A stretch of DNA of 64,000 bases, from assembly GCA_963668695.2 (NCBI GenBank), contig CAXXLQ010000004.1:160001-224000 (forward strand), read 5' to 3'. Shown here in pieces: positions 1 to 64,000 of the stretch. Below the pieces are notes generated by a model. It worked only from the letters and a program-made list of their open reading frames with translations. It was not told the DNA's origin and searched no databases. Position 1 is the first letter of the stretch, and every line of letters starts with the position of its first letter. Origin of the DNA: Vicinamibacteria bacterium. Its GTDB lineage: Bacteria > Acidobacteriota > Vicinamibacteria > Marinacidobacterales > Marinacidobacteraceae. The position numbers and the translations under genes were made by a program.

Positions 1-3000
1 GGCGGACCGTCTCTACCTGAACGCGGTCACCCCTCGTCTGGTCCGGCAGATCGCCGAAGCCGAGGGGGTGGACGGGGTGGCGCTCTCCTTCGGGGGCCAG
101 ACCGCGCTCAACTGCGGGCTGGAACTCGAGGAGTGGTTCTCGAGTGCCGGGATCCAGGTCCTGGGAACCCCGGTGAGCAGTATCCGGGACACCGAGGACC
201 GGGGTCGCTTCAACTCCCGGCTCGCGGAAATCGGAGTGCTCACCGCGAGAAGCATCGTCTGCCACCGCCGGGACGAAGCCCGGGAAGCCGCGCACACGAT
301 CGGACTGCCCCTGATGCTCCGCATCGGCTTCGCCCTCGGCGGCAAGGGCAGCGCCATCGTCGAAACGGAAGCGGAACTCGAAGCTGCGCTCACCAACATC
401 TTCGGGGCTCACGACACCAAGGAGGCCCAGGTGCTGGTGGAGGAGTCCCTCCGCGGCTGGAAAGAGATCGAATACGAGGTGGTGCGCGACCGGGACAACA
501 ACTGCATCACGGTCTGCAACATGGAAAACATGGATCCGATGGGGATCCATACCGGGGAATCCATCGTGGTGGCGCCCTCCCAGACCCTGAACGACGAGGA
601 ATACCAGCTCCTGCGCACGGTTTCGATCCGCACGATCCAGCATCTCGGAATCGTGGGCGAATGCAACGTGCAGTTCGCCCTGAGCCCGACGGAGGCCGAC
701 TACCGGGTAATCGAGGTGAACGCCCGGCTCTCCCGTTCCTCGGCGCTCGCCAGCAAGGCGACCGGGTACCCCCTCGCCTACGTCGCGGCGAAACTCGGGC
801 TCGGATTCACCCTTCCCGATCTGAAAAACGCCATCACCGGGGTCACGAAGGCGTTCTTCGAGCCGGCGCTCGATTACCTGGTGCTCAAGGCGCCCCGCTG
901 GGACCTCGGCAAGTTCCAGGAAGCCGGAACCCGGATCGGCAGTGAAATGAAGAGCGTCGGGGAAGTGATGGCCATCGGGCGCACCTTCCCGGAAGTGCTG
1001 CAAAAGGCCCTTCGCATGCTGGATATCGGCGTGCGCGGCCTCGATTCGAAGGCGTTCGAATTCGAGGACCGGGAGGACGAACTGCGAAACGCGACACCCC
1101 GCCGGGTCTTCGCGCTCGCCCAGGCCCTGCGGCAGGCGGTGGACGCGGGAACGGTGCCGGAGACGATCGACGAAATCCATCGCCTGACCCGGATTGATCC
1201 GTGGTTCCTCTACGGGATCGCCGAGGCCATGAAGACGGAGGCGGAAGTCGAACGCGGCGGCTGGCCGATTCCGCCAGCGACGCTCCAGTTGGCCAAGGAG
1301 CAGGGTTTCTCCGACGAGTCCCTCGAATTCCTGACCGGGAGGGAGCGGGGCAGTGCGCGCATCGCCCGCCAGCAAGCAGGCATCGGCCCTCACATCGCCC
1401 GCATCGACACCCTGGCCGCCGAGTTCCCCGCCGAGACGAACTACCTCTATTCCACGTACCACGCGAGCGCCGACGAAGGGGTGGGAGGGCCCACCAAGGG
1501 CCGGGGCCGCATTCTGGTGATCGGCTCCGGGGTCTATCGGATCGGCTCCTCCGTGGAGTTCGATTGGTGTTGCGTCAACGCCGTGCAGGCGGCGGCGGAG
1601 CTCGGCTTCGAAACCCTGATGCTCAACTACAACCCGGAGACGGTGAGCACCGACTACGACATCTGCGACAAGCTCGTCTTCGACGAGGTGAGCGTGGAAT
1701 CCGTCCTGGACCTCGTGGAAAAGGAACGGCCGGACGGCGTGGTCGTGAGCATGGGCGGCCAGATTCCGAACCGGTTGGCCATGCGCCTCCACCACGCCGG
1801 CGTTCCGATTCTCGGCACCTCCGCACAAGACATCGACCGGGCCGAGGACCGCAACAAGTTCAGCGCCCTGCTGGACCGGATCGGGATCGATCAGCCGCGC
1901 TGGGCCCACGTAACCGATGTGGCGGACGCGGAGCGCATCGTCGAAGGACTGGGGGGTTTTCCCGTTCTCGTGCGCCCGAGCTACGTGCTGAGCGGAGCCG
2001 CGATGTCCGTTGCGCACGAACACCACGAACTCGCCCGCATTCTGCGGAAGGCGAAGGCGATATCCCCCGAACACCCGGTCGTCATCTCGAAGTTCGAGGA
2101 AGACGCCCGGGAGATCGAGATCGACCTCGTCGCGAACCAGGGCAAGCTCGTGCTCTGGGCGGTCAGCGAACACGTCGAGGACGCCGGCGTCCACAGCGGC
2201 GACGCCACCCTCGTCCTTCCTCCCGTGGACATGACGATTCCCACGCTGGGGCAGGTGCGGCGCATCGCGCAGCAGATCGCGAAGGAGCTCCGGGTCACCG
2301 GCCCCTGCAACATCCAGTTGCTGCATCGCGACGGGATCGTCAAGGTGATCGAGTGCAACCTCCGCGCGTCAAGGAGTCTGCCCTTCGTATCCAAGGTGAC
2401 CGGACGCAACTACGCCAAAGCGGCCACCCGCATCATGCTGGGGGCCGATCCGGGGATGGAGCACCGTCCGCTCTACGAACTCGAGCACGTAGGCGTCAAG
2501 GTGCCGCAGTTCTCGTTCTCGCGGCTGGGCGGCGCCGACCCGCTGCTCGGGGTGGAAATGGCCAGCACCGGCGAAGTGGGATGTCTCGGGGATTCCTTCC
2601 ACGAGGCGCTCCTCCACGGCCTGCTGGCCACCGGGTTCCAGCGGCCGAAGAAGGGCGTCCTGCTCTCGCTCGGGCCGCCGCGGTGGAAGCACCGCTTCGT
2701 CCGCACCGCCCGGACCATGGCGGACGAGTTGGGTCTCAAGATCTATGCGACCTCCGGCACCTGCCGCGTCCTCCGCGAAAACGGCATCGAGGTCACCGAA
2801 GTCGCGCGCGTCCACTCTGAGCAACGCCCCCTGGGAGCCGGGTTCGATTTCCCCGGTCCGCTCAGCGCCCTCGACCTCATCGACCGCGGCGAGGTGGACC
2901 TGGTGGTGAACGTTCCGGTCGCCTTCGACCCCGAGGGCCGGCCCGACGGATACCTGGTCCGCCGCCGCGCCGTTGACCGCGGCGTCCCGCTCATCACCGA

Positions 3001-3103
3001 CCCCTCGCTGGCGCGTCATGTAGTCACGGCGCTGGTCAACCACGGGGAAAACACGCTCCGCGCCCGCGCCTGGAACGATTTCCTGGAAAGGAAGCCCGCG
3101 TAG
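1..3103 (+). CDS. carB: Carbamoyl-phosphate synthase large subunit (5'-truncated by window edge)
   Basis: GGQTALN, GWKEIEYEVVRD, IEVNARLSRSSALASKATGYP, NPETVSTDYD, GVHSGD motifs and C-terminal MGS domain; frame is open back to base 2. Confidence 0.97.
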   Translation, partial: ADRLYLNAVTPRLVRQIAEAEGVDGVALSFGGQTALNCGLELEEWFSSAGIQVLGTPVSSIRDTEDRGRFNSRLAEIGVLTARSIVCHRRDEAREAAHTIGLPLMLRIGFALGGKGSAIVETEAELEAALTNIFGAHDTKEAQVLVEESLRGWKEIEYEVVRDRDNNCITVCNMENMDPMGIHTGESIVVAPSQTLNDEEYQLLRTVSIRTIQHLGIVGECNVQFALSPTEADYRVIEVNARLSRSSALASKATGYPLAYVAAKLGLGFTLPDLKNAITGVTKAFFEPALDYLVLKAPRWDLGKFQEAGTRIGSEMKSVGEVMAIGRTFPEVLQKALRMLDIGVRGLDSKAFEFEDREDELRNATPRRVFALAQALRQAVDAGTVPETIDEIHRLTRIDPWFLYGIAEAMKTEAEVERGGWPIPPATLQLAKEQGFSDESLEFLTGRERGSARIARQQAGIGPHIARIDTLAAEFPAETNYLYSTYHASADEGVGGPTKGRGRILVIGSGVYRIGSSVEFDWCCVNAVQAAAELGFETLMLNYNPETVSTDYDICDKLVFDEVSVESVLDLVEKERPDGVVVSMGGQIPNRLAMRLHHAGVPILGTSAQDIDRAEDRNKFSALLDRIGIDQPRWAHVTDVADAERIVEGLGGFPVLVRPSYVLSGAAMSVAHEHHELARILRKAKAISPEHPVVISKFEEDAREIEIDLVANQGKLVLWAVSEHVEDAGVHSGDATLVLPPVDMTIPTLGQVRRIAQQIAKELRVTGPCNIQLLHRDGIVKVIECNLRASRSLPFVSKVTGRNYAKAATRIMLGADPGMEHRPLYELEHVGVKVPQFSFSRLGGADPLLGVEMASTGEVGCLGDSFHEALLHGLLATGFQRPKKGVLLSLGPPRWKHRFVRTARTMADELGLKIYATSGTCRVLRENGIEVTEVARVHSEQRPLGAGFDFPGPLSALDLIDRGEVDLVVNVPVAFDPEGRPDGYLVRRRAVDRGVPLITDPSLARHVVTALVNHGENTLRARAWNDFLERKPA

Positions 3104-3154
3104 GAACAGCACGCCGCACCGGACCGCCAATAGCGAAGGCAGCGCCGCGCGTCA

Positions 3155-3269
3155 GGGAACGCCGGTATTCACACCGGCATCGCGGCCCGCCAGGGCCGCG
3201 AATCCGCGCGTTGCCGACGGAGAAAAAGCGCCGGGACGGCTTGGAACGCCGGTCTCCGACCGGCATCGC
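3155..3269. repeat. Two REP-like palindromes (GGAACGCCGG-N-CCGGCATCGC family)
   Basis: gggaacgccggtattcacaccggcatcgc and ggaacgccggtctccgaccggcatcgc; related copies near 5135, 6608, 16589, 29808, 51866, 63286, 63407. Confidence 0.75.
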
Positions 3270-3416
3270 GTGGGAGCGCGAAACCCGCGCCGATGACGCA
3301 GCGCCCTGCCAACGTAAGTTCCGCACCCTCTCCCAACCAGGACGGCTGGACCGCTCAACCGGACGGTTCGGAGTCGGGCCGGGATCGCCATCCAGGGCGC
3401 TTCCAGCCGATGGCAA

Positions 3417-3773
3417 GAGCCATGGTCAAGTGGCTCCGAGCCATGGTCAAACTGCCGCAAGCCATGGTCAAACTGCTCCGAGCCATGGTCAATTGCCGCA
3501 TTCCGGCGCTTGCGGGCCGCATCACGAAGAGTCTTGCGTCTTCGGCGGATCCGGCTCCGGTCGGCGAATTCCGGCCTTTCCCGGCCTGGAATCGGCAATT
3601 CCGCCCCGCTTGTTCGGGTCTTCGAATTCCGAAGCGCTCTTTCGAGAAAAAGGAGCAGCGATTTCCGGGAACTCCGGTCAGCGGCCCGGAAATCACCCGC
3701 GAGCCATGGTCAAACCGCCCCGAGCCATGGTCAATTGGGGGAGCCATGGTCAAACCGGCCGAACAGTGGTCGA
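3417..3773. repeat. Two clusters of GAGCCATGGTCAA direct repeats at ~21-bp spacing
   Basis: copies at 3417, 3438, 3459, 3480 and 3701, 3722, 3741, plus a degenerate copy at 3761. Confidence 0.85.
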
Positions 3774-3969
3774 TTCGTACCCCCGCCGCGCGAGCCATCG
3801 AATCCGGGCTCGACGGCGCCCTCACGGAAGTCATCGCGAAGCTCCCGCGCCGACTGGTAGCCGAACTCACGGGCCAGTTAGCGGGCCAGTTAGCGGGCCA
3901 GCGAATAGCTGATCCTCCAGCTTGGGCATCTTCTTCGGCGCTCGGCCCGGTGCACGCCCCACGCTCAGG

Positions 3970-4311
3970 CTATTCCTCGCCGAGGATGGCGTTCAACTGA
4001 TCAACGAGCTTCGGCAGGTGCGCGGCGACAGTGTCGTAGAGACGCTCCCGCTCGACTTCGTCATAGCCGCGCGTGAGTAGATTCCGCATGCCGACCATCT
4101 TTCTCCAGGGAATTTCCGGATGCGCTGCACGCAACTCCGGTGAAACGCGGGTGGCCGCCTCACCCACGGTGAGAACGAGATACCGAAGAGCCCAATCAAC
4201 CGTCCTGTCGTTTTCGAGAGCGTCGGCGCTGGCGGTCTGGAATGTTTCAAGCGCCTCCTGGGCGTAATCCCGCATGTCCCGAAGCGGACCGCGGTCAGTC
4301 CGGCGACTCAT
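3970..4311 (-). CDS. HepT-like (DUF86/HEPN) toxin, probably catalytically impaired
   Basis: GEAATRVSPELRAAHPEIPWRKMVGMRNLLTRGYDEV; the RxxxxH motif has Arg in place of His. Confidence 0.88.
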   Translation of the reverse strand: MSRRTDRGPLRDMRDYAQEALETFQTASADALENDRTVDWALRYLVLTVGEAATRVSPELRAAHPEIPWRKMVGMRNLLTRGYDEVERERLYDTVAAHLPKLVDQLNAILGEE

Positions 4312-4924
4312 AGAACAGCTCCATCGTTCCGGCCACTTCTTCCTGCATCCACGGCCGCAGGCTGCGGAACTCGAAGATCTCCGCTCTGCGGCCCACGATG
4401 GCGCTCAGCTCGTCCTGCATGTCCATCAGTTCGAACAGCCCAAACCGCACCCCGGGCCTGAACTCCGCCAACACATCCACATCACTCTCCGGCCCGAAGT
4501 CGTCTCTAAGCACCGACCCGAAGAGCGAGAACTTCCGGATCTCGTTCTTCTCACAAAACGCCACGATCTTGTCGCGTGAGATGGGTAGCCGGAGACTCGT
4601 GCCGCCACCTCCTCGAGCGCCGGCGGTCAGCCTCCCCCGCTTCATCTCTTCTCCTGGACGTGTCGGTGAGGCGTCTCGATGCTTACCGATCCAGTCGCGA
4701 AGCGCGGCGTCAATCCGTGTCTGCCAACCCCGGCCGCCTGCCTTGAAGTGGTCCATCACCTCCGGAGAAAGCCGGATGGTGGTCGCGACCTTGGGCCTCT
4801 TGACCCGCGGCCGGCCGCGACGAACCGGCGCCTTGGCGAACGCTCCCGACGAGCCGTCCCGGGGAAGATCCGGGGCGTCGTCACGGTCGAGACCTTGGGG
4901 CTTGGAGCCTTCGTTCGTGCTCAT
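4295..4924 (-). CDS. BrnA-like antitoxin fused in frame to an MNT nucleotidyltransferase antitoxin
   Basis: N-terminal RGRP...TIRLSPEVMDHFKAGGRGWQTRIDAALR (BrnA); C-terminal LFGSVLRDDFGPESDVDVL (MNT); internal GGAG + ATG at 4645. Confidence 0.85.
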   Translation of the reverse strand: MSTNEGSKPQGLDRDDAPDLPRDGSSGAFAKAPVRRGRPRVKRPKVATTIRLSPEVMDHFKAGGRGWQTRIDAALRDWIGKHRDASPTRPGEEMKRGRLTAGARGGGGTSLRLPISRDKIVAFCEKNEIRKFSLFGSVLRDDFGPESDVDVLAEFRPGVRFGLFELMDMQDELSAIVGRRAEIFEFRSLRPWMQEEVAGTMELFYESPD

Positions 4925-5045
4925 TGGTTTTCCTCATGCTGATGATGCGTCGAACCGGGCCGCCCGGGAGGCGCGACCAGAACCGCCATCGCTCCAGCCA
5001 AGAATCCGAATCGGCGCTGCCCGCTTTCGTCGGTCGAACGCCACC
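4881..5045 (-). pseudogene. Degenerate BrnT toxin remnant
   Basis: fragments VAFDRRKRAA / GFLAGAMAVLV / VRRIISMRKTNEHER separated by frameshifts, overlapping the brnA start. Confidence 0.7.
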
Positions 5046-5049
5046 GATC

Positions 5050-5070
5050 AATTTATGTTACTACATTTAT
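5050..5070 (-). promoter_or_regulatory. AT-rich promoter/operator of the TA locus
   Basis: imperfect palindrome ATGT-TACT-ACAT in an AT-rich patch just upstream of the brnT remnant. Confidence 0.4.
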
Positions 5071-5202
5071 CCTGCCGATGCGGTAGGCACCACAAACGCC
5101 GTCGGCTTCGTGCATCTCGCCCGCCTGCGGCGGGCGATGCCGGTCTGAAGACCGGCGTTCCCTGGCCTCAGAGCGCTCAACGCGGGAGGAATTCCCCCCG
5201 CG

Positions 5203-6513
5203 TCAAGCGCGGGCGTTGAGCGCCGCCTCCAGGCGACCGAGCGCTTCCTTCAGCAGCGGCCGCGGGCACGCCAGGTTCATCCGGGCGAAGCCCCGTCCCT
5301 CCGCGCCGAAGATCGCCCCGTCCTCGAGGCGCAGCTTGGCTTTGTCCAGCAGGAAGGTTTCGAGGTCAGCCGCAGGAATCCCGGTGCGCCGGAAGTCGAG
5401 CCAGGCGAGATACGTCCCTTCGATGGGAGCGTTTCCGACATGCAGTTCCGGACGGTCGCGGAAGAAGGTCCGCAGTGTCCGGGCGTTTTCGCTCAGGTAG
5501 GCGAGCACCTCGTCGAGCCACGGCCCCCCACCCCGCCAGGCGGCTTCCGCGGCCGCCGCACTGAGCGGATTCACCCCGTAGATGCCGGTCCGGTCGCGGG
5601 CGCGCCGGAAGGCGTCCCGCATTTCCTGGTCCGGGATCACGAGGCAGGAGGACTTGAGGCCCGCGAGGTTGAACGTCTTGCTCGGCGCCGAACACACGAC
5701 CGATCGCGGCATTGCTCCGTCCTTCAGGGCTCCGTCCTTCAGGGCTCCGTCCTTCAGGGCCCCGCCCTTCAGGGCCCCGCCCTCCAGGACCCCGCTCTCC
5801 AGGCTGAGCCAGGGGGTGAAGGTTCGTCCGTCGAGCATCAGATCCGCATGGATCTCGTCGGCCACCACGATGAGGTCGTGTCGCTTCGCAATCCGCGCGA
5901 ACTCTCCCAGCTCCCTGCGAGTCCAGACCCGGCCCACCGGGTTCTGCGGACTGCACAGGAACGTCATTCGCGTCTCCGGCTCCGCCGCCAGCTGCTCGAA
6001 CCGCTCGAGATCGAGCCGGTAGGGATTCCCCGACGAGTCTTCCGACGCGTCCTCCCGGCGCAACGGACACAGGTGCATGCGGGCGCCGGCGTTGTGGACC
6101 GCCCCGAAGAACGGGAAATAGACCGGCGGGTGAAGGATGACCCCCTGCCCCGGCTCGAGAAAGGTACGGACGAGAAAACCCAGGTCGGGAACGATTCCCT
6201 CGGTCGGCACGACCCACTCGGGGTCCGGTCGGCATCCGTGCCGGGTCGCCATCCAGTCGCAAAAGGCCGCGCGAAAGCTCGGAAGCCCCATGCTGTAGCC
6301 GAAGATCGGATGCTCCGTGCGGCGGCGAATCGCTTCGATCACGACGTCCGGACAGGGGAAGTCCATGTCGGCGACCCACATGGGGATCACGTCGGGATCC
6401 TCCGCGGGAACGAGCGAGGAACCGTGACCGACCGCGCCCTCGCGGTACTCCCATTTCACCGACCCGGTCCCCGCGCGGGAAATAAGCCGGTCGAAGGGCG
6501 ACGGGGGACTCAT
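5203..6513 (-). CDS. patB: PLP-dependent MalY/PatB family aminotransferase / cystathionine beta-lyase
   Basis: IPMWVADMDF, LCSPQNPVGRVW, VADEIHADL, APSKTFNLAGL, GTYLAWLD, RMNLAC; GGAGG before ATG 6513; internal 15-bp (G/D)GALK repeat. Confidence 0.92.
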   Translation of the reverse strand: MSPPSPFDRLISRAGTGSVKWEYREGAVGHGSSLVPAEDPDVIPMWVADMDFPCPDVVIEAIRRRTEHPIFGYSMGLPSFRAAFCDWMATRHGCRPDPEWVVPTEGIVPDLGFLVRTFLEPGQGVILHPPVYFPFFGAVHNAGARMHLCPLRREDASEDSSGNPYRLDLERFEQLAAEPETRMTFLCSPQNPVGRVWTRRELGEFARIAKRHDLIVVADEIHADLMLDGRTFTPWLSLESGVLEGGALKGGALKDGALKDGALKDGAMPRSVVCSAPSKTFNLAGLKSSCLVIPDQEMRDAFRRARDRTGIYGVNPLSAAAAEAAWRGGGPWLDEVLAYLSENARTLRTFFRDRPELHVGNAPIEGTYLAWLDFRRTGIPAADLETFLLDKAKLRLEDGAIFGAEGRGFARMNLACPRPLLKEALGRLEAALNARA

Positions 6514-6693
6514 CGCTCCCCTCCAGGACCAGCCTGCGGGAGCGGGCCCGTCTTGCCTGTCGCCAGTCTCGGAAGCGGCGGCACGAGTTTCGCCCGCCTC
6601 CGGCGGGCGATACCGGTCTGAAGGCCCCCCCCGGGAAAACTGGCGGCGCTCCCAGACTTGCTCATCGCCGGACTCGCTCATCGCCGGACTCGC

Positions 6694-7836
6694 TCATCGG
6701 TAGTAAAGCCAGAGGGGCCCCGGGAAAAGCCACGAAAGGCCCACCCGCAGGCGGTCGCGCCAGTTGTCCCAGTTGTGGCCGTCCGGCGCCTCCACGTAGC
6801 GGACCTCCATGCCGCTCTCGCGGAGAAGCGGCACGAGGGACCGATTCTCGTAGATGAGGGGCTCGTAGATCCCGCAACTGACGAACACGCGACTGCTCAC
6901 CCGGCGCGGATCCACCCGATAGGCGTTCACGAAATCCACCACCGGATCGAGCAGTGCGGTTCGGGTACTCGGCCCCACGTCGGTGAAGGTGAAAGATCCC
7001 GAGGAGAGGAGCAACTTCCCGAAAAAGCCCGGGTACCGATAGGCGGCGGTGAGGGCGGCCACCGCCCCGAGTCCGGCGCCCACCAGCCCGCGGTCATCCG
7101 GGCGGAGCCTGATCGGGAACTCCGTCTGGAGATGGGGGATCAGATCGGAGGTCAGGAACTCGGCGTGGGCGGGGTTGTCCGCAAATTCCCGAATGCGTTT
7201 TTCGGGGGTCACGAAGGCGGCGATCAGCGGAGGGATCTCCCGGCGGTGGATCAGATTGTCAAGGATCGTCCGGAAGGCCGCGTGGCGCAGGTAGTCCTCG
7301 CCGTCGAGCACCACCAGCAGGGGATACCGACGCCGGTTCCGAAAGCCGAACGGGGTGTAGACCGATACCCGCCGGGTTCCGAACACCCGACTCCGCACCT
7401 CCGTAACCGAGAGTTCGCCTTGGCCGACCTGCGGGTCTTCCTCGGCCCATTCGGGCCGCTCGTACCCCTGACCGTGACAGACCGACCAGACACCGAAGGG
7501 GTCGCGCACCGTCCGTTCGTTCAGCGGATCCAGGATCCACTCGGCGTCCGCTCCGAGGACCCGCTGGAACCGATACTCGACACGCGATTCGGCGGGTAGG
7601 TCCAGGGTGAGGAACCAGAGGTCCGAACCCGGAATCCGCTCCATTTCCCGCGCGGCAGCGGTCCCGAAGAGCCAGTGGCCAAGCAGAACGGAGCTGGCCT
7701 CCCCCCGATACGCGAAGGTGGTGTGGGGACCCTCCCGGATGGGGAACTCGTGCCCCTGGATGAACCGGTCCACCGCCTCTCCGGTAGGGCCGGTCAGGAG
7801 GAGTTCCTGGATCGCCAGCTCGGGGGAGCTGTTCAT
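6694..7836 (-). CDS. Enterochelin-esterase-like alpha/beta hydrolase with N-terminal Ig-like domain
   Basis: DPLN, RRVSVYTP, YPLLVVLDG, GHNWDNWR; nucleophile elbow reads GAGLG rather than GxSxG. Confidence 0.8.
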   Translation of the reverse strand: MNSSPELAIQELLLTGPTGEAVDRFIQGHEFPIREGPHTTFAYRGEASSVLLGHWLFGTAAAREMERIPGSDLWFLTLDLPAESRVEYRFQRVLGADAEWILDPLNERTVRDPFGVWSVCHGQGYERPEWAEEDPQVGQGELSVTEVRSRVFGTRRVSVYTPFGFRNRRRYPLLVVLDGEDYLRHAAFRTILDNLIHRREIPPLIAAFVTPEKRIREFADNPAHAEFLTSDLIPHLQTEFPIRLRPDDRGLVGAGLGAVAALTAAYRYPGFFGKLLLSSGSFTFTDVGPSTRTALLDPVVDFVNAYRVDPRRVSSRVFVSCGIYEPLIYENRSLVPLLRESGMEVRYVEAPDGHNWDNWRDRLRVGLSWLFPGPLWLYYR

Positions 7837-8834
7837 GGGGGATCTTCCTCGCCGGCGACTTCCCCGCCAGGGGTTGGGAGAGCGAGTTCCGGCACCGTGT
7901 GTACTTCTCCCTCGCTCGACAGCATCCGGATTCCGGCGGTCGAAGTCCACCGGCAGCCGTCCCAGTGGATGGCGTCTCCGGGGTCCAGCAACACGGCGCG
8001 GTCGGGAGCCACGCGGCCCGACAATTCGGAAAGGCTCTGGCGATCCGCGAGGTCAAGCCGGATTCGAGCATCGGGGAAAAGAGCCACCCCGGGTAGCAGC
8101 GATAGCCCATCACCAAGGATTTCCGGCCGGGCCGAACCGCCCGGAAGCCGGTCATGGAACAGGACGACCCTTGGCGTCAGCACCATCGCTCCGGCGGACC
8201 AGGCCAGAACCGGAAGCCGGGCCAGAGCGTCCGCCACCCCCAGCAACAGCAGCCGGTTCCGAATCACCGCCACGTGTCCCCCGGTCAGCACCACCGCGAC
8301 CGACCGGGAGAGCAGGTGTTCCACCTCCTCCTTTGCCTCCCGGATCGCCGGACGCTCCGCGAGTCGGACCGCTTCCCGGAACTCCTGCCAGAGCGCCGCG
8401 TGGCGCTCGACATGGAACCGATCCGCGGCCAGGATCGCACGCCACGCCTGTTCGGCGTAGGGAGCCCGATACCGTTCGGCGAAGGCAAGTTGGGCTACCT
8501 CGTGGGCGGTCTCCACCGCCCGCCGGAGCCGGACGCCATAGAGCCTCTCCTCCGCAAGAAGGCCCTCCTGCAGCGCCCGATGGGCCTCGGAGAGCGCCGC
8601 ATCCCGCGCGAAGACGCGGCCGACCCGCTCGCCGATGTGCAGCGGTGCGGCCTCGCGTCCGAACTTCTCGAGTTCCCGCCCGACTTCCTTGACGACGGGC
8701 TCCGTCTCCCGCCAGCCCACCGTGATGGTCGCCACCGGACCGGGCGGCAGCTCGAGGGCCTCCAGCCCGGGTCCGAGGCTGATCCGGCCGGGCTGCGGGC
8801 CGAGAACCACCGCGCGGGGGGCGTAGCCGGACAT
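7833..8834 (-). CDS. Class I glutamine amidotransferase / peptidase S51-like protein
   Basis: VLTGGHV and LAWSAGAM motifs; 4-bp overlap with the esterase gene. Confidence 0.6.
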   Translation of the reverse strand: MSGYAPRAVVLGPQPGRISLGPGLEALELPPGPVATITVGWRETEPVVKEVGRELEKFGREAAPLHIGERVGRVFARDAALSEAHRALQEGLLAEERLYGVRLRRAVETAHEVAQLAFAERYRAPYAEQAWRAILAADRFHVERHAALWQEFREAVRLAERPAIREAKEEVEHLLSRSVAVVLTGGHVAVIRNRLLLLGVADALARLPVLAWSAGAMVLTPRVVLFHDRLPGGSARPEILGDGLSLLPGVALFPDARIRLDLADRQSLSELSGRVAPDRAVLLDPGDAIHWDGCRWTSTAGIRMLSSEGEVHTVPELALPTPGGEVAGEEDPP

Positions 8835-8841
8835 GCGCCGA

Positions 8842-9747
8842 TCAGAACCCGAGAACGAGAGCCGCGAGCAGGATCAGATCCGTTCGCCGCCGGGGAATCG
8901 CCACCGTACCGATCGCAGGCCTTCCGGGAGAATCGAACAGGCTGACCCGCTCAAGCGAAGGATGGGAGTCGAAGAGGGTCTGCATGCTCGTGCGAAAAGC
9001 GAGTCGTTTCGAGAGGGGGAACGCTATCGAGCCGGTGAGATCGAGACGGAGGTCATCCGTATTGCGGAGGTTCCAGGTCGAGGCGGAAACGAGCGCCAGC
9101 TCGGCCGCGCGGTAGCGCGTCTCGGCGCGGACCTCCAGCCGCAAACCAAGCGAACCGGCCCCAACTTCCGGGTCGGCCACCTCATCGCGCTGGTGGACCG
9201 CCGAGAGACCCGCTCCCACTTCAACAGGACGCCGTCCTCCGTCGCGTGCCTGGCCCCATTCCTTCCCCACCCCCACGGTGAAGTCGTACCGCGAGTTGAC
9301 CCCGGCGGGGGCGTCGCGCTCCCATCCGGCGGCGGCAAAAAATCTGAGACCCGCCGCGCCGTTCTCCCCGGAGGGTTCCGCGACCCGGAAACGGAGATGG
9401 CTGCGGTCGGCGGAGGTCTGGCTCGTCACCGTCCGGTCCACCGAGAAGTCGTCCGGACTGCCGAAGGCTTGTCTGGTGATGATGTCGGCGCTCGTTCTGA
9501 GCAGCCCTCCCTCAAGCGCCACCCGCAACCGGTCGGTTTCGCGCGCCGTCGTCGCGCTGAGCCCAAGCGACCCCGATCCGGCGTTTCCGTAGGTTCCCGC
9601 GAGGTTCAGGTTCGCCCGCCCGGTCCAGCCGGCCTCTCCCGGAGGAGAGGCTTCCTCGGATTGGGCCCTGGCCAGGGGAGCGGCCACGAAGAGGGCCAGC
9701 GGCAGCAGGAGGGGCCACAATTCGTGACGCCCGGGACGGCTTTGCAT
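8842..9747 (-). CDS. DUF481-like outer-membrane beta-barrel protein
   Basis: signal peptide, WTGRANLNLAGTYGN, amphipathic strands, C-terminal Phe; start uncertain (9747 or 9795). Confidence 0.7.
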   Translation of the reverse strand: MQSRPGRHELWPLLLPLALFVAAPLARAQSEEASPPGEAGWTGRANLNLAGTYGNAGSGSLGLSATTARETDRLRVALEGGLLRTSADIITRQAFGSPDDFSVDRTVTSQTSADRSHLRFRVAEPSGENGAAGLRFFAAAGWERDAPAGVNSRYDFTVGVGKEWGQARDGGRRPVEVGAGLSAVHQRDEVADPEVGAGSLGLRLEVRAETRYRAAELALVSASTWNLRNTDDLRLDLTGSIAFPLSKRLAFRTSMQTLFDSHPSLERVSLFDSPGRPAIGTVAIPRRRTDLILLAALVLGF

Positions 9748-9785
9748 GGGCGCCCGGGAGAATACCCACCGGAGGAACCTGCGAA

Positions 9786-12164
9786 ATGCCGGCACGTACT
9801 GCGATCGGGCGCCGCATCGCTGTCCTGGGGGGCGGATTCCTCGCCGCTTTGTTGCTCATCGCGCTCGCCGCGGGTTTCTACGCCCGCGGCCAACTCCGAG
9901 CGAGCCGGCCTGTCCTGAGCGGGACCGTCACGCTGCCCGGGCTTCTCGCCCCTGCCGAGGTGGAACGGGATGGTTTGGGTATCCCCCGCATCAAGGCGGA
10001 AACGATGCGGGACGGCTACCGGGTGCTCGGGTATCTCCACGCCCAGGAACGGTTCTTCCAGATGGACCTGCAGCGCCGCCAGCCCGCGGGAGAATTGGCG
10101 GCCCTGGCGGGGGCGGCAGCGGCGCCGCTGGATCGGGAGGCGCGCCTTCACCGGATGCGGACGCGTACCGAACGGGCCGCGGAGGCACTGCCGGCCGAAG
10201 CGCGCCGGACCCTCGAGGCGTACCGGGACGGGGTGGCTGCCGGGCTCGCCGGACTGTCGGCGCCGCCGTTTGAATACCTGCTCCTCGGGCAGGAACCGGC
10301 CGCCTGGCGCATCAGCGACTCCCTGCTGACGGTCGTAGCGATGTATTTCGTCCTGAACGACGCGACGGGGGCCCACGAGGCGAGGACCGGGGCGCTCGAG
10401 ACGGCGCTGCCCGCCGAACTCGCGGCGTTCCTGAACCCGCCGGGCACCGACCGGGATGCCCCGCTGGACGGCGAAGCGTTTCCGGTCCCGCGGATTCCAG
10501 GGCCCGCGGCCTTCGCCGCGATCCGCCGGAGCCCTTCCATCGAGCCCGCGGAACCTCCGACGATTTCGGGAAGCAATTCCTGGGCGGTGGCGCCGCAGCG
10601 GGCCGCCGCCGGCACTGCGTTGATGGCGAGCGACATGCATCTGCCCCTGGGAGTACCAAACATCTGGTACCGCGCCGAACTGCACATCGGAGACGCCCGG
10701 CTCCGCGGGCTCACCCTGCCGGGAGTCCCCGCCGTGATCGCCGGAAGCACCGGCGAGGTGGCCTGGGGATTCACGAACTCGCAGGGAGATTGGACCGACC
10801 TCGTCGAACTGGAAATCGATCCATCCGACCCGCTTCGCTATCGCACCCCGGATGGCTGGCGGCGGATGGAGGCATTCGAGGAAGAGATTCAGGTGGCCGG
10901 CGGTCCGCCGGAAACGCTCGAAGTCCATGAAACGATCTGGGGACCGGTCAGCACCGAGTGGGGCCGACCCCTGGCGATCCGCTGGATCGCCCACGATCCG
11001 GAAGGACACCGAACCGGCTATCTGGGGTTCGCGGAGGCATCGAACGTCGAGGAACTCTTCCGCGCGGGCTGGGGCAGCGGGATGCCCCCCCAGAACCTGG
11101 TCGCCGTGGACCGGGAGGGATCGATCGGCTGGACCATCGCCGGACCGATTCCGCGACGGCGCGGATTCGACGGAAGAACCCCGACGTCCTGGGCCGACGG
11201 GGACCGGACCTGGGACGGCTACCTCGAACCGGGGGAGATCCCGGCCATCCGGAATCCGGCTTCCGGGCTCATCTGGACGGCCAACAACCGCATCGTGAGC
11301 GGGGACCTGCTGGATCGGCTCGGGAGGGGCGGAACGTATGCCCACGGCGAACGGGCCCGCCTGATCCGCGACCGGCTCGTCCCACTCGAGGCCGCCGACG
11401 AAGCGGGCCTGCTGGACATCCAGCTCGACGACCGCGCCGAAGAGCTCGCCATTTGGCGCGGGATCTTCCTCCGCTCGCTGGAGGGCGCGAGCGGCCCGCT
11501 GGCAGCCGAAGCCGCTCGAGTGCTGCGGGAGGGATGGACCGGTCGGGCCAGCGTCGACAGCGCCGCCTATCCCCTCGTCCGGAACGCGCGCGTGGAGCTC
11601 TTCCGCGCTGTCTATGGAACCCTCACCGCCCCCGCGGGCGATCTCCTGCCGGGGTTTTCCCCGTGGGTTGCTCTCCACTGGCCGGGGCCGCTGCTGCGGC
11701 TGGCGCAGGAACGGCCGGCGCACTTCGTTCCCCCGGGGGCGGCCGATTGGAACGATGCACTCCGGAGGGCCGTTCTCGCGACCGCCGAACGGATGAGCGC
11801 CGCCGGCCCGCTCGGCGAGCAGACGTGGGGAAAGGAAAACGTGGTCCACGTCCGCCATCCGCTGAGTCCGGGACTCCCTCCGCTGCTCTCCCGATTCCTT
11901 TCCCCGTTCCTGGACGCGGCGCCGCGCGGGCTTCCGGGAGACGCGGGATTGCCACGAGCCCAGAACGGGGCCCACGGCCCCTCCAACCGCTTCGTGGTGG
12001 CGCCGGGACGCGAAGAGACCGGAATCCTCCACATGCCGGGGGGACAGTCCGGTCACCCGGGCATGCCGTACTACCTGTCCGGCCACCGGGACTGGGAGGA
12101 AGGCCGGGCAACGCCCTTCCTGGCCGGGCCCACCGAGTGGACGCTGACTCTGGTCCCGGAGTAA
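9786..12164 (+). CDS. Penicillin acylase / acyl-homoserine-lactone acylase family Ntn hydrolase
   Basis: RDGLGIPRI, HAQERFFQMDL, GSNSWAV, DMHL, WGFTN, TANN, PGGQSG. Confidence 0.95.
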   Translation: MPARTAIGRRIAVLGGGFLAALLLIALAAGFYARGQLRASRPVLSGTVTLPGLLAPAEVERDGLGIPRIKAETMRDGYRVLGYLHAQERFFQMDLQRRQPAGELAALAGAAAAPLDREARLHRMRTRTERAAEALPAEARRTLEAYRDGVAAGLAGLSAPPFEYLLLGQEPAAWRISDSLLTVVAMYFVLNDATGAHEARTGALETALPAELAAFLNPPGTDRDAPLDGEAFPVPRIPGPAAFAAIRRSPSIEPAEPPTISGSNSWAVAPQRAAAGTALMASDMHLPLGVPNIWYRAELHIGDARLRGLTLPGVPAVIAGSTGEVAWGFTNSQGDWTDLVELEIDPSDPLRYRTPDGWRRMEAFEEEIQVAGGPPETLEVHETIWGPVSTEWGRPLAIRWIAHDPEGHRTGYLGFAEASNVEELFRAGWGSGMPPQNLVAVDREGSIGWTIAGPIPRRRGFDGRTPTSWADGDRTWDGYLEPGEIPAIRNPASGLIWTANNRIVSGDLLDRLGRGGTYAHGERARLIRDRLVPLEAADEAGLLDIQLDDRAEELAIWRGIFLRSLEGASGPLAAEAARVLREGWTGRASVDSAAYPLVRNARVELFRAVYGTLTAPAGDLLPGFSPWVALHWPGPLLRLAQERPAHFVPPGAADWNDALRRAVLATAERMSAAGPLGEQTWGKENVVHVRHPLSPGLPPLLSRFLSPFLDAAPRGLPGDAGLPRAQNGAHGPSNRFVVAPGREETGILHMPGGQSGHPGMPYYLSGHRDWEEGRATPFLAGPTEWTLTLVPE

Positions 12165-12198
12165 GCGCCTCCAGGCGAACAACAGCACGTGTCCATAG

Positions 12199-12870
12199 GA
12201 GCTGGGGGCGATCACCGGATCGGATGACACGAGCTGGGGGCGATCACCGGATCGGATGACACGAGCTGGGGGCGATCACCGGGTCGGAGGACCCCAGCTG
12301 GGGGCGATAACCGGGTCGGATGACCCGAACTGGGGGCGATAAACGGATCGGATGACCCGAACTGGGGGCGATAAACGGATCGGATGACCCGAGCATGCGT
12401 CTATTGCGGAGCCGGCTAACCCAGGCATGCGTCTATTGCGGAGCCGGTGAACCCAGGCATGCGTCTATTGCGGAGCCGGTGAACCCAGGCATGCGTCTAT
12501 TGCGGAGCCGGTGAACCCAGGCATGCGTCTATTGCGGAACCGGTCAACCCAGGCATGCGTCTATTGCGGAGCCGGTCAACCCAGGCATGCGTCTATTGCG
12601 GAGCCGGTGAACCCAGGCATGCGTCTATTGCGGAGCCGGTGAACCCAGGCATGCGTCTATGTCGGAACCGGTGAACCCAGGCATGCGTCTAGTTCGGAGC
12701 CGGGTGACCCGGGCATGCGTCTATTTCGGAACCGGCTAACCCGGGCATGCGTCTATTTCGGAACCGGTGAACCCGGGCATGCGTCTATTTCGGAGCCGGT
12801 GAACCCAAGCATGCGTCTATTGCGGAGCCGGTGAACCCAAGCTGGGGGCGATCACCGGATCGGATGACCG
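12199..12870. repeat. 32-bp tandem array of two unit types (6 A + 14 B + 1 A)
   Basis: A = gagctgggggcgatcaccggatcggatgacac from 12199; B = aggcatgcgtctattgcggagccggtgaaccc 12391-12838; A again at 12839. Confidence 0.95.
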
Positions 12871-12888
12871 TTTTCCGGGCCGCGGCCG

Positions 12889-14157
12889 TCAGCGGAGATA
12901 GGGAATCGTCACCGGGCCGTGGGGGAGCACCGCGAGCCGACCCTCCGGGCCGGCGGCGGCGAGCGCCTCGCGGCACGCCCGGGAGAGGTCGGACACCGGT
13001 TCCAGATGCGCGGCACGTACGGTCTCTTCGGGGAGCGACGAATGGAGCCCGACCCGCGCGCGCTCCAGGATCCGGCAGTGCACCTGGATCTGCCAATCGT
13101 CCGGCCGGCGAACCGGAGAGGCGGCGAGCGCGTCCCGAACTTCCGCGAGGGTGGAACCCGCTCGGAGCGCCTTCGAGTAGGCACCCTTGTCGGGGATCCC
13201 TTCGCGGCACTCCGCCGCAGCGAGGATCGTTCCTCCCGCCGTCACGATCCGTTCCGCGGCGGACATTCCCTTTACCGCCTGGTAGAGGTTCTGGTCGAGG
13301 GGATACCCGGCATTCGTGGCCACGACGACCTCGAAAGGTTGATCCACCGGACACATGGCCTCCCGGTGGGAACGAACGCACGCCTGGGCGTGCTCTGCGA
13401 GCAGATCGCCGCCGAATGCGGCGGTGATCCGTTTGTCGCCGTCGAGCAGCACGTCGAGTCCGAAGTCCACCCCCACCTGACGGGAAATCGCCCGCACGTC
13501 GTCGTGGACGGGGTTGCCCTCGGTGATCCCGAAGACCGCTTTCGGGTGACCGATGCGCGGTTCGTCGTGGAGCACCAGAATCGTTTCCAGACCGGCCAGC
13601 CCCGGCGCCACCATCTTCGGTCCTCCGGAAAAGCCCGCGAAGAAATGCGGTTCCACGAAGCCGGTGGTGATCTGGACGTCCGCCTCCAGAAAACGGCGGT
13701 TGAGCAGCACGGGGACGCCGTTTTCGGTGTCCGGCAGCCGGACGAGCTCCGCGTCGTCCCGGCAGTCGTGGTTCACCACCTGGCAAGCAGAGAGGAGCTC
13801 GCTTCCGAACATGGCTTCCAGTTCAGCGGGGGTGGCCGCGCGGTGCGTTCCGGTAGCAACCAGCAGCGTCACCCGTTCGGGAGGGGTCGGAATCTCCTCG
13901 AGGATGGCCCGCAGCATCGGAATCCGGGGCTGGGCACGGGTCGGGTCGCATACCGAAATCGCCACCGTGGCTCCCGGTGGCACCCGCTCGGCGAGCGGCG
14001 GGCCGGTCACCGGCGCGCGCAGAACCGCGGCGATCGCCTCCTCCTCGGAGGAAACCGGAGCGGGGAACCGGGGCCGGATGACGGTCGTCCGGTCGGCGGC
14101 CGGCGCTGGGATTTCGAGGTCGAGCCCCTCGTCCCCGTAGTCGAGTCGGATCTGCAT
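12889..14157 (-). CDS. larA: Nickel-pincer-dependent lactate racemase (LarA) family
   Basis: CDPTR, ATGTHR, VEPHFFAGFSGGPKMVAPG, GYPLDQNLYQAVKG, AECREG. Confidence 0.93.
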   Translation of the reverse strand: MQIRLDYGDEGLDLEIPAPAADRTTVIRPRFPAPVSSEEEAIAAVLRAPVTGPPLAERVPPGATVAISVCDPTRAQPRIPMLRAILEEIPTPPERVTLLVATGTHRAATPAELEAMFGSELLSACQVVNHDCRDDAELVRLPDTENGVPVLLNRRFLEADVQITTGFVEPHFFAGFSGGPKMVAPGLAGLETILVLHDEPRIGHPKAVFGITEGNPVHDDVRAISRQVGVDFGLDVLLDGDKRITAAFGGDLLAEHAQACVRSHREAMCPVDQPFEVVVATNAGYPLDQNLYQAVKGMSAAERIVTAGGTILAAAECREGIPDKGAYSKALRAGSTLAEVRDALAASPVRRPDDWQIQVHCRILERARVGLHSSLPEETVRAAHLEPVSDLSRACREALAAAGPEGRLAVLPHGPVTIPYLR

Positions 14158-14183
14158 GGACAGCTTCCGCGTATTCTCGCCGG

Positions 14184-15050
14184 ATGCGCCTTTACCGTTA
14201 CTCCACCCCGTCCGGCACGGACGCCGGAGTCCTGCTGGGGGACCGGCTGATCCCCATCCGCGAACTGGCCGCGGAACTCACCCCAGCGGAGCCCGGCGAT
14301 CTCGACGAGGTTGTCCAGAGCGGCCGTCTTCCGGCCATTGCCGAGGCCGCGAGGCGGTATGAGGGAGCCGGCGGCGCCACCGGACTCCGGCTGGAGGACG
14401 TCGATGTGCTGGCCCCGCTGGTCCGCCCCCCCAAGATCTGGTGCATCGGGCTCAACTACCGCGCCCACGCCGCGGACCTCGACGCGCGGACACCGGAAAC
14501 GCCGGTCGGCTTCATGCGGCCAAACGCGTCCATCGTCGGCCCGGGAGACACCGTGCGCCTGCCCCGGGCGTCCCGGCGGGTCACCGGCGAGGGGGAACTC
14601 GTGATCGTGCTCGGCCGGTCGGGGCAGGACATCCCGCGCAGCGACGCCCTCGCCGCGGTGGGCGCCTACACCCTCGCGGTGGACATGACCGCCGAGGACA
14701 TTCTCCGGCAGAACCCGCGCTTCCTGACCCGGGCCAAGAGCTTCGACACCTTCCTGAGCCTCGGCCCCTGCCTCGTCACCCCGGACGAAGTGGCGACGCG
14801 CGAGTCGCTCCCCGCGGTCCGCACCTCGACTCTCCTCAACAAGGAGCCGGCCCGGAGCGCGCTGGTGGAGGCAATGACCCACCCCCCGGAGAAGCTCATC
14901 TCCTTCTTTTCCGAGGACATGACCTGGAAGGCCGGCGACATCCTGCTCACGGGAACTCCGGGTGCGGTGGTCATCGAGGACGGAGACACGGTCGGGGCCG
15001 AGGTGGAGCAGATCGGGCGGCTGGAGAACCCGGTGCGGCGGATCCGCTAG
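14184..15050 (+). CDS. Fumarylacetoacetate hydrolase family protein
   Basis: KIWCIGLNYRAH, EGELVIVLG, KSFDTF, GDILLTGTPG. Confidence 0.93.
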   Translation: MRLYRYSTPSGTDAGVLLGDRLIPIRELAAELTPAEPGDLDEVVQSGRLPAIAEAARRYEGAGGATGLRLEDVDVLAPLVRPPKIWCIGLNYRAHAADLDARTPETPVGFMRPNASIVGPGDTVRLPRASRRVTGEGELVIVLGRSGQDIPRSDALAAVGAYTLAVDMTAEDILRQNPRFLTRAKSFDTFLSLGPCLVTPDEVATRESLPAVRTSTLLNKEPARSALVEAMTHPPEKLISFFSEDMTWKAGDILLTGTPGAVVIEDGDTVGAEVEQIGRLENPVRRIR

Positions 15051-15158
15051 GGAGGCGCCGCAGCGATGACCGCGGGCGCACCGGGTCGTCTGATCCGGAT
15101 CAGAACTCCGGATCAGAACTCCGGATCAGACGCCTTCCGAGCGACCGGCGCGCCGCCG

Positions 15159-15695
15159 TCAGGGCCTCGGCGGCGCGAAGTGGCGGACCCGAGCCAGCAG
15201 GTCGCGAGCCGGACCACCGGATGCCGCCGCCTGCCAACCGATCACGTCCGGCCGAGAACCGAAGAGGACGATCGTGACGCCGTCGCGCGGAGGTCCGGGC
15301 CGTTCGCCGCCTTCGACCCGCACTCCACGCGCGCCACCCGGCGCGAGCGCTGCCGAGGGCGCCGTCAGACCCGGCTTTCCGGCCAGGTGGAGCCTCGCCG
15401 CCTCCCGCTGACAGGCCGCCCAGCTCGCGCGGTTCCCGGTCAGGACCTCGATGGGAAGCTCGGGACGCACGACCGGCGGGTCGCCCACTTCCACCGCCCA
15501 GAGCGCCCGTTGAATGTGGGGCAGGTCCTCTGGGTCGTGGATCTCCTCGTGCCGGAGGAACTCGGCCCAGGCCCCGTCCGGGGTGTCCGAAAAGCAATGC
15601 GCGAGCTCCCCGGAACGGTTCCACCGCCCCCCCGTCGGCGAAGCGGTCTCGCGGAGGAACGGAAACCGGGGATCGGCGTGCCGAAACGCGATCAT
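15159..15695 (-). CDS. RES-domain toxin
   Basis: FRHADPRFPFL...GRWN...AWAEFLRHEE...APSAA; ATG overlaps the antitoxin stop. Confidence 0.8.
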   Translation of the reverse strand: MIAFRHADPRFPFLRETASPTGGRWNRSGELAHCFSDTPDGAWAEFLRHEEIHDPEDLPHIQRALWAVEVGDPPVVRPELPIEVLTGNRASWAACQREAARLHLAGKPGLTAPSAALAPGGARGVRVEGGERPGPPRDGVTIVLFGSRPDVIGWQAAASGGPARDLLARVRHFAPPRP

Positions 15696-16300
15696 GTGGC
15701 CGGGAAAAAGCCGAGGGCCGCCGCCAGCTTCCGCACCCGCTCGGGACCGCGCTCGTCCGGCGTCCAGGCGCCGGTCAGCAGGTCCGCCGGGGTCTTGCCA
15801 CCGAGCGCGGTCCGCCTCCGGTCGAACCAGCGCCGGACCCCAATATCGTTGTAGGCGCCGGCGAGGTCGCCCACGACCAAGGCAAGAAAGTGGAGTCGGG
15901 CGGCGACCGCGTCCGGCGTCGCTCTCGACCTCGACGAGTAGCGGCGGGCGCTGGACAGGGAAATCCCCAGGAGGCGCGCCAGCAGCTCGATTCCCAGCGA
16001 CCGCGACAGGGCCGGCCACTCGCTGGTGGGGGCGGGGGAACCGGCGAGTGCCTCGTGGACGGCCCGGAGCCAGGCGGCGGTCGCTGCCGGGTCCCGCCCG
16101 GCGGGGCGCCGGAGAAACCGGGCGATCCCGGCCTCGAAAAGGCGCACCTCAAACGCCTGCATGGCCTCGTCATCGAGCCGGACGATCTCGGGTGGGCATA
16201 GCCCCATCGCCTCCGCCCGGCTCAGCGCCGACGCGGCCAGGGGCGCCACCTGCGGATGGTCATACGGACTCTCGGCGGATTCAATATGGAGTTGTTTCAC
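15692..16300 (-). CDS. Xre/MbcA/ParS-type antitoxin
   Basis: HTH-like LLARLLGISLSSARRY and C-terminal VRRWFDRRRTALGGKTPADLL; start uncertain. Confidence 0.78.
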   Translation of the reverse strand: MKQLHIESAESPYDHPQVAPLAASALSRAEAMGLCPPEIVRLDDEAMQAFEVRLFEAGIARFLRRPAGRDPAATAAWLRAVHEALAGSPAPTSEWPALSRSLGIELLARLLGISLSSARRYSSRSRATPDAVAARLHFLALVVGDLAGAYNDIGVRRWFDRRRTALGGKTPADLLTGAWTPDERGPERVRKLAAALGFFPAT

Positions 16301-16624
16301 TATCCGAATCGTATCCAATGACAGTCCGCGATACGACTCGGCGGGATTTCCTCCCCTCACCGGGAGCCCTGCCGCTGCCATGCACGCGGGTGACCGAGGC
16401 CGGACCGCCGGACGCGAGCGATGGCCACAACCGCATAGACGGAATTGCGGGCGAAAAATTCCCGCCGCAATCCTCTGTCTTCCCGGTGTCTTCCCGGTGT
16501 CTTCCCGGTTGTCGTCCCGGACTGGGCGGTCTTCTGCGGAAGCGCCATCCGCTTGAGCGGCAGCGCGCGTCTCGCCCGTCTCCGGCGGGCGATGCCGGCC
16601 TGAAGGCCGGCGGTCCCTGGCCGC

Positions 16625-17611
16625 CTACAGCTCCACGACGGTGCCGAGGCCCTGTTCCTCGGCCCGAGCGAGCGCGGCGGCCCCGACGGCAACGTCCTGG
16701 ACGGCGGTTCCTACCGTCTTGAAGAGCGTGGGCCCGCGCTCGGGACGCGGCGCGGTGCCCGCAGCGATCTCGCCGATCTCGGCGAGGACATGGTCCTCGG
16801 TGATCGCGCCCCGGTCGCGGGGCTGAATCAGGTCACCCGTCTCTTCCCAACAGGATTCGCGGTGGTCCACCACCACCGCCGAACGAACGACCGTCGCTTC
16901 GGGAATGATCTGCATCTCCGGGGTGAAGGAGCCCACGGCATTCAGGTGGGCGTCGTCCCGAAGCGCACTGTCCGAGAACACTGGGGTGCTGGCCGTAGTG
17001 GCCTCGGCGATCACCTCGGAAGCGGCGACCGCATGGTTCGCGGACGGGGCCACGGTCACCGGAATTCCCAACCTCTCCGACATTTCGGTCGCGAAGGCGT
17101 GCGCCGCCTCGGTGCGGGGGTCATACACGGTGGCGCTCTCGATTCCCGGCCGGGCGGTGACCATCGCCTCGAGCTGGGTGCGGGCCTGAACGCCGGCCCC
17201 GAGCACGCCCGCCGTCCGGACGTTGGCCCGCGCGAGTTCCTCGGTCGCCACCCCCGAGGCGGCGCCGGTTCGGATCGCGGTCAAAACGCCGCCGTGGAGG
17301 GCTCCGGCAGGCAGACCGGTGTCGGGGTCAAGCACCACCACCAGCGCGTTGATGGTGGGAAGCGGCGGCGTGCGCGCCAGGTTCTCCGGAAAGATGGAAA
17401 CGATCTTGGTGGCGAGCTGGTGGCTCCCCGCGAGGTAGCCCGGCATGTAGAGGCTGATCCCGGAGCGGCGCGGCACGTCCACGCGAACCCGGACCGGCAT
17501 GGTGGCCCGGCCGGCGGAGAGTTCCACGAAGGCCTGGCGGACCGCCCGGATCGCTTCGGCCATGGGCATGGCGGACCGGACTTCGGCAGCGGACAGGAGG
17601 CGCAATTTCAT
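16625..17611 (-). CDS. Ornithine cyclodeaminase / mu-crystallin family protein
   Basis: LTAIRTGAASGVA, GAGVQA, HLNAVGS, LFKTVGTAVQD; ATG at 17611 inside the long 16625..19504 ORF. Confidence 0.92.
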   Translation of the reverse strand: MKLRLLSAAEVRSAMPMAEAIRAVRQAFVELSAGRATMPVRVRVDVPRRSGISLYMPGYLAGSHQLATKIVSIFPENLARTPPLPTINALVVVLDPDTGLPAGALHGGVLTAIRTGAASGVATEELARANVRTAGVLGAGVQARTQLEAMVTARPGIESATVYDPRTEAAHAFATEMSERLGIPVTVAPSANHAVAASEVIAEATTASTPVFSDSALRDDAHLNAVGSFTPEMQIIPEATVVRSAVVVDHRESCWEETGDLIQPRDRGAITEDHVLAEIGEIAAGTAPRPERGPTLFKTVGTAVQDVAVGAAALARAEEQGLGTVVEL

Positions 17612-17659
17612 GGGCGGGTTTGTACCAGAGGGGTGCCCTCGCTGTGCAAGAATCGCGGC

Positions 17660-18541
17660 ATGAACGGCGTCTATTCGGTTCTTCCGACCCCCTTTGCTCC
17701 GGACGGCAGCTTCGACTCCGAAAGCCTCCGCCGGGTGATCGACCTGTTCCTCGAGGACGGGGTCTCCGGCTTCACCGCCCTCGGGGTAACGAGCGAAGTT
17801 GCGCGGATTTCCGATCGGGAGCGCGATGAGATTCTGGAAGCCAGCATGGCCCACGCGGACGGTCGGGTACCGGTGATCGTGGGCGCCACCGGCCCGGGTC
17901 TCGATGTCTGCCTGGAGCGTTGCCGCGCCGCGGAACGCGCCGGAGCGGCCGGAGTCATGGTGTCCCCGCCTCGCGCTCCGAAATGCAACTCCGAGGCGAT
18001 CTTCCGGCACTTCGCCCGGATCGCCGAAACGATCTCGATCCCGATCGTGATCCAGGACTTCCCACCGATCTCGGGCTTCCACATGGAACCGGATCTCCTC
18101 GCCCGCCTCTGCCGCGAGATCCCCTCGGCGCGGACGATCAAGCTGGAGGATGCGCCCACCCCCTACAAGGCTGCCCGCATCCGGGAACGTACGGAGGGGT
18201 TGGATATCGGCATCTTCGGCGGCCTCGGCGGCGCCTACCTGATCGAGGAACTCATCTCGGGCGCGACCGGCGCCATGACCGGTTTCGCGTATCCCGGACT
18301 GCTGGTAGCGGTCGTGTCCCGTTGGGACGCCGGTGACCGGGACGGGGCGGCAGCGGCGTTTTACCAGTACGCCCCGGTGATGCGGTTCGAGTTCCAGGAA
18401 GGCATCGGAATGGCTATCCGCAAGGAAATGCTCCGCAGGAGGGGAGCGATCGCCCATACGGGCATCCGCGCGCCCGCCGCCCTGCTCGACCGGGCTACGG
18501 AGGAGGCGCTCGACCGCATCCTCGCCCACTTCGAGCTCTAG
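17660..18541 (+). CDS. Dihydrodipicolinate synthase / N-acetylneuraminate lyase family protein
   Basis: GVYSVLPTPF, GVTSE, RVPVIVG, IKLED (Schiff-base Lys). Confidence 0.9.
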   Translation: MNGVYSVLPTPFAPDGSFDSESLRRVIDLFLEDGVSGFTALGVTSEVARISDRERDEILEASMAHADGRVPVIVGATGPGLDVCLERCRAAERAGAAGVMVSPPRAPKCNSEAIFRHFARIAETISIPIVIQDFPPISGFHMEPDLLARLCREIPSARTIKLEDAPTPYKAARIRERTEGLDIGIFGGLGGAYLIEELISGATGAMTGFAYPGLLVAVVSRWDAGDRDGAAAAFYQYAPVMRFEFQEGIGMAIRKEMLRRRGAIAHTGIRAPAALLDRATEEALDRILAHFEL

Positions 18542-18577
18542 GCGTCCGTACCCGGGCCCGGAACGGAGGGAATTCCC

Positions 18578-19480
18578 ATGAACCTGCTGGACCGGGCCAT
18601 CGCCGGGACCCTCCCGCTCCTGCCGAAAGCGTTGGTGCGGCCGTTCGCCCGGCGCTACGTCGCGGGCGAGACGGTCGAGCAGCTCGTTCGCGAAACCGAA
18701 GCGCTCAACCGCCAGGGGTATCTGGTGGCGATCAGTCAGCTTGGGGAGTTCGTCACGGGTCGCGCCGAAGCGGAGGAGGCAACCGCGGTGTACCGACAGG
18801 TCCTCGACGAACTCCACGCGCGGCAGCTCTCGGCCTACGTCCACGTGAAGTTGACGCAGCTCGGGCTCATGATCGACCGCGACTTCTGCCGCGACCAGGT
18901 CCGTTCCCTGCTCGACCACGCGGCCCGGCACGGGGAAACCTTTGTGCGGATGGACATGGAGGACAGCCCGCAGATCGACGCCACGCTCGGCCTCTACCGG
19001 GAACTCCGTCCCGACTACCCGAACTTCGGGGTGGTCCTCCAGGCGCGCATGCGGCGCAGCCTGGCCGACGCCCGGGAACTCGCCAAGCTGCAGGCCAACG
19101 TGCGCGTCTGCAAGGGGGTCTATCTGGAGCCCCACGAGATCGCCTACACCGAGCCGCAGATCATCCGGGACCACTACCTGGCCATCCTGCGAACCCTGCT
19201 CTTGGCCGGGTGTTACGTGGCCATCGCCACCCACGACGAGTGGCTCGTCTTCCAGGCCTCCCGCATCATCGATGAACTCGGGCTCCCGCCCGAGCGCTAC
19301 GAGTTCCAGATGCTCCACGGAGTGCGCCCCCGGCTTCGCGAGATCGTGAAGGCGGCGGGACACCGGGTCCGGGTCGGAGTGCCGTTTGGTCCCGAGTGGA
19401 TGCCCTATTCCCTTCGCCGTCTGCGCAAGAACCCGGAAATCGCGCGCCACGTCCTGCGGGCGGTCTTTTCGCGCGGTTAG
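18578..19480 (+). CDS. Monofunctional proline dehydrogenase
   Basis: RYVAGE, KLTQLGL, DMED, RVCKGVYLEP, IATHD, EFQMLHG, YSLRRL. Confidence 0.93.
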   Translation: MNLLDRAIAGTLPLLPKALVRPFARRYVAGETVEQLVRETEALNRQGYLVAISQLGEFVTGRAEAEEATAVYRQVLDELHARQLSAYVHVKLTQLGLMIDRDFCRDQVRSLLDHAARHGETFVRMDMEDSPQIDATLGLYRELRPDYPNFGVVLQARMRRSLADARELAKLQANVRVCKGVYLEPHEIAYTEPQIIRDHYLAILRTLLLAGCYVAIATHDEWLVFQASRIIDELGLPPERYEFQMLHGVRPRLREIVKAAGHRVRVGVPFGPEWMPYSLRRLRKNPEIARHVLRAVFSRG

Positions 19481-19497
19481 CCCGGTACACTCGCTCC

Positions 19498-20481
19498 GTG
19501 GCACTCATTCTCACGGAGCGGGAGGTCGCGGAAATCCTCTCGATGAAGGAGGCCGTGAGGCTTCTCGAAGCGTCGTTCCGGCTCCACGCGGAGGGGAAAA
19601 CGCAGGTCGCACCGCGGCTCGTCATGCCGCTCACCGGAGTCGCCGGGAACTTCCGGATCATGGCGGCCGTGATCCCGGACATGGGTGGCTTCGGCCTCAA
19701 GACGCTGACCGGCACCCCGGGAAAACGGGCTCCCGAGGAGACCTATTTCGCGATCCTCTATTTCGACACGGAAACGGGAGCGCTCCGGGCCGTGATGCCG
19801 GGGACCCACATCACCGGAACCCGGACCGGAGCGGCCAGCGGGGTGGCGACTCGCTACCTGGCTCGCGAGGACGCCTCTTCGCTTGGTCTGATCGGGGCCG
19901 GCTTCCAGGGCCGCAACCAGGTGGCGGCGGTACGGGAGGTCCGGGACATCCGCACGGTCCGGGTGTATGACCTGTTTCCCGAAGCCGCGGCCAGCTATGC
20001 CGCCGCGCTGTCCGGGGAAGGACTCGACGCCCAACCCGTGGGAAGCGCCGAAGCCGCGGTCCGCGGCCTCGATGTCGTATGCGCCGCAACCACCACCAAA
20101 GAGCCGGTCATCCTGGCGGACTGGCTCGAGCCCGGAATGCACGTGAACTCGGTGGGAGCGAACGCTCCGGTGAAACGGGAGGTCGAAGCGGCGGCGTTTT
20201 CACGCTGCCGGGTGGTGCTCGACTTCCGGGACCAGGTCCTGGGCGAGGCCGGGGATCTGATGGCGGCGATCCGGGACGGAGCCTTCCGCGAGGATCAGCT
20301 CCACGCCGAGCTTGGCGACGTTGTCGTAGGCCGGGTGGCTGGCCGCAGCTCGCCTGACGACATCACCCTCTTCAAATCGGTCGGGGTGGCCATCGAAGAC
20401 GTGGCCTGCGCCGCCTTCGTGTACGAGGAAGCCGGGAAACGCGGACTCGGGCAGACGATGCGTCTTCAGGACGCCGGATAG
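19498..20481 (+). CDS. Ornithine cyclodeaminase / alanine dehydrogenase family protein
   Basis: ITGTRTGAASGVA, IGAGFQG, HVNSVGAN, LFKSVGVAIED; GTG start at 19498. Confidence 0.92.
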   Translation: MALILTEREVAEILSMKEAVRLLEASFRLHAEGKTQVAPRLVMPLTGVAGNFRIMAAVIPDMGGFGLKTLTGTPGKRAPEETYFAILYFDTETGALRAVMPGTHITGTRTGAASGVATRYLAREDASSLGLIGAGFQGRNQVAAVREVRDIRTVRVYDLFPEAAASYAAALSGEGLDAQPVGSAEAAVRGLDVVCAATTTKEPVILADWLEPGMHVNSVGANAPVKREVEAAAFSRCRVVLDFRDQVLGEAGDLMAAIRDGAFREDQLHAELGDVVVGRVAGRSSPDDITLFKSVGVAIEDVACAAFVYEEAGKRGLGQTMRLQDAG

Positions 20482-20523
20482 GACCCGGGCTGGGAAACCC
20501 GAGGCTGGGGAAAGGCGGCAACG

Positions 20524-21993
20524 ATGCAGCACACGACCGAACGGTTCACCTCCCGCTGGGGCGTCCTCCTGGCCACGATCGGAATGGCGGTCGGAACCGG
20601 GAACATCTGGCGGTTCCCCCGGATCGCGGCGCAAAACGGCGGCGGGGAGTTCCTGATCCCGTGGGTGATTTTCCTTTTCCTCTGGGCGATCCCGCTGCTG
20701 CTCGCCGAGTTCGCGCTGGGCAAGAGTTCCCGCCGCGGACCCGCCGCCGCCATCGGCGCCGCCACCGGCGCCCGGCACAACTGGATGGGGCTCTTTATCG
20801 GCCTCGTCACCACCTTCATCACCTTCTACTACTCGGTCGTCACCGGGTGGTGCCTCAAGTACTTCGTCAGCTCCTCGCTCGGCCAGCTGCAAGGTGCCGA
20901 CCCTCAGACCTACTGGGAAACCTTCACGAGCCATCCGGGCCAGCCGGTGGTGTTCCACGGGCTGGCGCTGGTGATCGGCTCTTTCATCATCTTTCGGGGA
21001 GTCGCCGCCGGCATCGAGCGGGTCAACCGCTATCTGATCCCGACGCTCTTCGCGCTGCTCCTGATGGCGGCAGTGAGAGCGGTCACGCTTCCGGGAGCCG
21101 CCGAGGGACTGCGTTTCCTCTTCGTTCCCGACCTGGGCGCACTTACCGACTACCGGATCTGGCTGGCGGCGCTTACCCAGACCGCGTGGAGCACCGGGGC
21201 CGGCTGGGGGCTCGTCACCGTCCTCGGGGCCTACGTGCCCGACGGTCAGGGTTTCGTCAAGACCGGAATCACCGCAGCCATCGCGAACAACTTCGCTTCG
21301 CTGCTCGCCGGGATCGCGGTGATCTGCACCGTCTTCGCACTCAGCACGTCCACCGAGGCCACCCAGGCGGCGCTCGGGTCGAGCAACGAGGGACTGACCT
21401 TCCTCTGGCTACCGCAGCTCTTCCTCGACATGCCGGGCGGGAACATCCTCCTGCCGCTGTTCTTCCTCACGCTCTGCTGTGCCGCCATCTCCTCCCTCAT
21501 CACCCAGCTCGAACTGGTGAACCGGATGGTGATGGATATGGGCGTCCCCCGCCGCCGATCCGTTCCCACGGTGGCTGCGGTCGCTTTCGTGATGGGGCTG
21601 CCCTCCGCCTACTCCCTCGGTTTCTTCCGCAACCAGGACTGGGTGTGGGGAGTGGCGTTGCTGGTGTCCGGACTCTTCGTCGCCATCACCGTGATTCGCC
21701 GCGGAGCGCGCCGGTTCCGTGAGGAGCACCTCATGGGTTCGGAGGAAGAGTGGCGCGTCGGCCGCTGGTTCGAACGGATCATCACCTGGCTCATCCCGGT
21801 CGAGTTCGTTGCCCTGATCACGTGGTGGATGTGGCAGTCGGCCGCCTCCTCGGGCGGTGAGTGGTGGAATCCCTTCGGCGAGTTCACGGTCGGAACGGTG
21901 GTCTTCCAGGTGGGTCTGCTGATCCTTGTCTGCCTCGGAATCAACCGTTTCGTCTGGAAGCGCACGAGCGCCGCGACCCGCGACCAAACCTGA
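20524..21993 (+). CDS. Sodium-dependent (NSS/SNF family) amino-acid transporter
   Basis: GMAVGTGNIWRFP, NGGGEFL, many hydrophobic segments. Confidence 0.94.
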   Translation: MQHTTERFTSRWGVLLATIGMAVGTGNIWRFPRIAAQNGGGEFLIPWVIFLFLWAIPLLLAEFALGKSSRRGPAAAIGAATGARHNWMGLFIGLVTTFITFYYSVVTGWCLKYFVSSSLGQLQGADPQTYWETFTSHPGQPVVFHGLALVIGSFIIFRGVAAGIERVNRYLIPTLFALLLMAAVRAVTLPGAAEGLRFLFVPDLGALTDYRIWLAALTQTAWSTGAGWGLVTVLGAYVPDGQGFVKTGITAAIANNFASLLAGIAVICTVFALSTSTEATQAALGSSNEGLTFLWLPQLFLDMPGGNILLPLFFLTLCCAAISSLITQLELVNRMVMDMGVPRRRSVPTVAAVAFVMGLPSAYSLGFFRNQDWVWGVALLVSGLFVAITVIRRGARRFREEHLMGSEEEWRVGRWFERIITWLIPVEFVALITWWMWQSAASSGGEWWNPFGEFTVGTVVFQVGLLILVCLGINRFVWKRTSAATRDQT

Positions 21994-22012
21994 CCCCAAC
22001 CAATCCCGCGCG

Positions 22013-23308
22013 ATGAGCGAAGAGGGGAGCGCCGTTCGCCTCAGCGCGTTCGACCGCGCGCTGCTCGCGGGCGAAGAAGGGGAGGCGCCGCAGCTCGCCA
22101 TGCGCATCCTGGCGCGGATGGCCGAGGTCCGCGACGCGGGTTCGATGCTGGACATCGAGGCCGCGCACATCGACAGCACGATCTATGTAGGCGACGCCGG
22201 CCTCGAGTTCGCCGAACGCCTCGCCGGGCTCGGGGCGCGGGTGCGGGTTCCTTCCACGCTGAACGTGAGCGGGCTCGACGAATTCAACTGGCGCGACTGG
22301 TCGGTTCCTCCGGAATGGGCCGAAAAGTCGGCCCGTCAGATGCGGGCCTATGCATCCATGGGGACAATCCCCACCTGGACCTGCGCCCCCTACCAGGGCC
22401 GGCAGACCCCCCGGTTCGGACAGCAGATCGCCTGGGGCGAGTCGAATGCCGTCTGCTTCGCGAACTCGGTGATCGGAGCGCGCACCGAGCGCTACCCCGA
22501 CCTGCTCGACATCTGCTGCGCCATTACCGGGCGGGCGCCGGCCGTCGGGCTGCATCTCGACGAGAACCGGCTGGCCACCCGCGTTCTGCGACTCCGGGAC
22601 ATTCCCGAGGAACTCGCGGCCGCCGACGACTTCTACCCGGTTCTCGGCCATCTGCTGGGCCCCTTCGCCGAGGACGATCCGGTGGCAATCGCCGGATTGC
22701 CGGTCATTCCCGAGGAGGACCAGCTCAAGGCGCTCGGGGCGGCTGCCGCCTCTTCCGGCGCCGTCGCCCTCTTTCACATTCCCGGAGTCACCCCGGAAGC
22801 TCCCACCCTGCGGGACGCACTGGGCGGCCGGAAGCCGGTCGCCACCCGTGACGTCGGGCTGGAAGAACTGCGCGCGGCACGCCGGGAATTGACCACCCAT
22901 GGCGAGGGCGCCCTGGACATCGTGGTGCTCGGGAGCCCGCACTTCTCCTTCGCCGAGTTCGGGAAGCTCGCGGCCCTGCTCCACGATCGCGGCGCCCGGC
23001 GTGCTTCTTGGGAAGAAGGCGGATGCGAACTGGTGGTGACCACGAGCCGAGCCGTCCGCGACGTGGCCGAACGCGCGGGGCTGCTCGAACCGCTTCGCGC
23101 CTTCGGCGGCCGCCTCATGGTGGATACCTGTGTCCTGGCCACCCCCATGGTCCCCGGGACCACGCGCCGCCTCATGACGAACTCCGCCAAGTACGCGTGG
23201 TACTCCCCTAGCCTCCTGGGGTCGGCGGTTGCCTTCGGCAGCCTCGCCGAATGCATCGAGTCGGCCCGCGAGGGGCGGGTCGTCCGCGAGCCGGGGCCCT
23301 GGGATTAG
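22013..23308 (+). CDS. Aconitase X catalytic (large) subunit, DUF521
   Basis: AHID, TCAPY, WGESNA, GARTER, GSPHFS, DTC, MTNSAKYAWY. Confidence 0.92.
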   Translation: MSEEGSAVRLSAFDRALLAGEEGEAPQLAMRILARMAEVRDAGSMLDIEAAHIDSTIYVGDAGLEFAERLAGLGARVRVPSTLNVSGLDEFNWRDWSVPPEWAEKSARQMRAYASMGTIPTWTCAPYQGRQTPRFGQQIAWGESNAVCFANSVIGARTERYPDLLDICCAITGRAPAVGLHLDENRLATRVLRLRDIPEELAAADDFYPVLGHLLGPFAEDDPVAIAGLPVIPEEDQLKALGAAAASSGAVALFHIPGVTPEAPTLRDALGGRKPVATRDVGLEELRAARRELTTHGEGALDIVVLGSPHFSFAEFGKLAALLHDRGARRASWEEGGCELVVTTSRAVRDVAERAGLLEPLRAFGGRLMVDTCVLATPMVPGTTRRLMTNSAKYAWYSPSLLGSAVAFGSLAECIESAREGRVVREPGPWD

Positions 23309-23817
23309 CAGCCTGTGGCAAAACCCACGCGGCCCAGTTCTCCCGGTGGGGGCTCGACGGGCGATCCATCCCGTCCAAACAGCCTGTGATGAAACCCACG
23401 CGGCCCAGTTCTCCCGGTGGGGGCTCGGTCGGCGATCCATCCCGGCTGACCGCGTCGCTTCGCGCCGCTCATCGTTGCGTTTCGGTCGGAATACACCCGG
23501 GCCAGTTCTCCCGGTGGGGGCTCCTCCCTCACGCGCCTTGTCAGCCGGGCCCCCACCGGGAGAACTGGCCCCACCGGGAGAACTGGGCCTCACCGGCCTC
23601 GGCGCTCACGTGGGTTCCACCACCGGCTGTTCACCGCCCCGCTTCGCGGGGCTCTGCGTTGCGCTTCGGTCGAAATACACCCGGGCCAGTTCTCCCGGTG
23701 GGGGCTCCTCCCTCGCGCGCCTTGTCAGTCGGGCCCCCACCGGGAGGACTGGCCCCACCGGGAGAACTGGGCCTCGCCCGTCTCGGCGCTCACGTGGGTT
23801 TCACCACAGGCTGCTAG
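23306..23817. mobile_element. Composite MITE-like element, family A
   Basis: ends tagcagcctgtgg...ccacaggctgctag; removal fuses the acnX-large TAG directly to the acnX-small ATG. Confidence 0.85.
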
Positions 23818-24264
23818 ATGTCCGTTTCGACGAACCCGAATTCGGGCGCCGCCCGCCTTCGGGGGCAGGTGGTCGTCGCGGGAAGCGCTGCGGGAAGCGT
23901 CCTCCACACAACCCAGCCGCTGAGTTTTTGGGGCGGGTACGACGCCGCATCGGGACGGATCATCGATACGCACCACCCGTTGGCCGGGAAGACGGCGGCG
24001 GGCACGGCGCTCGTCCTGCCGGCAACGCGCGGATCGTCCACGACCACCGCGGTTCTCCTGGAGGCGATCCGGCGGGAAACGGCCCCGGCAGCCATGATCA
24101 CCCGCGGAGTGGACGCGTTCCTCGCCCTCGCCTGCGTGGTGGGACAGGAGATGTACGGCCGCTCGCCAGCGCTGGTGTGCGTCGGTGACGACGAGTTCCG
24201 GAGCCTGGCCGACTGGCCCTTTCTGGTACTCGAAGACGGAGTCCTCACCCGCGTGGATCGCTGA
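23818..24264 (+). CDS. Aconitase X swivel-domain (small) subunit, DUF126
   Basis: PLSFWGGYD...GRIIDTHHPLAG...LPATRGSST. Confidence 0.92.
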   Translation: MSVSTNPNSGAARLRGQVVVAGSAAGSVLHTTQPLSFWGGYDAASGRIIDTHHPLAGKTAAGTALVLPATRGSSTTTAVLLEAIRRETAPAAMITRGVDAFLALACVVGQEMYGRSPALVCVGDDEFRSLADWPFLVLEDGVLTRVDR

Positions 24265-24329
24265 TCCGTCGTCAAGGGCCAGCGGAAACGGCAGATCGGT
24301 CTCTCCCCGAACGCCGGGTTGGCTTCCGG

Positions 24330-24738
24330 CTAGGCGACGAAGAGATCGCGCAGCAGCAACAGCAGGATCGCCAGACTGGTCGTCAGCAGCACGTTCACCT
24401 TGACCTCCAGACGGGCGACCCGGTCGCGGAGGTTAACAGCCTGTGGTGAAACCCAGGCGGCGTTCGAGCGGCGATGCATCCCGCCTGAACCGCGCCGCTT
24501 TGCGGCGCTCTGCGTTGCGTTTCGGTCGAAATACACCCGGTATTCCTCCCTCACGCGCCTTGTCAGCCGGGCGCCTCGCCCCCACCGGGAGAACTGGCCG
24601 CTCTCGGCGCTCACCCGGGTTCCACCACAGGCTGTTAAGAACAAAGCCGACTGGTTCTTCCGCCGCGGCCTCTGCCAGTTCCTCCCCAACGCCAGCCTTT
24701 CGGAAGGCCGCGAACATTTGAGAGCGGATGATGGCCAT
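24330..24738 (-). pseudogene. Small membrane-anchored coiled-coil protein (68 aa) disrupted by a MITE
   Basis: removing the insertion at TTAA gives MAIIRSQMFAAFRKAGVGEELAEAAAEEPVGFVLNLRDRVARLEVKVNVLLTTSLAILLLLLRDLFVA*. Confidence 0.8.
24433..24638. mobile_element. MITE-like element, family A
   Basis: ttaacagcctgtgg...ccacaggctgttaa with duplicated target. Confidence 0.9.
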
Positions 24739-24761
24739 GGATAAGGCGCCTTCAGTTCATG

Positions 24762-24991
24762 CTAACAGCCCGTGGAAGAAGCACCCCGCACTATCCCCAC
24801 GACGGCATGCGCGCCGAATCTGGCGATTTGTGCGCGTGCGGGGCGCTTCCCCCACGGGGTGACGGCGCGAATCGCTCCGCGATCCGCGCCATCGTCTTCG
24901 GTGGGGAGGGGAAAACCCCTCCCCACGCCCCTCCCCCGCGGCGCTGCGCGCCGCGAATGGATGCCGCCAGAGTTTCGCGACCGCTTGGTGA
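24762..24991. mobile_element. MITE-like element, family B
   Basis: ctaacagcccgtggaagaagcacccc...; homologous to 48862-49090 and 50104-50318. Confidence 0.75.
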
Positions 24992-25029
24992 TAGCCAGAC
25001 TTGGCGCCGGCCACTGGGAATTGCCCCGC

Positions 25030-25707
25030 TCACATCGGTATCCAGCGGCCGCCGGCATGACGCTCAACGCGGATCCGGGCACTGCTTCCGTGAATCACGA
25101 TCGCGTAGACGGCGCCCTCTCCACTCACCGTGATCCGCCCGAAACCGGAACCGCCGAGAGGTGAGAACGAAATCATCCCCGCAACCCCGACGTCCAAACC
25201 GGGGACCGGCGCCGGACCCGCGGCGCCAGCGGGAGCTCCCCACCCAACTCCCGGAAAGCGCGCCCCAAACCTCCAGGGATTGTCGAGGAGACGCTCTTCG
25301 CCGGACGCGATTTCGGCCCGGCGAACTCCGTTGTGATTGGTATCCAGAACCAGCGCAACGACCGGAGTGTCGTCGGACCCGGGAATTTCGACGCCATGCC
25401 CGGCGAGCGGCGGATCGAAAACGACTGCGACGTTCGCGGCGCGGGCCGCGGCCTCCGCCCGCGCTTTCTGAAGCAGCGAGCGGATGGCCATCGCCGCGCC
25501 ACGAACGCGCTCGGCTCTCAGGTGGCCTGCGAGCGGGGGAATCGCCGTGCCGGCAAGCACCAGGAGCAGCGCCACCGCGACCAACAACTCGAGGAGGGTG
25601 AAGCCCGCGATTCGATCCGACCGCTCCACCGGAACCACGCCGCGGCGGTTCCGGTCACGCGGCTTTGGGTATTGCACCCGAGCGTTGGCGTCGGCCGGCA
25701 TCTTCAA
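25030..25707 (-). CDS. FimT/GspH-like minor pilin with prepilin cleavage/methylation motif
   Basis: GFTLLELLVAVALLLVLAG...ARAEA; real start may be GTG 25638. Confidence 0.85.
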   Translation of the reverse strand: MKMPADANARVQYPKPRDRNRRGVVPVERSDRIAGFTLLELLVAVALLLVLAGTAIPPLAGHLRAERVRGAAMAIRSLLQKARAEAAARAANVAVVFDPPLAGHGVEIPGSDDTPVVALVLDTNHNGVRRAEIASGEERLLDNPWRFGARFPGVGWGAPAGAAGPAPVPGLDVGVAGMISFSPLGGSGFGRITVSGEGAVYAIVIHGSSARIRVERHAGGRWIPM

Positions 25708-25978
25708 CCGTCACATACGGTCGGATCCGTTCGTAAAGGCGCTCGCCGATCCCCTGGACGTTCATGAGTTCCTCCGTACTGGCGAACGGTCCGTTCTCTT
25801 CGCGCCACTTGACGATGCGGGTGGCAGTGATTTCGCCGATGCGCGGCAGTTCGGTCAGTTCTTCGACGGTGGCGGTGTTGACGTTGATGGGCTCCTCGGG
25901 TTGGATGGCGGACACCGCCAGCATCGCCGAGGAAACGAGGGCCAGGAGGGCGAGAAACGGAACGCGGAATTGGATCAT
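25655..25978 (-). CDS. comEA: ComEA family helix-hairpin-helix DNA-binding protein
   Basis: signal peptide + INVNTATVEELTELPRIGEITATRIV...GPF...ELMNVQGIG; AAGGAG RBS. Confidence 0.93.
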   Translation of the reverse strand: MIQFRVPFLALLALVSSAMLAVSAIQPEEPINVNTATVEELTELPRIGEITATRIVKWREENGPFASTEELMNVQGIGERLYERIRPYVTVEDAGRRQRSGAIPKAA

Positions 25979-26469
25979 GTATATCTCCTTGTGTGTTGAT
26001 TTGATTGATTGAATACACATTGGTATATGTGACATTGACTGCTTCCAAGAAGCACATCCAGAGAGGGTTCTGGGTACGTATCTCTCAATACATCGTTGAG
26101 AATGGACCCCGGATATACACATATAAGTGCATATCAAGTATGTGGACCTACTGCCAACATTCCGCCGATTCACGTTGCCTGGAACCGCCGGGAATACGTC
26201 TTGCCGCAACTAACGGACCAGCACCGCCCACCCGGCCGTCCGAATGTTCGCGAAGTCCCGGATGGAGACTGTTCTGCCAGTAACCCCATGTGAATTATGG
26301 GTGTTACGCACCACCTGACGACGCAGTGGCGCCACCCCGCGAACCGCCCTGCTTCCTCAAAGCCCCGTTCGGGGGCTCGGATGTCAACTGGTGTTGACGG
26401 GGTGCGTCAACAACGCTTGTCGATCGTCAAGACGTGGAGACGGCTTCTTGCGAGATCCCACCAGCGACG

Positions 26470-26495
26470 GAAAGAACCGGGATGTTCCTCCCGGC
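26470..26495 (-). terminator. Putative intrinsic terminator after the M23 peptidase gene
   Basis: ccggga-ggaaca-tcccgg followed by ttcttt on the - strand. Confidence 0.45.
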
Positions 26496-26518
26496 AGGCG
26501 ACCGTGACGCGGATCGGT

Positions 26519-27838
26519 TCAGGAACCGCCGCTCCCGTCCACCACGGTCCGGGAGGTCGGCGCGCGGGTGGGAGACGACCGCTCGGGCCGCTCGAAATCG
26601 GACACCAACTCTTCCCGCCACGCCTCGAAGAGTCCCCGATGCTCGGCGGGGATCGGGGGCCCCGGAGGCAGGATGTGGGTACGTGGGTTCAGCGGCCTTC
26701 CATGGCGTGACAGTCGGTAGTCCAGATGCGCGCCGGTCGAAACGCCCGTGGAACCCACTAGTCCGATGACGTCTCGCTGGTTGACCCGGCGGCCGGGGCG
26801 GATTTCCGACGGGATGCGAGAGAGGTGGAGATACTTGGTGATGTACCCGCCGGCGTGGCGGAGGGTCACCATGTTGCCGTTCGGGCCGCGGCTCCCGGCG
26901 TCCGCGACCACCCCGTCCGCCGTCGCCATCACCGGAGTGCCTCGCGCAGCGACATAGTCCACCCCGTAGTGCGGGCGATACACGCGGTGCACCGGGTGGA
27001 ACCGCCGGCTGGTGAAGACGCCGGAGATGCGGGTGTACGCCACCGGGCTCATCAGGAAGGTGCGTTGGATGGAGTTGCCCTCGAAGTCGTAGTAACCCGA
27101 TTCGCCGGTAGGTAGCTCGAACCGGAACGCGAAGATGGAACGCCCGGCATTGACGTAGCGGACGGCGTGAAGTTCGCCGTAGTCCTTCCACTCACCCCGG
27201 TCGTCATAGAGCTTGTCCACAACCACCGAATAACTGTCTCCCTGCCGGGTGTCGCGGTGGAAGTCGATGTCGTACTCGAGGGCTCCTGCAATCAGCACCG
27301 CGAGGTCACCCCGTTCGCCGGCGCCCACCAGACTCTGATAGAGGTTGCTGTTCACCACCCCCTGGACCACTTCCCTCCGGTTAAGCGGTTCGGCGGTGAA
27401 CTCACGCGCATTCCAACCCGCAACCGAACGAACGAGGGCCACTTCGCGGAAGTCGTCGAGCGGCAACTCCAGCCGGACCGGCACTCCGGCGCTGTCCCGA
27501 TGGAGCCACAGGGTCTGTCCTACCTTGAGGCGTCGGACATCGGTTACCGGTCCGAGCGCTTCCGAGACGGCATGGACCTCCCGCAGGGAAAAACCGTTTC
27601 GCACCAACACATCGGAAAGAGAATCGCCGCGGATGAACCGGTCCGGAACCAGGAACAGCCCCGCATCCCGATGATTCGAGGAGTCAACGGTTTTGGGCGG
27701 CTCCGCCATCCCCGGCGGTTCCGGGAGGGGGCCGTTCCACGACCGCAAAACACCGACGCCAAACAGCAAAACTCCCGCAAGCAGACCGGCAACAACTGCG
27801 GTCGCCGAGGCGAAATGGGGGGTTGGGCGGGATGTCAC
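26519..27838 (-). CDS. M23 family peptidoglycan DD-metalloendopeptidase
   Basis: RFHPV...HYGVDY...GTPVMATADG...YLHLS...GSTGVSTGAHLDY; N-terminal TM helix. Confidence 0.93.
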   Translation of the reverse strand: MTSRPTPHFASATAVVAGLLAGVLLFGVGVLRSWNGPLPEPPGMAEPPKTVDSSNHRDAGLFLVPDRFIRGDSLSDVLVRNGFSLREVHAVSEALGPVTDVRRLKVGQTLWLHRDSAGVPVRLELPLDDFREVALVRSVAGWNAREFTAEPLNRREVVQGVVNSNLYQSLVGAGERGDLAVLIAGALEYDIDFHRDTRQGDSYSVVVDKLYDDRGEWKDYGELHAVRYVNAGRSIFAFRFELPTGESGYYDFEGNSIQRTFLMSPVAYTRISGVFTSRRFHPVHRVYRPHYGVDYVAARGTPVMATADGVVADAGSRGPNGNMVTLRHAGGYITKYLHLSRIPSEIRPGRRVNQRDVIGLVGSTGVSTGAHLDYRLSRHGRPLNPRTHILPPGPPIPAEHRGLFEAWREELVSDFERPERSSPTRAPTSRTVVDGSGGS

Positions 27839-27870
27839 GCGAGGAATTCTTGAGTATGCCACAGCGAGCC

Positions 27871-28057
27871 CTAACAACCTGTGGTGGAACCCGGGTGAGC
27901 GCCGAGGCCGGTGAGGCGCCCGGCTGACAAGGCGCGTGAGGGAGGAATACCGGGTGTATTTCGACCGAAACGCAACGCAGAACGAAGCGAAGCGGAGTGG
28001 TTCAGCCGGGATGGATCGCCGGCCGAACGCCGCGTGGGTTTCACCACAGGCTGTTAA
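27871..28057. mobile_element. MITE-like element, family A
   Basis: ctaacaacctgtgg...ccacaggctgttaa; its TTAA end coincides with the epimerase stop. Confidence 0.88.
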
Positions 28058-29013
28058 CCCCGCCGAACGCTCGGGGTGTCCAGAAGGTTCCCCGCGGAGG
28101 ACTTCAACAGCTCCGAAATTCCCTCCTCCAGCGGGACCCGCGCTCTGAAACCCAGCCGTTCCGCAGCGCTTCCAATGTCGGCCGAGGCATGGCGCATGTC
28201 GCCGGTGCGCGACGCCGCGAAGGTGGGCGTCAGTCCCACTCCGGCGGCTTTCGCAACCAGACGCCAGATTTCCCCTACCGAGACGGCACGCCCGGTTCCC
28301 ACGTTGAATGCCTCTCCCCCGGGCTCCTGCGAGGCTCTTCGGAGGGCGAGAATCAACGCGTCCACCACATCGCCCACGAAAACGAAATCCCGGGTCTGCC
28401 CGCCGTCGCCATGAATCTCGGGCCGCTCGCCGCGGGTCGCCTGAGCCGTAAACCGGGCGAGAACGCCGGAATAGGGAGAGTCGGCCGGCTGACCCGGCCC
28501 GTACACGTTGAAAAAACGCAGAGCGATGGCCGGCGGTCCCCCGGTGCGGTGATACAGGAGGACGTGCCGCTCCCCGGCCAGTTTGGTCACCGCGTACACG
28601 GAAAGGGGCCTCAAGGGGACGGATTCCGCAATCGGGCGCTCGCCGGCGTCGCCGTACACGGAGCAGGACGAGGCATACACGAGAGCGGAGACGCCCGCTC
28701 GCCGGGACTCGTCGAGCACCACGAGGGTTCCCTCGATGTTCACCCGAGCCGCAGTCTCCGGGTCCAGCTCCGCGCGCGGTACCGAGGCGAGCGCCGCCAA
28801 GTGAGCGACCCTGCCCACCCCGGAGAGAGCGGCCCGGACTGCGGCAGGACTCCGGATGTCCCCTTCGCACACCTCGATCAGGGGGTTCCCGGAGATGCGT
28901 TCGCGCCGGCCCGTCGAGAAATCATCGAGAATCCGGACCCGCTCGCCGGATCCCGTAAGACGGTCGGCCAGCGCCGAGCCGATGAAACCGGCCCCGCCGG
29001 TGATCAATATCAC
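28054..29013 (-). CDS. NAD-dependent epimerase/dehydratase (UDP-glucose 4-epimerase-like)
   Basis: ITGGAGFIGS, YAVTK, RFFNVYGP, DGGQTRDF. Confidence 0.94.
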   Translation of the reverse strand: MILITGGAGFIGSALADRLTGSGERVRILDDFSTGRRERISGNPLIEVCEGDIRSPAAVRAALSGVGRVAHLAALASVPRAELDPETAARVNIEGTLVVLDESRRAGVSALVYASSCSVYGDAGERPIAESVPLRPLSVYAVTKLAGERHVLLYHRTGGPPAIALRFFNVYGPGQPADSPYSGVLARFTAQATRGERPEIHGDGGQTRDFVFVGDVVDALILALRRASQEPGGEAFNVGTGRAVSVGEIWRLVAKAAGVGLTPTFAASRTGDMRHASADIGSAAERLGFRARVPLEEGISELLKSSAGNLLDTPSVRRG

Positions 29014-29074
29014 GTCGGTCGAGTCATCCGGAGACGGGGCGAGACCGGAAACCCCGGCCGGAACGAATGCAGCG

Positions 29075-29770
29075 TTAACAGCCTGTGGTGGAACCCGGGT
29101 GAGCGCCGAGAGCAGCGAGGCGCCCGCCTGACAAGGCGCGTGAGGGAGGAATACCGCGTGTATTCCGACCGAAACGCAACGATGAGCGGCGCGAAGCGAC
29201 GCGGTTCAGGCGGGATGGATCGCCGCTCGAACGCCGCCTGGGTTTCGCCACAGGCTGTTAACAGCCGGTGGTGGAACCCACGTGAGCGCCGAGCCCGGTG
29301 AGGCCCAGTTCTCCCGGTGGGGCCAGTCCTCCCGGTGGGGGCCCGGCTGACAAGGCGCGTGAGGGAGGAATACCGCGTGTATTCCGACCGCAACGATGAG
29401 CGGCGCGAAGCGACGCGGTGAACAGCCGGTGGTGGAACCCGCGTGAGCGCCGAGGCCGGCGAGGCCCAGTTCTCCCGGTGGGGCCAGTTCTCCCGGTGGG
29501 GGCCCGGCTGACAAGGCGCGTGAGGAAGGAATACCGGGTGTATTTCGACCGAAACGCAACGATGAGCGGCGCGCAGCGACGCGGTCAGCCGGGATGGATC
29601 GCCGGCCGAGCCCCCACCGGGAGAACTGGGCCGCGCGGGTTTCATCACAGACTGTTTGGCCGGGATGGATCGCTGGCCAAACGCCGCGTGGGTTCCACCA
29701 CAGGCTGTTCGGCCGGGATGGATCGCCGGTCGAACGCCGCGTGGGTTTGCCACAGGCTGTTAACAGCCGG
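29075..29770. mobile_element. Tandem/composite MITE-like elements, family A
   Basis: TTAA junctions at 29075, 29258 and 29760 with repeated terminal inverted repeats. Confidence 0.85.
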
Positions 29771-29840
29771 GAACGGCCCCGCCTGAGTTTCGCTCCCCGG
29801 CGGGGAGCGATGCCGGTCGGAGGCCGGCGCTCCTGGGGTC

Positions 29841-30210
29841 CGAGCCGCTCGTAAGCCGAATTCTGTTCCCTGGCGCGGTTGCCCGCGGCGGGGTGACGGT
29901 CATGCATCTAGCCCGGCGGTTACCCGACGGGTCAAGCGACCTACCCGGAAGCTCGGACAGGCGGCCCTCGGGTGCTTCCCTATTTGGTCTTGCTCCATGC
30001 GGGGTTTACCGTGCCCTGGACATCGCTGCCCAGGCGGTGCGCTCTTACCGCACCTTTTCACCCTTACCGCTCCCCGGAGGGAGAGGCGGTTTGTTTTCTG
30101 TGGCACTTTCCTTCCGGTCACCCGGACTGGGGGTTACCCAGCGCACTGCCTTGCGGAGTTCGGACTTTCCTCCCGCTCCCGAGGGAGCCGGCGACCGTCT
30201 GAACGACTCG
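29841..30210 (-). ncRNA. rnpB: RNase P RNA (bacterial type A)
   Basis: GAGGAAAGTCC, GAAAGTGCCACAGAAA, GGTAAACCCC, AACAGAATTCGGCTTAC; P1 pairing cgagtcgttc/gagcggctcg. Confidence 0.97.
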
Positions 30211-30224
30211 AACCGGGCGGAATT

Positions 30225-31610
30225 CTAGCGGCCCGGAGTTCCCGCCTTCGCGATGCGGCGAGCGAGAGCCTCAGGATCGATGCCAAGGCTGCGGGCGGCC
30301 CGGTCACGGTCCCCGTCGCAGGCGGCCAATCTGCGCTCGACGAACCGACGTTCCTTGGTTGCCAGATACTCGGCGAGTCCTCCCGAGTCCTCGGGCGGCA
30401 AAGTCCCCGAAAGGTGCTCGCGCACGTCCTCCTCGCCGATCTCATCTCCCGGGCTCAGGATCAGGAGGCGTTCCACGAGATTCCGGAGCTCCCGGACGTT
30501 CCCCGGGAACGACTGCGTGGCGAGGCAGTCGAGAGCGCCATCGGTGAACGGGCGGGGACGCTGCCCGCCCACCTGGAGCTGTTTCAGGAAGTGGGTAACG
30601 AGCAGCGGAACGTCCTCCGGGCGGCCCCGGAGGGGAGGCATCCGAATGGGAATCACGTTCAGACGGTGGAGCAGATCGCTGCGGAAACCCTCCTTCGCAA
30701 GATCCTGATTCGTCGCGGACAGAACGCGGACATCCACTTCCACGGCTTTTGAACCCCCGACCCGGGTGATCCGATTTTCCTCGAGGGCTCGCAGCACCTT
30801 GGCCTGGGTCCGAGCGCTCATATCCCCGACTTCGTCGAGGAACAGCGTGCCCCCGTCGGCTTGCTCGAATTTCCCCACCATCTGCCGGTGCGCACCCGTG
30901 TAGGACCCCCGCTCAGCTCCGAACAGTTCGCTTTCGATGAGTTCCTCGGGGATTGCCGCGCAGTTGACCTCGACAAAAGGTCCACCGGCGCGGCCACTGC
31001 GGTGGTGGAGGAGCCGCGCCGCCACTTCCTTGCCGGTGCCGGACTCGCCGGTGATAAGCACCCGCACATCGCTCGGCGCCACGCGCTCGATGCGCTCCCG
31101 CACTGCCGCAATGGCCGGGGACCGGCCCACGAGCTGCCGGTGTTCTCCCTCCTGGCTGCGGTGCATTTCCACCTCGGCGACCAGGCGGCGATTCTCGCTT
31201 TCAAGCCGCTTCCTCTCCAGCGTCCGCGTTTTGTCGATCGCCATGCGAAGACAGGCGCCGATGTCTCCGCCCCCGCCCTTTTCGAGGAAGTGGGCGGCGC
31301 CTTCCTGAATCGCCCGCACCGCGGTCTCGATGTCGCCGTGACCGGTGTGCATCACGACCGCCACCGATGGTTTCTCGGCGCGAATGCGCCGGAGGACTTC
31401 CATTCCGTCCATCCCGGGCATCTTGATGTCCAAAACCACGAGATCGCACGGCTCGCGCTCCAGCGCGGCGAGCGCGTCGGGGCCCGAAGCGGCTTCGAAG
31501 ACCGTCCAACCCTCGTACCGCAATCGGCGGCGGAGCGATCTGCGAATTACCGCCTCGTCGTCTACGACAAGTACCGCGATGTCCTCATCGCCGGAGACTG
31601 GTATCGGCAT
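30225..31610 (-). CDS. Sigma-54-dependent response regulator (NtrC/NtrX family)
   Basis: REC domain DIKMPG, GESGTGKE, ESELFG, GSYTGA (GAFTGA variant), C-terminal HTH. Confidence 0.94.
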   Translation of the reverse strand: MPIPVSGDEDIAVLVVDDEAVIRRSLRRRLRYEGWTVFEAASGPDALAALEREPCDLVVLDIKMPGMDGMEVLRRIRAEKPSVAVVMHTGHGDIETAVRAIQEGAAHFLEKGGGGDIGACLRMAIDKTRTLERKRLESENRRLVAEVEMHRSQEGEHRQLVGRSPAIAAVRERIERVAPSDVRVLITGESGTGKEVAARLLHHRSGRAGGPFVEVNCAAIPEELIESELFGAERGSYTGAHRQMVGKFEQADGGTLFLDEVGDMSARTQAKVLRALEENRITRVGGSKAVEVDVRVLSATNQDLAKEGFRSDLLHRLNVIPIRMPPLRGRPEDVPLLVTHFLKQLQVGGQRPRPFTDGALDCLATQSFPGNVRELRNLVERLLILSPGDEIGEEDVREHLSGTLPPEDSGGLAEYLATKERRFVERRLAACDGDRDRAARSLGIDPEALARRIAKAGTPGR

Positions 31611-31621
31611 TCAGACGGATG

Positions 31622-31808
31622 CTAGCAACCTGTGGTGAAACCCAGGCGGCGTTCGAGCGGCGATGCATCCCACCTGAACCGCGCCGCGTTGCGGCGCTCT
31701 GCGTTGCGTTTCGGTCGAAATACACCCGGTATTCCTCCCTCACGCGCCTTGTCAGCCGGGCGCCTCCCCGCTCTCGGCGCTCACCCGGGTTCCACCACCG
31801 GCTGCTAG
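31622..31808. mobile_element. MITE-like element, family A
   Basis: ctagcaacctgtgg...ccaccggctgctag. Confidence 0.88.
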
Positions 31809-32256
31809 CCCGGCTGCGGCGCAGAGCGCCTCGAACCTTGGCCGAAGCAACCCGGTGTCTCCGCGGTCGGCAACCCACGCCATTCGGCTGCGGGCGGCGG
31901 ACAGGAGCTTCCGGCTTCCACGAACCCCTCCGAGATCGTTCTTGAGCGCTGCCGCCGCCAGTTGAACGAACGCCCGGAGCACTTCTCGCTCGGGCGTCTC
32001 CCCGGCGTCTTCCCGATCGGCGGCCCGCCAGAGTTCCTCCCAGATAGCGTGGGCCTCCCACCAGTACCCGGCGCGAAACAACTGCTCCCCATACCGGAAG
32101 AGCGGGGCCTCCGGCAGCGCGGACAGTGGGACCGGTGGGGCCGGAAGGAGACCTCTCGGAAGATGCTCGAGGAAGCGGTGACCGCCCGGGTCCCGTTCGG
32201 GATGGGGAGTGCGGCCGGGCCGGTGCCGATAGGGAGGAACTGGAAGACCCGGTAGG

Positions 32257-32644
32257 CCAGCAGCCGGTGATGGAACCCCCGTGGCGTTCGGCCGGCGATC
32301 CATCCCGGCCAAACAGCCGGTAGTGGAACCCACGGGGCGTTCGGCCGGCGATCCATCCCGGCTGAACCGCGTCGCTTCGCGCCGCTCATCGTTGCCTTTC
32401 GGTCGAAATACACTCGGTATTCCTCCCTCACGCGCCTTGTCAGCCGGACCCCCACCGGGAGAACTGGGCCTCGCCGACCTCGGCGCTCCCGCGGGTTCCA
32501 CCACCGGCTGTTCACCGCGTCGCTTCGCGTCGCTCATCGTTGCGTTTCGGTCGAAATAAACACGGTATTCCTCCCTCACGCGCCTTGTCAGCCGGGCGCC
32601 TCACCGACCTCGGCGCTCACGCGGGTTCCACCACCGGCCGCTAC
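32257..32644. mobile_element. Composite MITE-like element, family A
   Basis: cagcagccggtgatgg...ccaccggccgctac. Confidence 0.82.
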
Positions 32645-32647
32645 CGC

Positions 32648-33658
32648 TCACCGCTCGCGCCAGATCACGAATTCGGCAAGCGCTTCCAGACCGTCCCGGT
32701 AGGACGAAGGCGGGACCGGGGCGAGGGCCTCCCGAGCGGAAGTTGCGAAACCTTCCGCAACCCGCCGCGCCTCGTCGAGCCCGCCCTGACGCTCGACCAG
32801 CGTGAGGATTTCCTTCTGCTGATCGGGAGTCAGGTCGCCACTGTCGAGCACTTCCTCAACGAGGGACGCCGCCGCCGGTTCCCGCTCGAGGGCGTGGAGG
32901 ATCGGCAGGGTCAGGTGCCCTTCTTTCAGGTCGCTGAGCACAGGTTTGCCCACCATGGCAGCGCTGGCCGTGAAGTCGAAGAGGTCGTCAGCTACCTGGA
33001 ACGCCATCCCAAGATTCATGCAGTAGTCGCCGAGGGCCCCTTCCACCTCGGGCGGCGCTCCGACCATCATCGCCCCCATCTTGCCGCAGCCATGGAAGAG
33101 GTAGGCCGTCTTGAGCCGCAGGATCCGCAGGTGCTCCTCGCGGGTCAGGCCCAGGATCCCACCTCGCGCCTTCTCGAGCAGCATCCCTTCGATCATGCGC
33201 ATCGTGAGGTCGCACATCGTCGCGACGATCCGCGGATTCCCCTGCTCCACGGCCAGCGCCATGGACTGGATGTAGAGGAAATCACCGATCAGGACCGTGA
33301 GGTCGTTGCCAAGCAGGCTGTTCAGCGAGTCCTGCCCCCGGCGGGTATCCGCCTCGTCGACGATGTCGTCGTGGACGAGCGTCGCGGTGTGCATGATCTC
33401 GACCATCGCCCCGTAGTAGGGGGCTCTGGTGGCCGGCTGCCGGCTCTCGGGGCTGCCCGCGGCGCGCGCCGCGATCAGCAGCAGCATGGGGCGGAGGCGT
33501 TTGCCCCCGCTCCGGTAGAGGTACTGACTGGTCAGCTTCACGAGCTCCAGGTCGCTTTCCACCCGGGCGGCCAGGATGCGCTCGACTGCGGCCAGATCCG
33601 GAGCCAGTTCGGCCTCCAACTCGGAGAGCAGGCTCCCGGGGCTCGAAACGGACAGCAT
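32648..33658 (-). CDS. ispB: Polyprenyl (octa/heptaprenyl) diphosphate synthase
   Basis: GGKRLRP, LVHDDIVD...RRG, KTA, FQVADD. Confidence 0.93.
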   Translation of the reverse strand: MLSVSSPGSLLSELEAELAPDLAAVERILAARVESDLELVKLTSQYLYRSGGKRLRPMLLLIAARAAGSPESRQPATRAPYYGAMVEIMHTATLVHDDIVDEADTRRGQDSLNSLLGNDLTVLIGDFLYIQSMALAVEQGNPRIVATMCDLTMRMIEGMLLEKARGGILGLTREEHLRILRLKTAYLFHGCGKMGAMMVGAPPEVEGALGDYCMNLGMAFQVADDLFDFTASAAMVGKPVLSDLKEGHLTLPILHALEREPAAASLVEEVLDSGDLTPDQQKEILTLVERQGGLDEARRVAEGFATSAREALAPVPPSSYRDGLEALAEFVIWRER

Positions 33659-33681
33659 TACCGGATTTGCTTGCGATTATC

Positions 33682-34530
33682 TCACGCGGTGCGCTCTGCC
33701 GGGCTCGCGTCCGGTGATCGCCGGCGGCTGAAGAAAAAGCGCCGGAAGTTGGCGTCGGTAGCCGCCTCAATTGCCTCGAGCCCGGCCGAGCGCACCGCAG
33801 CGAGGCACCGGGCGGTCTCCACCACCATGGCGGGTTCCCCGCGCCGCCCGCGGTGCGGCACCGGGGCCAGGTAGGGACAGTCGGTTTCGACAAGGAGATG
33901 CTCCAGTGGCACCAGGGCGGCCGTCCGCCGGAGCTCTTCGGCGTTCTTGAAGGTGAGGATTCCGGAAAAGGAAATCAGGAAACCGCGTTCCCAAGCGGCG
34001 CGGGCAAGCCGTTCGCTCCCCGTGAAGCAATGCAGGATGGCCCCGCATTCCGCGAGTTCTTCCTCGTCGGCGATCTGCAGGAAGTCATCCTCCGCATCGC
34101 GGTGGTGCACCACGACCGGGAGTCCCAGCTCCCGCGCCACCCGGATCTGGCGCCGGAACACATCCTGCTGTTCGGGGCGCGGGCTCAGGTCGTAGTGGTA
34201 GTCGAGCCCCACTTCGCCGATGGCCAGCAGCCGCGGCCGGCGAGCGAGGCCGGCGAGACGCTCCTCCCCGCCAAGCTCGCCGAAAAGCCGGGCATCGTGG
34301 GGATGGCAACCCAGGGTCGTGAAGAGCTGCGGCAGGTCCGCGTCGGCGTGATCTTCCCCGTTCGGGTGGACATCATCCACGAGCGAAAAGGTCTGCTTCC
34401 AGGAGGCCTCCTCATCCAGCATTCCGATGGAGACGATGGTGGAGACGCCCGCCCGCCTGGCCCGCTCCAGCACTGCCCGTCGATCGGGGTTGAAGGCCGG
34501 CTGGTCGAGATGACCGTGGGAGTCGGTCAT
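33682..34530 (-). CDS. tatD: TatD family hydrolase
   Basis: DSHGH, GCHPH, IGEVGLDY, HCFTG, ETDCPYLAP. Confidence 0.95.
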   Translation of the reverse strand: MTDSHGHLDQPAFNPDRRAVLERARRAGVSTIVSIGMLDEEASWKQTFSLVDDVHPNGEDHADADLPQLFTTLGCHPHDARLFGELGGEERLAGLARRPRLLAIGEVGLDYHYDLSPRPEQQDVFRRQIRVARELGLPVVVHHRDAEDDFLQIADEEELAECGAILHCFTGSERLARAAWERGFLISFSGILTFKNAEELRRTAALVPLEHLLVETDCPYLAPVPHRGRRGEPAMVVETARCLAAVRSAGLEAIEAATDANFRRFFFSRRRSPDASPAERTA

Positions 34531-35756
34531 CGCGAGCCATCCGGCGCGGCAGACTCAGGCGGGTCCGGCGCGCCTCCTTCGCTGGTCGGATTCCCGAACG
34601 CGGGAAGGGGCGCCCCCAGGGCCTCCCGGTGAATCTCTTTCAGGGGGACCCCGGTGCGCTCGGCCAACCGACGGCAGTCCTCGAATTCCGGAGCGCGGTT
34701 GATCACCCTTCCGTTGCGCAGGCCCACCTTCACACCCACCGGGCCCCACGGAGTCTCCACCCGCAGCGTCCGTCGTTCAAGGGTCTCCCGCTCCGCCTCC
34801 CTGATCCGGACTCCGAGCGTCGTGCTCTCCCGGAACAGCGTGGCTACCACCGCTTCGCGGCGCCCGGGATCGGCGAGCGCGGTAAGGGTCAGGCCCGGGC
34901 GGCCTTTTTTCATCTGCACCGGGGTGAAGAAGGCGTCCCGGGCTCCGGCGGCGAGCAGCCGGTCCAGGAGATGCGGCGCGATTTCGGGCGGCAGATCGTC
35001 GAGGGTCGCTTCCACGACGACCACCGCGTTCCCGGAACCGTCGGGCGCTGACCCGAGGACGGCGCGGAGCGCGTTGGGGCGCCCTTGCTTGGGATCGGCC
35101 GAGCCGAGGCCGTATCCGATCCGTTCCGGGGCAATCGCCGGCCAACCGCCGAAGGAGTCGGCGAGACCGGTCAGTACGGCTCCCGTGGGGGTCGTGCGCT
35201 CAAAGCCGGAACCGTCCGCAAAGGTGGGTATCCCCCGCAGCAACAGGGCCGTCGCCGGGGCCGGAATCTCCAGGGTTCCGTGCTCCGCCTCGACCGAACC
35301 GCTTCCCACATTCACGGGTGAGCCCACCACCGCATCGGGAGCCAGATACGCCACTCCCGCCACCGCTCCCACGATGTCGACCAGAGTGTCGAGAGATCCC
35401 AGTTCGTGCAGGTGCACCGATTCCGCCGACTTGCCGTGGATCTGCCCTTCGGCTTCGAAGATGCGCCGGAGGAGCTCTGCCGCCCGCCTCGAAACCTCGT
35501 CCGGCAGCCCGCTCCGGTCCAGCACGTTCAGGAAGTCCTTGAGATGGCGATGCCCGCGATCGTCGGCGGCCTCAACACGCGCCTTGATCCCGCGAAGTCC
35601 TCCCCGGGAACTCTCATCGAAGGAGACGGAAACCGGGGACCGAAGCGCCGCAACGGTACTGGAGAGCACCTCGCGCGGCACTCCCACATCCACCAGCGCG
35701 CCGAGCAACATGTCCCCCGAAACGCCGGCGGACAGGTCAAGGTAGAGGATGCGCAC
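34527..35756 (-). CDS. larC: Nickel pincer cofactor biosynthesis protein LarC
   Basis: GVSGDMLLGAL, VHLHELG, IPAPAT, TPTGA, QMKKGRPG, TTLGVR, PEFED. Confidence 0.93.
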   Translation of the reverse strand: MRILYLDLSAGVSGDMLLGALVDVGVPREVLSSTVAALRSPVSVSFDESSRGGLRGIKARVEAADDRGHRHLKDFLNVLDRSGLPDEVSRRAAELLRRIFEAEGQIHGKSAESVHLHELGSLDTLVDIVGAVAGVAYLAPDAVVGSPVNVGSGSVEAEHGTLEIPAPATALLLRGIPTFADGSGFERTTPTGAVLTGLADSFGGWPAIAPERIGYGLGSADPKQGRPNALRAVLGSAPDGSGNAVVVVEATLDDLPPEIAPHLLDRLLAAGARDAFFTPVQMKKGRPGLTLTALADPGRREAVVATLFRESTTLGVRIREAERETLERRTLRVETPWGPVGVKVGLRNGRVINRAPEFEDCRRLAERTGVPLKEIHREALGAPLPAFGNPTSEGGAPDPPESAAPDGSR

Positions 35757-36133
35757 GGGAACGGCGGATTTTAGGAGCCTGTGGACCAGGTCAGGCGGCC
35801 CAGTTGCTGTGAAAATGCAGTCGCGCCGGGACGCCAACAGCCCGGATGCCGCGACCGCTCACCGCTCCCCCACCCTGAGGCCGCGCCTTTTTCATGACCG
35901 GCGGGGCGTGTGGGCGGACCCGATCATGGGGGTTTCTCCCGCGGGGGCCTCGGCGCCCGCCGCACTTTGTCTACCGGCTCCTGGAAGCGGGACGCCGCGC
36001 GGCGTCGTCCGACCGCGCCACGGACCGGCCGGCGAGGCGTCAGCAGGTCCTGAACTCGAAGCAGGTACTCTTGGCAGTGCAGGACGCCCCAAGCCGGATC
36101 GGCGTGACGGCGCGGCAACGACGGATTCCGCTG

Positions 36134-36616
36134 ATGAGTACTTTCGTAACCACGCCAGAGAGCCCGGCTTCGATGCGTGAAGAAGCGTTTCGACGCCTGC
36201 AGGAGTTCACCCGGGAACGCGGTTTGAAGAAATCCCGGCAGCGGGACCTCATTCTGGACCGTTTCCTCGGTCTCGGCGGACATGTCTCCGCCGACGACCT
36301 CCATGGCGACGTGCGGGAGGCGGACGCCTCCATCGGCCGGACAACCGTCTACCGGGCTCTCCGCCTCTTTTGCGAAGCCCGCATCGCGACCTCGATTGAC
36401 CTCAAGGACGGTCTCACCCGGTTCGAGCCGGCGCTTTCGCGGGGACATCACGATCACCTCATCTGTGTCCGTTGCGGCCGGATTGACGAGTTCCTGTCGC
36501 CGGAAGTGGAGCAGCGGCAAGAGGAGATCGCAATCGAACACGGCTACCGGCTCGTCTGGCACCGGCACCAGCTCTACGGGGTCTGCTCGCACTGCCAAGG
36601 AGCCGCCCGAGACTAA
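36134..36616 (+). CDS. fur: Fur family transcriptional repressor
   Basis: TTVYRAL, HHDHLICVRCG, YGVCSHC. Confidence 0.92.
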   Translation: MSTFVTTPESPASMREEAFRRLQEFTRERGLKKSRQRDLILDRFLGLGGHVSADDLHGDVREADASIGRTTVYRALRLFCEARIATSIDLKDGLTRFEPALSRGHHDHLICVRCGRIDEFLSPEVEQRQEEIAIEHGYRLVWHRHQLYGVCSHCQGAARD

Positions 36617-37233
36617 CAGCCTGTGGCAAAACCCACGCGGCCCAGTTCTCCCGGTGGGGCTCGACGGGCGATCCATCCCGCCCAAACAACCGGTGATGAA
36701 ACCCACGCGGCCCAGTTCTCCCGGTGGGGGCTCGGCCGGCGATCCATCCCGGCTGAACCGCCTGTAGTGAAACCCGCGCGGCCCAGTTCTCCCGGTGGGG
36801 GCTCGGCCGGCGATCCATCCCGGCTGAACAACCGGTGATGAAACCCACGCGGCCCAGTTCTCCCGGTGGGGGCTCGGCCGGCGATCCATCCCGGCTGAAC
36901 CGCGTCGCTTTCGCGCCGCTCATCGTTGCGCTTCGGTCGGAATACACTCGGGCCAGTTCTCCCGGTGGGGGCTCCTCCCTCACGCGCCTTGTCAGCCGGG
37001 CGCCTCGCCCCCACCGGGAGAACTGGCCAGCCTCGGCGCTCACCCGGGTTCCACCACCGGCTGTTCACCGCGTCGCTTCGCGCCGCTCATCGTTGCGTTT
37101 CGGTCGAAATACACCTGGGCCAGTTCTCCCGGTGGGGGCTCCTCCCTCGCGCGCCTTGTCAGCCGGGCCCCCACCCCCACCGGGAGAACTGGCCGGCCTC
37201 GGCGCTCACGTGGGTTTCACCACAAGCTGTTAA
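36613..37233. mobile_element. Composite MITE-like element, family A, with internal ~70-bp tandem sub-units
   Basis: ctaacagcctgtgg...ccacaagctgttaa; begins at the fur TAA stop. Confidence 0.87.
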
Positions 37234-37247
37234 CGGCGCCCGGCGCT

Positions 37248-37928
37248 TCAGAGCGCGCCCGCTTCGCTGAAGCTATGCCATTTCCCGGCGCCGATCACCA
37301 GATGATCGAGTACCGGGATTCCCATGATCGCTCCGGCTTCCTGAAGGCGCCGGGTGAGTTGACGGTCCGCCTCCGAGGGCTCGGGATCTCCCGAGGGGTG
37401 ATTGTGGAACAGGATCACCGATACCGCCTGATAGGCGGCGGCAAGCCGGAATAGATCCCGGGGATGGACCGGGGCTCCGGTAAGCGAGCCTCGCGAGATG
37501 ATTTCGGCCCGGCGCAGACAGCCCCGACTGTCGAGCATCAGGATCCCGAACTCCTCGACTTCGCAGTTCCCGAAGCGGGCGATGAGATAGCGCGCCACCT
37601 CCGCCGGGTTTCGGAAGCACGGCACCTGACCGTCCGCCGGATAGCCCGCCCGGCGCCCTAGCTCGAGGGCGGCGGCCAAGCGGATGAGCCGCGCCCGTGA
37701 AAGCCTCTCAGCCAATTGGCCAAGCGGAGTCTGGCTGAGACGCGCGACACCCCCCACGTCCTCGAGCAGGCCGCGGGCCAGATCGTTTCGACCCGGACCG
37801 AGCACGAGACCGAGCAACTCGGCGCTGGTCAGGGATCGCGCCCCGTTCTCCAGGAGCCGGTCGGCGGGGCCGTCCCCCGGCAGCGCCCGGCGGCGCGCCG
37901 GAACCCGAACGGAGTAACGCGGCCTCAC
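37248..37928 (-). CDS. radC: RadC / JAB-domain protein
   Basis: ELLGLVLG, ALELGRR, VHPRD, HNHPSGDPEPSEAD, LDHLVIG; start uncertain. Confidence 0.92.
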   Translation of the reverse strand: MRPRYSVRVPARRRALPGDGPADRLLENGARSLTSAELLGLVLGPGRNDLARGLLEDVGGVARLSQTPLGQLAERLSRARLIRLAAALELGRRAGYPADGQVPCFRNPAEVARYLIARFGNCEVEEFGILMLDSRGCLRRAEIISRGSLTGAPVHPRDLFRLAAAYQAVSVILFHNHPSGDPEPSEADRQLTRRLQEAGAIMGIPVLDHLVIGAGKWHSFSEAGAL

Positions 37929-37981
37929 CGGCCCTTTGGCGGTGGGCCGGCGAGATCCCGGACGGGGAGAGCGGGGAGGCG

Positions 37982-38581
37982 TCAAGACCGAGGGGACGGG
38001 CGCCGGCGGAAAGCGCGGGCCGTAGCGCAGAGCCCGTTCATCCAGGGTGCGTAGCGGGTGGAGTCTCCCGCCGGTTCGAAGCCGGCCCGGAGTAGCACCC
38101 GCTCGGAAGCAACATTGCCCGGGACCACCAATCCGAACAATTCCGCCCCGTCGAAGCGGGCCACTGCGAAACGGACGGCGCCCTGCACGGCCTCGGTCGC
38201 GTAGCCAAGCCCCCAGACCGGCCTCGCGAAGCAATAGCCGATCTCCACCAGGCCGGGCGCCTTTTCTTCGAGGCTGAGACCGCCGCGTACCCGCACGCTC
38301 TTCCGCTCCACGACGGCCAGGTCGAGGCGCGACCCGTCGGGAGACCGGGTGTGCGCGATGGCTTGTCGCAGGAAACGAAGCGTTTCGGATGCGGGATTCG
38401 GCCCCCAACGAAGGAAACGGGTGACCTCGGGATCGCTCGCGTACTCATGGACGTCCGAAAAGTCCGCCTCGCGAAAGGGCCGAAGGATGAGGCGCTCGCT
38501 ACGGAGCGGGAGCCCCGCCGGGCGAGCCCCTTCCCTATCCACGCTGAATCGTGCTCCGTCGGCTCGTTTCAGCGAGCCCAT
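37982..38581 (-). CDS. RimJ/RimL-type GNAT acetyltransferase
   Basis: ERLILRPF, EIGY...WGLGYATEA, NVASERVL; start uncertain. Confidence 0.85.
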   Translation of the reverse strand: MGSLKRADGARFSVDREGARPAGLPLRSERLILRPFREADFSDVHEYASDPEVTRFLRWGPNPASETLRFLRQAIAHTRSPDGSRLDLAVVERKSVRVRGGLSLEEKAPGLVEIGYCFARPVWGLGYATEAVQGAVRFAVARFDGAELFGLVVPGNVASERVLLRAGFEPAGDSTRYAPWMNGLCATARAFRRRPSPRS

Positions 38582-38628
38582 CTGCTCCTCCGGATCCACG
38601 ACGGATGGAGATTGGGGCCCCTCATCGG

Positions 38629-38749
38629 CTGACAATCTGTGGATGGAGCGACGTGAGCGCAGCGAGCGGCCAGTCCTCCCGGTGGGGGGCAGTTCAGCAG
38701 GGATGCATCGCCGCTCGGACGCCGCGTGACTTTGTCCACAGGCTGCTAG
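38629..38749. mobile_element. Short (internally deleted) MITE-like element, family A
   Basis: ctgacaatctgtgg...ccacaggctgctag. Confidence 0.75.
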
Positions 38750-38789
38750 GGAGCGAGGTCGCGTCAGGCAGGGAATTCAGGCGGGGGAT

Positions 38790-39239
38790 TCAGGCAGGGG
38801 ATTCAGCCGCCTGTTTCAAATCCTCAAGATCTTGCTCGATCATCTTACGGAGGCTTCGGAGCATGACGGCGCTGAAGAGAGCGAAGAGCCGGGCGAGGAA
38901 GGTCACCGGACGGGCGGCGAAGACCATGGTGACCCGGGTGCCGTTGCTCTCGGGTTCGAAGGTCATTTCGGTGCGGTAGTGCGCGCCGTGCGACTCCGCC
39001 TCCACCACAAACCGCCGGGGCGCCTCGAACGCTGTCACCCACATCTCTTCGGTGGCCGGTCGGCCCATCATGGTCCGGGTTTCCCGCCAGCGGCTGCCTT
39101 CTCCGACCGGCCCTTCGGTCAACACCTCGACGCTATCGATGCCGGACACGGTCGCCGCAAGGTTCTCGAGGTCGGTCGCGATCCGGAATACCCGATCGGG
39201 CGGCGCCGCGATGGTCCTTTGAACTTCTACGCTGGGCAC
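38790..39239 (-). CDS. SRPBCC (polyketide cyclase-like) family protein
   Basis: IAAPPDRVF...GSRWRETR...DLEDLKQAAE. Confidence 0.85.
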   Translation of the reverse strand: MPSVEVQRTIAAPPDRVFRIATDLENLAATVSGIDSVEVLTEGPVGEGSRWRETRTMMGRPATEEMWVTAFEAPRRFVVEAESHGAHYRTEMTFEPESNGTRVTMVFAARPVTFLARLFALFSAVMLRSLRKMIEQDLEDLKQAAESPA

Positions 39240-39251
39240 GAGGGCGGCAGT

Positions 39252-40685
39252 CTAGCCCCCACCAGACGGTGGCCGGGAAGCGCCAACCCGGGGGTAGCGG
39301 GTGCTCACCCCACCACCGGAAACCGTGAGGGCGGGGGCAGCGCCACCCTCCGGGCCCGGTTCGCAGACCACCCGGGTGAAGGGATCGTCTTCCGGATGGA
39401 ACAGGCCATCGCCGACCGGCACCAGGCGCTCACCGAAACCGAGGAGCGCCCCGTCCTCGAAGCGGATGGTGACCGGCGCGCGGCCGGGATCGTAGGTGCC
39501 GGCGCAGCGCTGGAGTTCGGACTCGGGAAGTTCGACCTCCGCAATCTCGGGCTGCTCCATTCCCAGCACCACGCGGGCGATCCGGTTCTCGAGCAGACCG
39601 GGCCGTCCCGAGCCCGAATTGATGAGGACCGCAATGCCGAGCTCGGCCTCGGGATAGAACGCGAGCTCGGTGCGGAAGCCGTTGATGCCCCCGCCGTGGG
39701 AAATCTGGGCGAGACCGTGTTCCTCCCCCAGGCGGAGCCCGTATCCGTATTGGACCGGATCGCCGTTCACGAGGCTGCCCTGAGCCGTCATCGCCTGGTA
39801 GCTGGCGAGACTCACTACCTGCCCCGACACCAGCGCCCGCTGCCAGGCGAGGAGATCCAGGACGCTCGCCCCCAGGGAGCCGGCCGCGTAGGGCAGTTCC
39901 ATGCTCAGCGGCTCATCGTTCACGAAGCCGTTCCCTTCTCCGACTTCATAGCCTTCGGCGCGGCCGGGGATGAGGGGGCGGTTGCTGAGGTAGTGCGTCC
40001 GCTCCAGACCCAGCGGCTCGAACAGCCGCGCCGCGAGAAACGCGGGGTAGCTCATTCCCGAGAGCTGCTCGATGAGGACTCCGAGCAGGTAATAGCCCGA
40101 GTTGTTGTACTGGTAGCGGTCCCCGGGTTCGAACTCGAAGGGCGGCGCGGAGAACAGTTCCAGCATGGCCTCGTGACCGAGGTCCAGGCGGGACCGCTCC
40201 CAAAACTCGGGCATCTCCGTATAGCCCTTGATCCCCGACGTGTGGTTGAGGAGCCGCTCGACCGACACCTCGAAGCCGTGCGTGTCGTAGTCCGGCAGGT
40301 AATCGCGCAGGTCGGCGGACAAATCCAGTTTGCCCTCCTCGACGAGCAGCATGGCGGCCGCGGCGGTGAACTGCTTGGTAACCGAACCGATGCGATACAC
40401 CGTGTCCGCCGTCGCGGGCACCTCGTTCTCGAGGTCCGCGTAGCCGAATCCTCCGGCGAAAACGATCTCGCCGTCCCGCTGCACGGCCACGGAAATCCCG
40501 GGGGCGGGGTGGTTCCGGAGGGCGTCCTGGACGACGGGGTAAATCCGAGCGGCAAGTTCGCCGTCCGCCGCCATGTCGTAGTGCGCGGGGGAATCCTGGG
40601 GCTCCGGCGTACACGCAAGGAGCTGCACGGCGGCCAACAGAACGGGAATCCGGAGGAAGCGCTTTCCTGTCATGGTCCCGATCAT
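39252..40685 (-). CDS. Serine hydrolase, class C beta-lactamase-like, probable lipoprotein
   Basis: SVTK, LLNHTSG, YNNSGY, HGG; lipobox LLAC. Confidence 0.9.
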   Translation of the reverse strand: MIGTMTGKRFLRIPVLLAAVQLLACTPEPQDSPAHYDMAADGELAARIYPVVQDALRNHPAPGISVAVQRDGEIVFAGGFGYADLENEVPATADTVYRIGSVTKQFTAAAAMLLVEEGKLDLSADLRDYLPDYDTHGFEVSVERLLNHTSGIKGYTEMPEFWERSRLDLGHEAMLELFSAPPFEFEPGDRYQYNNSGYYLLGVLIEQLSGMSYPAFLAARLFEPLGLERTHYLSNRPLIPGRAEGYEVGEGNGFVNDEPLSMELPYAAGSLGASVLDLLAWQRALVSGQVVSLASYQAMTAQGSLVNGDPVQYGYGLRLGEEHGLAQISHGGGINGFRTELAFYPEAELGIAVLINSGSGRPGLLENRIARVVLGMEQPEIAEVELPESELQRCAGTYDPGRAPVTIRFEDGALLGFGERLVPVGDGLFHPEDDPFTRVVCEPGPEGGAAPALTVSGGGVSTRYPRVGASRPPSGGG

Positions 40686-40838
40686 AGGTCACCATCGAGC
40701 GGTCGGCGGAGAGGCTACGGGCGGGGCTCGAGCTCGAGGCCGACCCGCGTGAGTTGATCCTCGATTACCCGCAACGAGCGTCGAGCACGGCAGGGTCCGG
40801 CCACGGCAGGGTCCGGTAAGACCACGCGAGGCGCGAAT

Positions 40839-43319
40839 CTAAAACCGATACCGAAAACCCAGTGCTGCGACCTGCGTCTCCAGCAGGTTCTGGTAGACAG
40901 CCGTGAATCCTTGGCCGTCGATTTCCTGCTCGACCGCGAAGTTGTTGAACGCGTCGGTGAGCGTGAACACCAGCTCCGCACGGTCGCCCAGGATCGGGCG
41001 CTGGAGCGCGACATCGAATGACGACCGCGCGCGCGCGCGGCCCTGGGGCACGTTGCGGGCCCCGTAGTAGATGTAGCTCAACTGCAACTCGATGCCACCC
41101 GGCGTCTGCACCCGATTGTTGACCGTCAGATCCCAGGTGTCATCGGTCGAGGCACCCAGTACGAAGGGGCGCGGCGTCGGAAACCGGAGCGTCGTCTCGA
41201 ACGCGTCGATCGCGTTCCGGTACCAGTTGAGGCTGCCGGACACCTCCCAGGGGGCAGCGATGTCCTGATCGAAGAGAATCTCGATCCCGCGCTGCGTCGA
41301 ATTGCCGGCATTCTCGTAGACCCGGTTCACCACATCGTAGTTCGCGTTGGAATTGTCGATGGCAAAGACGCGGAAGAATGAGTCCGAAATCTGGCGAACA
41401 TACAGGGCCGCGCTTGCCGAGCCGCTCGTCCAGGAGCGTCCGTACCCGAGTTCCCCCGCGTGCGTGAACTGCGGCCGCAGGAACGGATTGCCGACCTTCA
41501 ACAGCTCAGGGTCGTCATACTTCGGAAAGATGCGTAGTTCGGCCTCGCCCGGGCGGTCGACTCGCCGATTGTAGGCGGCGATCACGCGATTGGTCGCGTT
41601 CAGGCGGTACGTCAGCCGCAGATTCGGAAACACCTCGAAGGTGTCGTACCGGTCGCTCCCGGTGTAGTAGAGGTTTTCGGTGGGAATGAGGTACGACACA
41701 TTCGTCTGCTCGACGCGGACACCCGCTTCGAACGAATAGCGAGCCCGTTCTCGGACGAGATTGCCGTACAGCGCGACAATATTTTCATTCCACTCCGACG
41801 TATCGCCCAGGCCTTCGTAGATGACGCTTTGGACGCCGCGATCCACCGTGTAGGTGACCGGGATCCAGCGGCGCTGCAGCCGGGTCCCGAGTTCCAGACG
41901 TCCGGCGCTCAACGGACGGACATAGTCGATGCTCAAGGGAAGCGTGTTCTCTTGAGCGATCAGATGCGTCATGTCGGTGCCCTGACGGACCCGCGACTCC
42001 TCGTTGAGGAAATAGGCTTCGTCCTCCCAACCTCGCGTGTATTGCAGGTTGACCCTCATCTCGTGACCCGGCGCGGCGAACTTCCGCTTCCAGTCGACGC
42101 TGATATTGGCGAAGCCGGTGTCCTCCTTCTCCCGCCAGAACCAGTAGCGCTCGCGCTCACCGGTCGACCGCAGGATGAACGGCACCTGCGCGCGGTCGGT
42201 GTGGGTCTCGAAGTCGTAGACGCCAGACACCGACAGCACGTTCGAGGCGTCGAGGGTCCAGTCGGACCCGGCGCGGACGACGTAGTGCGACTGCTCGCGA
42301 TTCTCCGGCACCTGCGACTCGATGACTCGACCGTCGTCGTAAAACCGCGTCGTGAACTCGTTGTTCGGCAGATCGTCCTGCAGAGTTAGCTCGCCCTGCA
42401 GGAAAGTGCGGACGGTGCCCGTGTTGTAGTTCAGGTTCAGACTTGGAATGCCCTTCGGGTTGTTCGCGTAGCTCCCGAGTTCGGTCGGCAGGTCGTTCCG
42501 CTGCCTCGACAACCGTCCGAGACCCAGCGACGCTCCTACGTCACCAGACAGCCCCAGTTCCTGCTCTTGTCGGTAGATGATGTTGATGATCCCGGCCATC
42601 CCGGCAGCATCGAAACGCGCGGAGGGATTGTTGATGATCTCGACGGCCTCGATGTTCGCCGCCGAGACGCTATCGAGTCCCCGCTGGTTGCCAAACCCGG
42701 TCAGACTCGACTGGCGCCCATCGATAAGAATCGCGACCCGATCGCTGCCACGCAGCGAGACCACGCCGTCCTGGTCGACGGTCACACCAGGCAGGTTCCG
42801 CATCGCGTCCAGCAAGGAACCGGTCGTCTGCGCGGCACCGTCGTCCAGGCGAAAGACCTGCGTGTCGATGCCAGCAGCCCGAGTCGCCTCCGCCGTGACG
42901 GTCACCTCTTCGGCGAACGTCTCGAAGCGGTCCAACCGGATGTCACCCAAATCGAAGACCTGGTTCAGTTCTCCGACGAAGAGCGCAACCTCCACCACGT
43001 AGTAGCCGGGAAACGACGTGGCCACCGTGTAGGTGTCCGGGGGAAGACCCTGGATGACGAAACGGCCATCCTCGTCGGTAAGCGTGCCGGTGAGCTGCAC
43101 TCCAGAGTCGACAACCTGCACAACCACGGACACGAAGCCGACCGGAGCGCCGTCCGCGGCGTCCAGAATGCGCCCGGAGACGATGGTGCCTTCCTCCTGC
43201 GCCAGGGCCAACGCCGGCAGGGACAGGAGAATGAGCAGCATCCCTGGCAGAAGGGAGTGGAGAAAGCGGAACGTCTTCAATTGAACAGTGCCTTCGTTAC
43301 CGGCGTGATTACTACCCAC
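40839..43319 (-). CDS. TonB-dependent receptor / outer-membrane beta-barrel with carboxypeptidase-regulatory-like N-domain
   Basis: LPGVTVD, VEIINNPSARFDAAG, GNPFLRP, C-terminal YRF. Confidence 0.9.
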   Translation of the reverse strand: MGSNHAGNEGTVQLKTFRFLHSLLPGMLLILLSLPALALAQEEGTIVSGRILDAADGAPVGFVSVVVQVVDSGVQLTGTLTDEDGRFVIQGLPPDTYTVATSFPGYYVVEVALFVGELNQVFDLGDIRLDRFETFAEEVTVTAEATRAAGIDTQVFRLDDGAAQTTGSLLDAMRNLPGVTVDQDGVVSLRGSDRVAILIDGRQSSLTGFGNQRGLDSVSAANIEAVEIINNPSARFDAAGMAGIINIIYRQEQELGLSGDVGASLGLGRLSRQRNDLPTELGSYANNPKGIPSLNLNYNTGTVRTFLQGELTLQDDLPNNEFTTRFYDDGRVIESQVPENREQSHYVVRAGSDWTLDASNVLSVSGVYDFETHTDRAQVPFILRSTGERERYWFWREKEDTGFANISVDWKRKFAAPGHEMRVNLQYTRGWEDEAYFLNEESRVRQGTDMTHLIAQENTLPLSIDYVRPLSAGRLELGTRLQRRWIPVTYTVDRGVQSVIYEGLGDTSEWNENIVALYGNLVRERARYSFEAGVRVEQTNVSYLIPTENLYYTGSDRYDTFEVFPNLRLTYRLNATNRVIAAYNRRVDRPGEAELRIFPKYDDPELLKVGNPFLRPQFTHAGELGYGRSWTSGSASAALYVRQISDSFFRVFAIDNSNANYDVVNRVYENAGNSTQRGIEILFDQDIAAPWEVSGSLNWYRNAIDAFETTLRFPTPRPFVLGASTDDTWDLTVNNRVQTPGGIELQLSYIYYGARNVPQGRARARSSFDVALQRPILGDRAELVFTLTDAFNNFAVEQEIDGQGFTAVYQNLLETQVAALGFRYRF

Positions 43320-43576
43320 GGCACGATCGACAACATCGATGAAAAAGACCGCTTGGCCGTCGAGTAGCTCCGTTTCGAGACGCGAAATGTCAAAGCCGCG
43401 GCACTGAAACCTCTGCTGAAGGCCCCCCTGTGCTGACGAGCCTCCTTGACCTTGATATGAGCCACCTGCCTGGTGATCTCTCCATCTTTCGATTCGGTGG
43501 CGAGGTCAGGGCAGAGGCCTATGACCCGACACTTCCGATTTGGCTTCCGCAGACTGGCCACATCCTACACGTGCTC

Positions 43577-44466
43577 GACCCGGCCGGTAAGAACAGTCTG
43601 AATCCCGAACTGGCCAGCACCGAAGGCGGAAGGACCAGCGCCGCAGACGGAAGGACCAGCGCTGCAGACGGAAGGAACTGCCGGCGTCGAACCGGAAGGT
43701 TCGGCGCCCGCCTGACGGGGGGGAAAGTGTGAAAGGGGAAACTCCCCCTTTCACAAAAAGACAGCTCCGAAGTCGGAACTCGCCGCCCATGCCGCCATCT
43801 TGAGATCACGTCGTGGACCGGCCTGGTGACAGGGCGGGAGTTCCGACTTCAGGCGCGAAGCGCCGAGCGGCTTCCGGGCGGGGTCCTTTCAGCCTGACAC
43901 AGGGATCAGCCGGACCGCGAGTACGGGCTGACCCTTTCTGGGAACCCAGCAGCCGGTGGACAAAGTCGCGCGGCGTTCAAGCGGCGATGCATCCCGGCTG
44001 AGACGCCCCGCTTCGCGCGGCTCATCGTTGCGCTTCGGTCGAAATACACCCGGTATTCCTCCCTCGCGCGCCTTGTCAGCCGGGCGCCTCGCCCCCACCG
44101 GGAGAACTGGCCGCTCTCGGCGCTCACGCCACTTTGCCCACCGGCCGCTAGACCCGGCCGGTAAGAACAGTCTGAATCCCGGACTGGCCAGCGCTGCAGA
44201 CGGAAGGAACTGCCGGCGTCGAACCGGAAGGTTCGGCGCCCGCCTGACCGGGGGGAAAGTGTGAAAGGGGGAACTCCCCCTTTCACAAAAAGACAGCTCC
44301 GAAGTCGGAACTCGCCGCCCATGCCGCCGTCTTGAGATCACGTCGTGGACCGGCCTGGTGACAGGGCGGGAGTTCCGACTTCAGGCGCGAAGCGCCGAGC
44401 GGCTTCCGGGCGGGGTCCTTTCAGCCTGACACAGGGATCAGCCGGACCGCGAGTACGGGCTGACCC
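43577..44466. repeat. Direct duplication of a multi-hairpin element (358 bp and 316 bp) separated by a MITE
   Basis: 43577-43934 nearly identical to 44151-44466; the 42-bp difference is two extra 21-bp units. Confidence 0.92.
43946..44151. mobile_element. MITE-like element, family A
   Basis: ccagcagccggtgg...ccaccggccgctag. Confidence 0.82.
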
Positions 44467-44493
44467 CGCCCGGGAGCCGCTAGACCCGGAGCG

Positions 44494-46911
44494 CTAGACC
44501 CGGAGCGCGTGACTTGGGGGGACGCGAGCGGCGCGGCGCGCAGGCAGCCAGCTCGCGAGGAGCGACACCCCGAACAGCAAAGCGGCCACCCCGAGGGCGG
44601 CTGCCGGCGCCGGCAGCGCGAAGCCGGTCAGGAGGTTGCGAACGAAGACCACCATCAGAACCATGAACGGAGCGCCGATCAGGAACCCCAATCCGGCCAG
44701 AATCGCCGCCTCGCGCATCACCAAACGCAGCAGCAACCGCGGTGAGGCGCCCAAGGCCGCCCGGACGCCGAACTCGCGGGTGCGCCGGGACACCGAATAC
44801 CGGGTGACCCCGTAGACCCCGGAACCCGCCAGACCGAGCGCGAGCAGTCCGAAGCCGACGAGGAGGACACTGATAGCGTCCAGGCCGACGCGGAACTCGG
44901 CGAGCATCTCGGGGAGCGGGCGCACGTTCGAGGTGGCGATGCTCCGGTCCACTCCGGCGATGGCTCGCCGGACATCCTCTCGAAGGCTGCCCGGGTTCAC
45001 CGTAGAGCGCGCCAGCCCCACGAACACTGGAGACGGATTCTGGGTATAGGGCAGATATACGACGCGCTCCCCCCCGAGGGTGGCGTCAAGGAAAGCGTCC
45101 TGCTTGATGCCGCCTGTGATCCCCACCACCTGCCGGATCTCTCCCGCCACCTCCAGTTGCCGCCCGAGCGCATCCTCGCCCGGCCACGCGGCCGCCGCAA
45201 AGCCGGCGCTCACGAGCAACACCGCCGGCGTCCCCGGGCGGTCGCCAGTCTCGAAGGCGCGCCCCTGGAGCAGCGGGCTCCGCAGGGTTTCGAAATAGGC
45301 CGGCGAGGCGGCAACCACCGTGGCGGTGCGCGCCGGTTGGTCCTCGCTCACCGCCTCCCCGGGCAGTGACCAAGGCAACTTCGGGGAGAAGTAGGTATAG
45401 GGAACGTGGTTCGTGAAAGCGACCGAGGTCACCCCGGGAAGCGCCCGAATCGCTTCCTCCAGCCGCTCGGCGACATCGGCCTGAGCGTCTTGGTCGAGAT
45501 ACCGGCGCTCTGGAAGGTTTACCGTGAACACCAGCAGACCTTCGGGATCGAAGCCGGGATCGGTGTTCGCAACGGACTGGAAGGCGCGCATCAGCGATCC
45601 CGCGCCGCCGAGCAGCACCAGGGCGAGCGCCAGTTGCCCGACCACCAATCCCTTGGCGATGACCCGCCGGCGCCGGCCGAGTTCCCCGCCCCGTCCCTGT
45701 TCCGAGAGTCCTCCCGACAGCGCGGCCCGCGAGGCCTGGAGCGAAGGCGCAAGCCCGAACGTCAGGGCCGCGATCACGGTGACCAGCAGCGTGAAACCAA
45801 CGACGCTGGCGTCTACGACCGGGAGGAAGTGCCGCGGCACCAGATCCGTCCCCGACATGGCTTGCCGGAGCAGGAACACCAGGCCCCAGGCGATCGCGAA
45901 GCCTGCCAGCCCGCTGCCCGCGGCCAGCAGCGCGGATTCCAGCAGGAGTTGCCGCAGCACCCGGGTCGGCGTGGCCCCGACCGCCGCCCGGACCGCGATC
46001 TCTCCCCGGCGGTCCAGCGCGCGGGCGAGGAGCAGGTTGGCCAGATTGGCGCAGGCGATCATCAGGATGAAGAAGATCGTCCCCTGCAGCAGATAGAAGA
46101 AGGTCTCCCGCGGCCCGTAGGTGAGGAGTTCGGCGAGGGTGAGCACGCGGACGCCGAAACCGCGGTTGGCGTCCGGGTAGGCCGCGGCGAGGCGATCATT
46201 CAGGACCTCCATTTCCCGTTGGGCGTCGGTGCTCGAAAGGCCCGCCCTGAGCCGCCCGACCACCATGAGGTCGCGGCGCTCCCGGCTGAGAATGGCCGGA
46301 GAAAGCTCCATCGGCGTCCACACCGCGACCCCGGCCTGAAGGAACTCGAATCCTTCCTCGAGCACGCCGACGACCTCGTGCGGCTCGCCCTCCAGCTGGA
46401 TCTGCCCGCCCACGAGAGCCGGATCGCCTCCCCAGCGGTTCTGCCAATGAAAATGGGACAGGACGGCGAGCCGCAGACCGGCCTCCGCCTCTTCCGGCCG
46501 GAACACCCGCCCGAGATGGAGGCGAGCGCCGAGCAGCGGGAAGAACTCCGCGGTCACTTCGGCGCCGCTGATCGGTTCCGGCAGGTCGCCTCCCGTGATG
46601 CTCATCGGGCGGATGCGCTGCGCGGCGAGCACCTCGAAGGACTCGGCGGTCCGCCGCCAATCGTCGAAGTTGGCCGACGCCACGGGGATGAGATCGATCG
46701 CCGGGTTCGCCGGATCGGTCTGCCAGAGCATGACCACGCGCTCCGGATCCGGATAGGGCATCGGCCGCAGCAGCAAGGCGTTCATGAAGGAAAACTGCGC
46801 GCCGTTCCCGGCGATGGCGAGCGCGAGGGAAGCCGCCGCGAGCCCGGTCAGGAGGGGACGGCTGCGCAGCGAGCGGATCGCGAACCGCAGATCGGCGACC
46901 CACTGGTTCAT
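44494..46911 (-). CDS. ADOP-type duplicated ABC permease (MacB/FtsX-like)
   Basis: DLRFAIRSL, IACANLANLLLAR, EIAVRAAVGA, REFGVRAALGA, PARRAARV; ATG overlaps the selB TGA. Confidence 0.92.
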   Translation of the reverse strand: MNQWVADLRFAIRSLRSRPLLTGLAAASLALAIAGNGAQFSFMNALLLRPMPYPDPERVVMLWQTDPANPAIDLIPVASANFDDWRRTAESFEVLAAQRIRPMSITGGDLPEPISGAEVTAEFFPLLGARLHLGRVFRPEEAEAGLRLAVLSHFHWQNRWGGDPALVGGQIQLEGEPHEVVGVLEEGFEFLQAGVAVWTPMELSPAILSRERRDLMVVGRLRAGLSSTDAQREMEVLNDRLAAAYPDANRGFGVRVLTLAELLTYGPRETFFYLLQGTIFFILMIACANLANLLLARALDRRGEIAVRAAVGATPTRVLRQLLLESALLAAGSGLAGFAIAWGLVFLLRQAMSGTDLVPRHFLPVVDASVVGFTLLVTVIAALTFGLAPSLQASRAALSGGLSEQGRGGELGRRRRVIAKGLVVGQLALALVLLGGAGSLMRAFQSVANTDPGFDPEGLLVFTVNLPERRYLDQDAQADVAERLEEAIRALPGVTSVAFTNHVPYTYFSPKLPWSLPGEAVSEDQPARTATVVAASPAYFETLRSPLLQGRAFETGDRPGTPAVLLVSAGFAAAAWPGEDALGRQLEVAGEIRQVVGITGGIKQDAFLDATLGGERVVYLPYTQNPSPVFVGLARSTVNPGSLREDVRRAIAGVDRSIATSNVRPLPEMLAEFRVGLDAISVLLVGFGLLALGLAGSGVYGVTRYSVSRRTREFGVRAALGASPRLLLRLVMREAAILAGLGFLIGAPFMVLMVVFVRNLLTGFALPAPAAALGVAALLFGVSLLASWLPARRAARVPPSHALRV

Positions 46912-48857
46912 CTGGGGGAAACTCCCGGCGCCGCGCCAGTGCGGATCTTTCGCAGGTTCCCCACCCGCACCGTCACCCGCTCGCGGTCGAGCCACTCCAG
47001 CAGCGGGATGGCGTGCTTGCGGCTCAGCCCAAAGTTCTGCTTGAACCAGGCAACATCGATCTCGGGATTCACCGTGGCCCGTTCCGCTACGGCTTGGCGA
47101 AGTCTGGCGAGCCGGGCGGCATCGAAGTAGAGGTCGGGACTTACGTCCACGGCGCGGCCTTCCCGGAGCAGCAGGCGCCTTAGGGCATCCACGAGTTCCG
47201 GCGGAACCCCGAGTTCTTCCGCCGCTTCCCCGAGGGTAGGCGGAGTGAATCCGCCTTCGTCGAGCAGCCCCGCCAGACCGTCGAGAGCGCGCTGCTCGGA
47301 ATCCGAGAGCTGGATCTGCCGGCCCGCGGTGCCGACCGTGTGGCGGGTGAGCTCGAGGGCGCCGGCGCTTGCGAGACGCGCCAGCGCGCCGTCCGCCACT
47401 ACCGCGGGGACGCCGGTCTGTTCCCGGAGTTGTTCCACCGGCATCCCGGCCCGCAGCCGGTTTTCGGTTTCCCAGGCGGTGAGCAGCGAGGTCATCCGCT
47501 CCTGCACCGCTCGCAGACTGGGCGGCGACAGGAGAACCCGTCCAGCCGCGCTGGCCGGAGCGCCGTCGCCTACCGCTTCGATCTCGCCCCGTTCGCGGAG
47601 TTCCCGAAGCACCCGTGCGGCAGCCGGCGCGCGAATTCCGAGTCGGGTGCGCAGCAACCCTTCGCTCAATCCGCGGACCCCCGCCTCGTCCACGAACGCG
47701 ACCGCGGCACGGGCGTCGGTCGCGCGATCGAGGGCGAGAACCCGCTCGTGAGCCGCCGGGCTTCTCGGAGAGCGTTTGGGGGGCAGCGCATCCAGGATGG
47801 CCCCACCGCCAATGGTGATGACCGGCGAATAACGCCGGATGATGAATCGATCGCCGCGCACCGCCGTCAACGGGGTCTCCAGGCGCAACTGGACGAGGCC
47901 GGAATCTCCGGGAGCGAGCTGCGCCAGCCCGCCGAGAACCCGCACCCGGGCGAGTGCGGTGGCGGTGCCGACGTGCAGGTGCACCCGGTTCTCGTCCTGG
48001 ACCGGTCCGGCGGCCCACGCCAGCACCTCCAGCCGGGCGTCCACCATCCGGGTGGAAGCCAGTTCGCCGGGCGCCGCGATCACCGACCCCCGCTCAGCCC
48101 GGAAACGGCCGGCTCCGGAGAGGTTGACAGCGACCCGCTGGCCGGCTTGAGCCGACTCGACGGGGGCTCCGTGTACCTGCAGGCCCCGGACCCGGGCGCG
48201 CTCCCCACCGGGGAGGATTTCCACGTCGCCACCGACCCTGACCTGGCCGGCGACGAGCGTGCCGGTGACGACCGCGCCGAAACCGCGCATGGTGAAGGCG
48301 CGGTCGACGGGCAACCGGAAGAGACCCGAGACGTCCCGGGGCCCGGCGGCGGCTGCCGCCGCTGCGAGTGCCTCCCTGAGTTCACCGAGTCCCTCGCCGG
48401 TCTTCGACGAGACGGGCACCAGCGGCGCCCCAGCCATCGCCGACCCTTCAAGCAACTCGCGCACTTCGAGGGCCGCAATCTCGATGAACTCCCGGTCCTC
48501 CACGAGATCAATCCGGGTGAGCACCACTACGGCGGACCGAACCCCAAGCAGCCGGCAGATCTCGATGTGCTCGCGGGTCTGGGGCATGACGGATTCGTCG
48601 GCAGCCACCACCAGCAGCACCACGTCGAAACCGGACGCGCCCGCGAGCATGTTGCGCACGAAGCGCTCGTGGCCCGGCACGTCCACGAAGCCGTAGGTCA
48701 CTCCCTCGTGCTCGAGATGGGCGAACCCGAGGTCCACGGTGATGCCGCGAGCCTTCTCTTCCTTCAGCCGGTCGGGATCGGTCCCGGTGAGCGCGAGGAC
48801 CAGCGAACTCTTCCCGTGGTCGATGTGGCCGGCGGTGCCGACCACCACGTGGCGCAT
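46908..48857 (-). CDS. selB: Selenocysteine-specific translation elongation factor
   Basis: [38 protein letters not shown]-terminal winged helix [13 protein letters not shown]. Confidence 0.96.
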
Positions 48858-48861
48858 GGTC

Positions 48862-49090
48862 TCAACCACCCGGGGGAAAAGCACCCCGCCCCGCTCTCAG
48901 GGTGACGCCTGCGCCGCATCTGGAGGTTTGTGCGCGGGCGGAGCACTTTTCCCACGGGTGGATGGCTCGGATCGCTGCGCGATCCGAGCCATCGTTTCTC
49001 GTGGGGAGGGGAAACCCCTCCCCACGCCCCACCCCCGCGGCGCTACGCGCCGCGAACGGACACGGGGAGACTTTCTCCACAGCCTGCCAA
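48862..49090. mobile_element. MITE-like element, family B, abutting the selB start
   Basis: homologous to 24762-24991 and 50104-50318; right end ctttctccacagcctgccaa. Confidence 0.75.
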
Positions 49091-49184
49091 GTGTACGGAG
49101 TAGAGAACGCCGCGAGCCAGCCGCACAACCCCTGATAATCCCCCTGACGCCTGACGCTTCCATTCCGAACGGAGGATCGAGACC

Positions 49185-50057
49185 ATGCGACGCACACGTT
49201 TCTGGAACCCCACGCTACTCACCGCCGGGCTCTCCTTGGCGCTTCCTGGCGCCGCGGCGGCCCAGCAGGGGCCCGAGAAGGGCTCCTTGGTCATCGTCGG
49301 CGGAGCGCTCCGCGACGAAGCGATCCTCGAGCGCTTCATCAGCCTCGCAGGCGGTCCCGAAGCCGCCATCGTGATCATTCCCACGGCCGGCGGCGAAGAC
49401 GACTACGACGACTGGTACGCGGGGGCGCGCCGGTTCCGGGAACTGGGCGCCACCGACATCACCGTGATCCACACCTGGGACCGGGAAGAGGCCGAGAGCG
49501 AGGAGTTCGCGGCGCCGATCACGAAGGCCCGCGGCGTGTGGTTCCCCGGCGGACGGCAATGGCGGCTGGTGGACGCCTACGCCGACACCCGCACCGAGCG
49601 TGAGCTCCACGCCCTGCTGGCCCGCGGCGGGGTGATCGGCGGTTCTTCGGCCGGTGCGACGATCCAGGGCGAATATCTCGCCCGCGGCGACACGAGCGGC
49701 AACACCATCATGATGGGAGACCACGAAGAGGGATTCGCCTTCGTTCGCGGGGTGGCCATCGACCAGCACCTGCTGGTGCGGAACCGGCATTTCGACCTGC
49801 TCGAAATCACCGCCGCGAAACCCGAGCTTCTCGGGATCGGAATCGACGAAGACACCGCCATCGTGGTGCGCGGAAACGGATTCGAGGTCATCGGACAGGG
49901 CTACGTGGCCATCTACGACAACACGCGGGTCCTGCCGAACGGCGGCGGGTTCTACTTCCTGATGCCCGGCGACCGCTACGACCTCGAGACCCGGGAACCG
50001 ATGCGCCTCCAGTTGGGGGACAGCGCGTTCCAGACCACCGTCAAGAAGAAGCGCTGA
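49185..50057 (+). CDS. Secreted cyanophycinase (peptidase S51)
   Basis: LVIVGG, IPTA, GGRQWRL, GGSSAGA, IDQH, GIDEDTA; signal peptide; GGAGG RBS. Confidence 0.9.
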
Positions 50058-50103
50058 TTCCGGCGTCCCGGCGCCGCCGGCCGGGGGTTGGTGTGTTCAC
50101 GGG

Positions 50104-50318
50104 TCAACAGCCCGTGGAAAAAGCACCCCGCACTGTGCCGAGGACGAAAGGCGAACCGAATCTGGGTTTTGCGCGCGTGCGGGGCGCTTTCCCCCCGGGG
50201 TGAGGGCGCGATTCGCGCCCTCGTCTTTCGCGAGGAGGGGAAACCCCTCCCCGCACCCCTCCCCCGCGGCGCTCCGCGCCGCGAATGGACAGCGGCAGAT
50301 TTCCCCACCGGCCGTTGA
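50104..50318. mobile_element. MITE-like element, family B
   Basis: tcaacagcccgtggaaaaag...tttccccaccggccgttga. Confidence 0.78.
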
Positions 50319-50355
50319 TATCGCAAATGTCTTTGAAATGTAATATTTTGTTCAT

Positions 50356-50908
50356 ATGCGGTGGCAAGAGGCGATTCGGACGCCCGGGCTGGGGCGGCGA
50401 GTGGCTCCCCTGATCCTCGCCGCCGCGGCTGTCGCGGCTCTCGCCGGAGCCGACGAGCCTGAAGTCCTCCCACGGAGCATCTATGTTCCGGTGCGTATCG
50501 AGGTTGCCTCCTGTCTTCGGGACGTCGTGATTCGCAACGAAGAAGGCACGGTGCGGGCCGTGGCGCCGGGACGGCTGGTCAGCCAGTTCACCTTTTTACG
50601 ACTCCAAACCCGGCTCCAAACCGGAATGGGAACGCCTTACGGTTGAGGGCTGGGTCGAGGCAACACCCGGCGACAGCGGCGAAAACGCGGACCCCAAACC
50701 GTTTCGCGCCGGGATCGTCATCACCCCGGCCAGCATCTACGTCGGCCGGAAACGGCTCGATCTGGAACTCGAGAACCGCTTACAGGCATTCCGGTGGCGG
50801 ACCGATCTCCGGTTCCCCGAGCGCACCCTTCGTCTGCGCCCAGCCGGAAAATGTGACAAAGAGGTTACAGAGGCTGACCGTCACCCTCGGCCGCCGGCTG
50901 GACCATAA
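50356..50908 (+). pseudogene. Secreted hypothetical protein split by a frameshift at a T5 run
   Basis: the signal-peptide ORF continues, after a 1-base shift near 50595, as FYDSKPGSKPEWERLTVEGWVE... to TAA 50908. Confidence 0.55.
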
Positions 50909-51719
50909 AGGCGCCGTCTTCCAGGCGCAGCGCCGTCAGCGAGCCGTTCCAGACGCAACCCGAATCCAGGCACACCGCCCGCTCCGAAACCATGAGGCCC
51001 AGTGCGGCCCAGTGGCCGAAGAGCACGGTCATTCCCGCGGGTAGCGAAACGCTTTCGAACCACGGCCGATGACCCGGCGGGATGGTTTCGGGAACCCCGT
51101 CGAACGTGAACGACGGCGTTCCCTCGGCGTCCACGATGCGTATCCGCGTGAACACCGATGCGGCCGTCGCGCCCGCCAGGTGCCGCCCGCCGGCCGGACC
51201 GTTCGGGCCCGGCGCTTCCTCAGGGTTCTTCTTCCGCCGCGGGCTGTCGCCCCTTACCGAATAGAGAGCGCGCAAGAAACCGCCGCGGTCCTCGGTGAGG
51301 GCGCCCTTGGCGTCCCCCGCCGCGGCTTCGATATCGGAGAGATCCCATCGAGGGAGCGTTCCGGCGTGCACGAGGAGGAAGCCGTCCTCCCGGTGGACAA
51401 AGGGGAGTCCCGCGACCCAATCGCAGAGCTCATCGGCGTCGGGCGCGGCCAGCACCGGCGCGAGGGTGTCGCGGCGGCGGGCGGGGATCACACCCTCCCG
51501 CTGGGCCAGGAGGTGCAGCTCGTGATTCCCGAGCACGCAGACGATCGAGTCCCGGTGCCGGTACGCCCAGCGCAGCATGCCGAGGGAATCCGGACCCCGA
51601 TTGACCAAGTCCCCGACGAACCACATTCGGTCCCGGCCGGGCCGGAACGGGAGGCGATCCAGGAGACGCTCGAACGTGCTAAAACACCCCTGCACATCGC
51701 CGACGACCCAGATTGCCAC
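50865..51719 (-). CDS. apaH: Symmetrical bis(5'-nucleosyl)-tetraphosphatase
   Basis: GDVQGC, GDLVNRGP, LGNHE, FGHWAALG, LDSGCVW. Confidence 0.95.
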   Translation of the reverse strand: MAIWVVGDVQGCFSTFERLLDRLPFRPGRDRMWFVGDLVNRGPDSLGMLRWAYRHRDSIVCVLGNHELHLLAQREGVIPARRRDTLAPVLAAPDADELCDWVAGLPFVHREDGFLLVHAGTLPRWDLSDIEAAAGDAKGALTEDRGGFLRALYSVRGDSPRRKKNPEEAPGPNGPAGGRHLAGATAASVFTRIRIVDAEGTPSFTFDGVPETIPPGHRPWFESVSLPAGMTVLFGHWAALGLMVSERAVCLDSGCVWNGSLTALRLEDGAFMVQPAAEGDGQPL

Positions 51720-51980
51720 AGGCGGTGATGCTATCCCCGATTGCGCACGCCGACCGACCGCGAACCACGACGAAGGGTCCCGTAACGTCTTGCCCGTAAC
51801 CTCTTGACGGTACGCGGGCTATTCGTGAGCCTGGGACCCTCGCTTTCTTGACGGCGCCGAGGCACGGGAACGCCGGCCCGTCCTCCCGGTGGGTGCCTTC
51901 AGACCGGCGCCGCTCGGCGACCGCGCAGCGAAACCGCACGATTCCCGGCACCCGGATGGCCCGACCGTGAATAACCGTTC

Positions 51981-53492
51981 ATGACCACTAAACGACGCCT
52001 TCCGATGGGGCTCTTCGCGGCGGTGGACCTCGGTTCCCGCAGCTTCCACCTCACCGTCGCCCGGGTCCACGGCGAGAACATCGAAGTGGTGGACCGGGTG
52101 AAGGAGCCGGTGCGGCTCGCCGCCGGCATCCGGAACAAGGCCGTCGAACCCGCGACGTGGGGGCGCGCCGCAGCCGCGCTCGCCCGAATCGGGGAACGCA
52201 TCCGGGATATCCCGGCCGGCCAGGCGCGCGCGGTGGGTACCAACGCCTTCCGGCAGGTGAAGGACCAGAAGGCATTGCTCGGCGATGCGACGAAGGCTCT
52301 CGGGCATCGGGTGGAGATCATCTCCGGCGTGGAGGAAGCGCGGCTCATCTATGTGGGAGTCAACACCCTCCTTCCGGAGGAGAACGGCCGCCGGCTGGTG
52401 CTGGATATCGGGGGCGGCAGCACCGAATTGGTCGTTGGACAGGGGGAGGAGCCGCTCCGGGCGGCAAGCCTCTATATGGGGTGTGTTTCCTTCACGCGCC
52501 GCTTCTTCCCGGGCGGCGTGATCACCGAGCCGGCCTTCGTCGCCGCCGAGACCGAGGCCCGCCGCGAACTCGAGACCGTGGAGGAAGGATTTCTGGCGCT
52601 CGGATGGTCCCGGGTGTTCGGATCTTCCGGCACGGTGCTGGCCACCGCCGAGCTTCTGCGTGCAAACGGCGGCCTGACCCGGGCGGCGCTGGCGGGGCTC
52701 AGAGACCGGATGATCCGCGGCGCCCACGTCGAAGCCCTCGCCCGCGGACCCGATGCGATTCCGGGGTTTCCCGCCGATCGGGCATTGGATTTCCCCGGCG
52801 GCATCGCGGTCCTGCGCGCGGCCATGGAGACCTTCGACATCGAAAGGATCGAGCCGGCCGAGGGAGCGCTCCGCGAGGGGGTGCTCTTCGACCTGATCGG
52901 CCGGCGCCGGAGACAGGATGTCCGGGAGAGCACGATCCGCAACCTCATGACCCAGTACCGGGTGGACCGCGAACAGGCGGAGCGGGTCAAGGCCACCGCG
53001 CTGGTCGGCCTGAGACAGCTAAAGCGGCCGTGGGGCCTCGAACACGAGGCGCACGAACGGTTTCTGCGCTGGGCGGCCGAGCTGCATGAGGTCGGCCTCT
53101 CCGTCTCCTTCAGCGGCCATCACCACCACGGCGCCTACATCGTGCGCAACACGGACATGCCGGGCTTTTCGCGGGACGACCAGGAACTGCTCGCCGCGCT
53201 GATCGAGACCCACCGGCAGAGGCTGCCGCCCGGGCGCTTCGAGAAATTGACTGCCGCCGATCCCGTCACCAGCGGCCGACTGGCCGCCATCCTGCGGATC
53301 GCGGTCCTGCTCTGCCGGCGCCGCAGTCGCGAGCGCCTGCCCCTTATTGAGGCCAGCGCGCCCGACGGTCAGCTTGAGCTCGCGTTCCCCCCGGGCTGGC
53401 TCGACCACCACCCCCTGACTCGCGCCGGCATCGCGGAGGAGGCGGAGCAACTCGCGGCCATCGGAATCGAACTCCGCGTCCGGGATCGCTGA
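51981..53492 (+). CDS. ppx: Exopolyphosphatase Ppx/GppA
   Basis: AAVDLGS, ISGVEEARLIY, DIGGGSTE, GALREG, HD-like LHEVG. Confidence 0.94.
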   Translation: MTTKRRLPMGLFAAVDLGSRSFHLTVARVHGENIEVVDRVKEPVRLAAGIRNKAVEPATWGRAAAALARIGERIRDIPAGQARAVGTNAFRQVKDQKALLGDATKALGHRVEIISGVEEARLIYVGVNTLLPEENGRRLVLDIGGGSTELVVGQGEEPLRAASLYMGCVSFTRRFFPGGVITEPAFVAAETEARRELETVEEGFLALGWSRVFGSSGTVLATAELLRANGGLTRAALAGLRDRMIRGAHVEALARGPDAIPGFPADRALDFPGGIAVLRAAMETFDIERIEPAEGALREGVLFDLIGRRRRQDVRESTIRNLMTQYRVDREQAERVKATALVGLRQLKRPWGLEHEAHERFLRWAAELHEVGLSVSFSGHHHHGAYIVRNTDMPGFSRDDQELLAALIETHRQRLPPGRFEKLTAADPVTSGRLAAILRIAVLLCRRRSRERLPLIEASAPDGQLELAFPPGWLDHHPLTRAGIAEEAEQLAAIGIELRVRDR

Positions 53493-53524
53493 AGGGGCGG
53501 CGCCGGCCGCCGCCGGAAAGTCGC

Positions 53525-54153
53525 TCAGTCGGTGACGAAGCTGAAGATCTGGTAGCGGCCGCCCTGCCGAGCATCGAGCCGAAGATCCGCAGGGTTCCGC
53601 GTTCGCCGTCCGGGGCGCGGACGGTGAGCACCGCCTCTCGGTGGACCTGGAAGGGTCCGTAGTCGGTGCTCTCTCCCACGAAGTCCACCGCAACCAGTTC
53701 GAAGCTGCGTCCCTGGTAGCGGTCCATCGTGGAGGCCAACGAGTTCCGGCTGCGCTGATGCAGCATCTCCCAGAGAAACTCGGCCGACGTGTTCCGTTCG
53801 GGGCGACTCGCCGGCAGCCGGAGGTACACCGCTTCGCGGAACTCGACTTCGCTGATGGCCAGCCTCGAAAGGGAGTCGGTGTCCCCCGCTTTGATCAGCG
53901 CCAGCGCCGCGCGCGCCGCTTCTTCGGGCGAATCGAAGAGCACTCGACCCACGGGCAGGGTGACGAGATCAGCTGCCCCGGCCGCCTTCCCCGCTTTGTC
54001 CGGAGATTCGTTGGGAGATTCCTTGGGAGATTCCTTGCCGGGCGGGGGATTCGCGCCTCGGCACCCGGTACCGAAGATGGCGACCGCCGCGAAGACGGCA
54101 GCGAAGCCTGATAGAGAGGGGCCGCAGCGGAAGCGGCGCGGCCCCATTTCCAT
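53525..54153 (-). pseudogene. Hypothetical lipoprotein with a probable 1-bp frameshift near the C-terminus
   Basis: lipobox-like FGTGC; adding one base near 53570 gives ...IFGSMLRQGGRYQIFSFVTD* and removes a long overlap with ppx. Confidence 0.6.
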
Positions 54154-54164
54154 TCGTCCGGGAA

Positions 54165-54790
54165 TCAGTTCCGGGCGAAGGTGGTCCAGCCGAGGAATCA
54201 GTCGTCGTCCAGGCCGCAGGCGCCCGCGTAGGTGACCGGATCGAAGAATCCGTCGGCCGGCGGCAGAGCGTCCGGGCCAAGCAGCGCGAGCAGGAGCGCC
54301 GGGGAACCTGCCATCGGCCGGCAGTCGAGCGCCTCGTGGTTGTAGGGATCGGCGAGCATGGGATCCAGCTCCCGGAGTTGCTGGGAGGCCATTGCGAAGT
54401 CCCGGGTGGAGAAGGTCGGCGCCGGGTCCTCGCCGGAGTCGTCGTCGAAGCTGCCCTCGAGGTTGCCGTAGAAGATCGAGTTCTTCACCACCAAAAACCC
54501 ATCCTCGGCGAGCCGGTAGGTGGCGGCGTTGTCGATGTCGAGTCCGGTCTCCTTGAAGCCGAGCACGATGGAATTGGCGATCTCGGCGGAGGTGCCCTCG
54601 CGGAGCAGGATGCCAATGTCGCTCTCGTCGCCCTGGTCGGTATCCGGGTCGCCGATCAGGGTGAGGTTGTAGAGCGTCGGATCGGAGCGCGGGGTGAGGT
54701 CGTTGTTCTCACCGTTGTTGTCCGCCTCGATCCCCTGATCGGCGTCGTCGCCGCGCTGCTGAGCGATCCAGAACTGGCCGCGCGGACGAA
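54165..54790 (-). pseudogene. C-terminal fragment of an acidic Asn/Asp-rich secreted (beta-helix-like) protein
   Basis: GQFWIAQQRGDDADQGIEADNN...NLTLIG...LREGT; no N-terminus or signal peptide; in-frame TGA at 54198 followed by FLGWTTFARN*. Confidence 0.6.
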
Positions 54791-54928
54791 ACGGATCAGA
54801 AAGTTGAGACGGGAATGACCGCCCCGAGGGCAAAAGTGCGGCTCAGGCATCGAGGGCGGATTGTGGTTGTCCCTTGTTGCCTAGCCGTGAAGCGTGCGAA
54901 AACTCACCGCCAAATCCTGCGCAGCGCG

Positions 54929-54956
54929 ATGAACCCGGTTTGAACCGCGTGTGAAC
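54929..54956 (-). promoter_or_regulatory. Putative Pho box (three GTTCA repeats, 11-bp period)
   Basis: GTTCAC-acgcg-GTTCAA-accgg-GTTCAT on the - strand. Confidence 0.6.
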
Positions 54957-55093
54957 GCCGGTCCCGAGGGAGGTCTCGTGACGCCGGGGCGATCCCCGCG
55001 GAAACGGCGCGGGGGCTCCGGCCCCTTCCGCTACCGAGCTAGCGCACCACCCGCTACCCGGCAGCCGCCGCCCGGCCCCGAATCGAGGGAGGG

Positions 55094-56374
55094 TCAGTTG
55101 CGCCGGGGGTTCTGGAAGTCGAAGAGCCACTGGAAGAGAAGCAGTAGCTCGTGGTCGCCGGTGGCGCCGAACCGCCAACGGTAGTCGGCGGAAAGATGGG
55201 TCCTGTTCCACGGGAGTTCGTATCGAGCTCCGGCGATCACGTAGCTGGAGTGCCCCGGGTTGGCCAGCGGGCCATGGTTCGTTTCCGTCCCGAGCTCCGC
55301 GGCGGCCCAGATGCCCTGGGGAAGACGATGGCGGAGCCGGGCGAAACCGCCAAGGTGTTCCCTGCCGTGCTGCTCCCGGCGGAAGGCGGCGCCGCGAAAC
55401 ACCTGGCCGGAGCCGAGCACACCATCCACATGGACCCCCGTCTGCCGCCGCGGCACGAGGGCGTCGTCCGGTCCGTCGCGGCCTTCATAGTGGCCGGCGT
55501 CCACCAACCAGGAGCTCCCGGCAACGTCGAACGTGCGGCCCACGCTCGCCAGCACGTCCTTCGACGAGTTGTTCTCTGCCTCATTTCCACTGCCCTGCAC
55601 CACATGAAGCCGGGCGTTATAAGGACCCTGGTCAGCGAAAAGGAAGACTCCCACCTCCCTCGACCGGGTCAGGCTGGAGCCGACCGCGGCGTACACCATC
55701 TGGCGGGAATGTGACGACTCGGTGAACTCTCCGAGCCAGGCAAGCGAACTGCGCCCTGCGCGTACCTGGAGCCCTCCGCCGACGTCGAACTGCACCCAGA
55801 AGTCATGCATGCGGGTCTTGCCCAGGTCGTAGGTGATGTTCGTGACGATGCGGTCCCCGATCTTGGTCTTGCTCCAGATCGAAAAACTGCTGATCTCCGC
55901 GTCGCCGAGTTCCTGGAACTCATCCAGGACCCGGCCGCGAAACCGCACGTTGAAATCCACGAGCGACGCCGCTCCGGCGCTGCCCTGGGCGGCCACGTCC
56001 GAATCCGATTCCCCGTTCGCTGCCTCTTCCGCGGCGAGGGCCTTCTCGTCGTCGGCGAGTTGAATCTCGCGCGTACGCGGTTCCGGTTCGATCGCTGCGG
56101 ACTCGCCGGCGGCCACCGCAGCCTCGGACGAACTTCTTCCGGTCGCCGGTTGCCTGGCCGCTTCCTGGATTTCCGTCTCGGGGGTTTCCGTCTCGGGGGT
56201 TTCGGTCTCGGGCAGAACTGCGCCCGCACCCGCGAACACGCTCCCGGCCACCGCCCAGAGCGTCAGCGACAAAGAGACCGAAGGGAAAAACGACCGACGC
56301 CGGAAGATTGGGAAGGCGGGTGAAGCGGAGCCGTCGGAGCGGCCGCGCTCGAACCGCGTAGGTGCCCCCAACAT
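55094..56374 (-). CDS. Outer-membrane porin, possibly phosphate-selective (OprO/OprP-like)
   Basis: signal peptide, low-complexity linker, beta-strand pattern; Pho-box-like repeats upstream; family call weak. Confidence 0.55.
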   Translation of the reverse strand: MLGAPTRFERGRSDGSASPAFPIFRRRSFFPSVSLSLTLWAVAGSVFAGAGAVLPETETPETETPETEIQEAARQPATGRSSSEAAVAAGESAAIEPEPRTREIQLADDEKALAAEEAANGESDSDVAAQGSAGAASLVDFNVRFRGRVLDEFQELGDAEISSFSIWSKTKIGDRIVTNITYDLGKTRMHDFWVQFDVGGGLQVRAGRSSLAWLGEFTESSHSRQMVYAAVGSSLTRSREVGVFLFADQGPYNARLHVVQGSGNEAENNSSKDVLASVGRTFDVAGSSWLVDAGHYEGRDGPDDALVPRRQTGVHVDGVLGSGQVFRGAAFRREQHGREHLGGFARLRHRLPQGIWAAAELGTETNHGPLANPGHSSYVIAGARYELPWNRTHLSADYRWRFGATGDHELLLLFQWLFDFQNPRRN

Positions 56375-56398
56375 GAGGCGCCATGTTGTTTCTCCGGC

Positions 56399-56479
56399 AT
56401 GACGGGTCCTTGAACCATTCGTGAAACAAGGTTTAAGATCGAGTGAATATTCAGGGACTCAAAATGAATTCAATGTGAA
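56399..56479 (-). promoter_or_regulatory. Putative multi-unit Pho box
   Basis: TTCAC/TTAAA/TTCAC/TTCAA/GTCAT at 11-bp period (56443, 56432, 56421, 56410, 56399) plus a pair at 56475/56464. Confidence 0.6.
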
Positions 56480-56535
56480 CGCAGATTTGCGCAACGTTAC
56501 GGCTTCGAAAATCCGCGTGCCCGCGACCCCGAGCG

Positions 56536-56758
56536 TTAACAGCCTGTGGACAGAGTGGCGTGAGCGCCGAGAGCGGCGAGGCGCCCGGCTGACAAGGCGC
56601 GCGAGGGAGGAGCCCCCACCGGGAGAACTGGCCCGGGTGTATTTCGACCGAAGCGCAACGATGAGCGACGCGAAGCGGCGCGGTTCAGCCGGGATGCATC
56701 GCCGCTCGAGCCCCCACCGGGAGAACTGGGCCGCGTGATTTTGTCTACAGGCTGTTAA
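56536..56758. mobile_element. MITE-like element, family A
   Basis: ttaacagcctgtgg...ctacaggctgttaa; its TTAA end coincides with the pheA stop. Confidence 0.88.
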
Positions 56759-57594
56759 TGTGAGGTGCGCACCGGATCGGCCGGATAGACCCCCAGGATC
56801 CTGACCGACCGGGAGAAGAAGCGGAGTTCTTCGAACGCCTTCGCCACCCCGGAGTGCTCGGGATGGCCGGCCACGTCACAGTAGAACTGGGTCGAAGTGA
56901 ACGAGCCGTCCAGCATGTAGCTTTCGAGCTTCTGCATGTTCACTCCATTGGTCGCGAACCCACCGAGCGCCTTGTAGAGGGCGCCCGGGAGATTCCGCAC
57001 CTGGAACACGAACGTAGTGATCGCGTCGGCGTCGCGCGGAACCGTAACCGGCTCCCGGGCCATGACGAGGAACCGGGTGATGTTCAGCGAGATGTCCGCG
57101 ATGTCCGGCGCCAGAATCGAGAGTCCGTGAATCCCAGCGGCAAGCGCCGAGGCGATCGCCGCTTTCGTGGGGTCTCCGCTTCTCGCGATCATTATCGCGG
57201 CCCCGGCGGTATCCGCCTCCGCCACTGGGCGGAGGCGTCGGCCGCGGATGAATTGCCGGCACTGGGCGAGCGCGTGCGGGTGGCTGTGGACGGTCCGGAG
57301 TCCGCCGAGCCTGGCTCCGGGCAGCCCGAGGAGCTGGTGCCGCACCCGGTGAAAGGCTTCACCGACGATTTGCAGACGGGATTCGGGCAGGAGGCGATGG
57401 ATGTCGGCGACTCGTCCGGCGACCGAATTCTCGATGGGGATCATCGCGAGTTCCGCGCTCCCCTCGGCCACTGCCGCGAACGCGTCCTCAAAGCCCTCGA
57501 AGGACAGCGGCTCATGATCCGGATGCCGGTCCCGACAGGTCAGGTCGGAGTAGGAGCCGGGGTGTCCCTGAAACGCGATTTTCGGTCCGGACAT
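56755..57594 (-). CDS. pheA: Prephenate dehydratase
   Basis: IAFQGHPGSYS, PIENSVAG, SHPHALAQC, NITRF, ACT domain KLES. Confidence 0.95.
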   Translation of the reverse strand: MSGPKIAFQGHPGSYSDLTCRDRHPDHEPLSFEGFEDAFAAVAEGSAELAMIPIENSVAGRVADIHRLLPESRLQIVGEAFHRVRHQLLGLPGARLGGLRTVHSHPHALAQCRQFIRGRRLRPVAEADTAGAAIMIARSGDPTKAAIASALAAGIHGLSILAPDIADISLNITRFLVMAREPVTVPRDADAITTFVFQVRNLPGALYKALGGFATNGVNMQKLESYMLDGSFTSTQFYCDVAGHPEHSGVAKAFEELRFFSRSVRILGVYPADPVRTSH

Positions 57595-57641
57595 AGACCG
57601 CGGGAGCATATGCGCCAACTGTGTGTACGATTTCTCCGGCC

Positions 57642-58346
57642 GTGAAACACATCCTGGTCATCGAAGACGATCCGGACATCGTCGAGTTGCTCCGCTACAA
57701 CCTGGAGCGCGAGTCCTACCGCGTGACCTCCGCCGTCACCGGCGCGGAGGGATGGGCCCAATTGGAGCGGGAGCGACCGGATCTCTTGATCCTGGATCTG
57801 ATGCTGCCGGAGATCAGCGGGTTCGATCTGTGCCGGCGCCTGCGCCGGGACTCCGAATATCAGAGCCTCCCGGTGATCATGCTGAGCGCGCGGAGCGAAG
57901 AGGCCGACGTGATCGCGGGCATCGAACTCGGGGCGGACGACTACATCACGAAGCCGTTCAGCCCCCGGGAGCTGGTGGCGCGGGTCGGGGCGGTGCTCCG
58001 CCGTACCGGAAGGACCGAGCAGCCGGCCCCGTCGCCCGACGAGGGCGCCCTCCAGTTCGGTGACTTGGTGATTGACCCGACGTCGCACCGGGTGCAGCGG
58101 GGCGGAGACGACCTTCCGGTGACGCACCTGGAGTTCAAACTGCTCCACTATCTGGCGTCCCACCCGCGACGCGTCTTCTCCCGGGAGCAGCTCCTCGACC
58201 GGGTGTGGGGACATGAGAAATACATCACGCTGCGCAGCGTGGATGTCTATGTTCGGCGGCTGCGCCAGAAGGTTGACGTATCGGGGGATTCCTCGTTCCT
58301 GAAGACGGTTCGGGGCGCCGGGTATCGCTTCGAACCTCCACCTTGA
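57642..58346 (+). CDS. phoB: OmpR/PhoB family response regulator
   Basis: LDLMLP, GADDYITKPFS, RSVDVYVRRLRQK, TVRGAGY; paired with a PhoR-like kinase. Confidence 0.85.
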   Translation: MKHILVIEDDPDIVELLRYNLERESYRVTSAVTGAEGWAQLERERPDLLILDLMLPEISGFDLCRRLRRDSEYQSLPVIMLSARSEEADVIAGIELGADDYITKPFSPRELVARVGAVLRRTGRTEQPAPSPDEGALQFGDLVIDPTSHRVQRGGDDLPVTHLEFKLLHYLASHPRRVFSREQLLDRVWGHEKYITLRSVDVYVRRLRQKVDVSGDSSFLKTVRGAGYRFEPPP

Positions 58347-60295
58347 ATCCCCGGACGACCGACGACCCAGCGCGACCCTGGCGGGGCCGCCGGCCGTCGC
58401 GGCTTGCGCTCCGGCTGACGGCGGCAAGCCTGCTGGTCGCGCTGGCGGCGCTGTTCGCGGTGCTCGCGACCACGGCGCAGGTCGTGAGAGAAAGCGCCGT
58501 CGCTTCCACCTTCGCCAACCTGGACGGAGTTGCCGAGGTGGGGCTCGCCAACCCGCCGGTGGAACCCTCCGCGGAGGCTCTTCGGGAGTGGGCCATGGCG
58601 CTCGCCTCCTTCGAGGCGGACGCCAGGGCCGAGGGAGCCACTCCGACGCGGCCCGAGCGGCGGGTCACGCTCATTGCGCTCGATGGGACTGTGCTCGCGG
58701 ATTCCCACGAAGACGCCCGGACCATGGACAACCATCGGGACCGCCCTGAAATAAGCGCCGCCTTTGCCACCGGCTATGGCCGCTCGCAGCGCTTCAGCGA
58801 CACTCGCGGCGAGGACCTCACCTACGTGGCGGTGAGGATCCCGGAGCGTGAAGCGACGGTGCTGCGCCTCTCGGAACCGGTTGTCCAACTGGAAGAAACC
58901 GTGAGCACCATCCTGACTCCGGTGGTCGTGGTGACGCTCCTCGCCTTCATCGTTGCCGCCGGGTTCTCCTTCTGGTATGCGGCCCGCTTCGGCAAGCGCG
59001 TGGCGCGGCTCCGCCGGTTCTCGGAACGGGTGGCCCGAGGTGATTTCACACCGGAGGCCGCGCCTCTCAAGATGGACGAACTCGACCAGTTGCTGGCTTC
59101 CCTCAACCGGACGGCGCGGGAACTGCAGCGCAGTTTCCAGTCCCTGACCGCCGAGAAGAACCAGGGCGCCACGATCCTGTCAAGCGTGGCCGAGGGCGTC
59201 GCGGTCTTCGACGAGGAACTCCGGATCCAGTATGTGAACGGCGCCTTTCGCGAGGTGCTTTCCCTTCCGGGCGAGTCGTGGCGGGACTATCGGGGGCGCG
59301 ACGCCCGGAACGTCCTCGAGAAAAAGCGCCTCCTGAAGATGGTCCGAGCCGCGATGAAGGGCAAGTCTCGTGAACGCGAGATCTCCCTGAACGGAAGGGA
59401 GGTTCTGGTCCGCGCGGCCCCCATCCGTTCCGCCGAGCCCGAAGTGCCGATGGCTTCCCAGCTCGAAGGAAACGGTCTCGAAGGAAACGGTTCTGCGGGG
59501 TCCGAGCCGGCGGGGGCGGTACTGGTGCTCTTGGACGTGACCCAACTCCACGCGCTGGAGCGGATGCGGCGCGACTTCGTGGCCAATCTCTCCCACGAAC
59601 TCAGAACGCCCCTGACCGCGATTCGGGGTTTTTCGGAAACGCTACTGGACGGAGACCTGGAAGACGTGCCGGAGCAAAAGCGTTTCCTCGGGATCATTCG
59701 GCGGCATTCCGTCCGGCTTTCACATCTCACGGACGACCTGCTGCAGCTCGCCCGGATCGAGGCAGGCAAACAGGAGACCGAAACCGTTCCCGTCCAAGTG
59801 GACGCGCTGGTCGAGTCGGTCGTGGAATCGGCGCGAGTGAAGGCGGGGGCGCGGAAGCTCACAACGGCGGGTTCCCGAGAGCCGGTGCAGATCTACACCG
59901 ACCCAACCCTGCTGACGGAGATCCTGCAAAACCTGGTGGACAACGCCATCCAGTACTCCGGGGAAAACGGACGGGTCGAGGTCGCGACCGAGTGCTCGGC
60001 GGGCGAAGCCTTGATCTCGGTCACTGACAACGGCGTGGGAATCCCCAAGGCCCACCAAAGCCGGATCTTCGAACGCTTTTACCGGGTGGATCCGGCTCGC
60101 TCGCGTGAAGTGGGCGGCACGGGACTCGGCCTCGCCATCGCCAAGCACACCGCGGACCTCCTGGGTGGGCGCATCGAGGTCGAGAGTGCGCCGGACCGCG
60201 GCTCGCGGTTCACCGTCGCCTTGCCGGTCGGCGGCCCGAACGCTCCGCCTCACGAGGTGAGCGCCGACGACGACCCCGGCCACCTTCTGGCCTAG
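58343..60295 (+). CDS. phoR: PhoR-like sensor histidine kinase (HAMP-PAS-HisKA-HATPase)
   Basis: MDNHRDRPEI, RRDFVANLSHELRTPL, NLVDNA, RIFERFYRVD, GGTGLGLAI. Confidence 0.88.
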   Translation: MNPRTTDDPARPWRGRRPSRLALRLTAASLLVALAALFAVLATTAQVVRESAVASTFANLDGVAEVGLANPPVEPSAEALREWAMALASFEADARAEGATPTRPERRVTLIALDGTVLADSHEDARTMDNHRDRPEISAAFATGYGRSQRFSDTRGEDLTYVAVRIPEREATVLRLSEPVVQLEETVSTILTPVVVVTLLAFIVAAGFSFWYAARFGKRVARLRRFSERVARGDFTPEAAPLKMDELDQLLASLNRTARELQRSFQSLTAEKNQGATILSSVAEGVAVFDEELRIQYVNGAFREVLSLPGESWRDYRGRDARNVLEKKRLLKMVRAAMKGKSREREISLNGREVLVRAAPIRSAEPEVPMASQLEGNGLEGNGSAGSEPAGAVLVLLDVTQLHALERMRRDFVANLSHELRTPLTAIRGFSETLLDGDLEDVPEQKRFLGIIRRHSVRLSHLTDDLLQLARIEAGKQETETVPVQVDALVESVVESARVKAGARKLTTAGSREPVQIYTDPTLLTEILQNLVDNAIQYSGENGRVEVATECSAGEALISVTDNGVGIPKAHQSRIFERFYRVDPARSREVGGTGLGLAIAKHTADLLGGRIEVESAPDRGSRFTVALPVGGPNAPPHEVSADDDPGHLLA

Positions 60296-62252
60296 CACTG
60301 GTGCTGCGGGCAGGCTCGGCGCCGAGCCCGAATTCCAGATCGCCAAGAAGCGTATCCACCCGGACCAGTTGGGCTTCGAGAGAATCACCGATCCGGAAAC
60401 TCCGGCCGGTCGCCGGACACCGGAGCGAATAGTCCTGCCGGTGGAAGCGGAAGCGCCCGCCCGGTAGCAGCTCCATCGGGACGGTACCGCGGGCGGGAAT
60501 GCCCTCGAGTTCGATCGCGAGACCAAAACGGCCGGTCTCGGAAACGCGGGCGGCGAAGGTGTCCCCGAGCCGCCCCGCGAGGAGGCGGGCGATCCGGCGT
60601 TCCACCAGGTCCCTCTCGGCGGCCTCGGCGCTTCGCTCGGCCCCGGAACAGGTGGCCGCCAGCGCCGGCAGCGCCTGGAGGTGCAGATGCCCGGCAAGAT
60701 CCGTCCCGGCGGCCAGCGCCCGGTGGGCGATGAGGTCCGGGTACCGCCGGATGGGTGAAGTGAAATGGGTGTAATCCGGCAGCGCCAGCGCAAAGTGCCC
60801 CTCGCCGCGGGGCGAGTACTCCGCCTTCTTCATGGCCCGGAGAAGCCTCCGGCGGAGGAAGGGCGCTTCCGGGCGGTCTTTGATGCGCGCCAGCAGCCGG
60901 GCGCAGTGCACGGGCCGGAGCGGCTCTGAGGGAACACGCAATCGTTCTCCAAAGCCGGTCAGGAGATCCTCGAAGGCGTCGATCCGGGTTTCGTCGGGAG
61001 ATCCGTGGACGCGGTGGAGAGCTGCCGTTTTGGTGGTTCGGAGGTGCTCGGCTACCGCCTGGTTGGCCAGGAGCATGAAATCCTCTACCAGGCGGTGTGC
61101 GTCGTTTCGCTCGGCGTAGCGGGCGTCCACCAGGTTGCCCGCCGCGTCGGAGGTGACCACCGGTTCGGGCAGGTCGAGATCCATCGCACCGCGCTGGAGG
61201 CGCGCTCTTCCCAACAAAGCGGCGGCGCGGCCCATCGTCCGGACGGCCGTTCCGATCGGACCGGCATCGTCCCCGTCCCCCGCGAGCAGGCGCGCCCCGT
61301 CCTCGTAGGACAGCCGGGCAACGCTTCGGATCAGGCTTCGGGAAAAACGCGCCTCACGAAGCCGCCCCTCCGAGTCGATCCGCAGGTTCGCCGACTGCAC
61401 CAGCCGGTCAACCTCGGGAAACAGCGAGCAGATGCCCGAGGAGAGCGCTTCGGGCAGCATCGGGATGGCGCGCTCGGGGAAGTACACCGAGGTCCCCCGC
61501 CGCGCCGCCTCCTCGTCCACCGGACTGCCGGGCGGAACGTAGTGGCTGACGTCGGCGATGTGGACACCGATCTCGAAGCCGCCGTCGGGAAGCTCGGTCG
61601 CCTCGATCGCGTCGTCGTGGTCGCGCGCGTCTTCCGGATCCATCGTCAGGATCAGGCGGCCGCGGAGGTCCTGGCGCCCGCCGAGTTCGCTTGCGGAGAC
61701 CGCACCCGGAGCGGCCGCCGCCTGGGCGAGGGCCGCTGGGGGAAACTCGTCCCGGATACCGTGCCGCGCGAGCACCGCGAGGAGCTCCGCCCCCGGGTCG
61801 TCGGCGGCGCCGAATACTGCCGTTATTTCTCCGACCACCGGCTTCCCGGGTGCCGGGAAGCGGCGAATCCGGACCTCCACCAGGTCCCCGGGGCGAGCGC
61901 CGCCGGAAGGCACGAGAATCTCGCGCGCCCACTGCCGATCCCACACCGCGACGGTCCGCTCCGCGGTGAACAGCCCGACAACCCGAGCGGTCTTTCGGGT
62001 GAGTACCCGCACGACCGCACCCTCAAGCCGGCCGCGCCGGGTCCGAAAAGAAACCTCGGCCTCGACCAGATCCCCCGGCAGAGCCCCACCAACCCGGCTG
62101 CCGGTGACGTGGATGTCTTCCAGCGATTCACGGCCCTCCGGCACAACCCAGCCGTCGCCCTGAGATCGTCCCTGAAAACGCCCCCGGACCATACGGGACG
62201 GATCGCGCTCGCCCCTCCGGCGCCGCCTCGCGCCGTGACTCGATCTGGCCAC
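60210..62252 (-). CDS. rnr: Ribonuclease R (RNB family)
   Basis: DPEDARDHDDA, VHIADVSHYV, RGTSVYFP, EDFMLLAN, YTHFTSPIRRYPDL, Arg-rich tail. Confidence 0.93.
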   Translation of the reverse strand: MARSSHGARRRRRGERDPSRMVRGRFQGRSQGDGWVVPEGRESLEDIHVTGSRVGGALPGDLVEAEVSFRTRRGRLEGAVVRVLTRKTARVVGLFTAERTVAVWDRQWAREILVPSGGARPGDLVEVRIRRFPAPGKPVVGEITAVFGAADDPGAELLAVLARHGIRDEFPPAALAQAAAAPGAVSASELGGRQDLRGRLILTMDPEDARDHDDAIEATELPDGGFEIGVHIADVSHYVPPGSPVDEEAARRGTSVYFPERAIPMLPEALSSGICSLFPEVDRLVQSANLRIDSEGRLREARFSRSLIRSVARLSYEDGARLLAGDGDDAGPIGTAVRTMGRAAALLGRARLQRGAMDLDLPEPVVTSDAAGNLVDARYAERNDAHRLVEDFMLLANQAVAEHLRTTKTAALHRVHGSPDETRIDAFEDLLTGFGERLRVPSEPLRPVHCARLLARIKDRPEAPFLRRRLLRAMKKAEYSPRGEGHFALALPDYTHFTSPIRRYPDLIAHRALAAGTDLAGHLHLQALPALAATCSGAERSAEAAERDLVERRIARLLAGRLGDTFAARVSETGRFGLAIELEGIPARGTVPMELLPGGRFRFHRQDYSLRCPATGRSFRIGDSLEAQLVRVDTLLGDLEFGLGAEPARSTSARPEGGRGRRRRSPREAERSGRRPARRR

Positions 62253-62280
62253 CAGCCTGCTAAACTCGCGCGCTCCGCGG

Positions 62281-62364
62281 GCCGAAGTGGCGGAACGGCA
62301 GACGCGCTGCGTTCAGGGCGCAGTACTCCTTGCGAGTGTCAGGGTTCAAATCCCTGCTTCGGCA
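62281..62364 (+). tRNA. tRNA-Leu (anticodon CAG)
   Basis: acceptor stem GCCGAAG/CTTCGGC-A, anticodon arm CTGCG-TTCAGGG-CGCAG, long variable arm, TTCAAAT T-loop; CCA not fully encoded. Confidence 0.95.
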
Positions 62365-62368
62365 CCGC

Positions 62369-63285
62369 GCGCTGGTCGGCGTAGGGGTGGGGCGCACCGG
62401 CGTGGTCCGGGGCAGAAACACAATCATTGGTCAGGCGGGCGCCCCACCCCTACGCCGAACGGCACTTCGTGCCTCCGAATCGGAACTCGCCGCATCTGTG
62501 CGGGGAAAGTCTGAACCATCAAGCACGATCCCTACGCGGCGAGTTCCGATTCGCGCTGTCTGTCTTGTGAACGGGGGGCAGGCCCCCCTTTCACTCTTTC
62601 CCCCCGATACCGGCGGGCAGCGAACAAAGTTCGCTGCCATTGTTTTCCCGTGGGTCAGCACACCTCCACCCGGACAGAACGAGCCGCCGCTCAGGGAACA
62701 CCAGCGCTGGTCGGCGTAGGGGTGGGGCGCACCGGCGTGGTCCGGGGCAGAAACACAATCATTGGTCAGGCGGGCGCCCCACCCCTACGCCGAACGGCAC
62801 TTCGTGCCTCCGAATCGGAACTCGCCGCATCTGTGCGGGGAAAGTCTGAACCATCAAGCACGATCCCTACGCGGCGAGTTCCGATTCGCGCTGTCTGTCT
62901 TGTGAACGGGGGGCAGGCCCCCCTTTCACTCTTTCCCCCCGATACCGGCGGGCAGCGAACAAAGTTCGCTGCCATTGTTTTCCCGTGGGTCAGCACACCT
63001 CCACCCGAACAGAACGAGCCGCCGCTCAGGGAACACCAGCGCTGGTCGGCGTAGGGGTGGGGCGCACCGGCGTGGTCCGGGGCAGAAACACAATCATTGG
63101 TCAGGCGGGCGCCCCACCCCTACGCCGAACGGCACTTCGTGCCTCCGAATCGGAACTCGCCGCATCGTGCTTGTAAAGTCTGAACCATAAGCACGATCTA
63201 GCCGCAGGCGAGTTCCCTTTCGCGCTGTCCTTCTTGTGAACGGGGGAGTACCCCCGCCCACACCCACCCCCCGTTCACGCCGTGC
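62369..63285. repeat. 335-bp tandem repeat (two full copies plus a third that diverges) directly after tRNA-Leu
   Basis: unit starts at 62369, 62704 and 63039; third copy diverges after ~63166; rich in hairpins. Confidence 0.95.
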
Positions 63286-63798
63286 GGGAACGCCGGTCTT
63301 CAGACCGGCACCGCTGCCCACAGGGCAGCGAAAGGGAAAGACGCCAAACACCGGCATGGCTCCCGTCTCGGCACGTACCCCCGTGGGAGGAGTGGCCCGC
63401 AGGCACGGGAACGCCGGACCTCCGGTCGGCATCGCGCGGGAGCGCGAAACCAGCGTCGATGAACGCCTTTCATGACCCGCGGGGTGGCCAGGAGGATCCG
63501 ATCATGGGTTTCTCCCGATGGGGACCGGCGTCGCAGCACGCAGCGCAGCGACAACCGTGACACCCCTCGGACTTTCACAGTGAGAAGAAATCGCCGGGAA
63601 TTCCGTCAATAGATGGTGGCGGGGAGTCTTCCGGTGCTCTCCGCATTGCGACCCGGCCGCTCGTGAACCCGAGGAGGTTCCCCCAAGCAGGACCATCTGG
63701 CAGGCGAAGCCATTGCGGAATCGACCGCGGACCGGCCAGGGCCGGTTGCTCCCGCCCACGACGCGGAGTACTCTCGTTCCCGGCGGACAAAAGGGGAA

Positions 63799-64000
63799 GT
63801 GCCCGACACCGGACCGGCGACGGAAATGCGGCAGGCCGTTGGCGGAAACGGTCGCGAGCCCACCATCCGCGAGTTGCAGAGCGGCATCCAGGCAAACCGG
63901 CGGCGGATCGTCCGGCTGGAGAAACAGACAAGGAAGGGATTCAAACGGCAGCACCGGGAAACGAGGGAACTGCGCGATCTCCAGAATCAGCTGCTGGGTC
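63799..64000 (+). CDS. Hypothetical coiled-coil protein (3'-truncated by window edge)
   Basis: AAGGGGAA before GTG 63799; open frame ...PTIRELQSGIQANRRRIVRLEKQTRKG... to the window end. Confidence 0.4.
   Translation, partial: MPDTGPATEMRQAVGGNGREPTIRELQSGIQANRRRIVRLEKQTRKGFKRQHRETRELRDLQNQLLG

Follow-up and report, generated by a model that had tools for sequence, protein, structure and literature searches.

The window, a stretch of 64,000 nt from a Vicinamibacteria bacterium, contains copies of a MITE, REP-like hairpins and, within both, a short unit with an 18-nt core, CCAGTTCTCCCGGTGGGG (Table 1). With its collar of 1-3 nt, in which G or C at the left and GC at the right are usual in the studied genome, the conserved block extends over 20-21 nt. 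The sequence is not palindromic, and unit plus collar fold at -1.9 kcal/mol (z 0.63), 150 of 200 shuffles folding as well or better. Neither strand contains a stop triplet, and the length corresponds to six codons. A second allele, T6C, is common to several species. The window contains the exact 18-mer 24 times, where 100 shuffles predict 0.00, and 29 copies are found at up to three mismatches against 0.21 expected. These figures bear out the original prediction, which had counted about 30 copies, none of them in genes; the codon-periodicity test flags none within the window. The filled and empty sites that it had paired are as described: empty cgcggc/gttcg near 24458 with filled cgcggc/unit/gctcg at 36854, empty acacccgg/tattcc near 24533 with filled acacccggg/unit/gctcc at 23502, and an empty site at 31761 with the reverse-oriented unit at 24580-24597. 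Both exact dimers exist, the minus-strand one shifted by one position from where it had been placed, as do the diverged units within the REP-like palindrome and its empty copies, the first near 5135. The minus-strand dimer at 23551..23586 and the S1 copy 49 nt upstream pair into a long stem (-39.3 kcal/mol, z -5.9).

Table 1. Copies of the unit and of its host repeats in the window (S1-S5, sites of the host MITE)
Feature	Position	Strand	Remark
Unit at MITE site S2, aacccacgcggc/unit/gctcg	23334..23351	+	second S2 copy at 23405-23422
Unit at MITE site S1, aatacacccggg/unit/gctcctccc	23502..23519	+	further S1 copy at 23686-23703
S3 dimer, two exact units head to tail	23551..23586	-	forms a long stem with S1 copy 49 nt upstream
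S3 dimer, main unit and T6C variant (CCAGTCCTCCCGGTGGGG)	23735..23770	-	
Host MITE copy, nearly empty (TTAACAG...CTGTTAA)	24433..24638	+	S2, S5, S1 and S3 empty, S4 filled
Unit at MITE site S4	24580..24597	-	net +19 versus empty copies such as 31761
S3 dimer, main unit and T6C variant	29305..29340	+	reverse-oriented MITE array adjoining RNase P RNA gene
Exact dimer at S3	29466..29501	+	
Unit at S2	29612..29629	-	reverse-oriented MITE module
Single S3 unit	32450..32467	-	coupled flank GT (ccggac on + strand)
Four S2 units (36642, 36712, 36783, 36854)	36642..36871	+	70-71-nt tandem half-MITE modules
Two adjacent MITE right halves	36953..37192	.	S1 at 36953 (+) and 37120 (+); S4 or S3 at 37009 (-) and 37175 (-)
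T6C variant unit at S5-like site, gcgagcgg/unit/ggcagttcag	38670..38687	+	
Unit at S4	44093..44110	-	
One reverse-oriented MITE	56614..56729	-	S1 (56614-56631) and S2 (56712-56729) both filled
Diverged unit (2 mismatches) within REP-like hairpin	6626..6643	-	orthologous REP empty in relative G008
Diverged unit (3 mismatches) within REP-like hairpin	51877..51894	+	
Empty REP-like hairpin, gccggtcttcagaccggc	5124..5160	-	fold -8.1 kcal/mol
More empty REP-like hairpins	near 16589 and 63286		

The whole assembly holds 1288 exact copies, equally on both strands, and 1631 at up to two mismatches. Parts of contig C4 are repeated in C1, in C3 and in the tail of C4 itself at ~97.6-99.7% identity; without this redundancy, the de-duplicated chromosome retains 1201 exact copies. 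When word length was set by extending each high-copy 12-mer for as long as 80% of its copies were in agreement, the 20-mer formed by the 18-mer and GC was the commonest word of the genome (1474 seeds), 2.7 times any carrier segment, the best segment of the host MITE reaching 542 seeds. The unit has this rank because it is pasted into other repeats. Its 1480 arrays comprise 1336 single units, 140 dimers and four arrays of 3-5 units; 1336 single arrays and more than 160 different flank classes (165, including 102 singletons) do not describe a minisatellite or VNTR. Clustering is heavy, with up to 15 copies per cluster, and inverted pairs are frequent, the +- orientation at 49 nt spacing being seen 148 times. 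Along the chromosome the unit is evenly spread, and no replichore strand bias was detected (386 versus 381, 315 versus 304). Split or partial units are scarce (22 prefix-only and 94 suffix-only versus 1201 whole). The possibility, raised earlier, of an IS-end fragment does not apply: conservation stops at 20 nt, and split units are rare.

The host MITE inserts at TA, and at least five sites of this one MITE (S1-S5) are occupied by the unit, in both orientations. Comparison of filled and empty copies shows TAT replaced by G-unit-GC at S1, GT by unit-GC at S2, a clean gain of 18 or 36 nt at S3 and a gain of 19 nt at S4 and in REP hairpins. These filled-empty comparisons reveal no target-site duplication; instead, 1-4 bases are overwritten, and duplication models of GG, GGC or GGCC fail on S1, S2 and S3. 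Overwritten bases and the absence of duplication are not those of a MITE, as defined by TIR and TSD. The junction rule is uneven, with a net gain of 18 or 19 nt and 0-4 bases changed, and the sites are G/C-rich with the consensus SG/GC. When empty, the S1 and REP sites each form a small, perfect hairpin, which the unit disrupts. A mobile insert targeted to hairpins had been proposed; the discrete insert in unrelated contexts stands, but general targeting of hairpin loops is not supported, since flank pairing beside the unit in 163 site classes gave 27 stems of at least 4, versus 40.8 +/- 4.9 in shuffled pairs.

Several REP-like hairpins host the unit. REP-hosted copies number 61, of which 20 are exact, and carry 0.075 mismatches per nt. 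At the 51877-51894 locus, the orthologous copy is exact in G004, has three mismatches in G000 and about five in G008. Old copies decay, and the REP-hosted and orthologous copies do so like neutral DNA. The boundaries of the unit are also kept in a fourth carrier family, and a 230-nt repeat of narrower spread (7/41 genomes) ends in a variant unit. A lone IS110 copy sits in a REP hairpin and not in the unit.

All 12 combinations of S1, S3 and S4 states are present among 519 MITE halves, in which S3 and S4, only 7 nt apart, are unlinked (p = 0.48). Parsimony requires 123 changes at S1 (shuffled 148 +/- 6), 122 at S3 (131 +/- 5) and 62 at S4 (120 +/- 4) on a tree of 445 masked halves; built on ~150 nt of very similar sequence, this tree has poor resolution and overstates how many changes took place. 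State combinations and tree changes disagree with a single ancestral presence followed by deletions, the refuting case named in the original prediction. Genome-wide, 70 of 73 single S3 units have the flank GT, which is GC in 270 empty copies. Haplotype pairs that otherwise match over more than 200 nt are distinguished solely by the unit and a fixed flank change (S3 GC versus unit+GT at two loci, S1 TAT versus G-unit-GC in two MITEs). The unit hitch-hikes in carriers that show conversion-like polymorphism. Scrambled states, together with units that differ with fixed, coupled flanks in otherwise identical haplotypes, suggest short-patch gene conversion: these polymorphisms look like conversion between carrier copies rather than fresh insertion, and the sequences point to gene conversion as the better explanation for much of the variation within the MITE.

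Insertions in protein genes were found in three families. In an RND transporter gene, exactly 18 nt are added in frame in 2 of 30 orthologues, those of G000 and of its relative G001 (96% identical); the other 28, that of G008 (93% identical) among them, are empty. Among 15 mfd orthologues, one contains an exact unit and another a decayed 12-nt remnant, in frame; the site is the same in two species while closer relatives of both are empty, a pattern that calls for a hot spot or for interspecies exchange. The unit is also present in 1 of 14 coaBC orthologues (+18 nt, in frame). The three insertions are in three different reading frames or orientations, none has a target duplication, 1-4 flanking bases are overwritten and junction micro-homology amounts to just 0-3 nt. 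A discrete block has thus entered unique DNA de novo, and the lack of stop triplets and the length of six codons allow such rare genic insertions to survive in frame. Genome-wide, the codon-periodicity test picked out 2 of 1386 arrays, neither of them in the window; one was spurious, which leaves 1 of 1386 in unique coding DNA of the studied genome. De novo events that can be demonstrated are therefore few in number, covering three genes in four genomes and about a dozen carrier sites. Genic inserts bear the collar that is typical for carrier copies within their own clade. Of the 12 exact copies of G010 and G012, 5 have A at the left and 6 have GG at the right, both genic insertions of these genomes being among those that do, versus 2/163 and 10/163 classes in G000.

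The exact unit is present in 21 of 41 relatives, restricted to five genera of one Vicinamibacteria family, across which RND orthologues are ~76% identical. Within one genus, complete or near-complete genomes hold 6 to 631 exact copies, and copy number tracks MITE abundance. Of the 80 loci listed from public assemblies, 77 belong to acidobacterial MAG records and 3 are single matches elsewhere. Short-read assemblies break at the unit. An adapter or assembly artefact was among the doubts attached to the original prediction, and the partial redundancy, noted above, of this noisy long-read assembly would agree with it. Nevertheless, many assemblies made independently by different submitters contain the word, in sites of the same kinds. 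Short-read contigs from three studies, covering three DNA-type runs, stack on repeat bins at depths far above adjoining unique bins, and the unit is read in frame within intact genes of two genomes. Considering also its presence in the relatives, the probability of an artefact is negligible.

The unit is best explained as a very small, non-coding, non-autonomous insertion module, propagated by entry, multiplication of carriers and shuffling by conversion; a probability of roughly 0.55 is assigned to this reading. It enters DNA as one block in either orientation, without target-site duplication, overwriting 1-4 junction bases for a net gain of 18, sometimes 19, nt. Its own 3' junction recreates the SG/GC target, and the exact tandem arrays would follow from this. 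After entry into the TA-inserting MITE and the REP-like hairpins, these carriers would have multiplied its numbers, and short-patch gene conversion would have shuffled its states among their copies. For the inserting step, the most likely route is that a unit already present is copied at the DNA level, collar included, while a break or stall is being handled by repair or replication. Among apparently mobile DNA units seen in bacteria, this one ranks with the smallest.

Other explanations differ in what moves the unit, if anything does. In the genome, which is 91.7% complete, reverse transcriptase, Y1/RAYT (PF01797, Y1_Tnp; control genomes positive) and DUF559 each gave 0 matches and TnpB gave none over the cut-off, so that the RT or RAYT partner gene envisaged in the original prediction found no counterpart there. 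A dedicated, unrecognised activity that would paste a ~20-nt block without duplication, overwrite a few bases and define a class shared with SDRs is a tentative possibility. Alternatively, the unit would have no mobility of its own and be a segment of MITEs and REPs, whose variation reflects subfamilies, deletions and gene conversion among hundreds of paralogues, its genic copies being accidents of host replication or repair, through template switching or ectopic conversion with micro-homology from a carrier copy. The fixed alleles swapped between otherwise identical haplotypes at S3 and S1, the GT flank of single S3 units, the same-clade collars of genic inserts, the enzyme search and the link with MITE abundance all speak for this explanation. 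Random template switches should, however, give patches of variable length, whereas the same boundaries of 18-22 nt recur in MITE sites, several REP families, three genes and the fourth carrier family. Partial units are rare, genic micro-homology is minimal, the unit outnumbers every carrier segment and it occupies many sites of one MITE in both orientations. An immobile unit is judged rather unlikely.

A protein-binding or uptake-type signal under selection had been put forward as well. Extended to molecular drive, this explanation would make the unit a functional motif, either the binding site of a DNA-binding protein or a DNA-uptake signal favouring recombination of unit-bearing alleles. Exact conservation of the core in half of the relatives and across five genera would fit such a constraint, as would the commonest word of the genome being evenly spread, the T6C allele shared by species in the manner of a dialect, and the frequent inverted pairs. 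USS and DUS motifs under drive are built up where they stand through point changes, not through the insertion of blocks into genes as seen here. The copy range within one genus, the heavy clustering, the decay of REP-hosted and orthologous copies, the disruption of the hairpins entered and the absence of replichore strand bias also argue against this explanation, which is improbable; range and decay tell against a DNA uptake sequence in particular.

The insertion of DNA units too small for the usual recombination sites has been an open question since the Nostoc SDRs of 2008, beside which this lineage constitutes a second, independent and richer system. It offers more than 1000 copies, several complete genomes per genus with widely different copy numbers, filled and empty alleles within one population and three dated insertions in conserved genes, which together make the insertion spectrum, the rate and co-varying genes directly measurable. 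If a dedicated activity moves it, the unit would represent a minimal kind of mobile DNA to which cyanobacterial SDRs would in principle belong too, and its six-codon design, open in six frames, would let it spread even through essential genes. In practical terms, it breaks short-read assemblies, adds six residues to proteins and gives carrier repeats long perfect stems.

BIMEs of E. coli, SNRs of Deinococcus and nested MITEs are modular carriers whose internal pieces vary. The host MITE is similarly modular, but a single module explains its variation and also occurs outside carriers. DUS of Neisseriaceae and USS of Pasteurellaceae exceed 1000 copies, occur in both orientations and as inverted pairs and have lineage-specific variants. 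The unit shares these traits, unlike them having a hundred-fold copy range in a genus, clustering in carriers, decaying and originating by block insertion. REP and REPIN sequences moved by RAYT Y1/HUH enzymes (PMC3116915) are also short, very abundant and intergenic, with inverted pairs that form hairpins; in contrast, the unit is not a palindrome, the genome gives no match to Y1_Tnp (PF01797), single units insert alone and the true REP-like hairpins are its hosts. Rickettsia palindromic elements, of ~150 bp, palindromic and encoding a conserved peptide, are likewise selfish repeat DNA surviving in frame within unrelated housekeeping genes (MITE review, PMC10969869), whereas the unit is 18 nt read in three different frames. 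The terms 'small dispersed' and 'nested' are absent from that 2024 review of prokaryotic MITEs.

The view of the original prediction that the unit fits no nameable class is incorrect: a published precedent, and the closest one, is provided by small dispersed repeats (SDRs) in Nostocaceae. SDR1-8, from Nostoc punctiforme and other members of that family, were reportedly described by Elhai and colleagues in 2008 as possibly the smallest mobile elements, of unknown mechanism, with units said to measure 21-27 nt and SDR4-6 said to share a predicted hairpin with compensatory changes. Compared by description only, the unit comes from an unrelated phylum, would be unrelated in sequence, is shorter at 18-21 nt, lacks a hairpin of its own such as that of SDR4-6 (z 0.63) and overwrites flank bases; in-frame gene copies with empty orthologues are documented for it. 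SDR5 was found inserted between the third and fourth bases of HIP1 (PMC4390886), and SDRs are limited to one coherent lineage (PMC5861425). The literature examined on SDRs, including passages of PMC3116915 and PMC2884548, which also treat those of Nostoc, gives no insertion mechanism. In size and dispersal (~20-27 nt for SDRs), the 18-nt core in a 20-nt block with its 1201 exact copies is comparable, and empty orthologous sites in genes provide the filled and empty states. Like SDRs, the unit is tens of bases long and highly repeated, is inserted precisely at short sites, is confined to one coherent lineage and nests inside MITEs (S1-S5), other repeats (REP hairpins) and itself, in arrays of up to five units.

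The unit CCAGTTCTCCCGGTGGGG, an 18-mer that is not palindromic, is present in 24 exact copies in the window, compared with none in 100 dinucleotide-preserving shuffles, and in 29 copies at ≤3 mismatches where 0.21 are expected. The original prediction's pairs of filled and empty sites (with and without the unit), dimers and REP-like examples are all present as described, two coordinates being off by one. Genome-wide, 1288 exact copies and 1631 at ≤2 mismatches were counted, equally distributed over both strands. The assembly (four contigs) is redundant, as contigs C1 and C3 and the tail of C4 duplicate parts of C4, and most counts were therefore confined to C4:1-3,783,324, with 1201 exact copies and 1386 arrays. 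The redundant stretches differ structurally at repeat clusters and are probably co-assembled strain haplotypes, consistent with the contamination figure of 9.3%. Over all contigs, 1480 arrays were found (1336 single units, 140 dimers and four arrays of 3-5 units), forming 594 clusters of which the largest holds 15 units. Since the unit positions are fixed within the carriers, some spacings are favored: inverted copies tend to lie 49 or 56 nt apart, and direct copies 71, 98 or 25 nt. The window itself has a G+C content of 63-72% and contains one gene each for RNase P RNA and a tRNA. Gene calls were crude codon-periodicity calls, and the relatives of this genome were read in separate pieces, not as whole sequences.

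The unit is a discrete block. Information content falls steeply on either side of the 18-mer, apart from two preceding and two following bases, referred to here as the collar. When each of 163 distinct flank contexts (flank classes) is weighted once, position -2 is G in 127 and position -1 is G in 118 and C in 42, while +1 is G in 133 and +2 is C in 130. In a word census where every high-copy 12-mer was extended as long as 80% of copies agree, the unit extended to the 20-mer CCAGTTCTCCCGGTGGGGGC with 1474 seeds versus 542 for the top carrier segment, making it the genome's most frequent word, ahead of its hosts in number. Partial and split units are scarce (22 and 94 versus 1201 whole). The unit plus its collar does not fold by itself (-1.9 kcal/mol, z 0.63); read from the sequence, the unit makes six codons with no stop triplet on either strand. 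Its principal variant, T6C (156 copies), is found in 21 of the 163 classes, being common in REP-like hairpins and at site S4 of the MITE and almost missing at S1 and S2, and is frequent in other species.

Altogether 165 flank classes were distinguished, 102 of them singletons. The large classes correspond to fixed positions in one MITE, and the remaining ones to several types of REP-like hairpins, e.g. gccgg/unit/gccttcagaccggc. Filled and empty versions of these sites were aligned and no target-site duplication was found at the junctions; duplication models of GG, GGC or GGCC suit S4 and some REP copies and fail at S1, S2 and S3. The empty S1 is a perfect tip hairpin (aatac-acccg-gtatt) and the empty REP a 7-bp hairpin (-8.1 kcal/mol). 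Because the unit disrupts both, the filled state is taken to be derived from an original, empty one. The possibility that the unit is itself the target of a larger element was eliminated, with zero split units found. In one stretch of the window, the MITE left half with its S2 unit stands in four head-to-tail repeats of period 70-71 nt, and the 71-nt spacing occurs 109 times genome-wide. Next to the RNase P RNA gene lies a MITE array in reverse orientation, with five positions for the unit, and the depth of the array's bin is by far the highest in contigs of an RNA library, a run that may contain DNA.

Unit sites of the MITE and of the main REP type, filled and empty
Site	Flanks	Copies	Filled	Empty	Difference
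S1	aatacacccggg/unit/gctcctccc	303	ccggG[unit]GCt (~270 copies)	ccggTATt (~260)	21 nt in place of 3
S2	aacccacgcggc/unit/gctcggcc	287	gcggc[unit]gCtcgg	gcggcgTtcgg	+18, one base altered
S3	gaggc/unit/gcccggctgaca	about 225, often dimers	gaggc[unit, once or twice]gcccgg	gaggcgcccgg	clean +18 or +36
S4	cgccgagagcgg/unit/gcgaggc	about 190			net +19
S5	cgccgcaaagcg/unit/gggcggttcag	51			
Main REP type					net +19

The most direct evidence for insertion comes from conserved genes. An intact RND (AcrB-like) transporter gene contains an exact unit in frame, read as PHRENW. Among 30 orthologues from 30 genomes, the insert is present in two, the genome under study and its closest relative (96% identical in the region); the other 28, including relatives at 93% (G008) and 91% (G004), are empty and exactly 18 nt shorter. 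The junction reads gagcccg/CG/cgggatg when empty and gagcccg/GC+unit'/cgggatg when filled. In mfd, one relative (G012, locus L175) has an exact unit, translated as PPPGEL, and another (G010, locus L179) a 12-nt decayed remnant at the same site. The site is empty in the other 13 of 15 orthologues, one of them 95% identical, and closer relatives are among the empty ones. A site filled in two species with closer relatives empty reflects a hot spot or else interspecies exchange. In coaBC of G010, ACC AGT TCT CCC GGT GGG GGG stands in place of a GAC codon; the remaining 13 of 14 orthologues lack the insert. In the coaBC of the genome under study, ~160 nt of Pro/Thr-rich repeats (TPPP...) have been added to the linker that joins its halves, and the expansion in its closest relative is about 100 nt.

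The three genic inserts differ in frame and orientation, and one to four junction bases are altered each time. G010 and G012 have an A...GG(C) collar, in genes and carrier copies alike: the left A is present in five of their 12 exact copies and the right GG in six, versus two and 10 of the 163 classes in the genome under study. This clade-specific collar suggests that the genic block came in as though a resident copy had been its template. The original prediction noticed no unit in genes; this holds for the window, whose copies are outside genes. Genome-wide, one of the 1386 arrays lies in a real gene. A second genic candidate proved to be the end of a MITE past a stop codon.

Inside the carriers, the state of the sites varies among copies. 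Among 519 right halves of the MITE, all 12 combinations of S1 (0/1), S3 (0/1/2) and S4 (0/1) were found. S3 and S4, which are 7 nt apart, show no association (p = 0.48); between S1 and S3 there is a positive one (chi-square 28.6). On a tree of 445 halves built with units and neighboring bases masked, S1, S3 and S4 change 123, 122 and 62 times, compared with 148 ± 6, 131 ± 5 and 120 ± 4 for shuffled labels; the pattern is far from a single gain, and the tree, being poorly resolved, constitutes weak evidence. The redundant contigs behave like strain haplotypes and provide at least five unit indels in ~270 kb aligned. Haplotype pairs that match exactly for over 200 nt differ solely by the unit and a fixed flank change, i.e. 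GC versus unit+GT at S3 at two loci and TAT versus G-unit-GC at S1 of two adjacent MITEs. Genome-wide, the S3 flank is GT in 70 of 73 single units and GC at 270 empty and 115 dimer sites. Rather than new insertions, these haplotype differences look like alleles handed from one carrier copy to another by short-patch conversion.

The exact unit is present in 21 of 41 related genomes, the reversed control pattern being absent from all. It was found in 15 of 15 genomes of the same genus (6 to 631 exact copies, the low counts including two complete or nearly complete genomes), in five of nine genomes of the family's other genera, these five falling in four genera (1 to 220 copies), and in none of 16 genomes of the order's two other families. 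The unpublished genome G033 is one of the 20 without it, and a conserved master gene was ruled out as the source, given these 20 relatives. A scan of one genome per species returned at least 112 stretches with the unit; 77 of the 80 matches listed come from acidobacterial MAG records, under the titles Candidatus Marinacidobacterium, Vicinamibacteria or Acidobacteria, and the other three are single matches outside those records. Low-copy genomes have the unit mainly in REP-like hairpins. The 61 REP-hosted copies of the genome under study (20 exact, 0.075 mismatches per nt) are its older ones. At one intergenic REP shared by orthology, G004 has an exact unit, the genome under study one with three mismatches and G008 one with about five; another such REP is empty in G008 and filled in the genome under study.

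Coordinates of features in the window and in the genome under study
Feature	Position	Remarks
Redundant contig C1	C4:304-421 kb	reverse; identity ~97.6-99.7%
Redundant contig C3	C4:3505-3538 kb	identity ~97.6-99.7%
C4 tail, C4:3783325-3913787	C4:13.6-148 kb	identity ~97.6-99.7%
Unit in RND gene	C4:394435-394452	minus strand
Rejected genic candidate	C4:2092014	
coaBC linker	C4:2099060-2099223	outside window
IS110-family element	C4:482100-483950	outside window
230-nt repeat, one copy	C4:716750-716899	
MITE left-half repeats	window 36621-36900	
Reverse MITE array	window 29200-29790	
RNase P RNA gene	window 29837-30210	312 bits

Several sources and movers were examined. A non-coding repeat family of ~230 nt (18 copies; loci L222-L233) opens with a REP hairpin, includes a terminator-like stem with TTTTT after it, and closes with the variant unit ...GGGTTTCTCCCGGTGGGG/GC. 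It has no match in Rfam and, being limited to seven of 41 relatives, all in the same genus, is not the source of the unit. As for a source RNA, Rfam gives RNase P alone in the window. The single IS110-family element (DEDD transposase, 97 bits) sits in the loop of a REP-like hairpin with two unit-bearing REPs just upstream, and is unrelated to the unit. A phage vector was discarded, with one match among 2.9 million viral contigs. Nor is the unit an adapter or assembly artefact: among the runs listed, 20 of 24 (nine studies) contain the test stretch or part of it, and three DNA-type runs, one from each of three studies, have contigs that span the unique genes nearly or entirely without differences and stack up on repeat bins. 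As these Logan contigs end at repeats, they are silent on alleles and transcription.

The unit is thus a discrete block inserted in either orientation, with no duplication and few bases overwritten, at G/C-rich SG/GC sites; it inserts next to itself, hitch-hikes on MITE and REP carriers, is converted among carrier copies and decays neutrally. Our best guess is that a resident copy would act as a DNA template, from which the block, collar bases included, would be copied into a break or stalled fork. The start and stop of copying may be set by the unit's own ends, and the 18-nt net gain in genes could be what selection tolerates. Insertion might be carried out by a dedicated enzyme, to which we give a probability of about 0.3. 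In this genome, 91.7% complete, no reverse transcriptase, no Y1/RAYT, no TnpB domain match above cut-off and no DUF559 were found, the last being present in one of 15 genomes of the genus. The main rival, in which the host repair machinery performs the insertion, is about equally likely.

The targeting of hairpins proposed by the original prediction does not hold as a rule: RND, mfd, coaBC and S2 sites individually resemble loops of small GC hairpins, and stems of ≥4 are found in 27 of 163 classes versus 40.8 ± 4.9 for shuffled flank pairs. That the unit is a functional motif, such as the uptake or protein-binding signal under selection also proposed, is improbable. Copies show no strand bias relative to ori/ter (386 versus 381 and 315 versus 304 by replichore), which rules out a polar motif, and REP-hosted copies decay.

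The 18-mer and the genus name have no occurrence in the literature searched. The unit had been said to fit no class that could be named; the nearest published kind is nevertheless the small dispersed repeats (SDRs) of Nostocaceae. In these reports, SDRs are tiny units nested in MITEs, heptamer repeats and HIP1, considered mobile by an unexplained mechanism and described only from Nostocaceae (PMC5861425, PMC4390886, PMC3116915, PMC2884548). Rickettsia palindromic elements likewise survive in frame in genes, although they are described as far larger than the unit (PMC10969869). Compared with SDRs, the acidobacterial unit comes from an unrelated phylum, is smaller, lacks a hairpin and adds direct evidence from filled and empty sites in conserved genes.

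Follow-up and report, generated by a model that had tools for sequence, protein, structure and literature searches.

A lineage-specific five-hairpin repeat with a predicted intrastrand triplex motif in a Vicinamibacteria genome

Repeat copies at two loci of the window

Two loci of the window, the 64,000-nt stretch analysed here (positions 160,001 to 224,000 of contig CAXXLQ010000004.1, assembly GCA_963668695.2), carry copies of a structured repeat, one locus adjoining an FtsX/MacB-type permease gene and the other a tRNA-Leu gene. All five copies lie where the first-pass annotation had placed them. A canonical copy measures 240–253 nt and is built from five hairpins in a row: H1; H2, formed between a pyrimidine arm (Y) and the second arm (R2) of a purine mirror repeat R1/R2; the long stem S3; the GCGAAGC mini-hairpin H4; and H5, a 20-bp stem with a unique loop, into which the element extends 3' of the region originally recognised. 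The features are as follows, in window coordinates.

43683..43708, + strand: H1 of copy A1, GGCGTCGAACC-GGAA-GGTTCGGCGCC, with one T.G wobble (profile match 43678-43786, E 3e-19)
43717..43754, + strand: class I triplex-type motif of A1, comprising the R1 purine arm, a TGT turn, the R2 purine arm, a loop and the Y pyrimidine arm; R2/Y form H2
43769..43850, + strand: S3 of A1 in its long form, with arms of 18 and 17 nt flanking a 47-nt fill (the 'cassette' of the first-pass annotation)
43852..43864, + strand: H4 mini-hairpin of A1, GGCGCGAAGCGCC
43865..43946, + strand: 5' arm and loop of A1 H5, cut off after 43885-43946; the 3' arm is absent
43930-44150: repeat of another family (compare D3, D6, D8), beginning where the 3' arm of A1 H5 would be
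44215..44485, + strand: A2, complete (DNA fold -94 kcal/mol, z -7.75), with H1 at 44215-44240, triplex motif/H2 at 44250-44286, S3 at 44301-44382, H4 at 44384-44396 and H5 at 44397-44485, ending CCGCTAGAC
44494..48018, - strand: FtsX/MacB-type permease gene, stop codon at 44494-44496 (CTA on the + strand)
62281..62366, + strand: tRNA-Leu(CAG), 3' end 7 nt from the end of B1 H5
62374..62650, - strand: B1, complete (profile E 2e-27, z -8.62), with H5 at 62374-62460, H4 at 62461-62473 (GGCACGAAGTGCC), long-form S3 at 62477-62552, triplex motif/H2 at 62567-62605, H1 at 62616-62638 and an A-rich lead at 62639-62650
62709..62985, - strand: B2, identical to B1 at an offset of 335 nt (repeat family D4)
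63044..63272, - strand: B3, degenerate and without H1 (profile E 6e-09)
63236-63272, - strand: variant triplex motif of B3, with R1 GGGGGGTGGG, TGT, R2 GGGCGGGGG and an unchanged Y, CCCCCGTTC

The window copies match the family profile with E-values of about 1e-19 to 2e-27 (6e-09 for B3), and the intact ones, folded as single-stranded DNA, reach z-scores of -7.5 to -8.6, which none of 200 shuffles equalled. The permease gene converges on A2, its stop codon lying 8 nt from the end of H5. Local duplication was recovered at both loci as described earlier, with 299 nt repeated at 96% identity and a spacing of 532 nt on the + strand, and three units spaced 335 nt apart on the - strand. The order of the hairpins and the GGGGGGAAAG block are likewise kept between the loci, and the stems differ by paired changes (GGCGTCGAACC/GGTTCGGCGCC vs GGCAGCGAAC/GTTCGCTGCC in H1; GGCGCGAAGCGCC vs GGCACGAAGTGCC in H4), while the fill of the long stem S3 is indeed unrelated between them.

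Range of the family and conservation of the fold

Searching the 4.1-Mb genome with the family profile (nhmmer) gave 113 matches at E<=1e-3, 105 of them above 25 bits; the window copies are five of about 100 family copies. A 20-nt motif of the element occurs in 15/15 congeners and in the one sister-genus genome (1/1), in none of 24 genomes from 14 other genera of the order and in none of a further 400 genomes from elsewhere in the phylum. Within the bacterial family, BLAST with the whole element matched 17 of 27 other genomes (15/15 in genus g1, 1/1 in g5 and, by a single weak match, 1/3 in g4) and none of the eight genomes of four further genera. The repeat family is restricted to one genus and one sister genus, where its chains of modules turn over quickly and form tandem arrays.

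Among 35 canonical copies, which are kin and not independent in this or the wobble statistics, 97.6% of the cells at 67 pairs are paired, vs 90.8% after shuffling, and double changes occur at 24 of the 67 pairs, a number reached in none of 500 shuffles; in slid-register controls at most 52% is paired. The stems are maintained through compensatory change. Wobbles on the top strand comprise 124 G.T vs 11 A.C (51 vs 11 once three fixed wobble columns are removed), and 27 columns are G.T-only vs 7 A.C-only (p 8e-4), an asymmetry that identifies the folding strand as the one read in the first-pass annotation and that could come in part from inherited states of a few source copies or from strand-biased mutation. 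The selection for folding proposed there is thus borne out by both covariation and wobble asymmetry. The H5 loops are G-poor on the wobble-tolerating strand (A.244, C.350, G.227, T.179, against A.163, C.338, G.337, T.162 for the genome).

The earlier proposal of a guide-like architecture, in which a constant scaffold presents a variable cassette that pairs with a target, drew on the wholly different S3 fills of the two window loci, and H5 would suit it as well, having a constant base, a variable middle of 8–9 bp and a unique loop of constant length. The 'variable cassette' is, however, the long form of S3: a short GC hairpin stands there in 35/35 canonical copies, other repeats are nested inside S3 in some copies, and in the sister genus S3 is either closed by a tetraloop or carries a fill of 45–55 nt. 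The window fills and the 35 H5 loops match only their own duplicates or sibling copies in the genome, besides four further exact matches of 16–17 nt taken as chance, and the related loops of sibling copies show ordinary divergence. Nor was a nuclease, reverse transcriptase or transposase gene, for which a check had been suggested, found linked to the element. Since most copies have a short GC hairpin and the variable parts match nothing else, the guide idea fails; it is largely refuted, and we regard it as extremely improbable. The hairpin repeat belongs with the repeat elements already known from bacteria, as a variant of them, and is not a guide RNA.

A predicted triplex motif and the structured-RNA alternative

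According to PMC4666352, a class I intrastrand triplex has its reverse-Hoogsteen arm, purine arm and pyrimidine arm in this 5' to 3' order on one strand, and the ITxF definition allows stems of 6–15 nt, at most one bad triad and loops of 1–6 nt, with the triads G.G-C and A(T).A-T. An ITxF-style scan with stems of 9, loops of 1–6 and no more than one bad triad found class I motifs in 83 of the 105 copies, all on the top strand, and none in a 2-Mb shuffle; of the other 22 copies, some have long loops and the rest are degenerate or incomplete. The order R1-TGT-R2-loop-Y holds on the top strand in the window copies and genome-wide, so that H2 together with R1 fits the published definition and is a predicted DNA triplex. 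R1 and R2 show mirror-symmetric co-changes in G004:C1:3457460, G000:C4:3174676 and window copy B3, which amount to two or three lineages, and R2 has changed without a partner in R1 at C4:3527616, 2160371 and 3591681 and at G008:2840559. A conserved A.G mismatch is present within H2 in many copies, among them nearly all of those in G019. The mirror co-changes appear to be readily explained only by three-strand contact. The same layout, also class I, occurs in a second, unrelated repeat family of the genome.

The first-pass annotation had left the choice between a structured RNA and a single-stranded DNA element. The DNA fits better, because the folded strand has a purine-motif triplex layout, which RNA cannot form according to PMC4666352. 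An RNA would be encoded either by a family of top-strand sRNA genes or as a cis-acting 3' trailer (a terminator or stabiliser) co-transcribed with the neighbouring gene. Much of the above would suit it, from the strong covariation with tolerated G.U-type wobbles and the A-rich, G-poor loops to the position directly behind genes and tRNAs and the tandem arrays, known from some sRNA families; in 60 of 90 copies, the gene-sense strand also carries a terminator-like signal made of H1 and a T-run. The wobble-tolerating strand, however, is antisense to the adjoining gene, so a trailer RNA would not be the selected fold. A top-strand RNA would depend on a promoter of its own in the 34 of 105 copies whose two neighbours both lie on the other strand; neither window locus showed a sigma-70-like site. 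The conserved R1 arm, moreover, would be explicable only as the reverse-Hoogsteen strand of a purine-motif triplex, a structure that PMC4666352 describes as impossible in RNA. The proposed comparison with Rfam matched the element to no family at gathering score, the best E-value-scan hits at both loci reaching 15–22 bits, far under the cut-offs; elsewhere in the window only RNase P reached gathering score, with tRNA-Leu added in a relaxed scan. The RNA contigs, a weak test, gave no sign of an abundant transcript. We consider a structured RNA unlikely.

Placement, possible mobility and comparison with known systems

Gene calls from a crude GC3 finder place 102 of 105 copies between genes; in 79 of the 105, the neighbour on the 3' side has the opposite orientation. 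Only a few bases separate the end of H5 from the stop codon of a converging gene or from the 3' end of a tRNA: a converging ORF stop lies within -6 to +60 nt in 20 of 61 H4+H5 units, in 19 of these within 13 nt, and some of the remaining units adjoin tRNAs or the next module. The opposite strand of the element, the sense strand of the adjoining gene, ends in a hairpin and a T-run, so an insertion behind a gene may bring its own terminator and be tolerated. No agreement was found in G000 between orientation and replication direction.

In related species, the orthologous sites either lack an insert or contain other repeat modules. Behind a fabF-like gene, a spacer of 22–33 nt is found in 8 of 15 congeners, about 500 nt beginning 3–4 nt past the TGA in G000 and G001, and different modules in four other congeners, two being without a call. 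One site holds differing module chains in G000, G001, G004 and G008. At the fabF-like junction no target-site duplication is visible, other modules following there, and no sharp 5' boundary is definable, the 5' edge being fuzzy; spread by recombination and duplication alone would therefore be possible.

For Y1/RAYT transposases (PF01797), neither G000 (91.7% complete) nor G019 (93%) gave a match, and weak matches occurred in G001, G007 and the element-free G016. Integron integrase (TIGR02249) was above cut-off in none of five genomes, which gave nothing beyond the generic tyrosine recombinases also present in all 14 control genomes. The core sites of attC read RYYYAAC/GTTRRRY, and none was seen where H5 ends. 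In G000, H5-type ends form nine inverted pairs at distances of 0.6–4 kb, three of them without a called ORF; the nine ORFs inside the other six pairs include no transposase, one being a truncated tyrosine recombinase and the rest housekeeping or toxin-antitoxin genes.

These data bear on the reading as an ordinary MITE, which would have arisen by deletion from a DDE transposon with terminal inverted repeats and be decaying neutrally, its hairpins being by-products of palindromic ends. The element is small, non-coding, intergenic and present in many copies, with filled and empty sites, and many copies have weak inverted ends of 6–8 bp (CGAGCG...CGCTCG). On the other hand, it contains five distinct hairpins, all internal, and not a single terminal inverted repeat, and it has a conserved core beside saturated loops, with changes compensated; the junction stop codons (TAG, TGA and TAA) give no TA rule, no duplication was seen at the fabF-like junction, and the search of G000 yielded no parent element. 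The first-pass annotation had counted the lack of an associated gene and of shown transcription towards an ordinary MITE, and on both points the element falls on that side, yet its covariation is significant and it matches no Rfam or IS-end family. We consider an ordinary MITE unlikely, slightly more so than a structured RNA.

The element is, in our assessment, probably a lineage-specific, non-coding, mosaic DNA repeat that spreads as non-autonomous mobile DNA of REPIN/BIME/MITE type. Its copies would be mobilised by a postulated enzyme, with local duplication adding further ones, and the selected feature would be the top-strand fold as single-stranded DNA, including a putative class I purine-motif triplex of R1 on the R2-Y hairpin, as in the BoxC/TM-ECO repeats of enterobacteria. 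A more specific version, in which a structure-specific enzyme recognises the triple helix and four hairpins and places copies in fixed orientation a few bases from stop codons and tRNA 3' ends, is speculative and has only a modest chance of being correct.

Among bacteria, both scattered hairpin repeats and motifs for intrastrand triplexes have been described mainly from proteobacteria and cyanobacteria. REP, REPIN and BIME elements are located at gene 3' ends, like the present element. Bacterial MITEs, pneumococcal BOX/RUP and Neisseria Correia elements are non-coding, under 300 nt, many-copy, modular, foldable and gene-adjacent, and can carry terminator-like signals. The present element resembles the latter group in all of these points; unlike them, it has a selected fold on one strand and a triplex-type module, and the searches here revealed neither clear terminal inverted repeats nor a duplication or a parent IS. 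With REP/REPIN/BIME (see PMC3116915, PMC3337134 and PMC8266576) it shares short extragenic high-copy hairpins kept as such in single-stranded nucleic acid, mosaic clusters and vertical persistence in a lineage. It is a much longer unit than REP/REPIN, made of five unlike hairpins whose order and orientation are constant, in place of the inverted doublet of one REP that makes a REPIN, and no counterpart of their RAYT/Y1 was found in G000 or G019.

The closest likeness is to BoxC/PIT/TM-ECO (Holder et al. 2015; PMC4666352), with which it has in common three consecutive blocks on one strand (two mirror purine arms and a complementary pyrimidine arm), G/C-rich stems of 9–10 nt, a turn of 3 nt, intergenic copies that number in the dozens and are highly conserved, copy numbers very unequal between close relatives, and an association with fast-changing loci. 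By the same account, TM-ECO is a stand-alone 37-nt motif of class II, commoner upstream of ORFs, whereas here a class I motif (reverse-Hoogsteen arm first) is one module of a five-hairpin element of about 245 nt behind genes; the arms are G6A3G / GA3G6 / C6T3C vs the GGGNGAGGG type, and the hosts (E. coli and other bacteria) belong to a different phylum. The TM-ECO/BoxC pattern CCCTCNCCC N3-6 GGGNGAGGG N3 GGGNGAGGG (class II) is absent from the element, which has other arms and the opposite block order. The second repeat family of the genome is nearer to TM-ECO/BoxC in sequence, yet class I.

For annotation, many of the long gaps between genes and of the assembly breaks in carrier genomes are explained by the element, and its loci should not be labelled as sRNA genes. 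If the triplex is real, about 100 natural variants per genome in 17 genomes would form a test set for the role of DNA triplexes in cells and a lead to a structure-specific insertion mechanism. Should the enzyme-recognition version also hold, the three-way co-changes (A.A-T to G.G-C; T over C-G) would be natural covariation for a DNA triplex selected in vivo, and the RH-TGT-R-loop-Y layout shared with the second family would make triplex modules a reusable building block of mobile DNA. To the known systems, the element adds a case from uncultured Acidobacteria in which a triplex-type module sits inside a larger, strongly covarying five-hairpin element, together with a sequence-level indication of which strand folds, a few mirror-symmetric co-changes suggestive of three-strand contact, and a pronounced bias towards positions immediately after stop codons and tRNA genes.

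Architecture and distribution of the element

As the first-pass annotation had claimed, five copies of one multi-hairpin element are found in the window, two on the forward strand at 43.6-44.5 kb (A1 and A2) and three on the reverse strand at 62.4-63.3 kb (B1, B2 and B3), and both loci are local duplications, the former of 299 nt at 96% identity and 532-nt spacing, the latter with three units at 335-nt spacing. Folded as single strands, intact window copies reach z-scores of -7.5 to -8.6, with none of 200 shuffles folding equally well. The source assembly comprises 4.10 Mb in four contigs at 67% GC, and the window corresponds to 160001-224000 of its contig C4. BLAST, followed by three nhmmer rounds that used the 5' 109 nt of the element as query, detected 113 matches at E<=1e-3, 105 of which score above 25 bits. 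The stretch from 1.93 to 2.42 Mb contains about 45 copies, and tandem arrays are present at C4:295374-296242 (six units of ~150 nt each) and C4:2416833-2417269 (four units of 110 nt each). The contamination figure of the assembly is 9.3%. Two pairs of copies have identical flanks on two contigs, C1:42830-42934 with C4:391480-391584 and C1:97471-97570 with C4:350133-350232, indicating segments common to the 144-kb contig C1 and the chromosome contig C4.

Canonical copies (35 of the 105) measure 240-253 nt from the profile start to the terminal ..CCGCTCGAC, and the consensus of their alignment contains 67 pairs in seven helices.

Parts of the canonical element, 5' to 3', with sequences from the consensus of the 35 copies
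Lead: before H1, A-rich
H1: GGCAGCGAAC-loop-GTTCGCTGCC
Purine block and turn: GGGGGGAAAG, then TGT
H2: GTGAAAGGGGGG-loop-CCCCCCTTTCAC
Linker: between H2 and S3, A-rich
S3: 14-bp outer stem, enclosing just a short GC hairpin in canonical copies
H4: GGCGCGAAGCGCC
H5: 20-bp stem, constant at its base, variable over 8-9 bp in the middle and G-rich at the top; loop of 41-53 nt

The H5 loop is almost unique to each copy. Non-canonical variants carry an extra module of ~90 nt between S3 and H4, tandem repeats of the H4+H5 unit, or other repeats nested inside S3, and another repeat module often lies upstream of the lead. An IS-like insertion of 1.35 kb, bounded by inverted ends, splits one copy inside the H2 loop (C4:3591900-3593248). 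About 12 nt of the hairpin are repeated on both flanks of this insertion, which contains ORFs of 152-270 aa. A loose pattern gave 291 matches, as if H5 were an independent element of much higher abundance, but this number is an artefact, since the palindromic unit matches on both strands.

The window copies are unusual in that S3 holds a fill of 42-47 nt, and both forms of S3, tetraloop-closed or with 45-55 nt inside, occur in the sister-genus genome. This fill had been proposed as the variable cassette of a guide-like scaffold. When the window fills and the 35 H5 loops were compared with the source genome, no matches were found beyond local duplicates and sibling copies, except for four exact matches of 16-17 nt that we take as chance. 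Neither a nuclease, a reverse transcriptase nor a transposase gene was found linked to the element. Given these results and the short GC hairpin of canonical S3, a guide-like reading of the element is not supported.

The taxonomic range is narrow. A 20-nt motif of the element was detected in all 15 congeners and in the sole genome of the sister genus, and in none of 24 genomes from 14 other genera of the order or of 400 further genomes from the phylum. Whole-copy BLAST gave the same 15/15 and 1/1, one weak match among three genomes of another genus of the family, and none in eight genomes of four further genera. Copy number varies widely among genomes, from 2 to 75 pattern matches.

Selection for folding and the triplex-type module

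Folding was assessed on the alignment of the 35 canonical copies with nhmmer, RNAalifold and pair counts. In the consensus structure, 97.6% of 2337 cells are paired, against 90.8% in shuffles, and both sides have changed in 24 pairs (149 cells), 12 of which belong to H5; none of 500 shuffles matched any of five measures, and sliding the partners by 1-3 columns lowered pairing to 36-52%. The copies are paralogues, and these covariation figures therefore overstate independence. The window B copies show an additional double change in H4, from G-C to A-T. Of the proposal of a selected, guide-like fold in RNA or ssDNA, the selected fold, possibly as ssDNA, holds, and the guide-like cassette is the part that falls.

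Two observations favour the top strand, that read as + at 43.6 kb, as the folded one. Wobbles on consensus pairs are asymmetric, with 124 G.T against 11 A.C (51 against 11 once three nearly fixed wobble columns are removed) and 27 G.T-only columns against 7 A.C-only columns (binomial p 8e-4), and on this strand the H5 loops are poor in G and rich in A. Strand-biased mutation or a small number of source copies could contribute to both biases. Minimum free energy folding of the 35 copies on both strands does not distinguish them by G.U counts (168 vs 184), and the top strand is the more stable in 28 of 35; the strand call rests on the consensus-pair count in place of these G.U counts.

In GGGGGGAAAG-TGT-GAAAGGGGGG, a perfect mirror repeat, the second arm (R2) pairs with CCCCCCTTTC on the other side of H2 (Y). 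According to Holder et al. (2015, PMC4666352), a class I purine-motif intrastrand triplex has the reverse-Hoogsteen arm 5', followed by purine and then pyrimidine, with G.G-C and A(T).A-T triads, and RNA is unable to form purine-motif triplexes. The block order of the element is that of class I as defined there. ITxF-like criteria identified this motif in 83 of the 105 copies, always on the top strand, and no motif was found in 2 Mb of shuffled sequence. A backwards control of the motif search matched equally, because the repeat is mirror-symmetric.

We examined co-variation of the first arm (R1), R2 and Y in 95 rows and further copies, including those of the sister-genus genome. The only copy with A8 changed to G in R1, at C1:3457460 of the congener G004, is also the only one with A16 changed to G in R2, and its Y has T changed to C. 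At C4:3174676, all three A positions have changed in mirror register, giving two G.G-C triads and one T over C-G; antiparallel triplexes favour T over C-G. Window copy B3 shares its R1 and R2 with C4:3174676, whereas its Y has not yet changed, which indicates that R1 tracks R2 and not Y. The commonest change in R1 only, A9 to T (13 rows), gives the motif-permitted T.A-T. Several observations speak against such mirror co-variation: changes in R2 without a partner in R1 occur at C4:3527616, 2160371 and 3591681 and at 2840559 in the congener G008, and an A.G mismatch within H2 is common. We know of no copying mechanism that yields mirror-symmetric changes, and the simplest reading is therefore that R1 would contact the R2-Y helix, a reading based on two or three lineages.

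Genomic position, transcription and turnover

According to a crude GC3-based gene finder, which called 74% of C4 as coding, 102 of the 105 copies are intergenic and 79 have their H5-side neighbour on the opposite strand. At junctions such as those with a fabF-like gene and with an ssb-like gene that ends ..DDIPF*, 0-13 nt separate the H5 end from the converging gene's stop codon. Such a stop was found within -6 to +60 nt of 20 of 61 H4+H5 units (read as CTA in 9, TCA in 9 and TTA in 2), and within 13 nt of 19 of them; other units adjoin the 3' end of a tRNA or, in arrays, the following module.

Junctions of two copies in the window
A2, forward strand: H5 end 8 nt from the stop of an FtsX/MacB-type permease gene
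B1, reverse strand: end 7 nt from tRNA-Leu

Because the element abuts the stops of converging genes, the folded strand is antisense to the gene it adjoins. Read on the gene-sense strand, the element closes with H1 and a T-run directly behind it, terminator-like by the scan rule in the window B copies and in 60 of the 90 copies in which H1 can be recognised. Neither window locus yielded a sigma-70-like promoter. In four metatranscriptome runs, the element-only bins 44116-44781 and 62764-63400 have summed depths of 0.4-16, like neighbouring genes, and these data, being contigs lacking strand or ends, give no verdict on transcription either way. High-depth bins coincide with tRNA-Leu and with another repeat family. 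The window genes also include a TonB receptor and a duplicated FtsX permease, and a class A RNase P RNA gene (312 bits) at 29837-30210 on the reverse strand has dense repeat clusters on both sides.

Comparison among congeners shows that sites change rapidly. At the 3' site of the fabF-like gene in 15 congeners (two with the second flank outside the locus), only a 22-33-nt spacer precedes the next gene in 8, and the interval is about 500 nt in the source genome and in G001, a close relative of it, with the element starting 3-4 nt after the TGA; in G004, G006, G010 and G012, other repeat modules occupy this position. Across 20 kb of a dense region in the source genome, G001, G004 and G008, gene blocks are colinear and the intergenic module chains vary in content and length; sites are thus occupied independently, with fast turnover. 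The chains are too different for a single-element indel with sharp ends, and none was found in this comparison. Neither a sharp 5' end nor a duplication could be defined at the examined junctions, and terminal inverted repeats amount to no more than a weak CGAGCG...CGCTCG.

As regards enzymes, no Y1/RAYT match was found in the source or sister-genus genome, and no integron integrase exceeded the cut-off in five genomes. In the search for a parent transposon, the ORFs between inverted H5-type ends were transposase-free, encoding a flavoprotein, an aminotransferase-like protein, a TPR protein, a formamidase, an FHA protein, PemK and PIN toxins of toxin-antitoxin pairs and one truncated tRNA-adjacent tyrosine recombinase.

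In the source genome, with the origin placed by dnaA and skew, orientation showed no association with local GC skew at 63 loci in three window sizes. In the single contig of the sister-genus genome, the 16 forward motif matches all fall within 0.54-1.29 Mb and the 11 reverse matches all within 1.34-2.86 Mb; 17 of its 17 loci (L070-L086) fit one strand switch, a polarity not seen in the source genome. In that contig, dnaA is located at 0.11 Mb and an Xer-like recombinase gene at 1.301 Mb.

Other repeats and relation to known systems

Many further repeat families are present in the window. One of them, at 43930-44150, 56523-56721, 24417-24637, 27858-28058, 29062-29262, 31606-31826 and 32294-32648, coincides (e.g. 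at 56523-56721) with very high summed contig depth in the four metatranscriptome runs: the bin 56104-56769 has depths of 1555/257/166/229 against about 0-20 alongside, and positions 56567 and 56601 are end points of many contigs. This depth could come from an RNA that is expressed or from the pooling of one repeat over many organisms. At 12227-12962, the window has about 17 or more tandem units with a period of 32 nt. Elsewhere, a 185-nt repeat at C4:2200012-2200196 (14012-14196 of locus L062) recurs dozens of times, with 88-98% identity, in G001, G004 and G008.

Outside the element, 57 class I motifs were detected, most of which belong to a second repeat family, ..GGGG[T/A]GGGG-TGT-GGGGAGGGG-TTT-CCCCTCCCC.. 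(47 regex matches). Its sites include C4:52089, 252422, 256091, 463601, 2048164 and 2515582 of the source genome, with a GCGNAGC-type mini-hairpin before the motif and a further hairpin after it. This family shares the layout and the TGT turn of the element, to which it is unrelated. Its sequence is close to that of Escherichia coli TM-ECO, but its block order is class I.

Neither a gathering scan of the window nor E-value scans of both loci against Rfam matched the element, and in a literature search on repeats in sponge Acidobacteria none of the 12 titles listed, of 1,463, was relevant, an absence that we claim no further. The element is not a member of RAYT-REP, TM-ECO, attC or any Rfam family. 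It is best filed as a REPIN/BIME/MITE-like mosaic repeat with a putative class I intrastrand triplex-type module.
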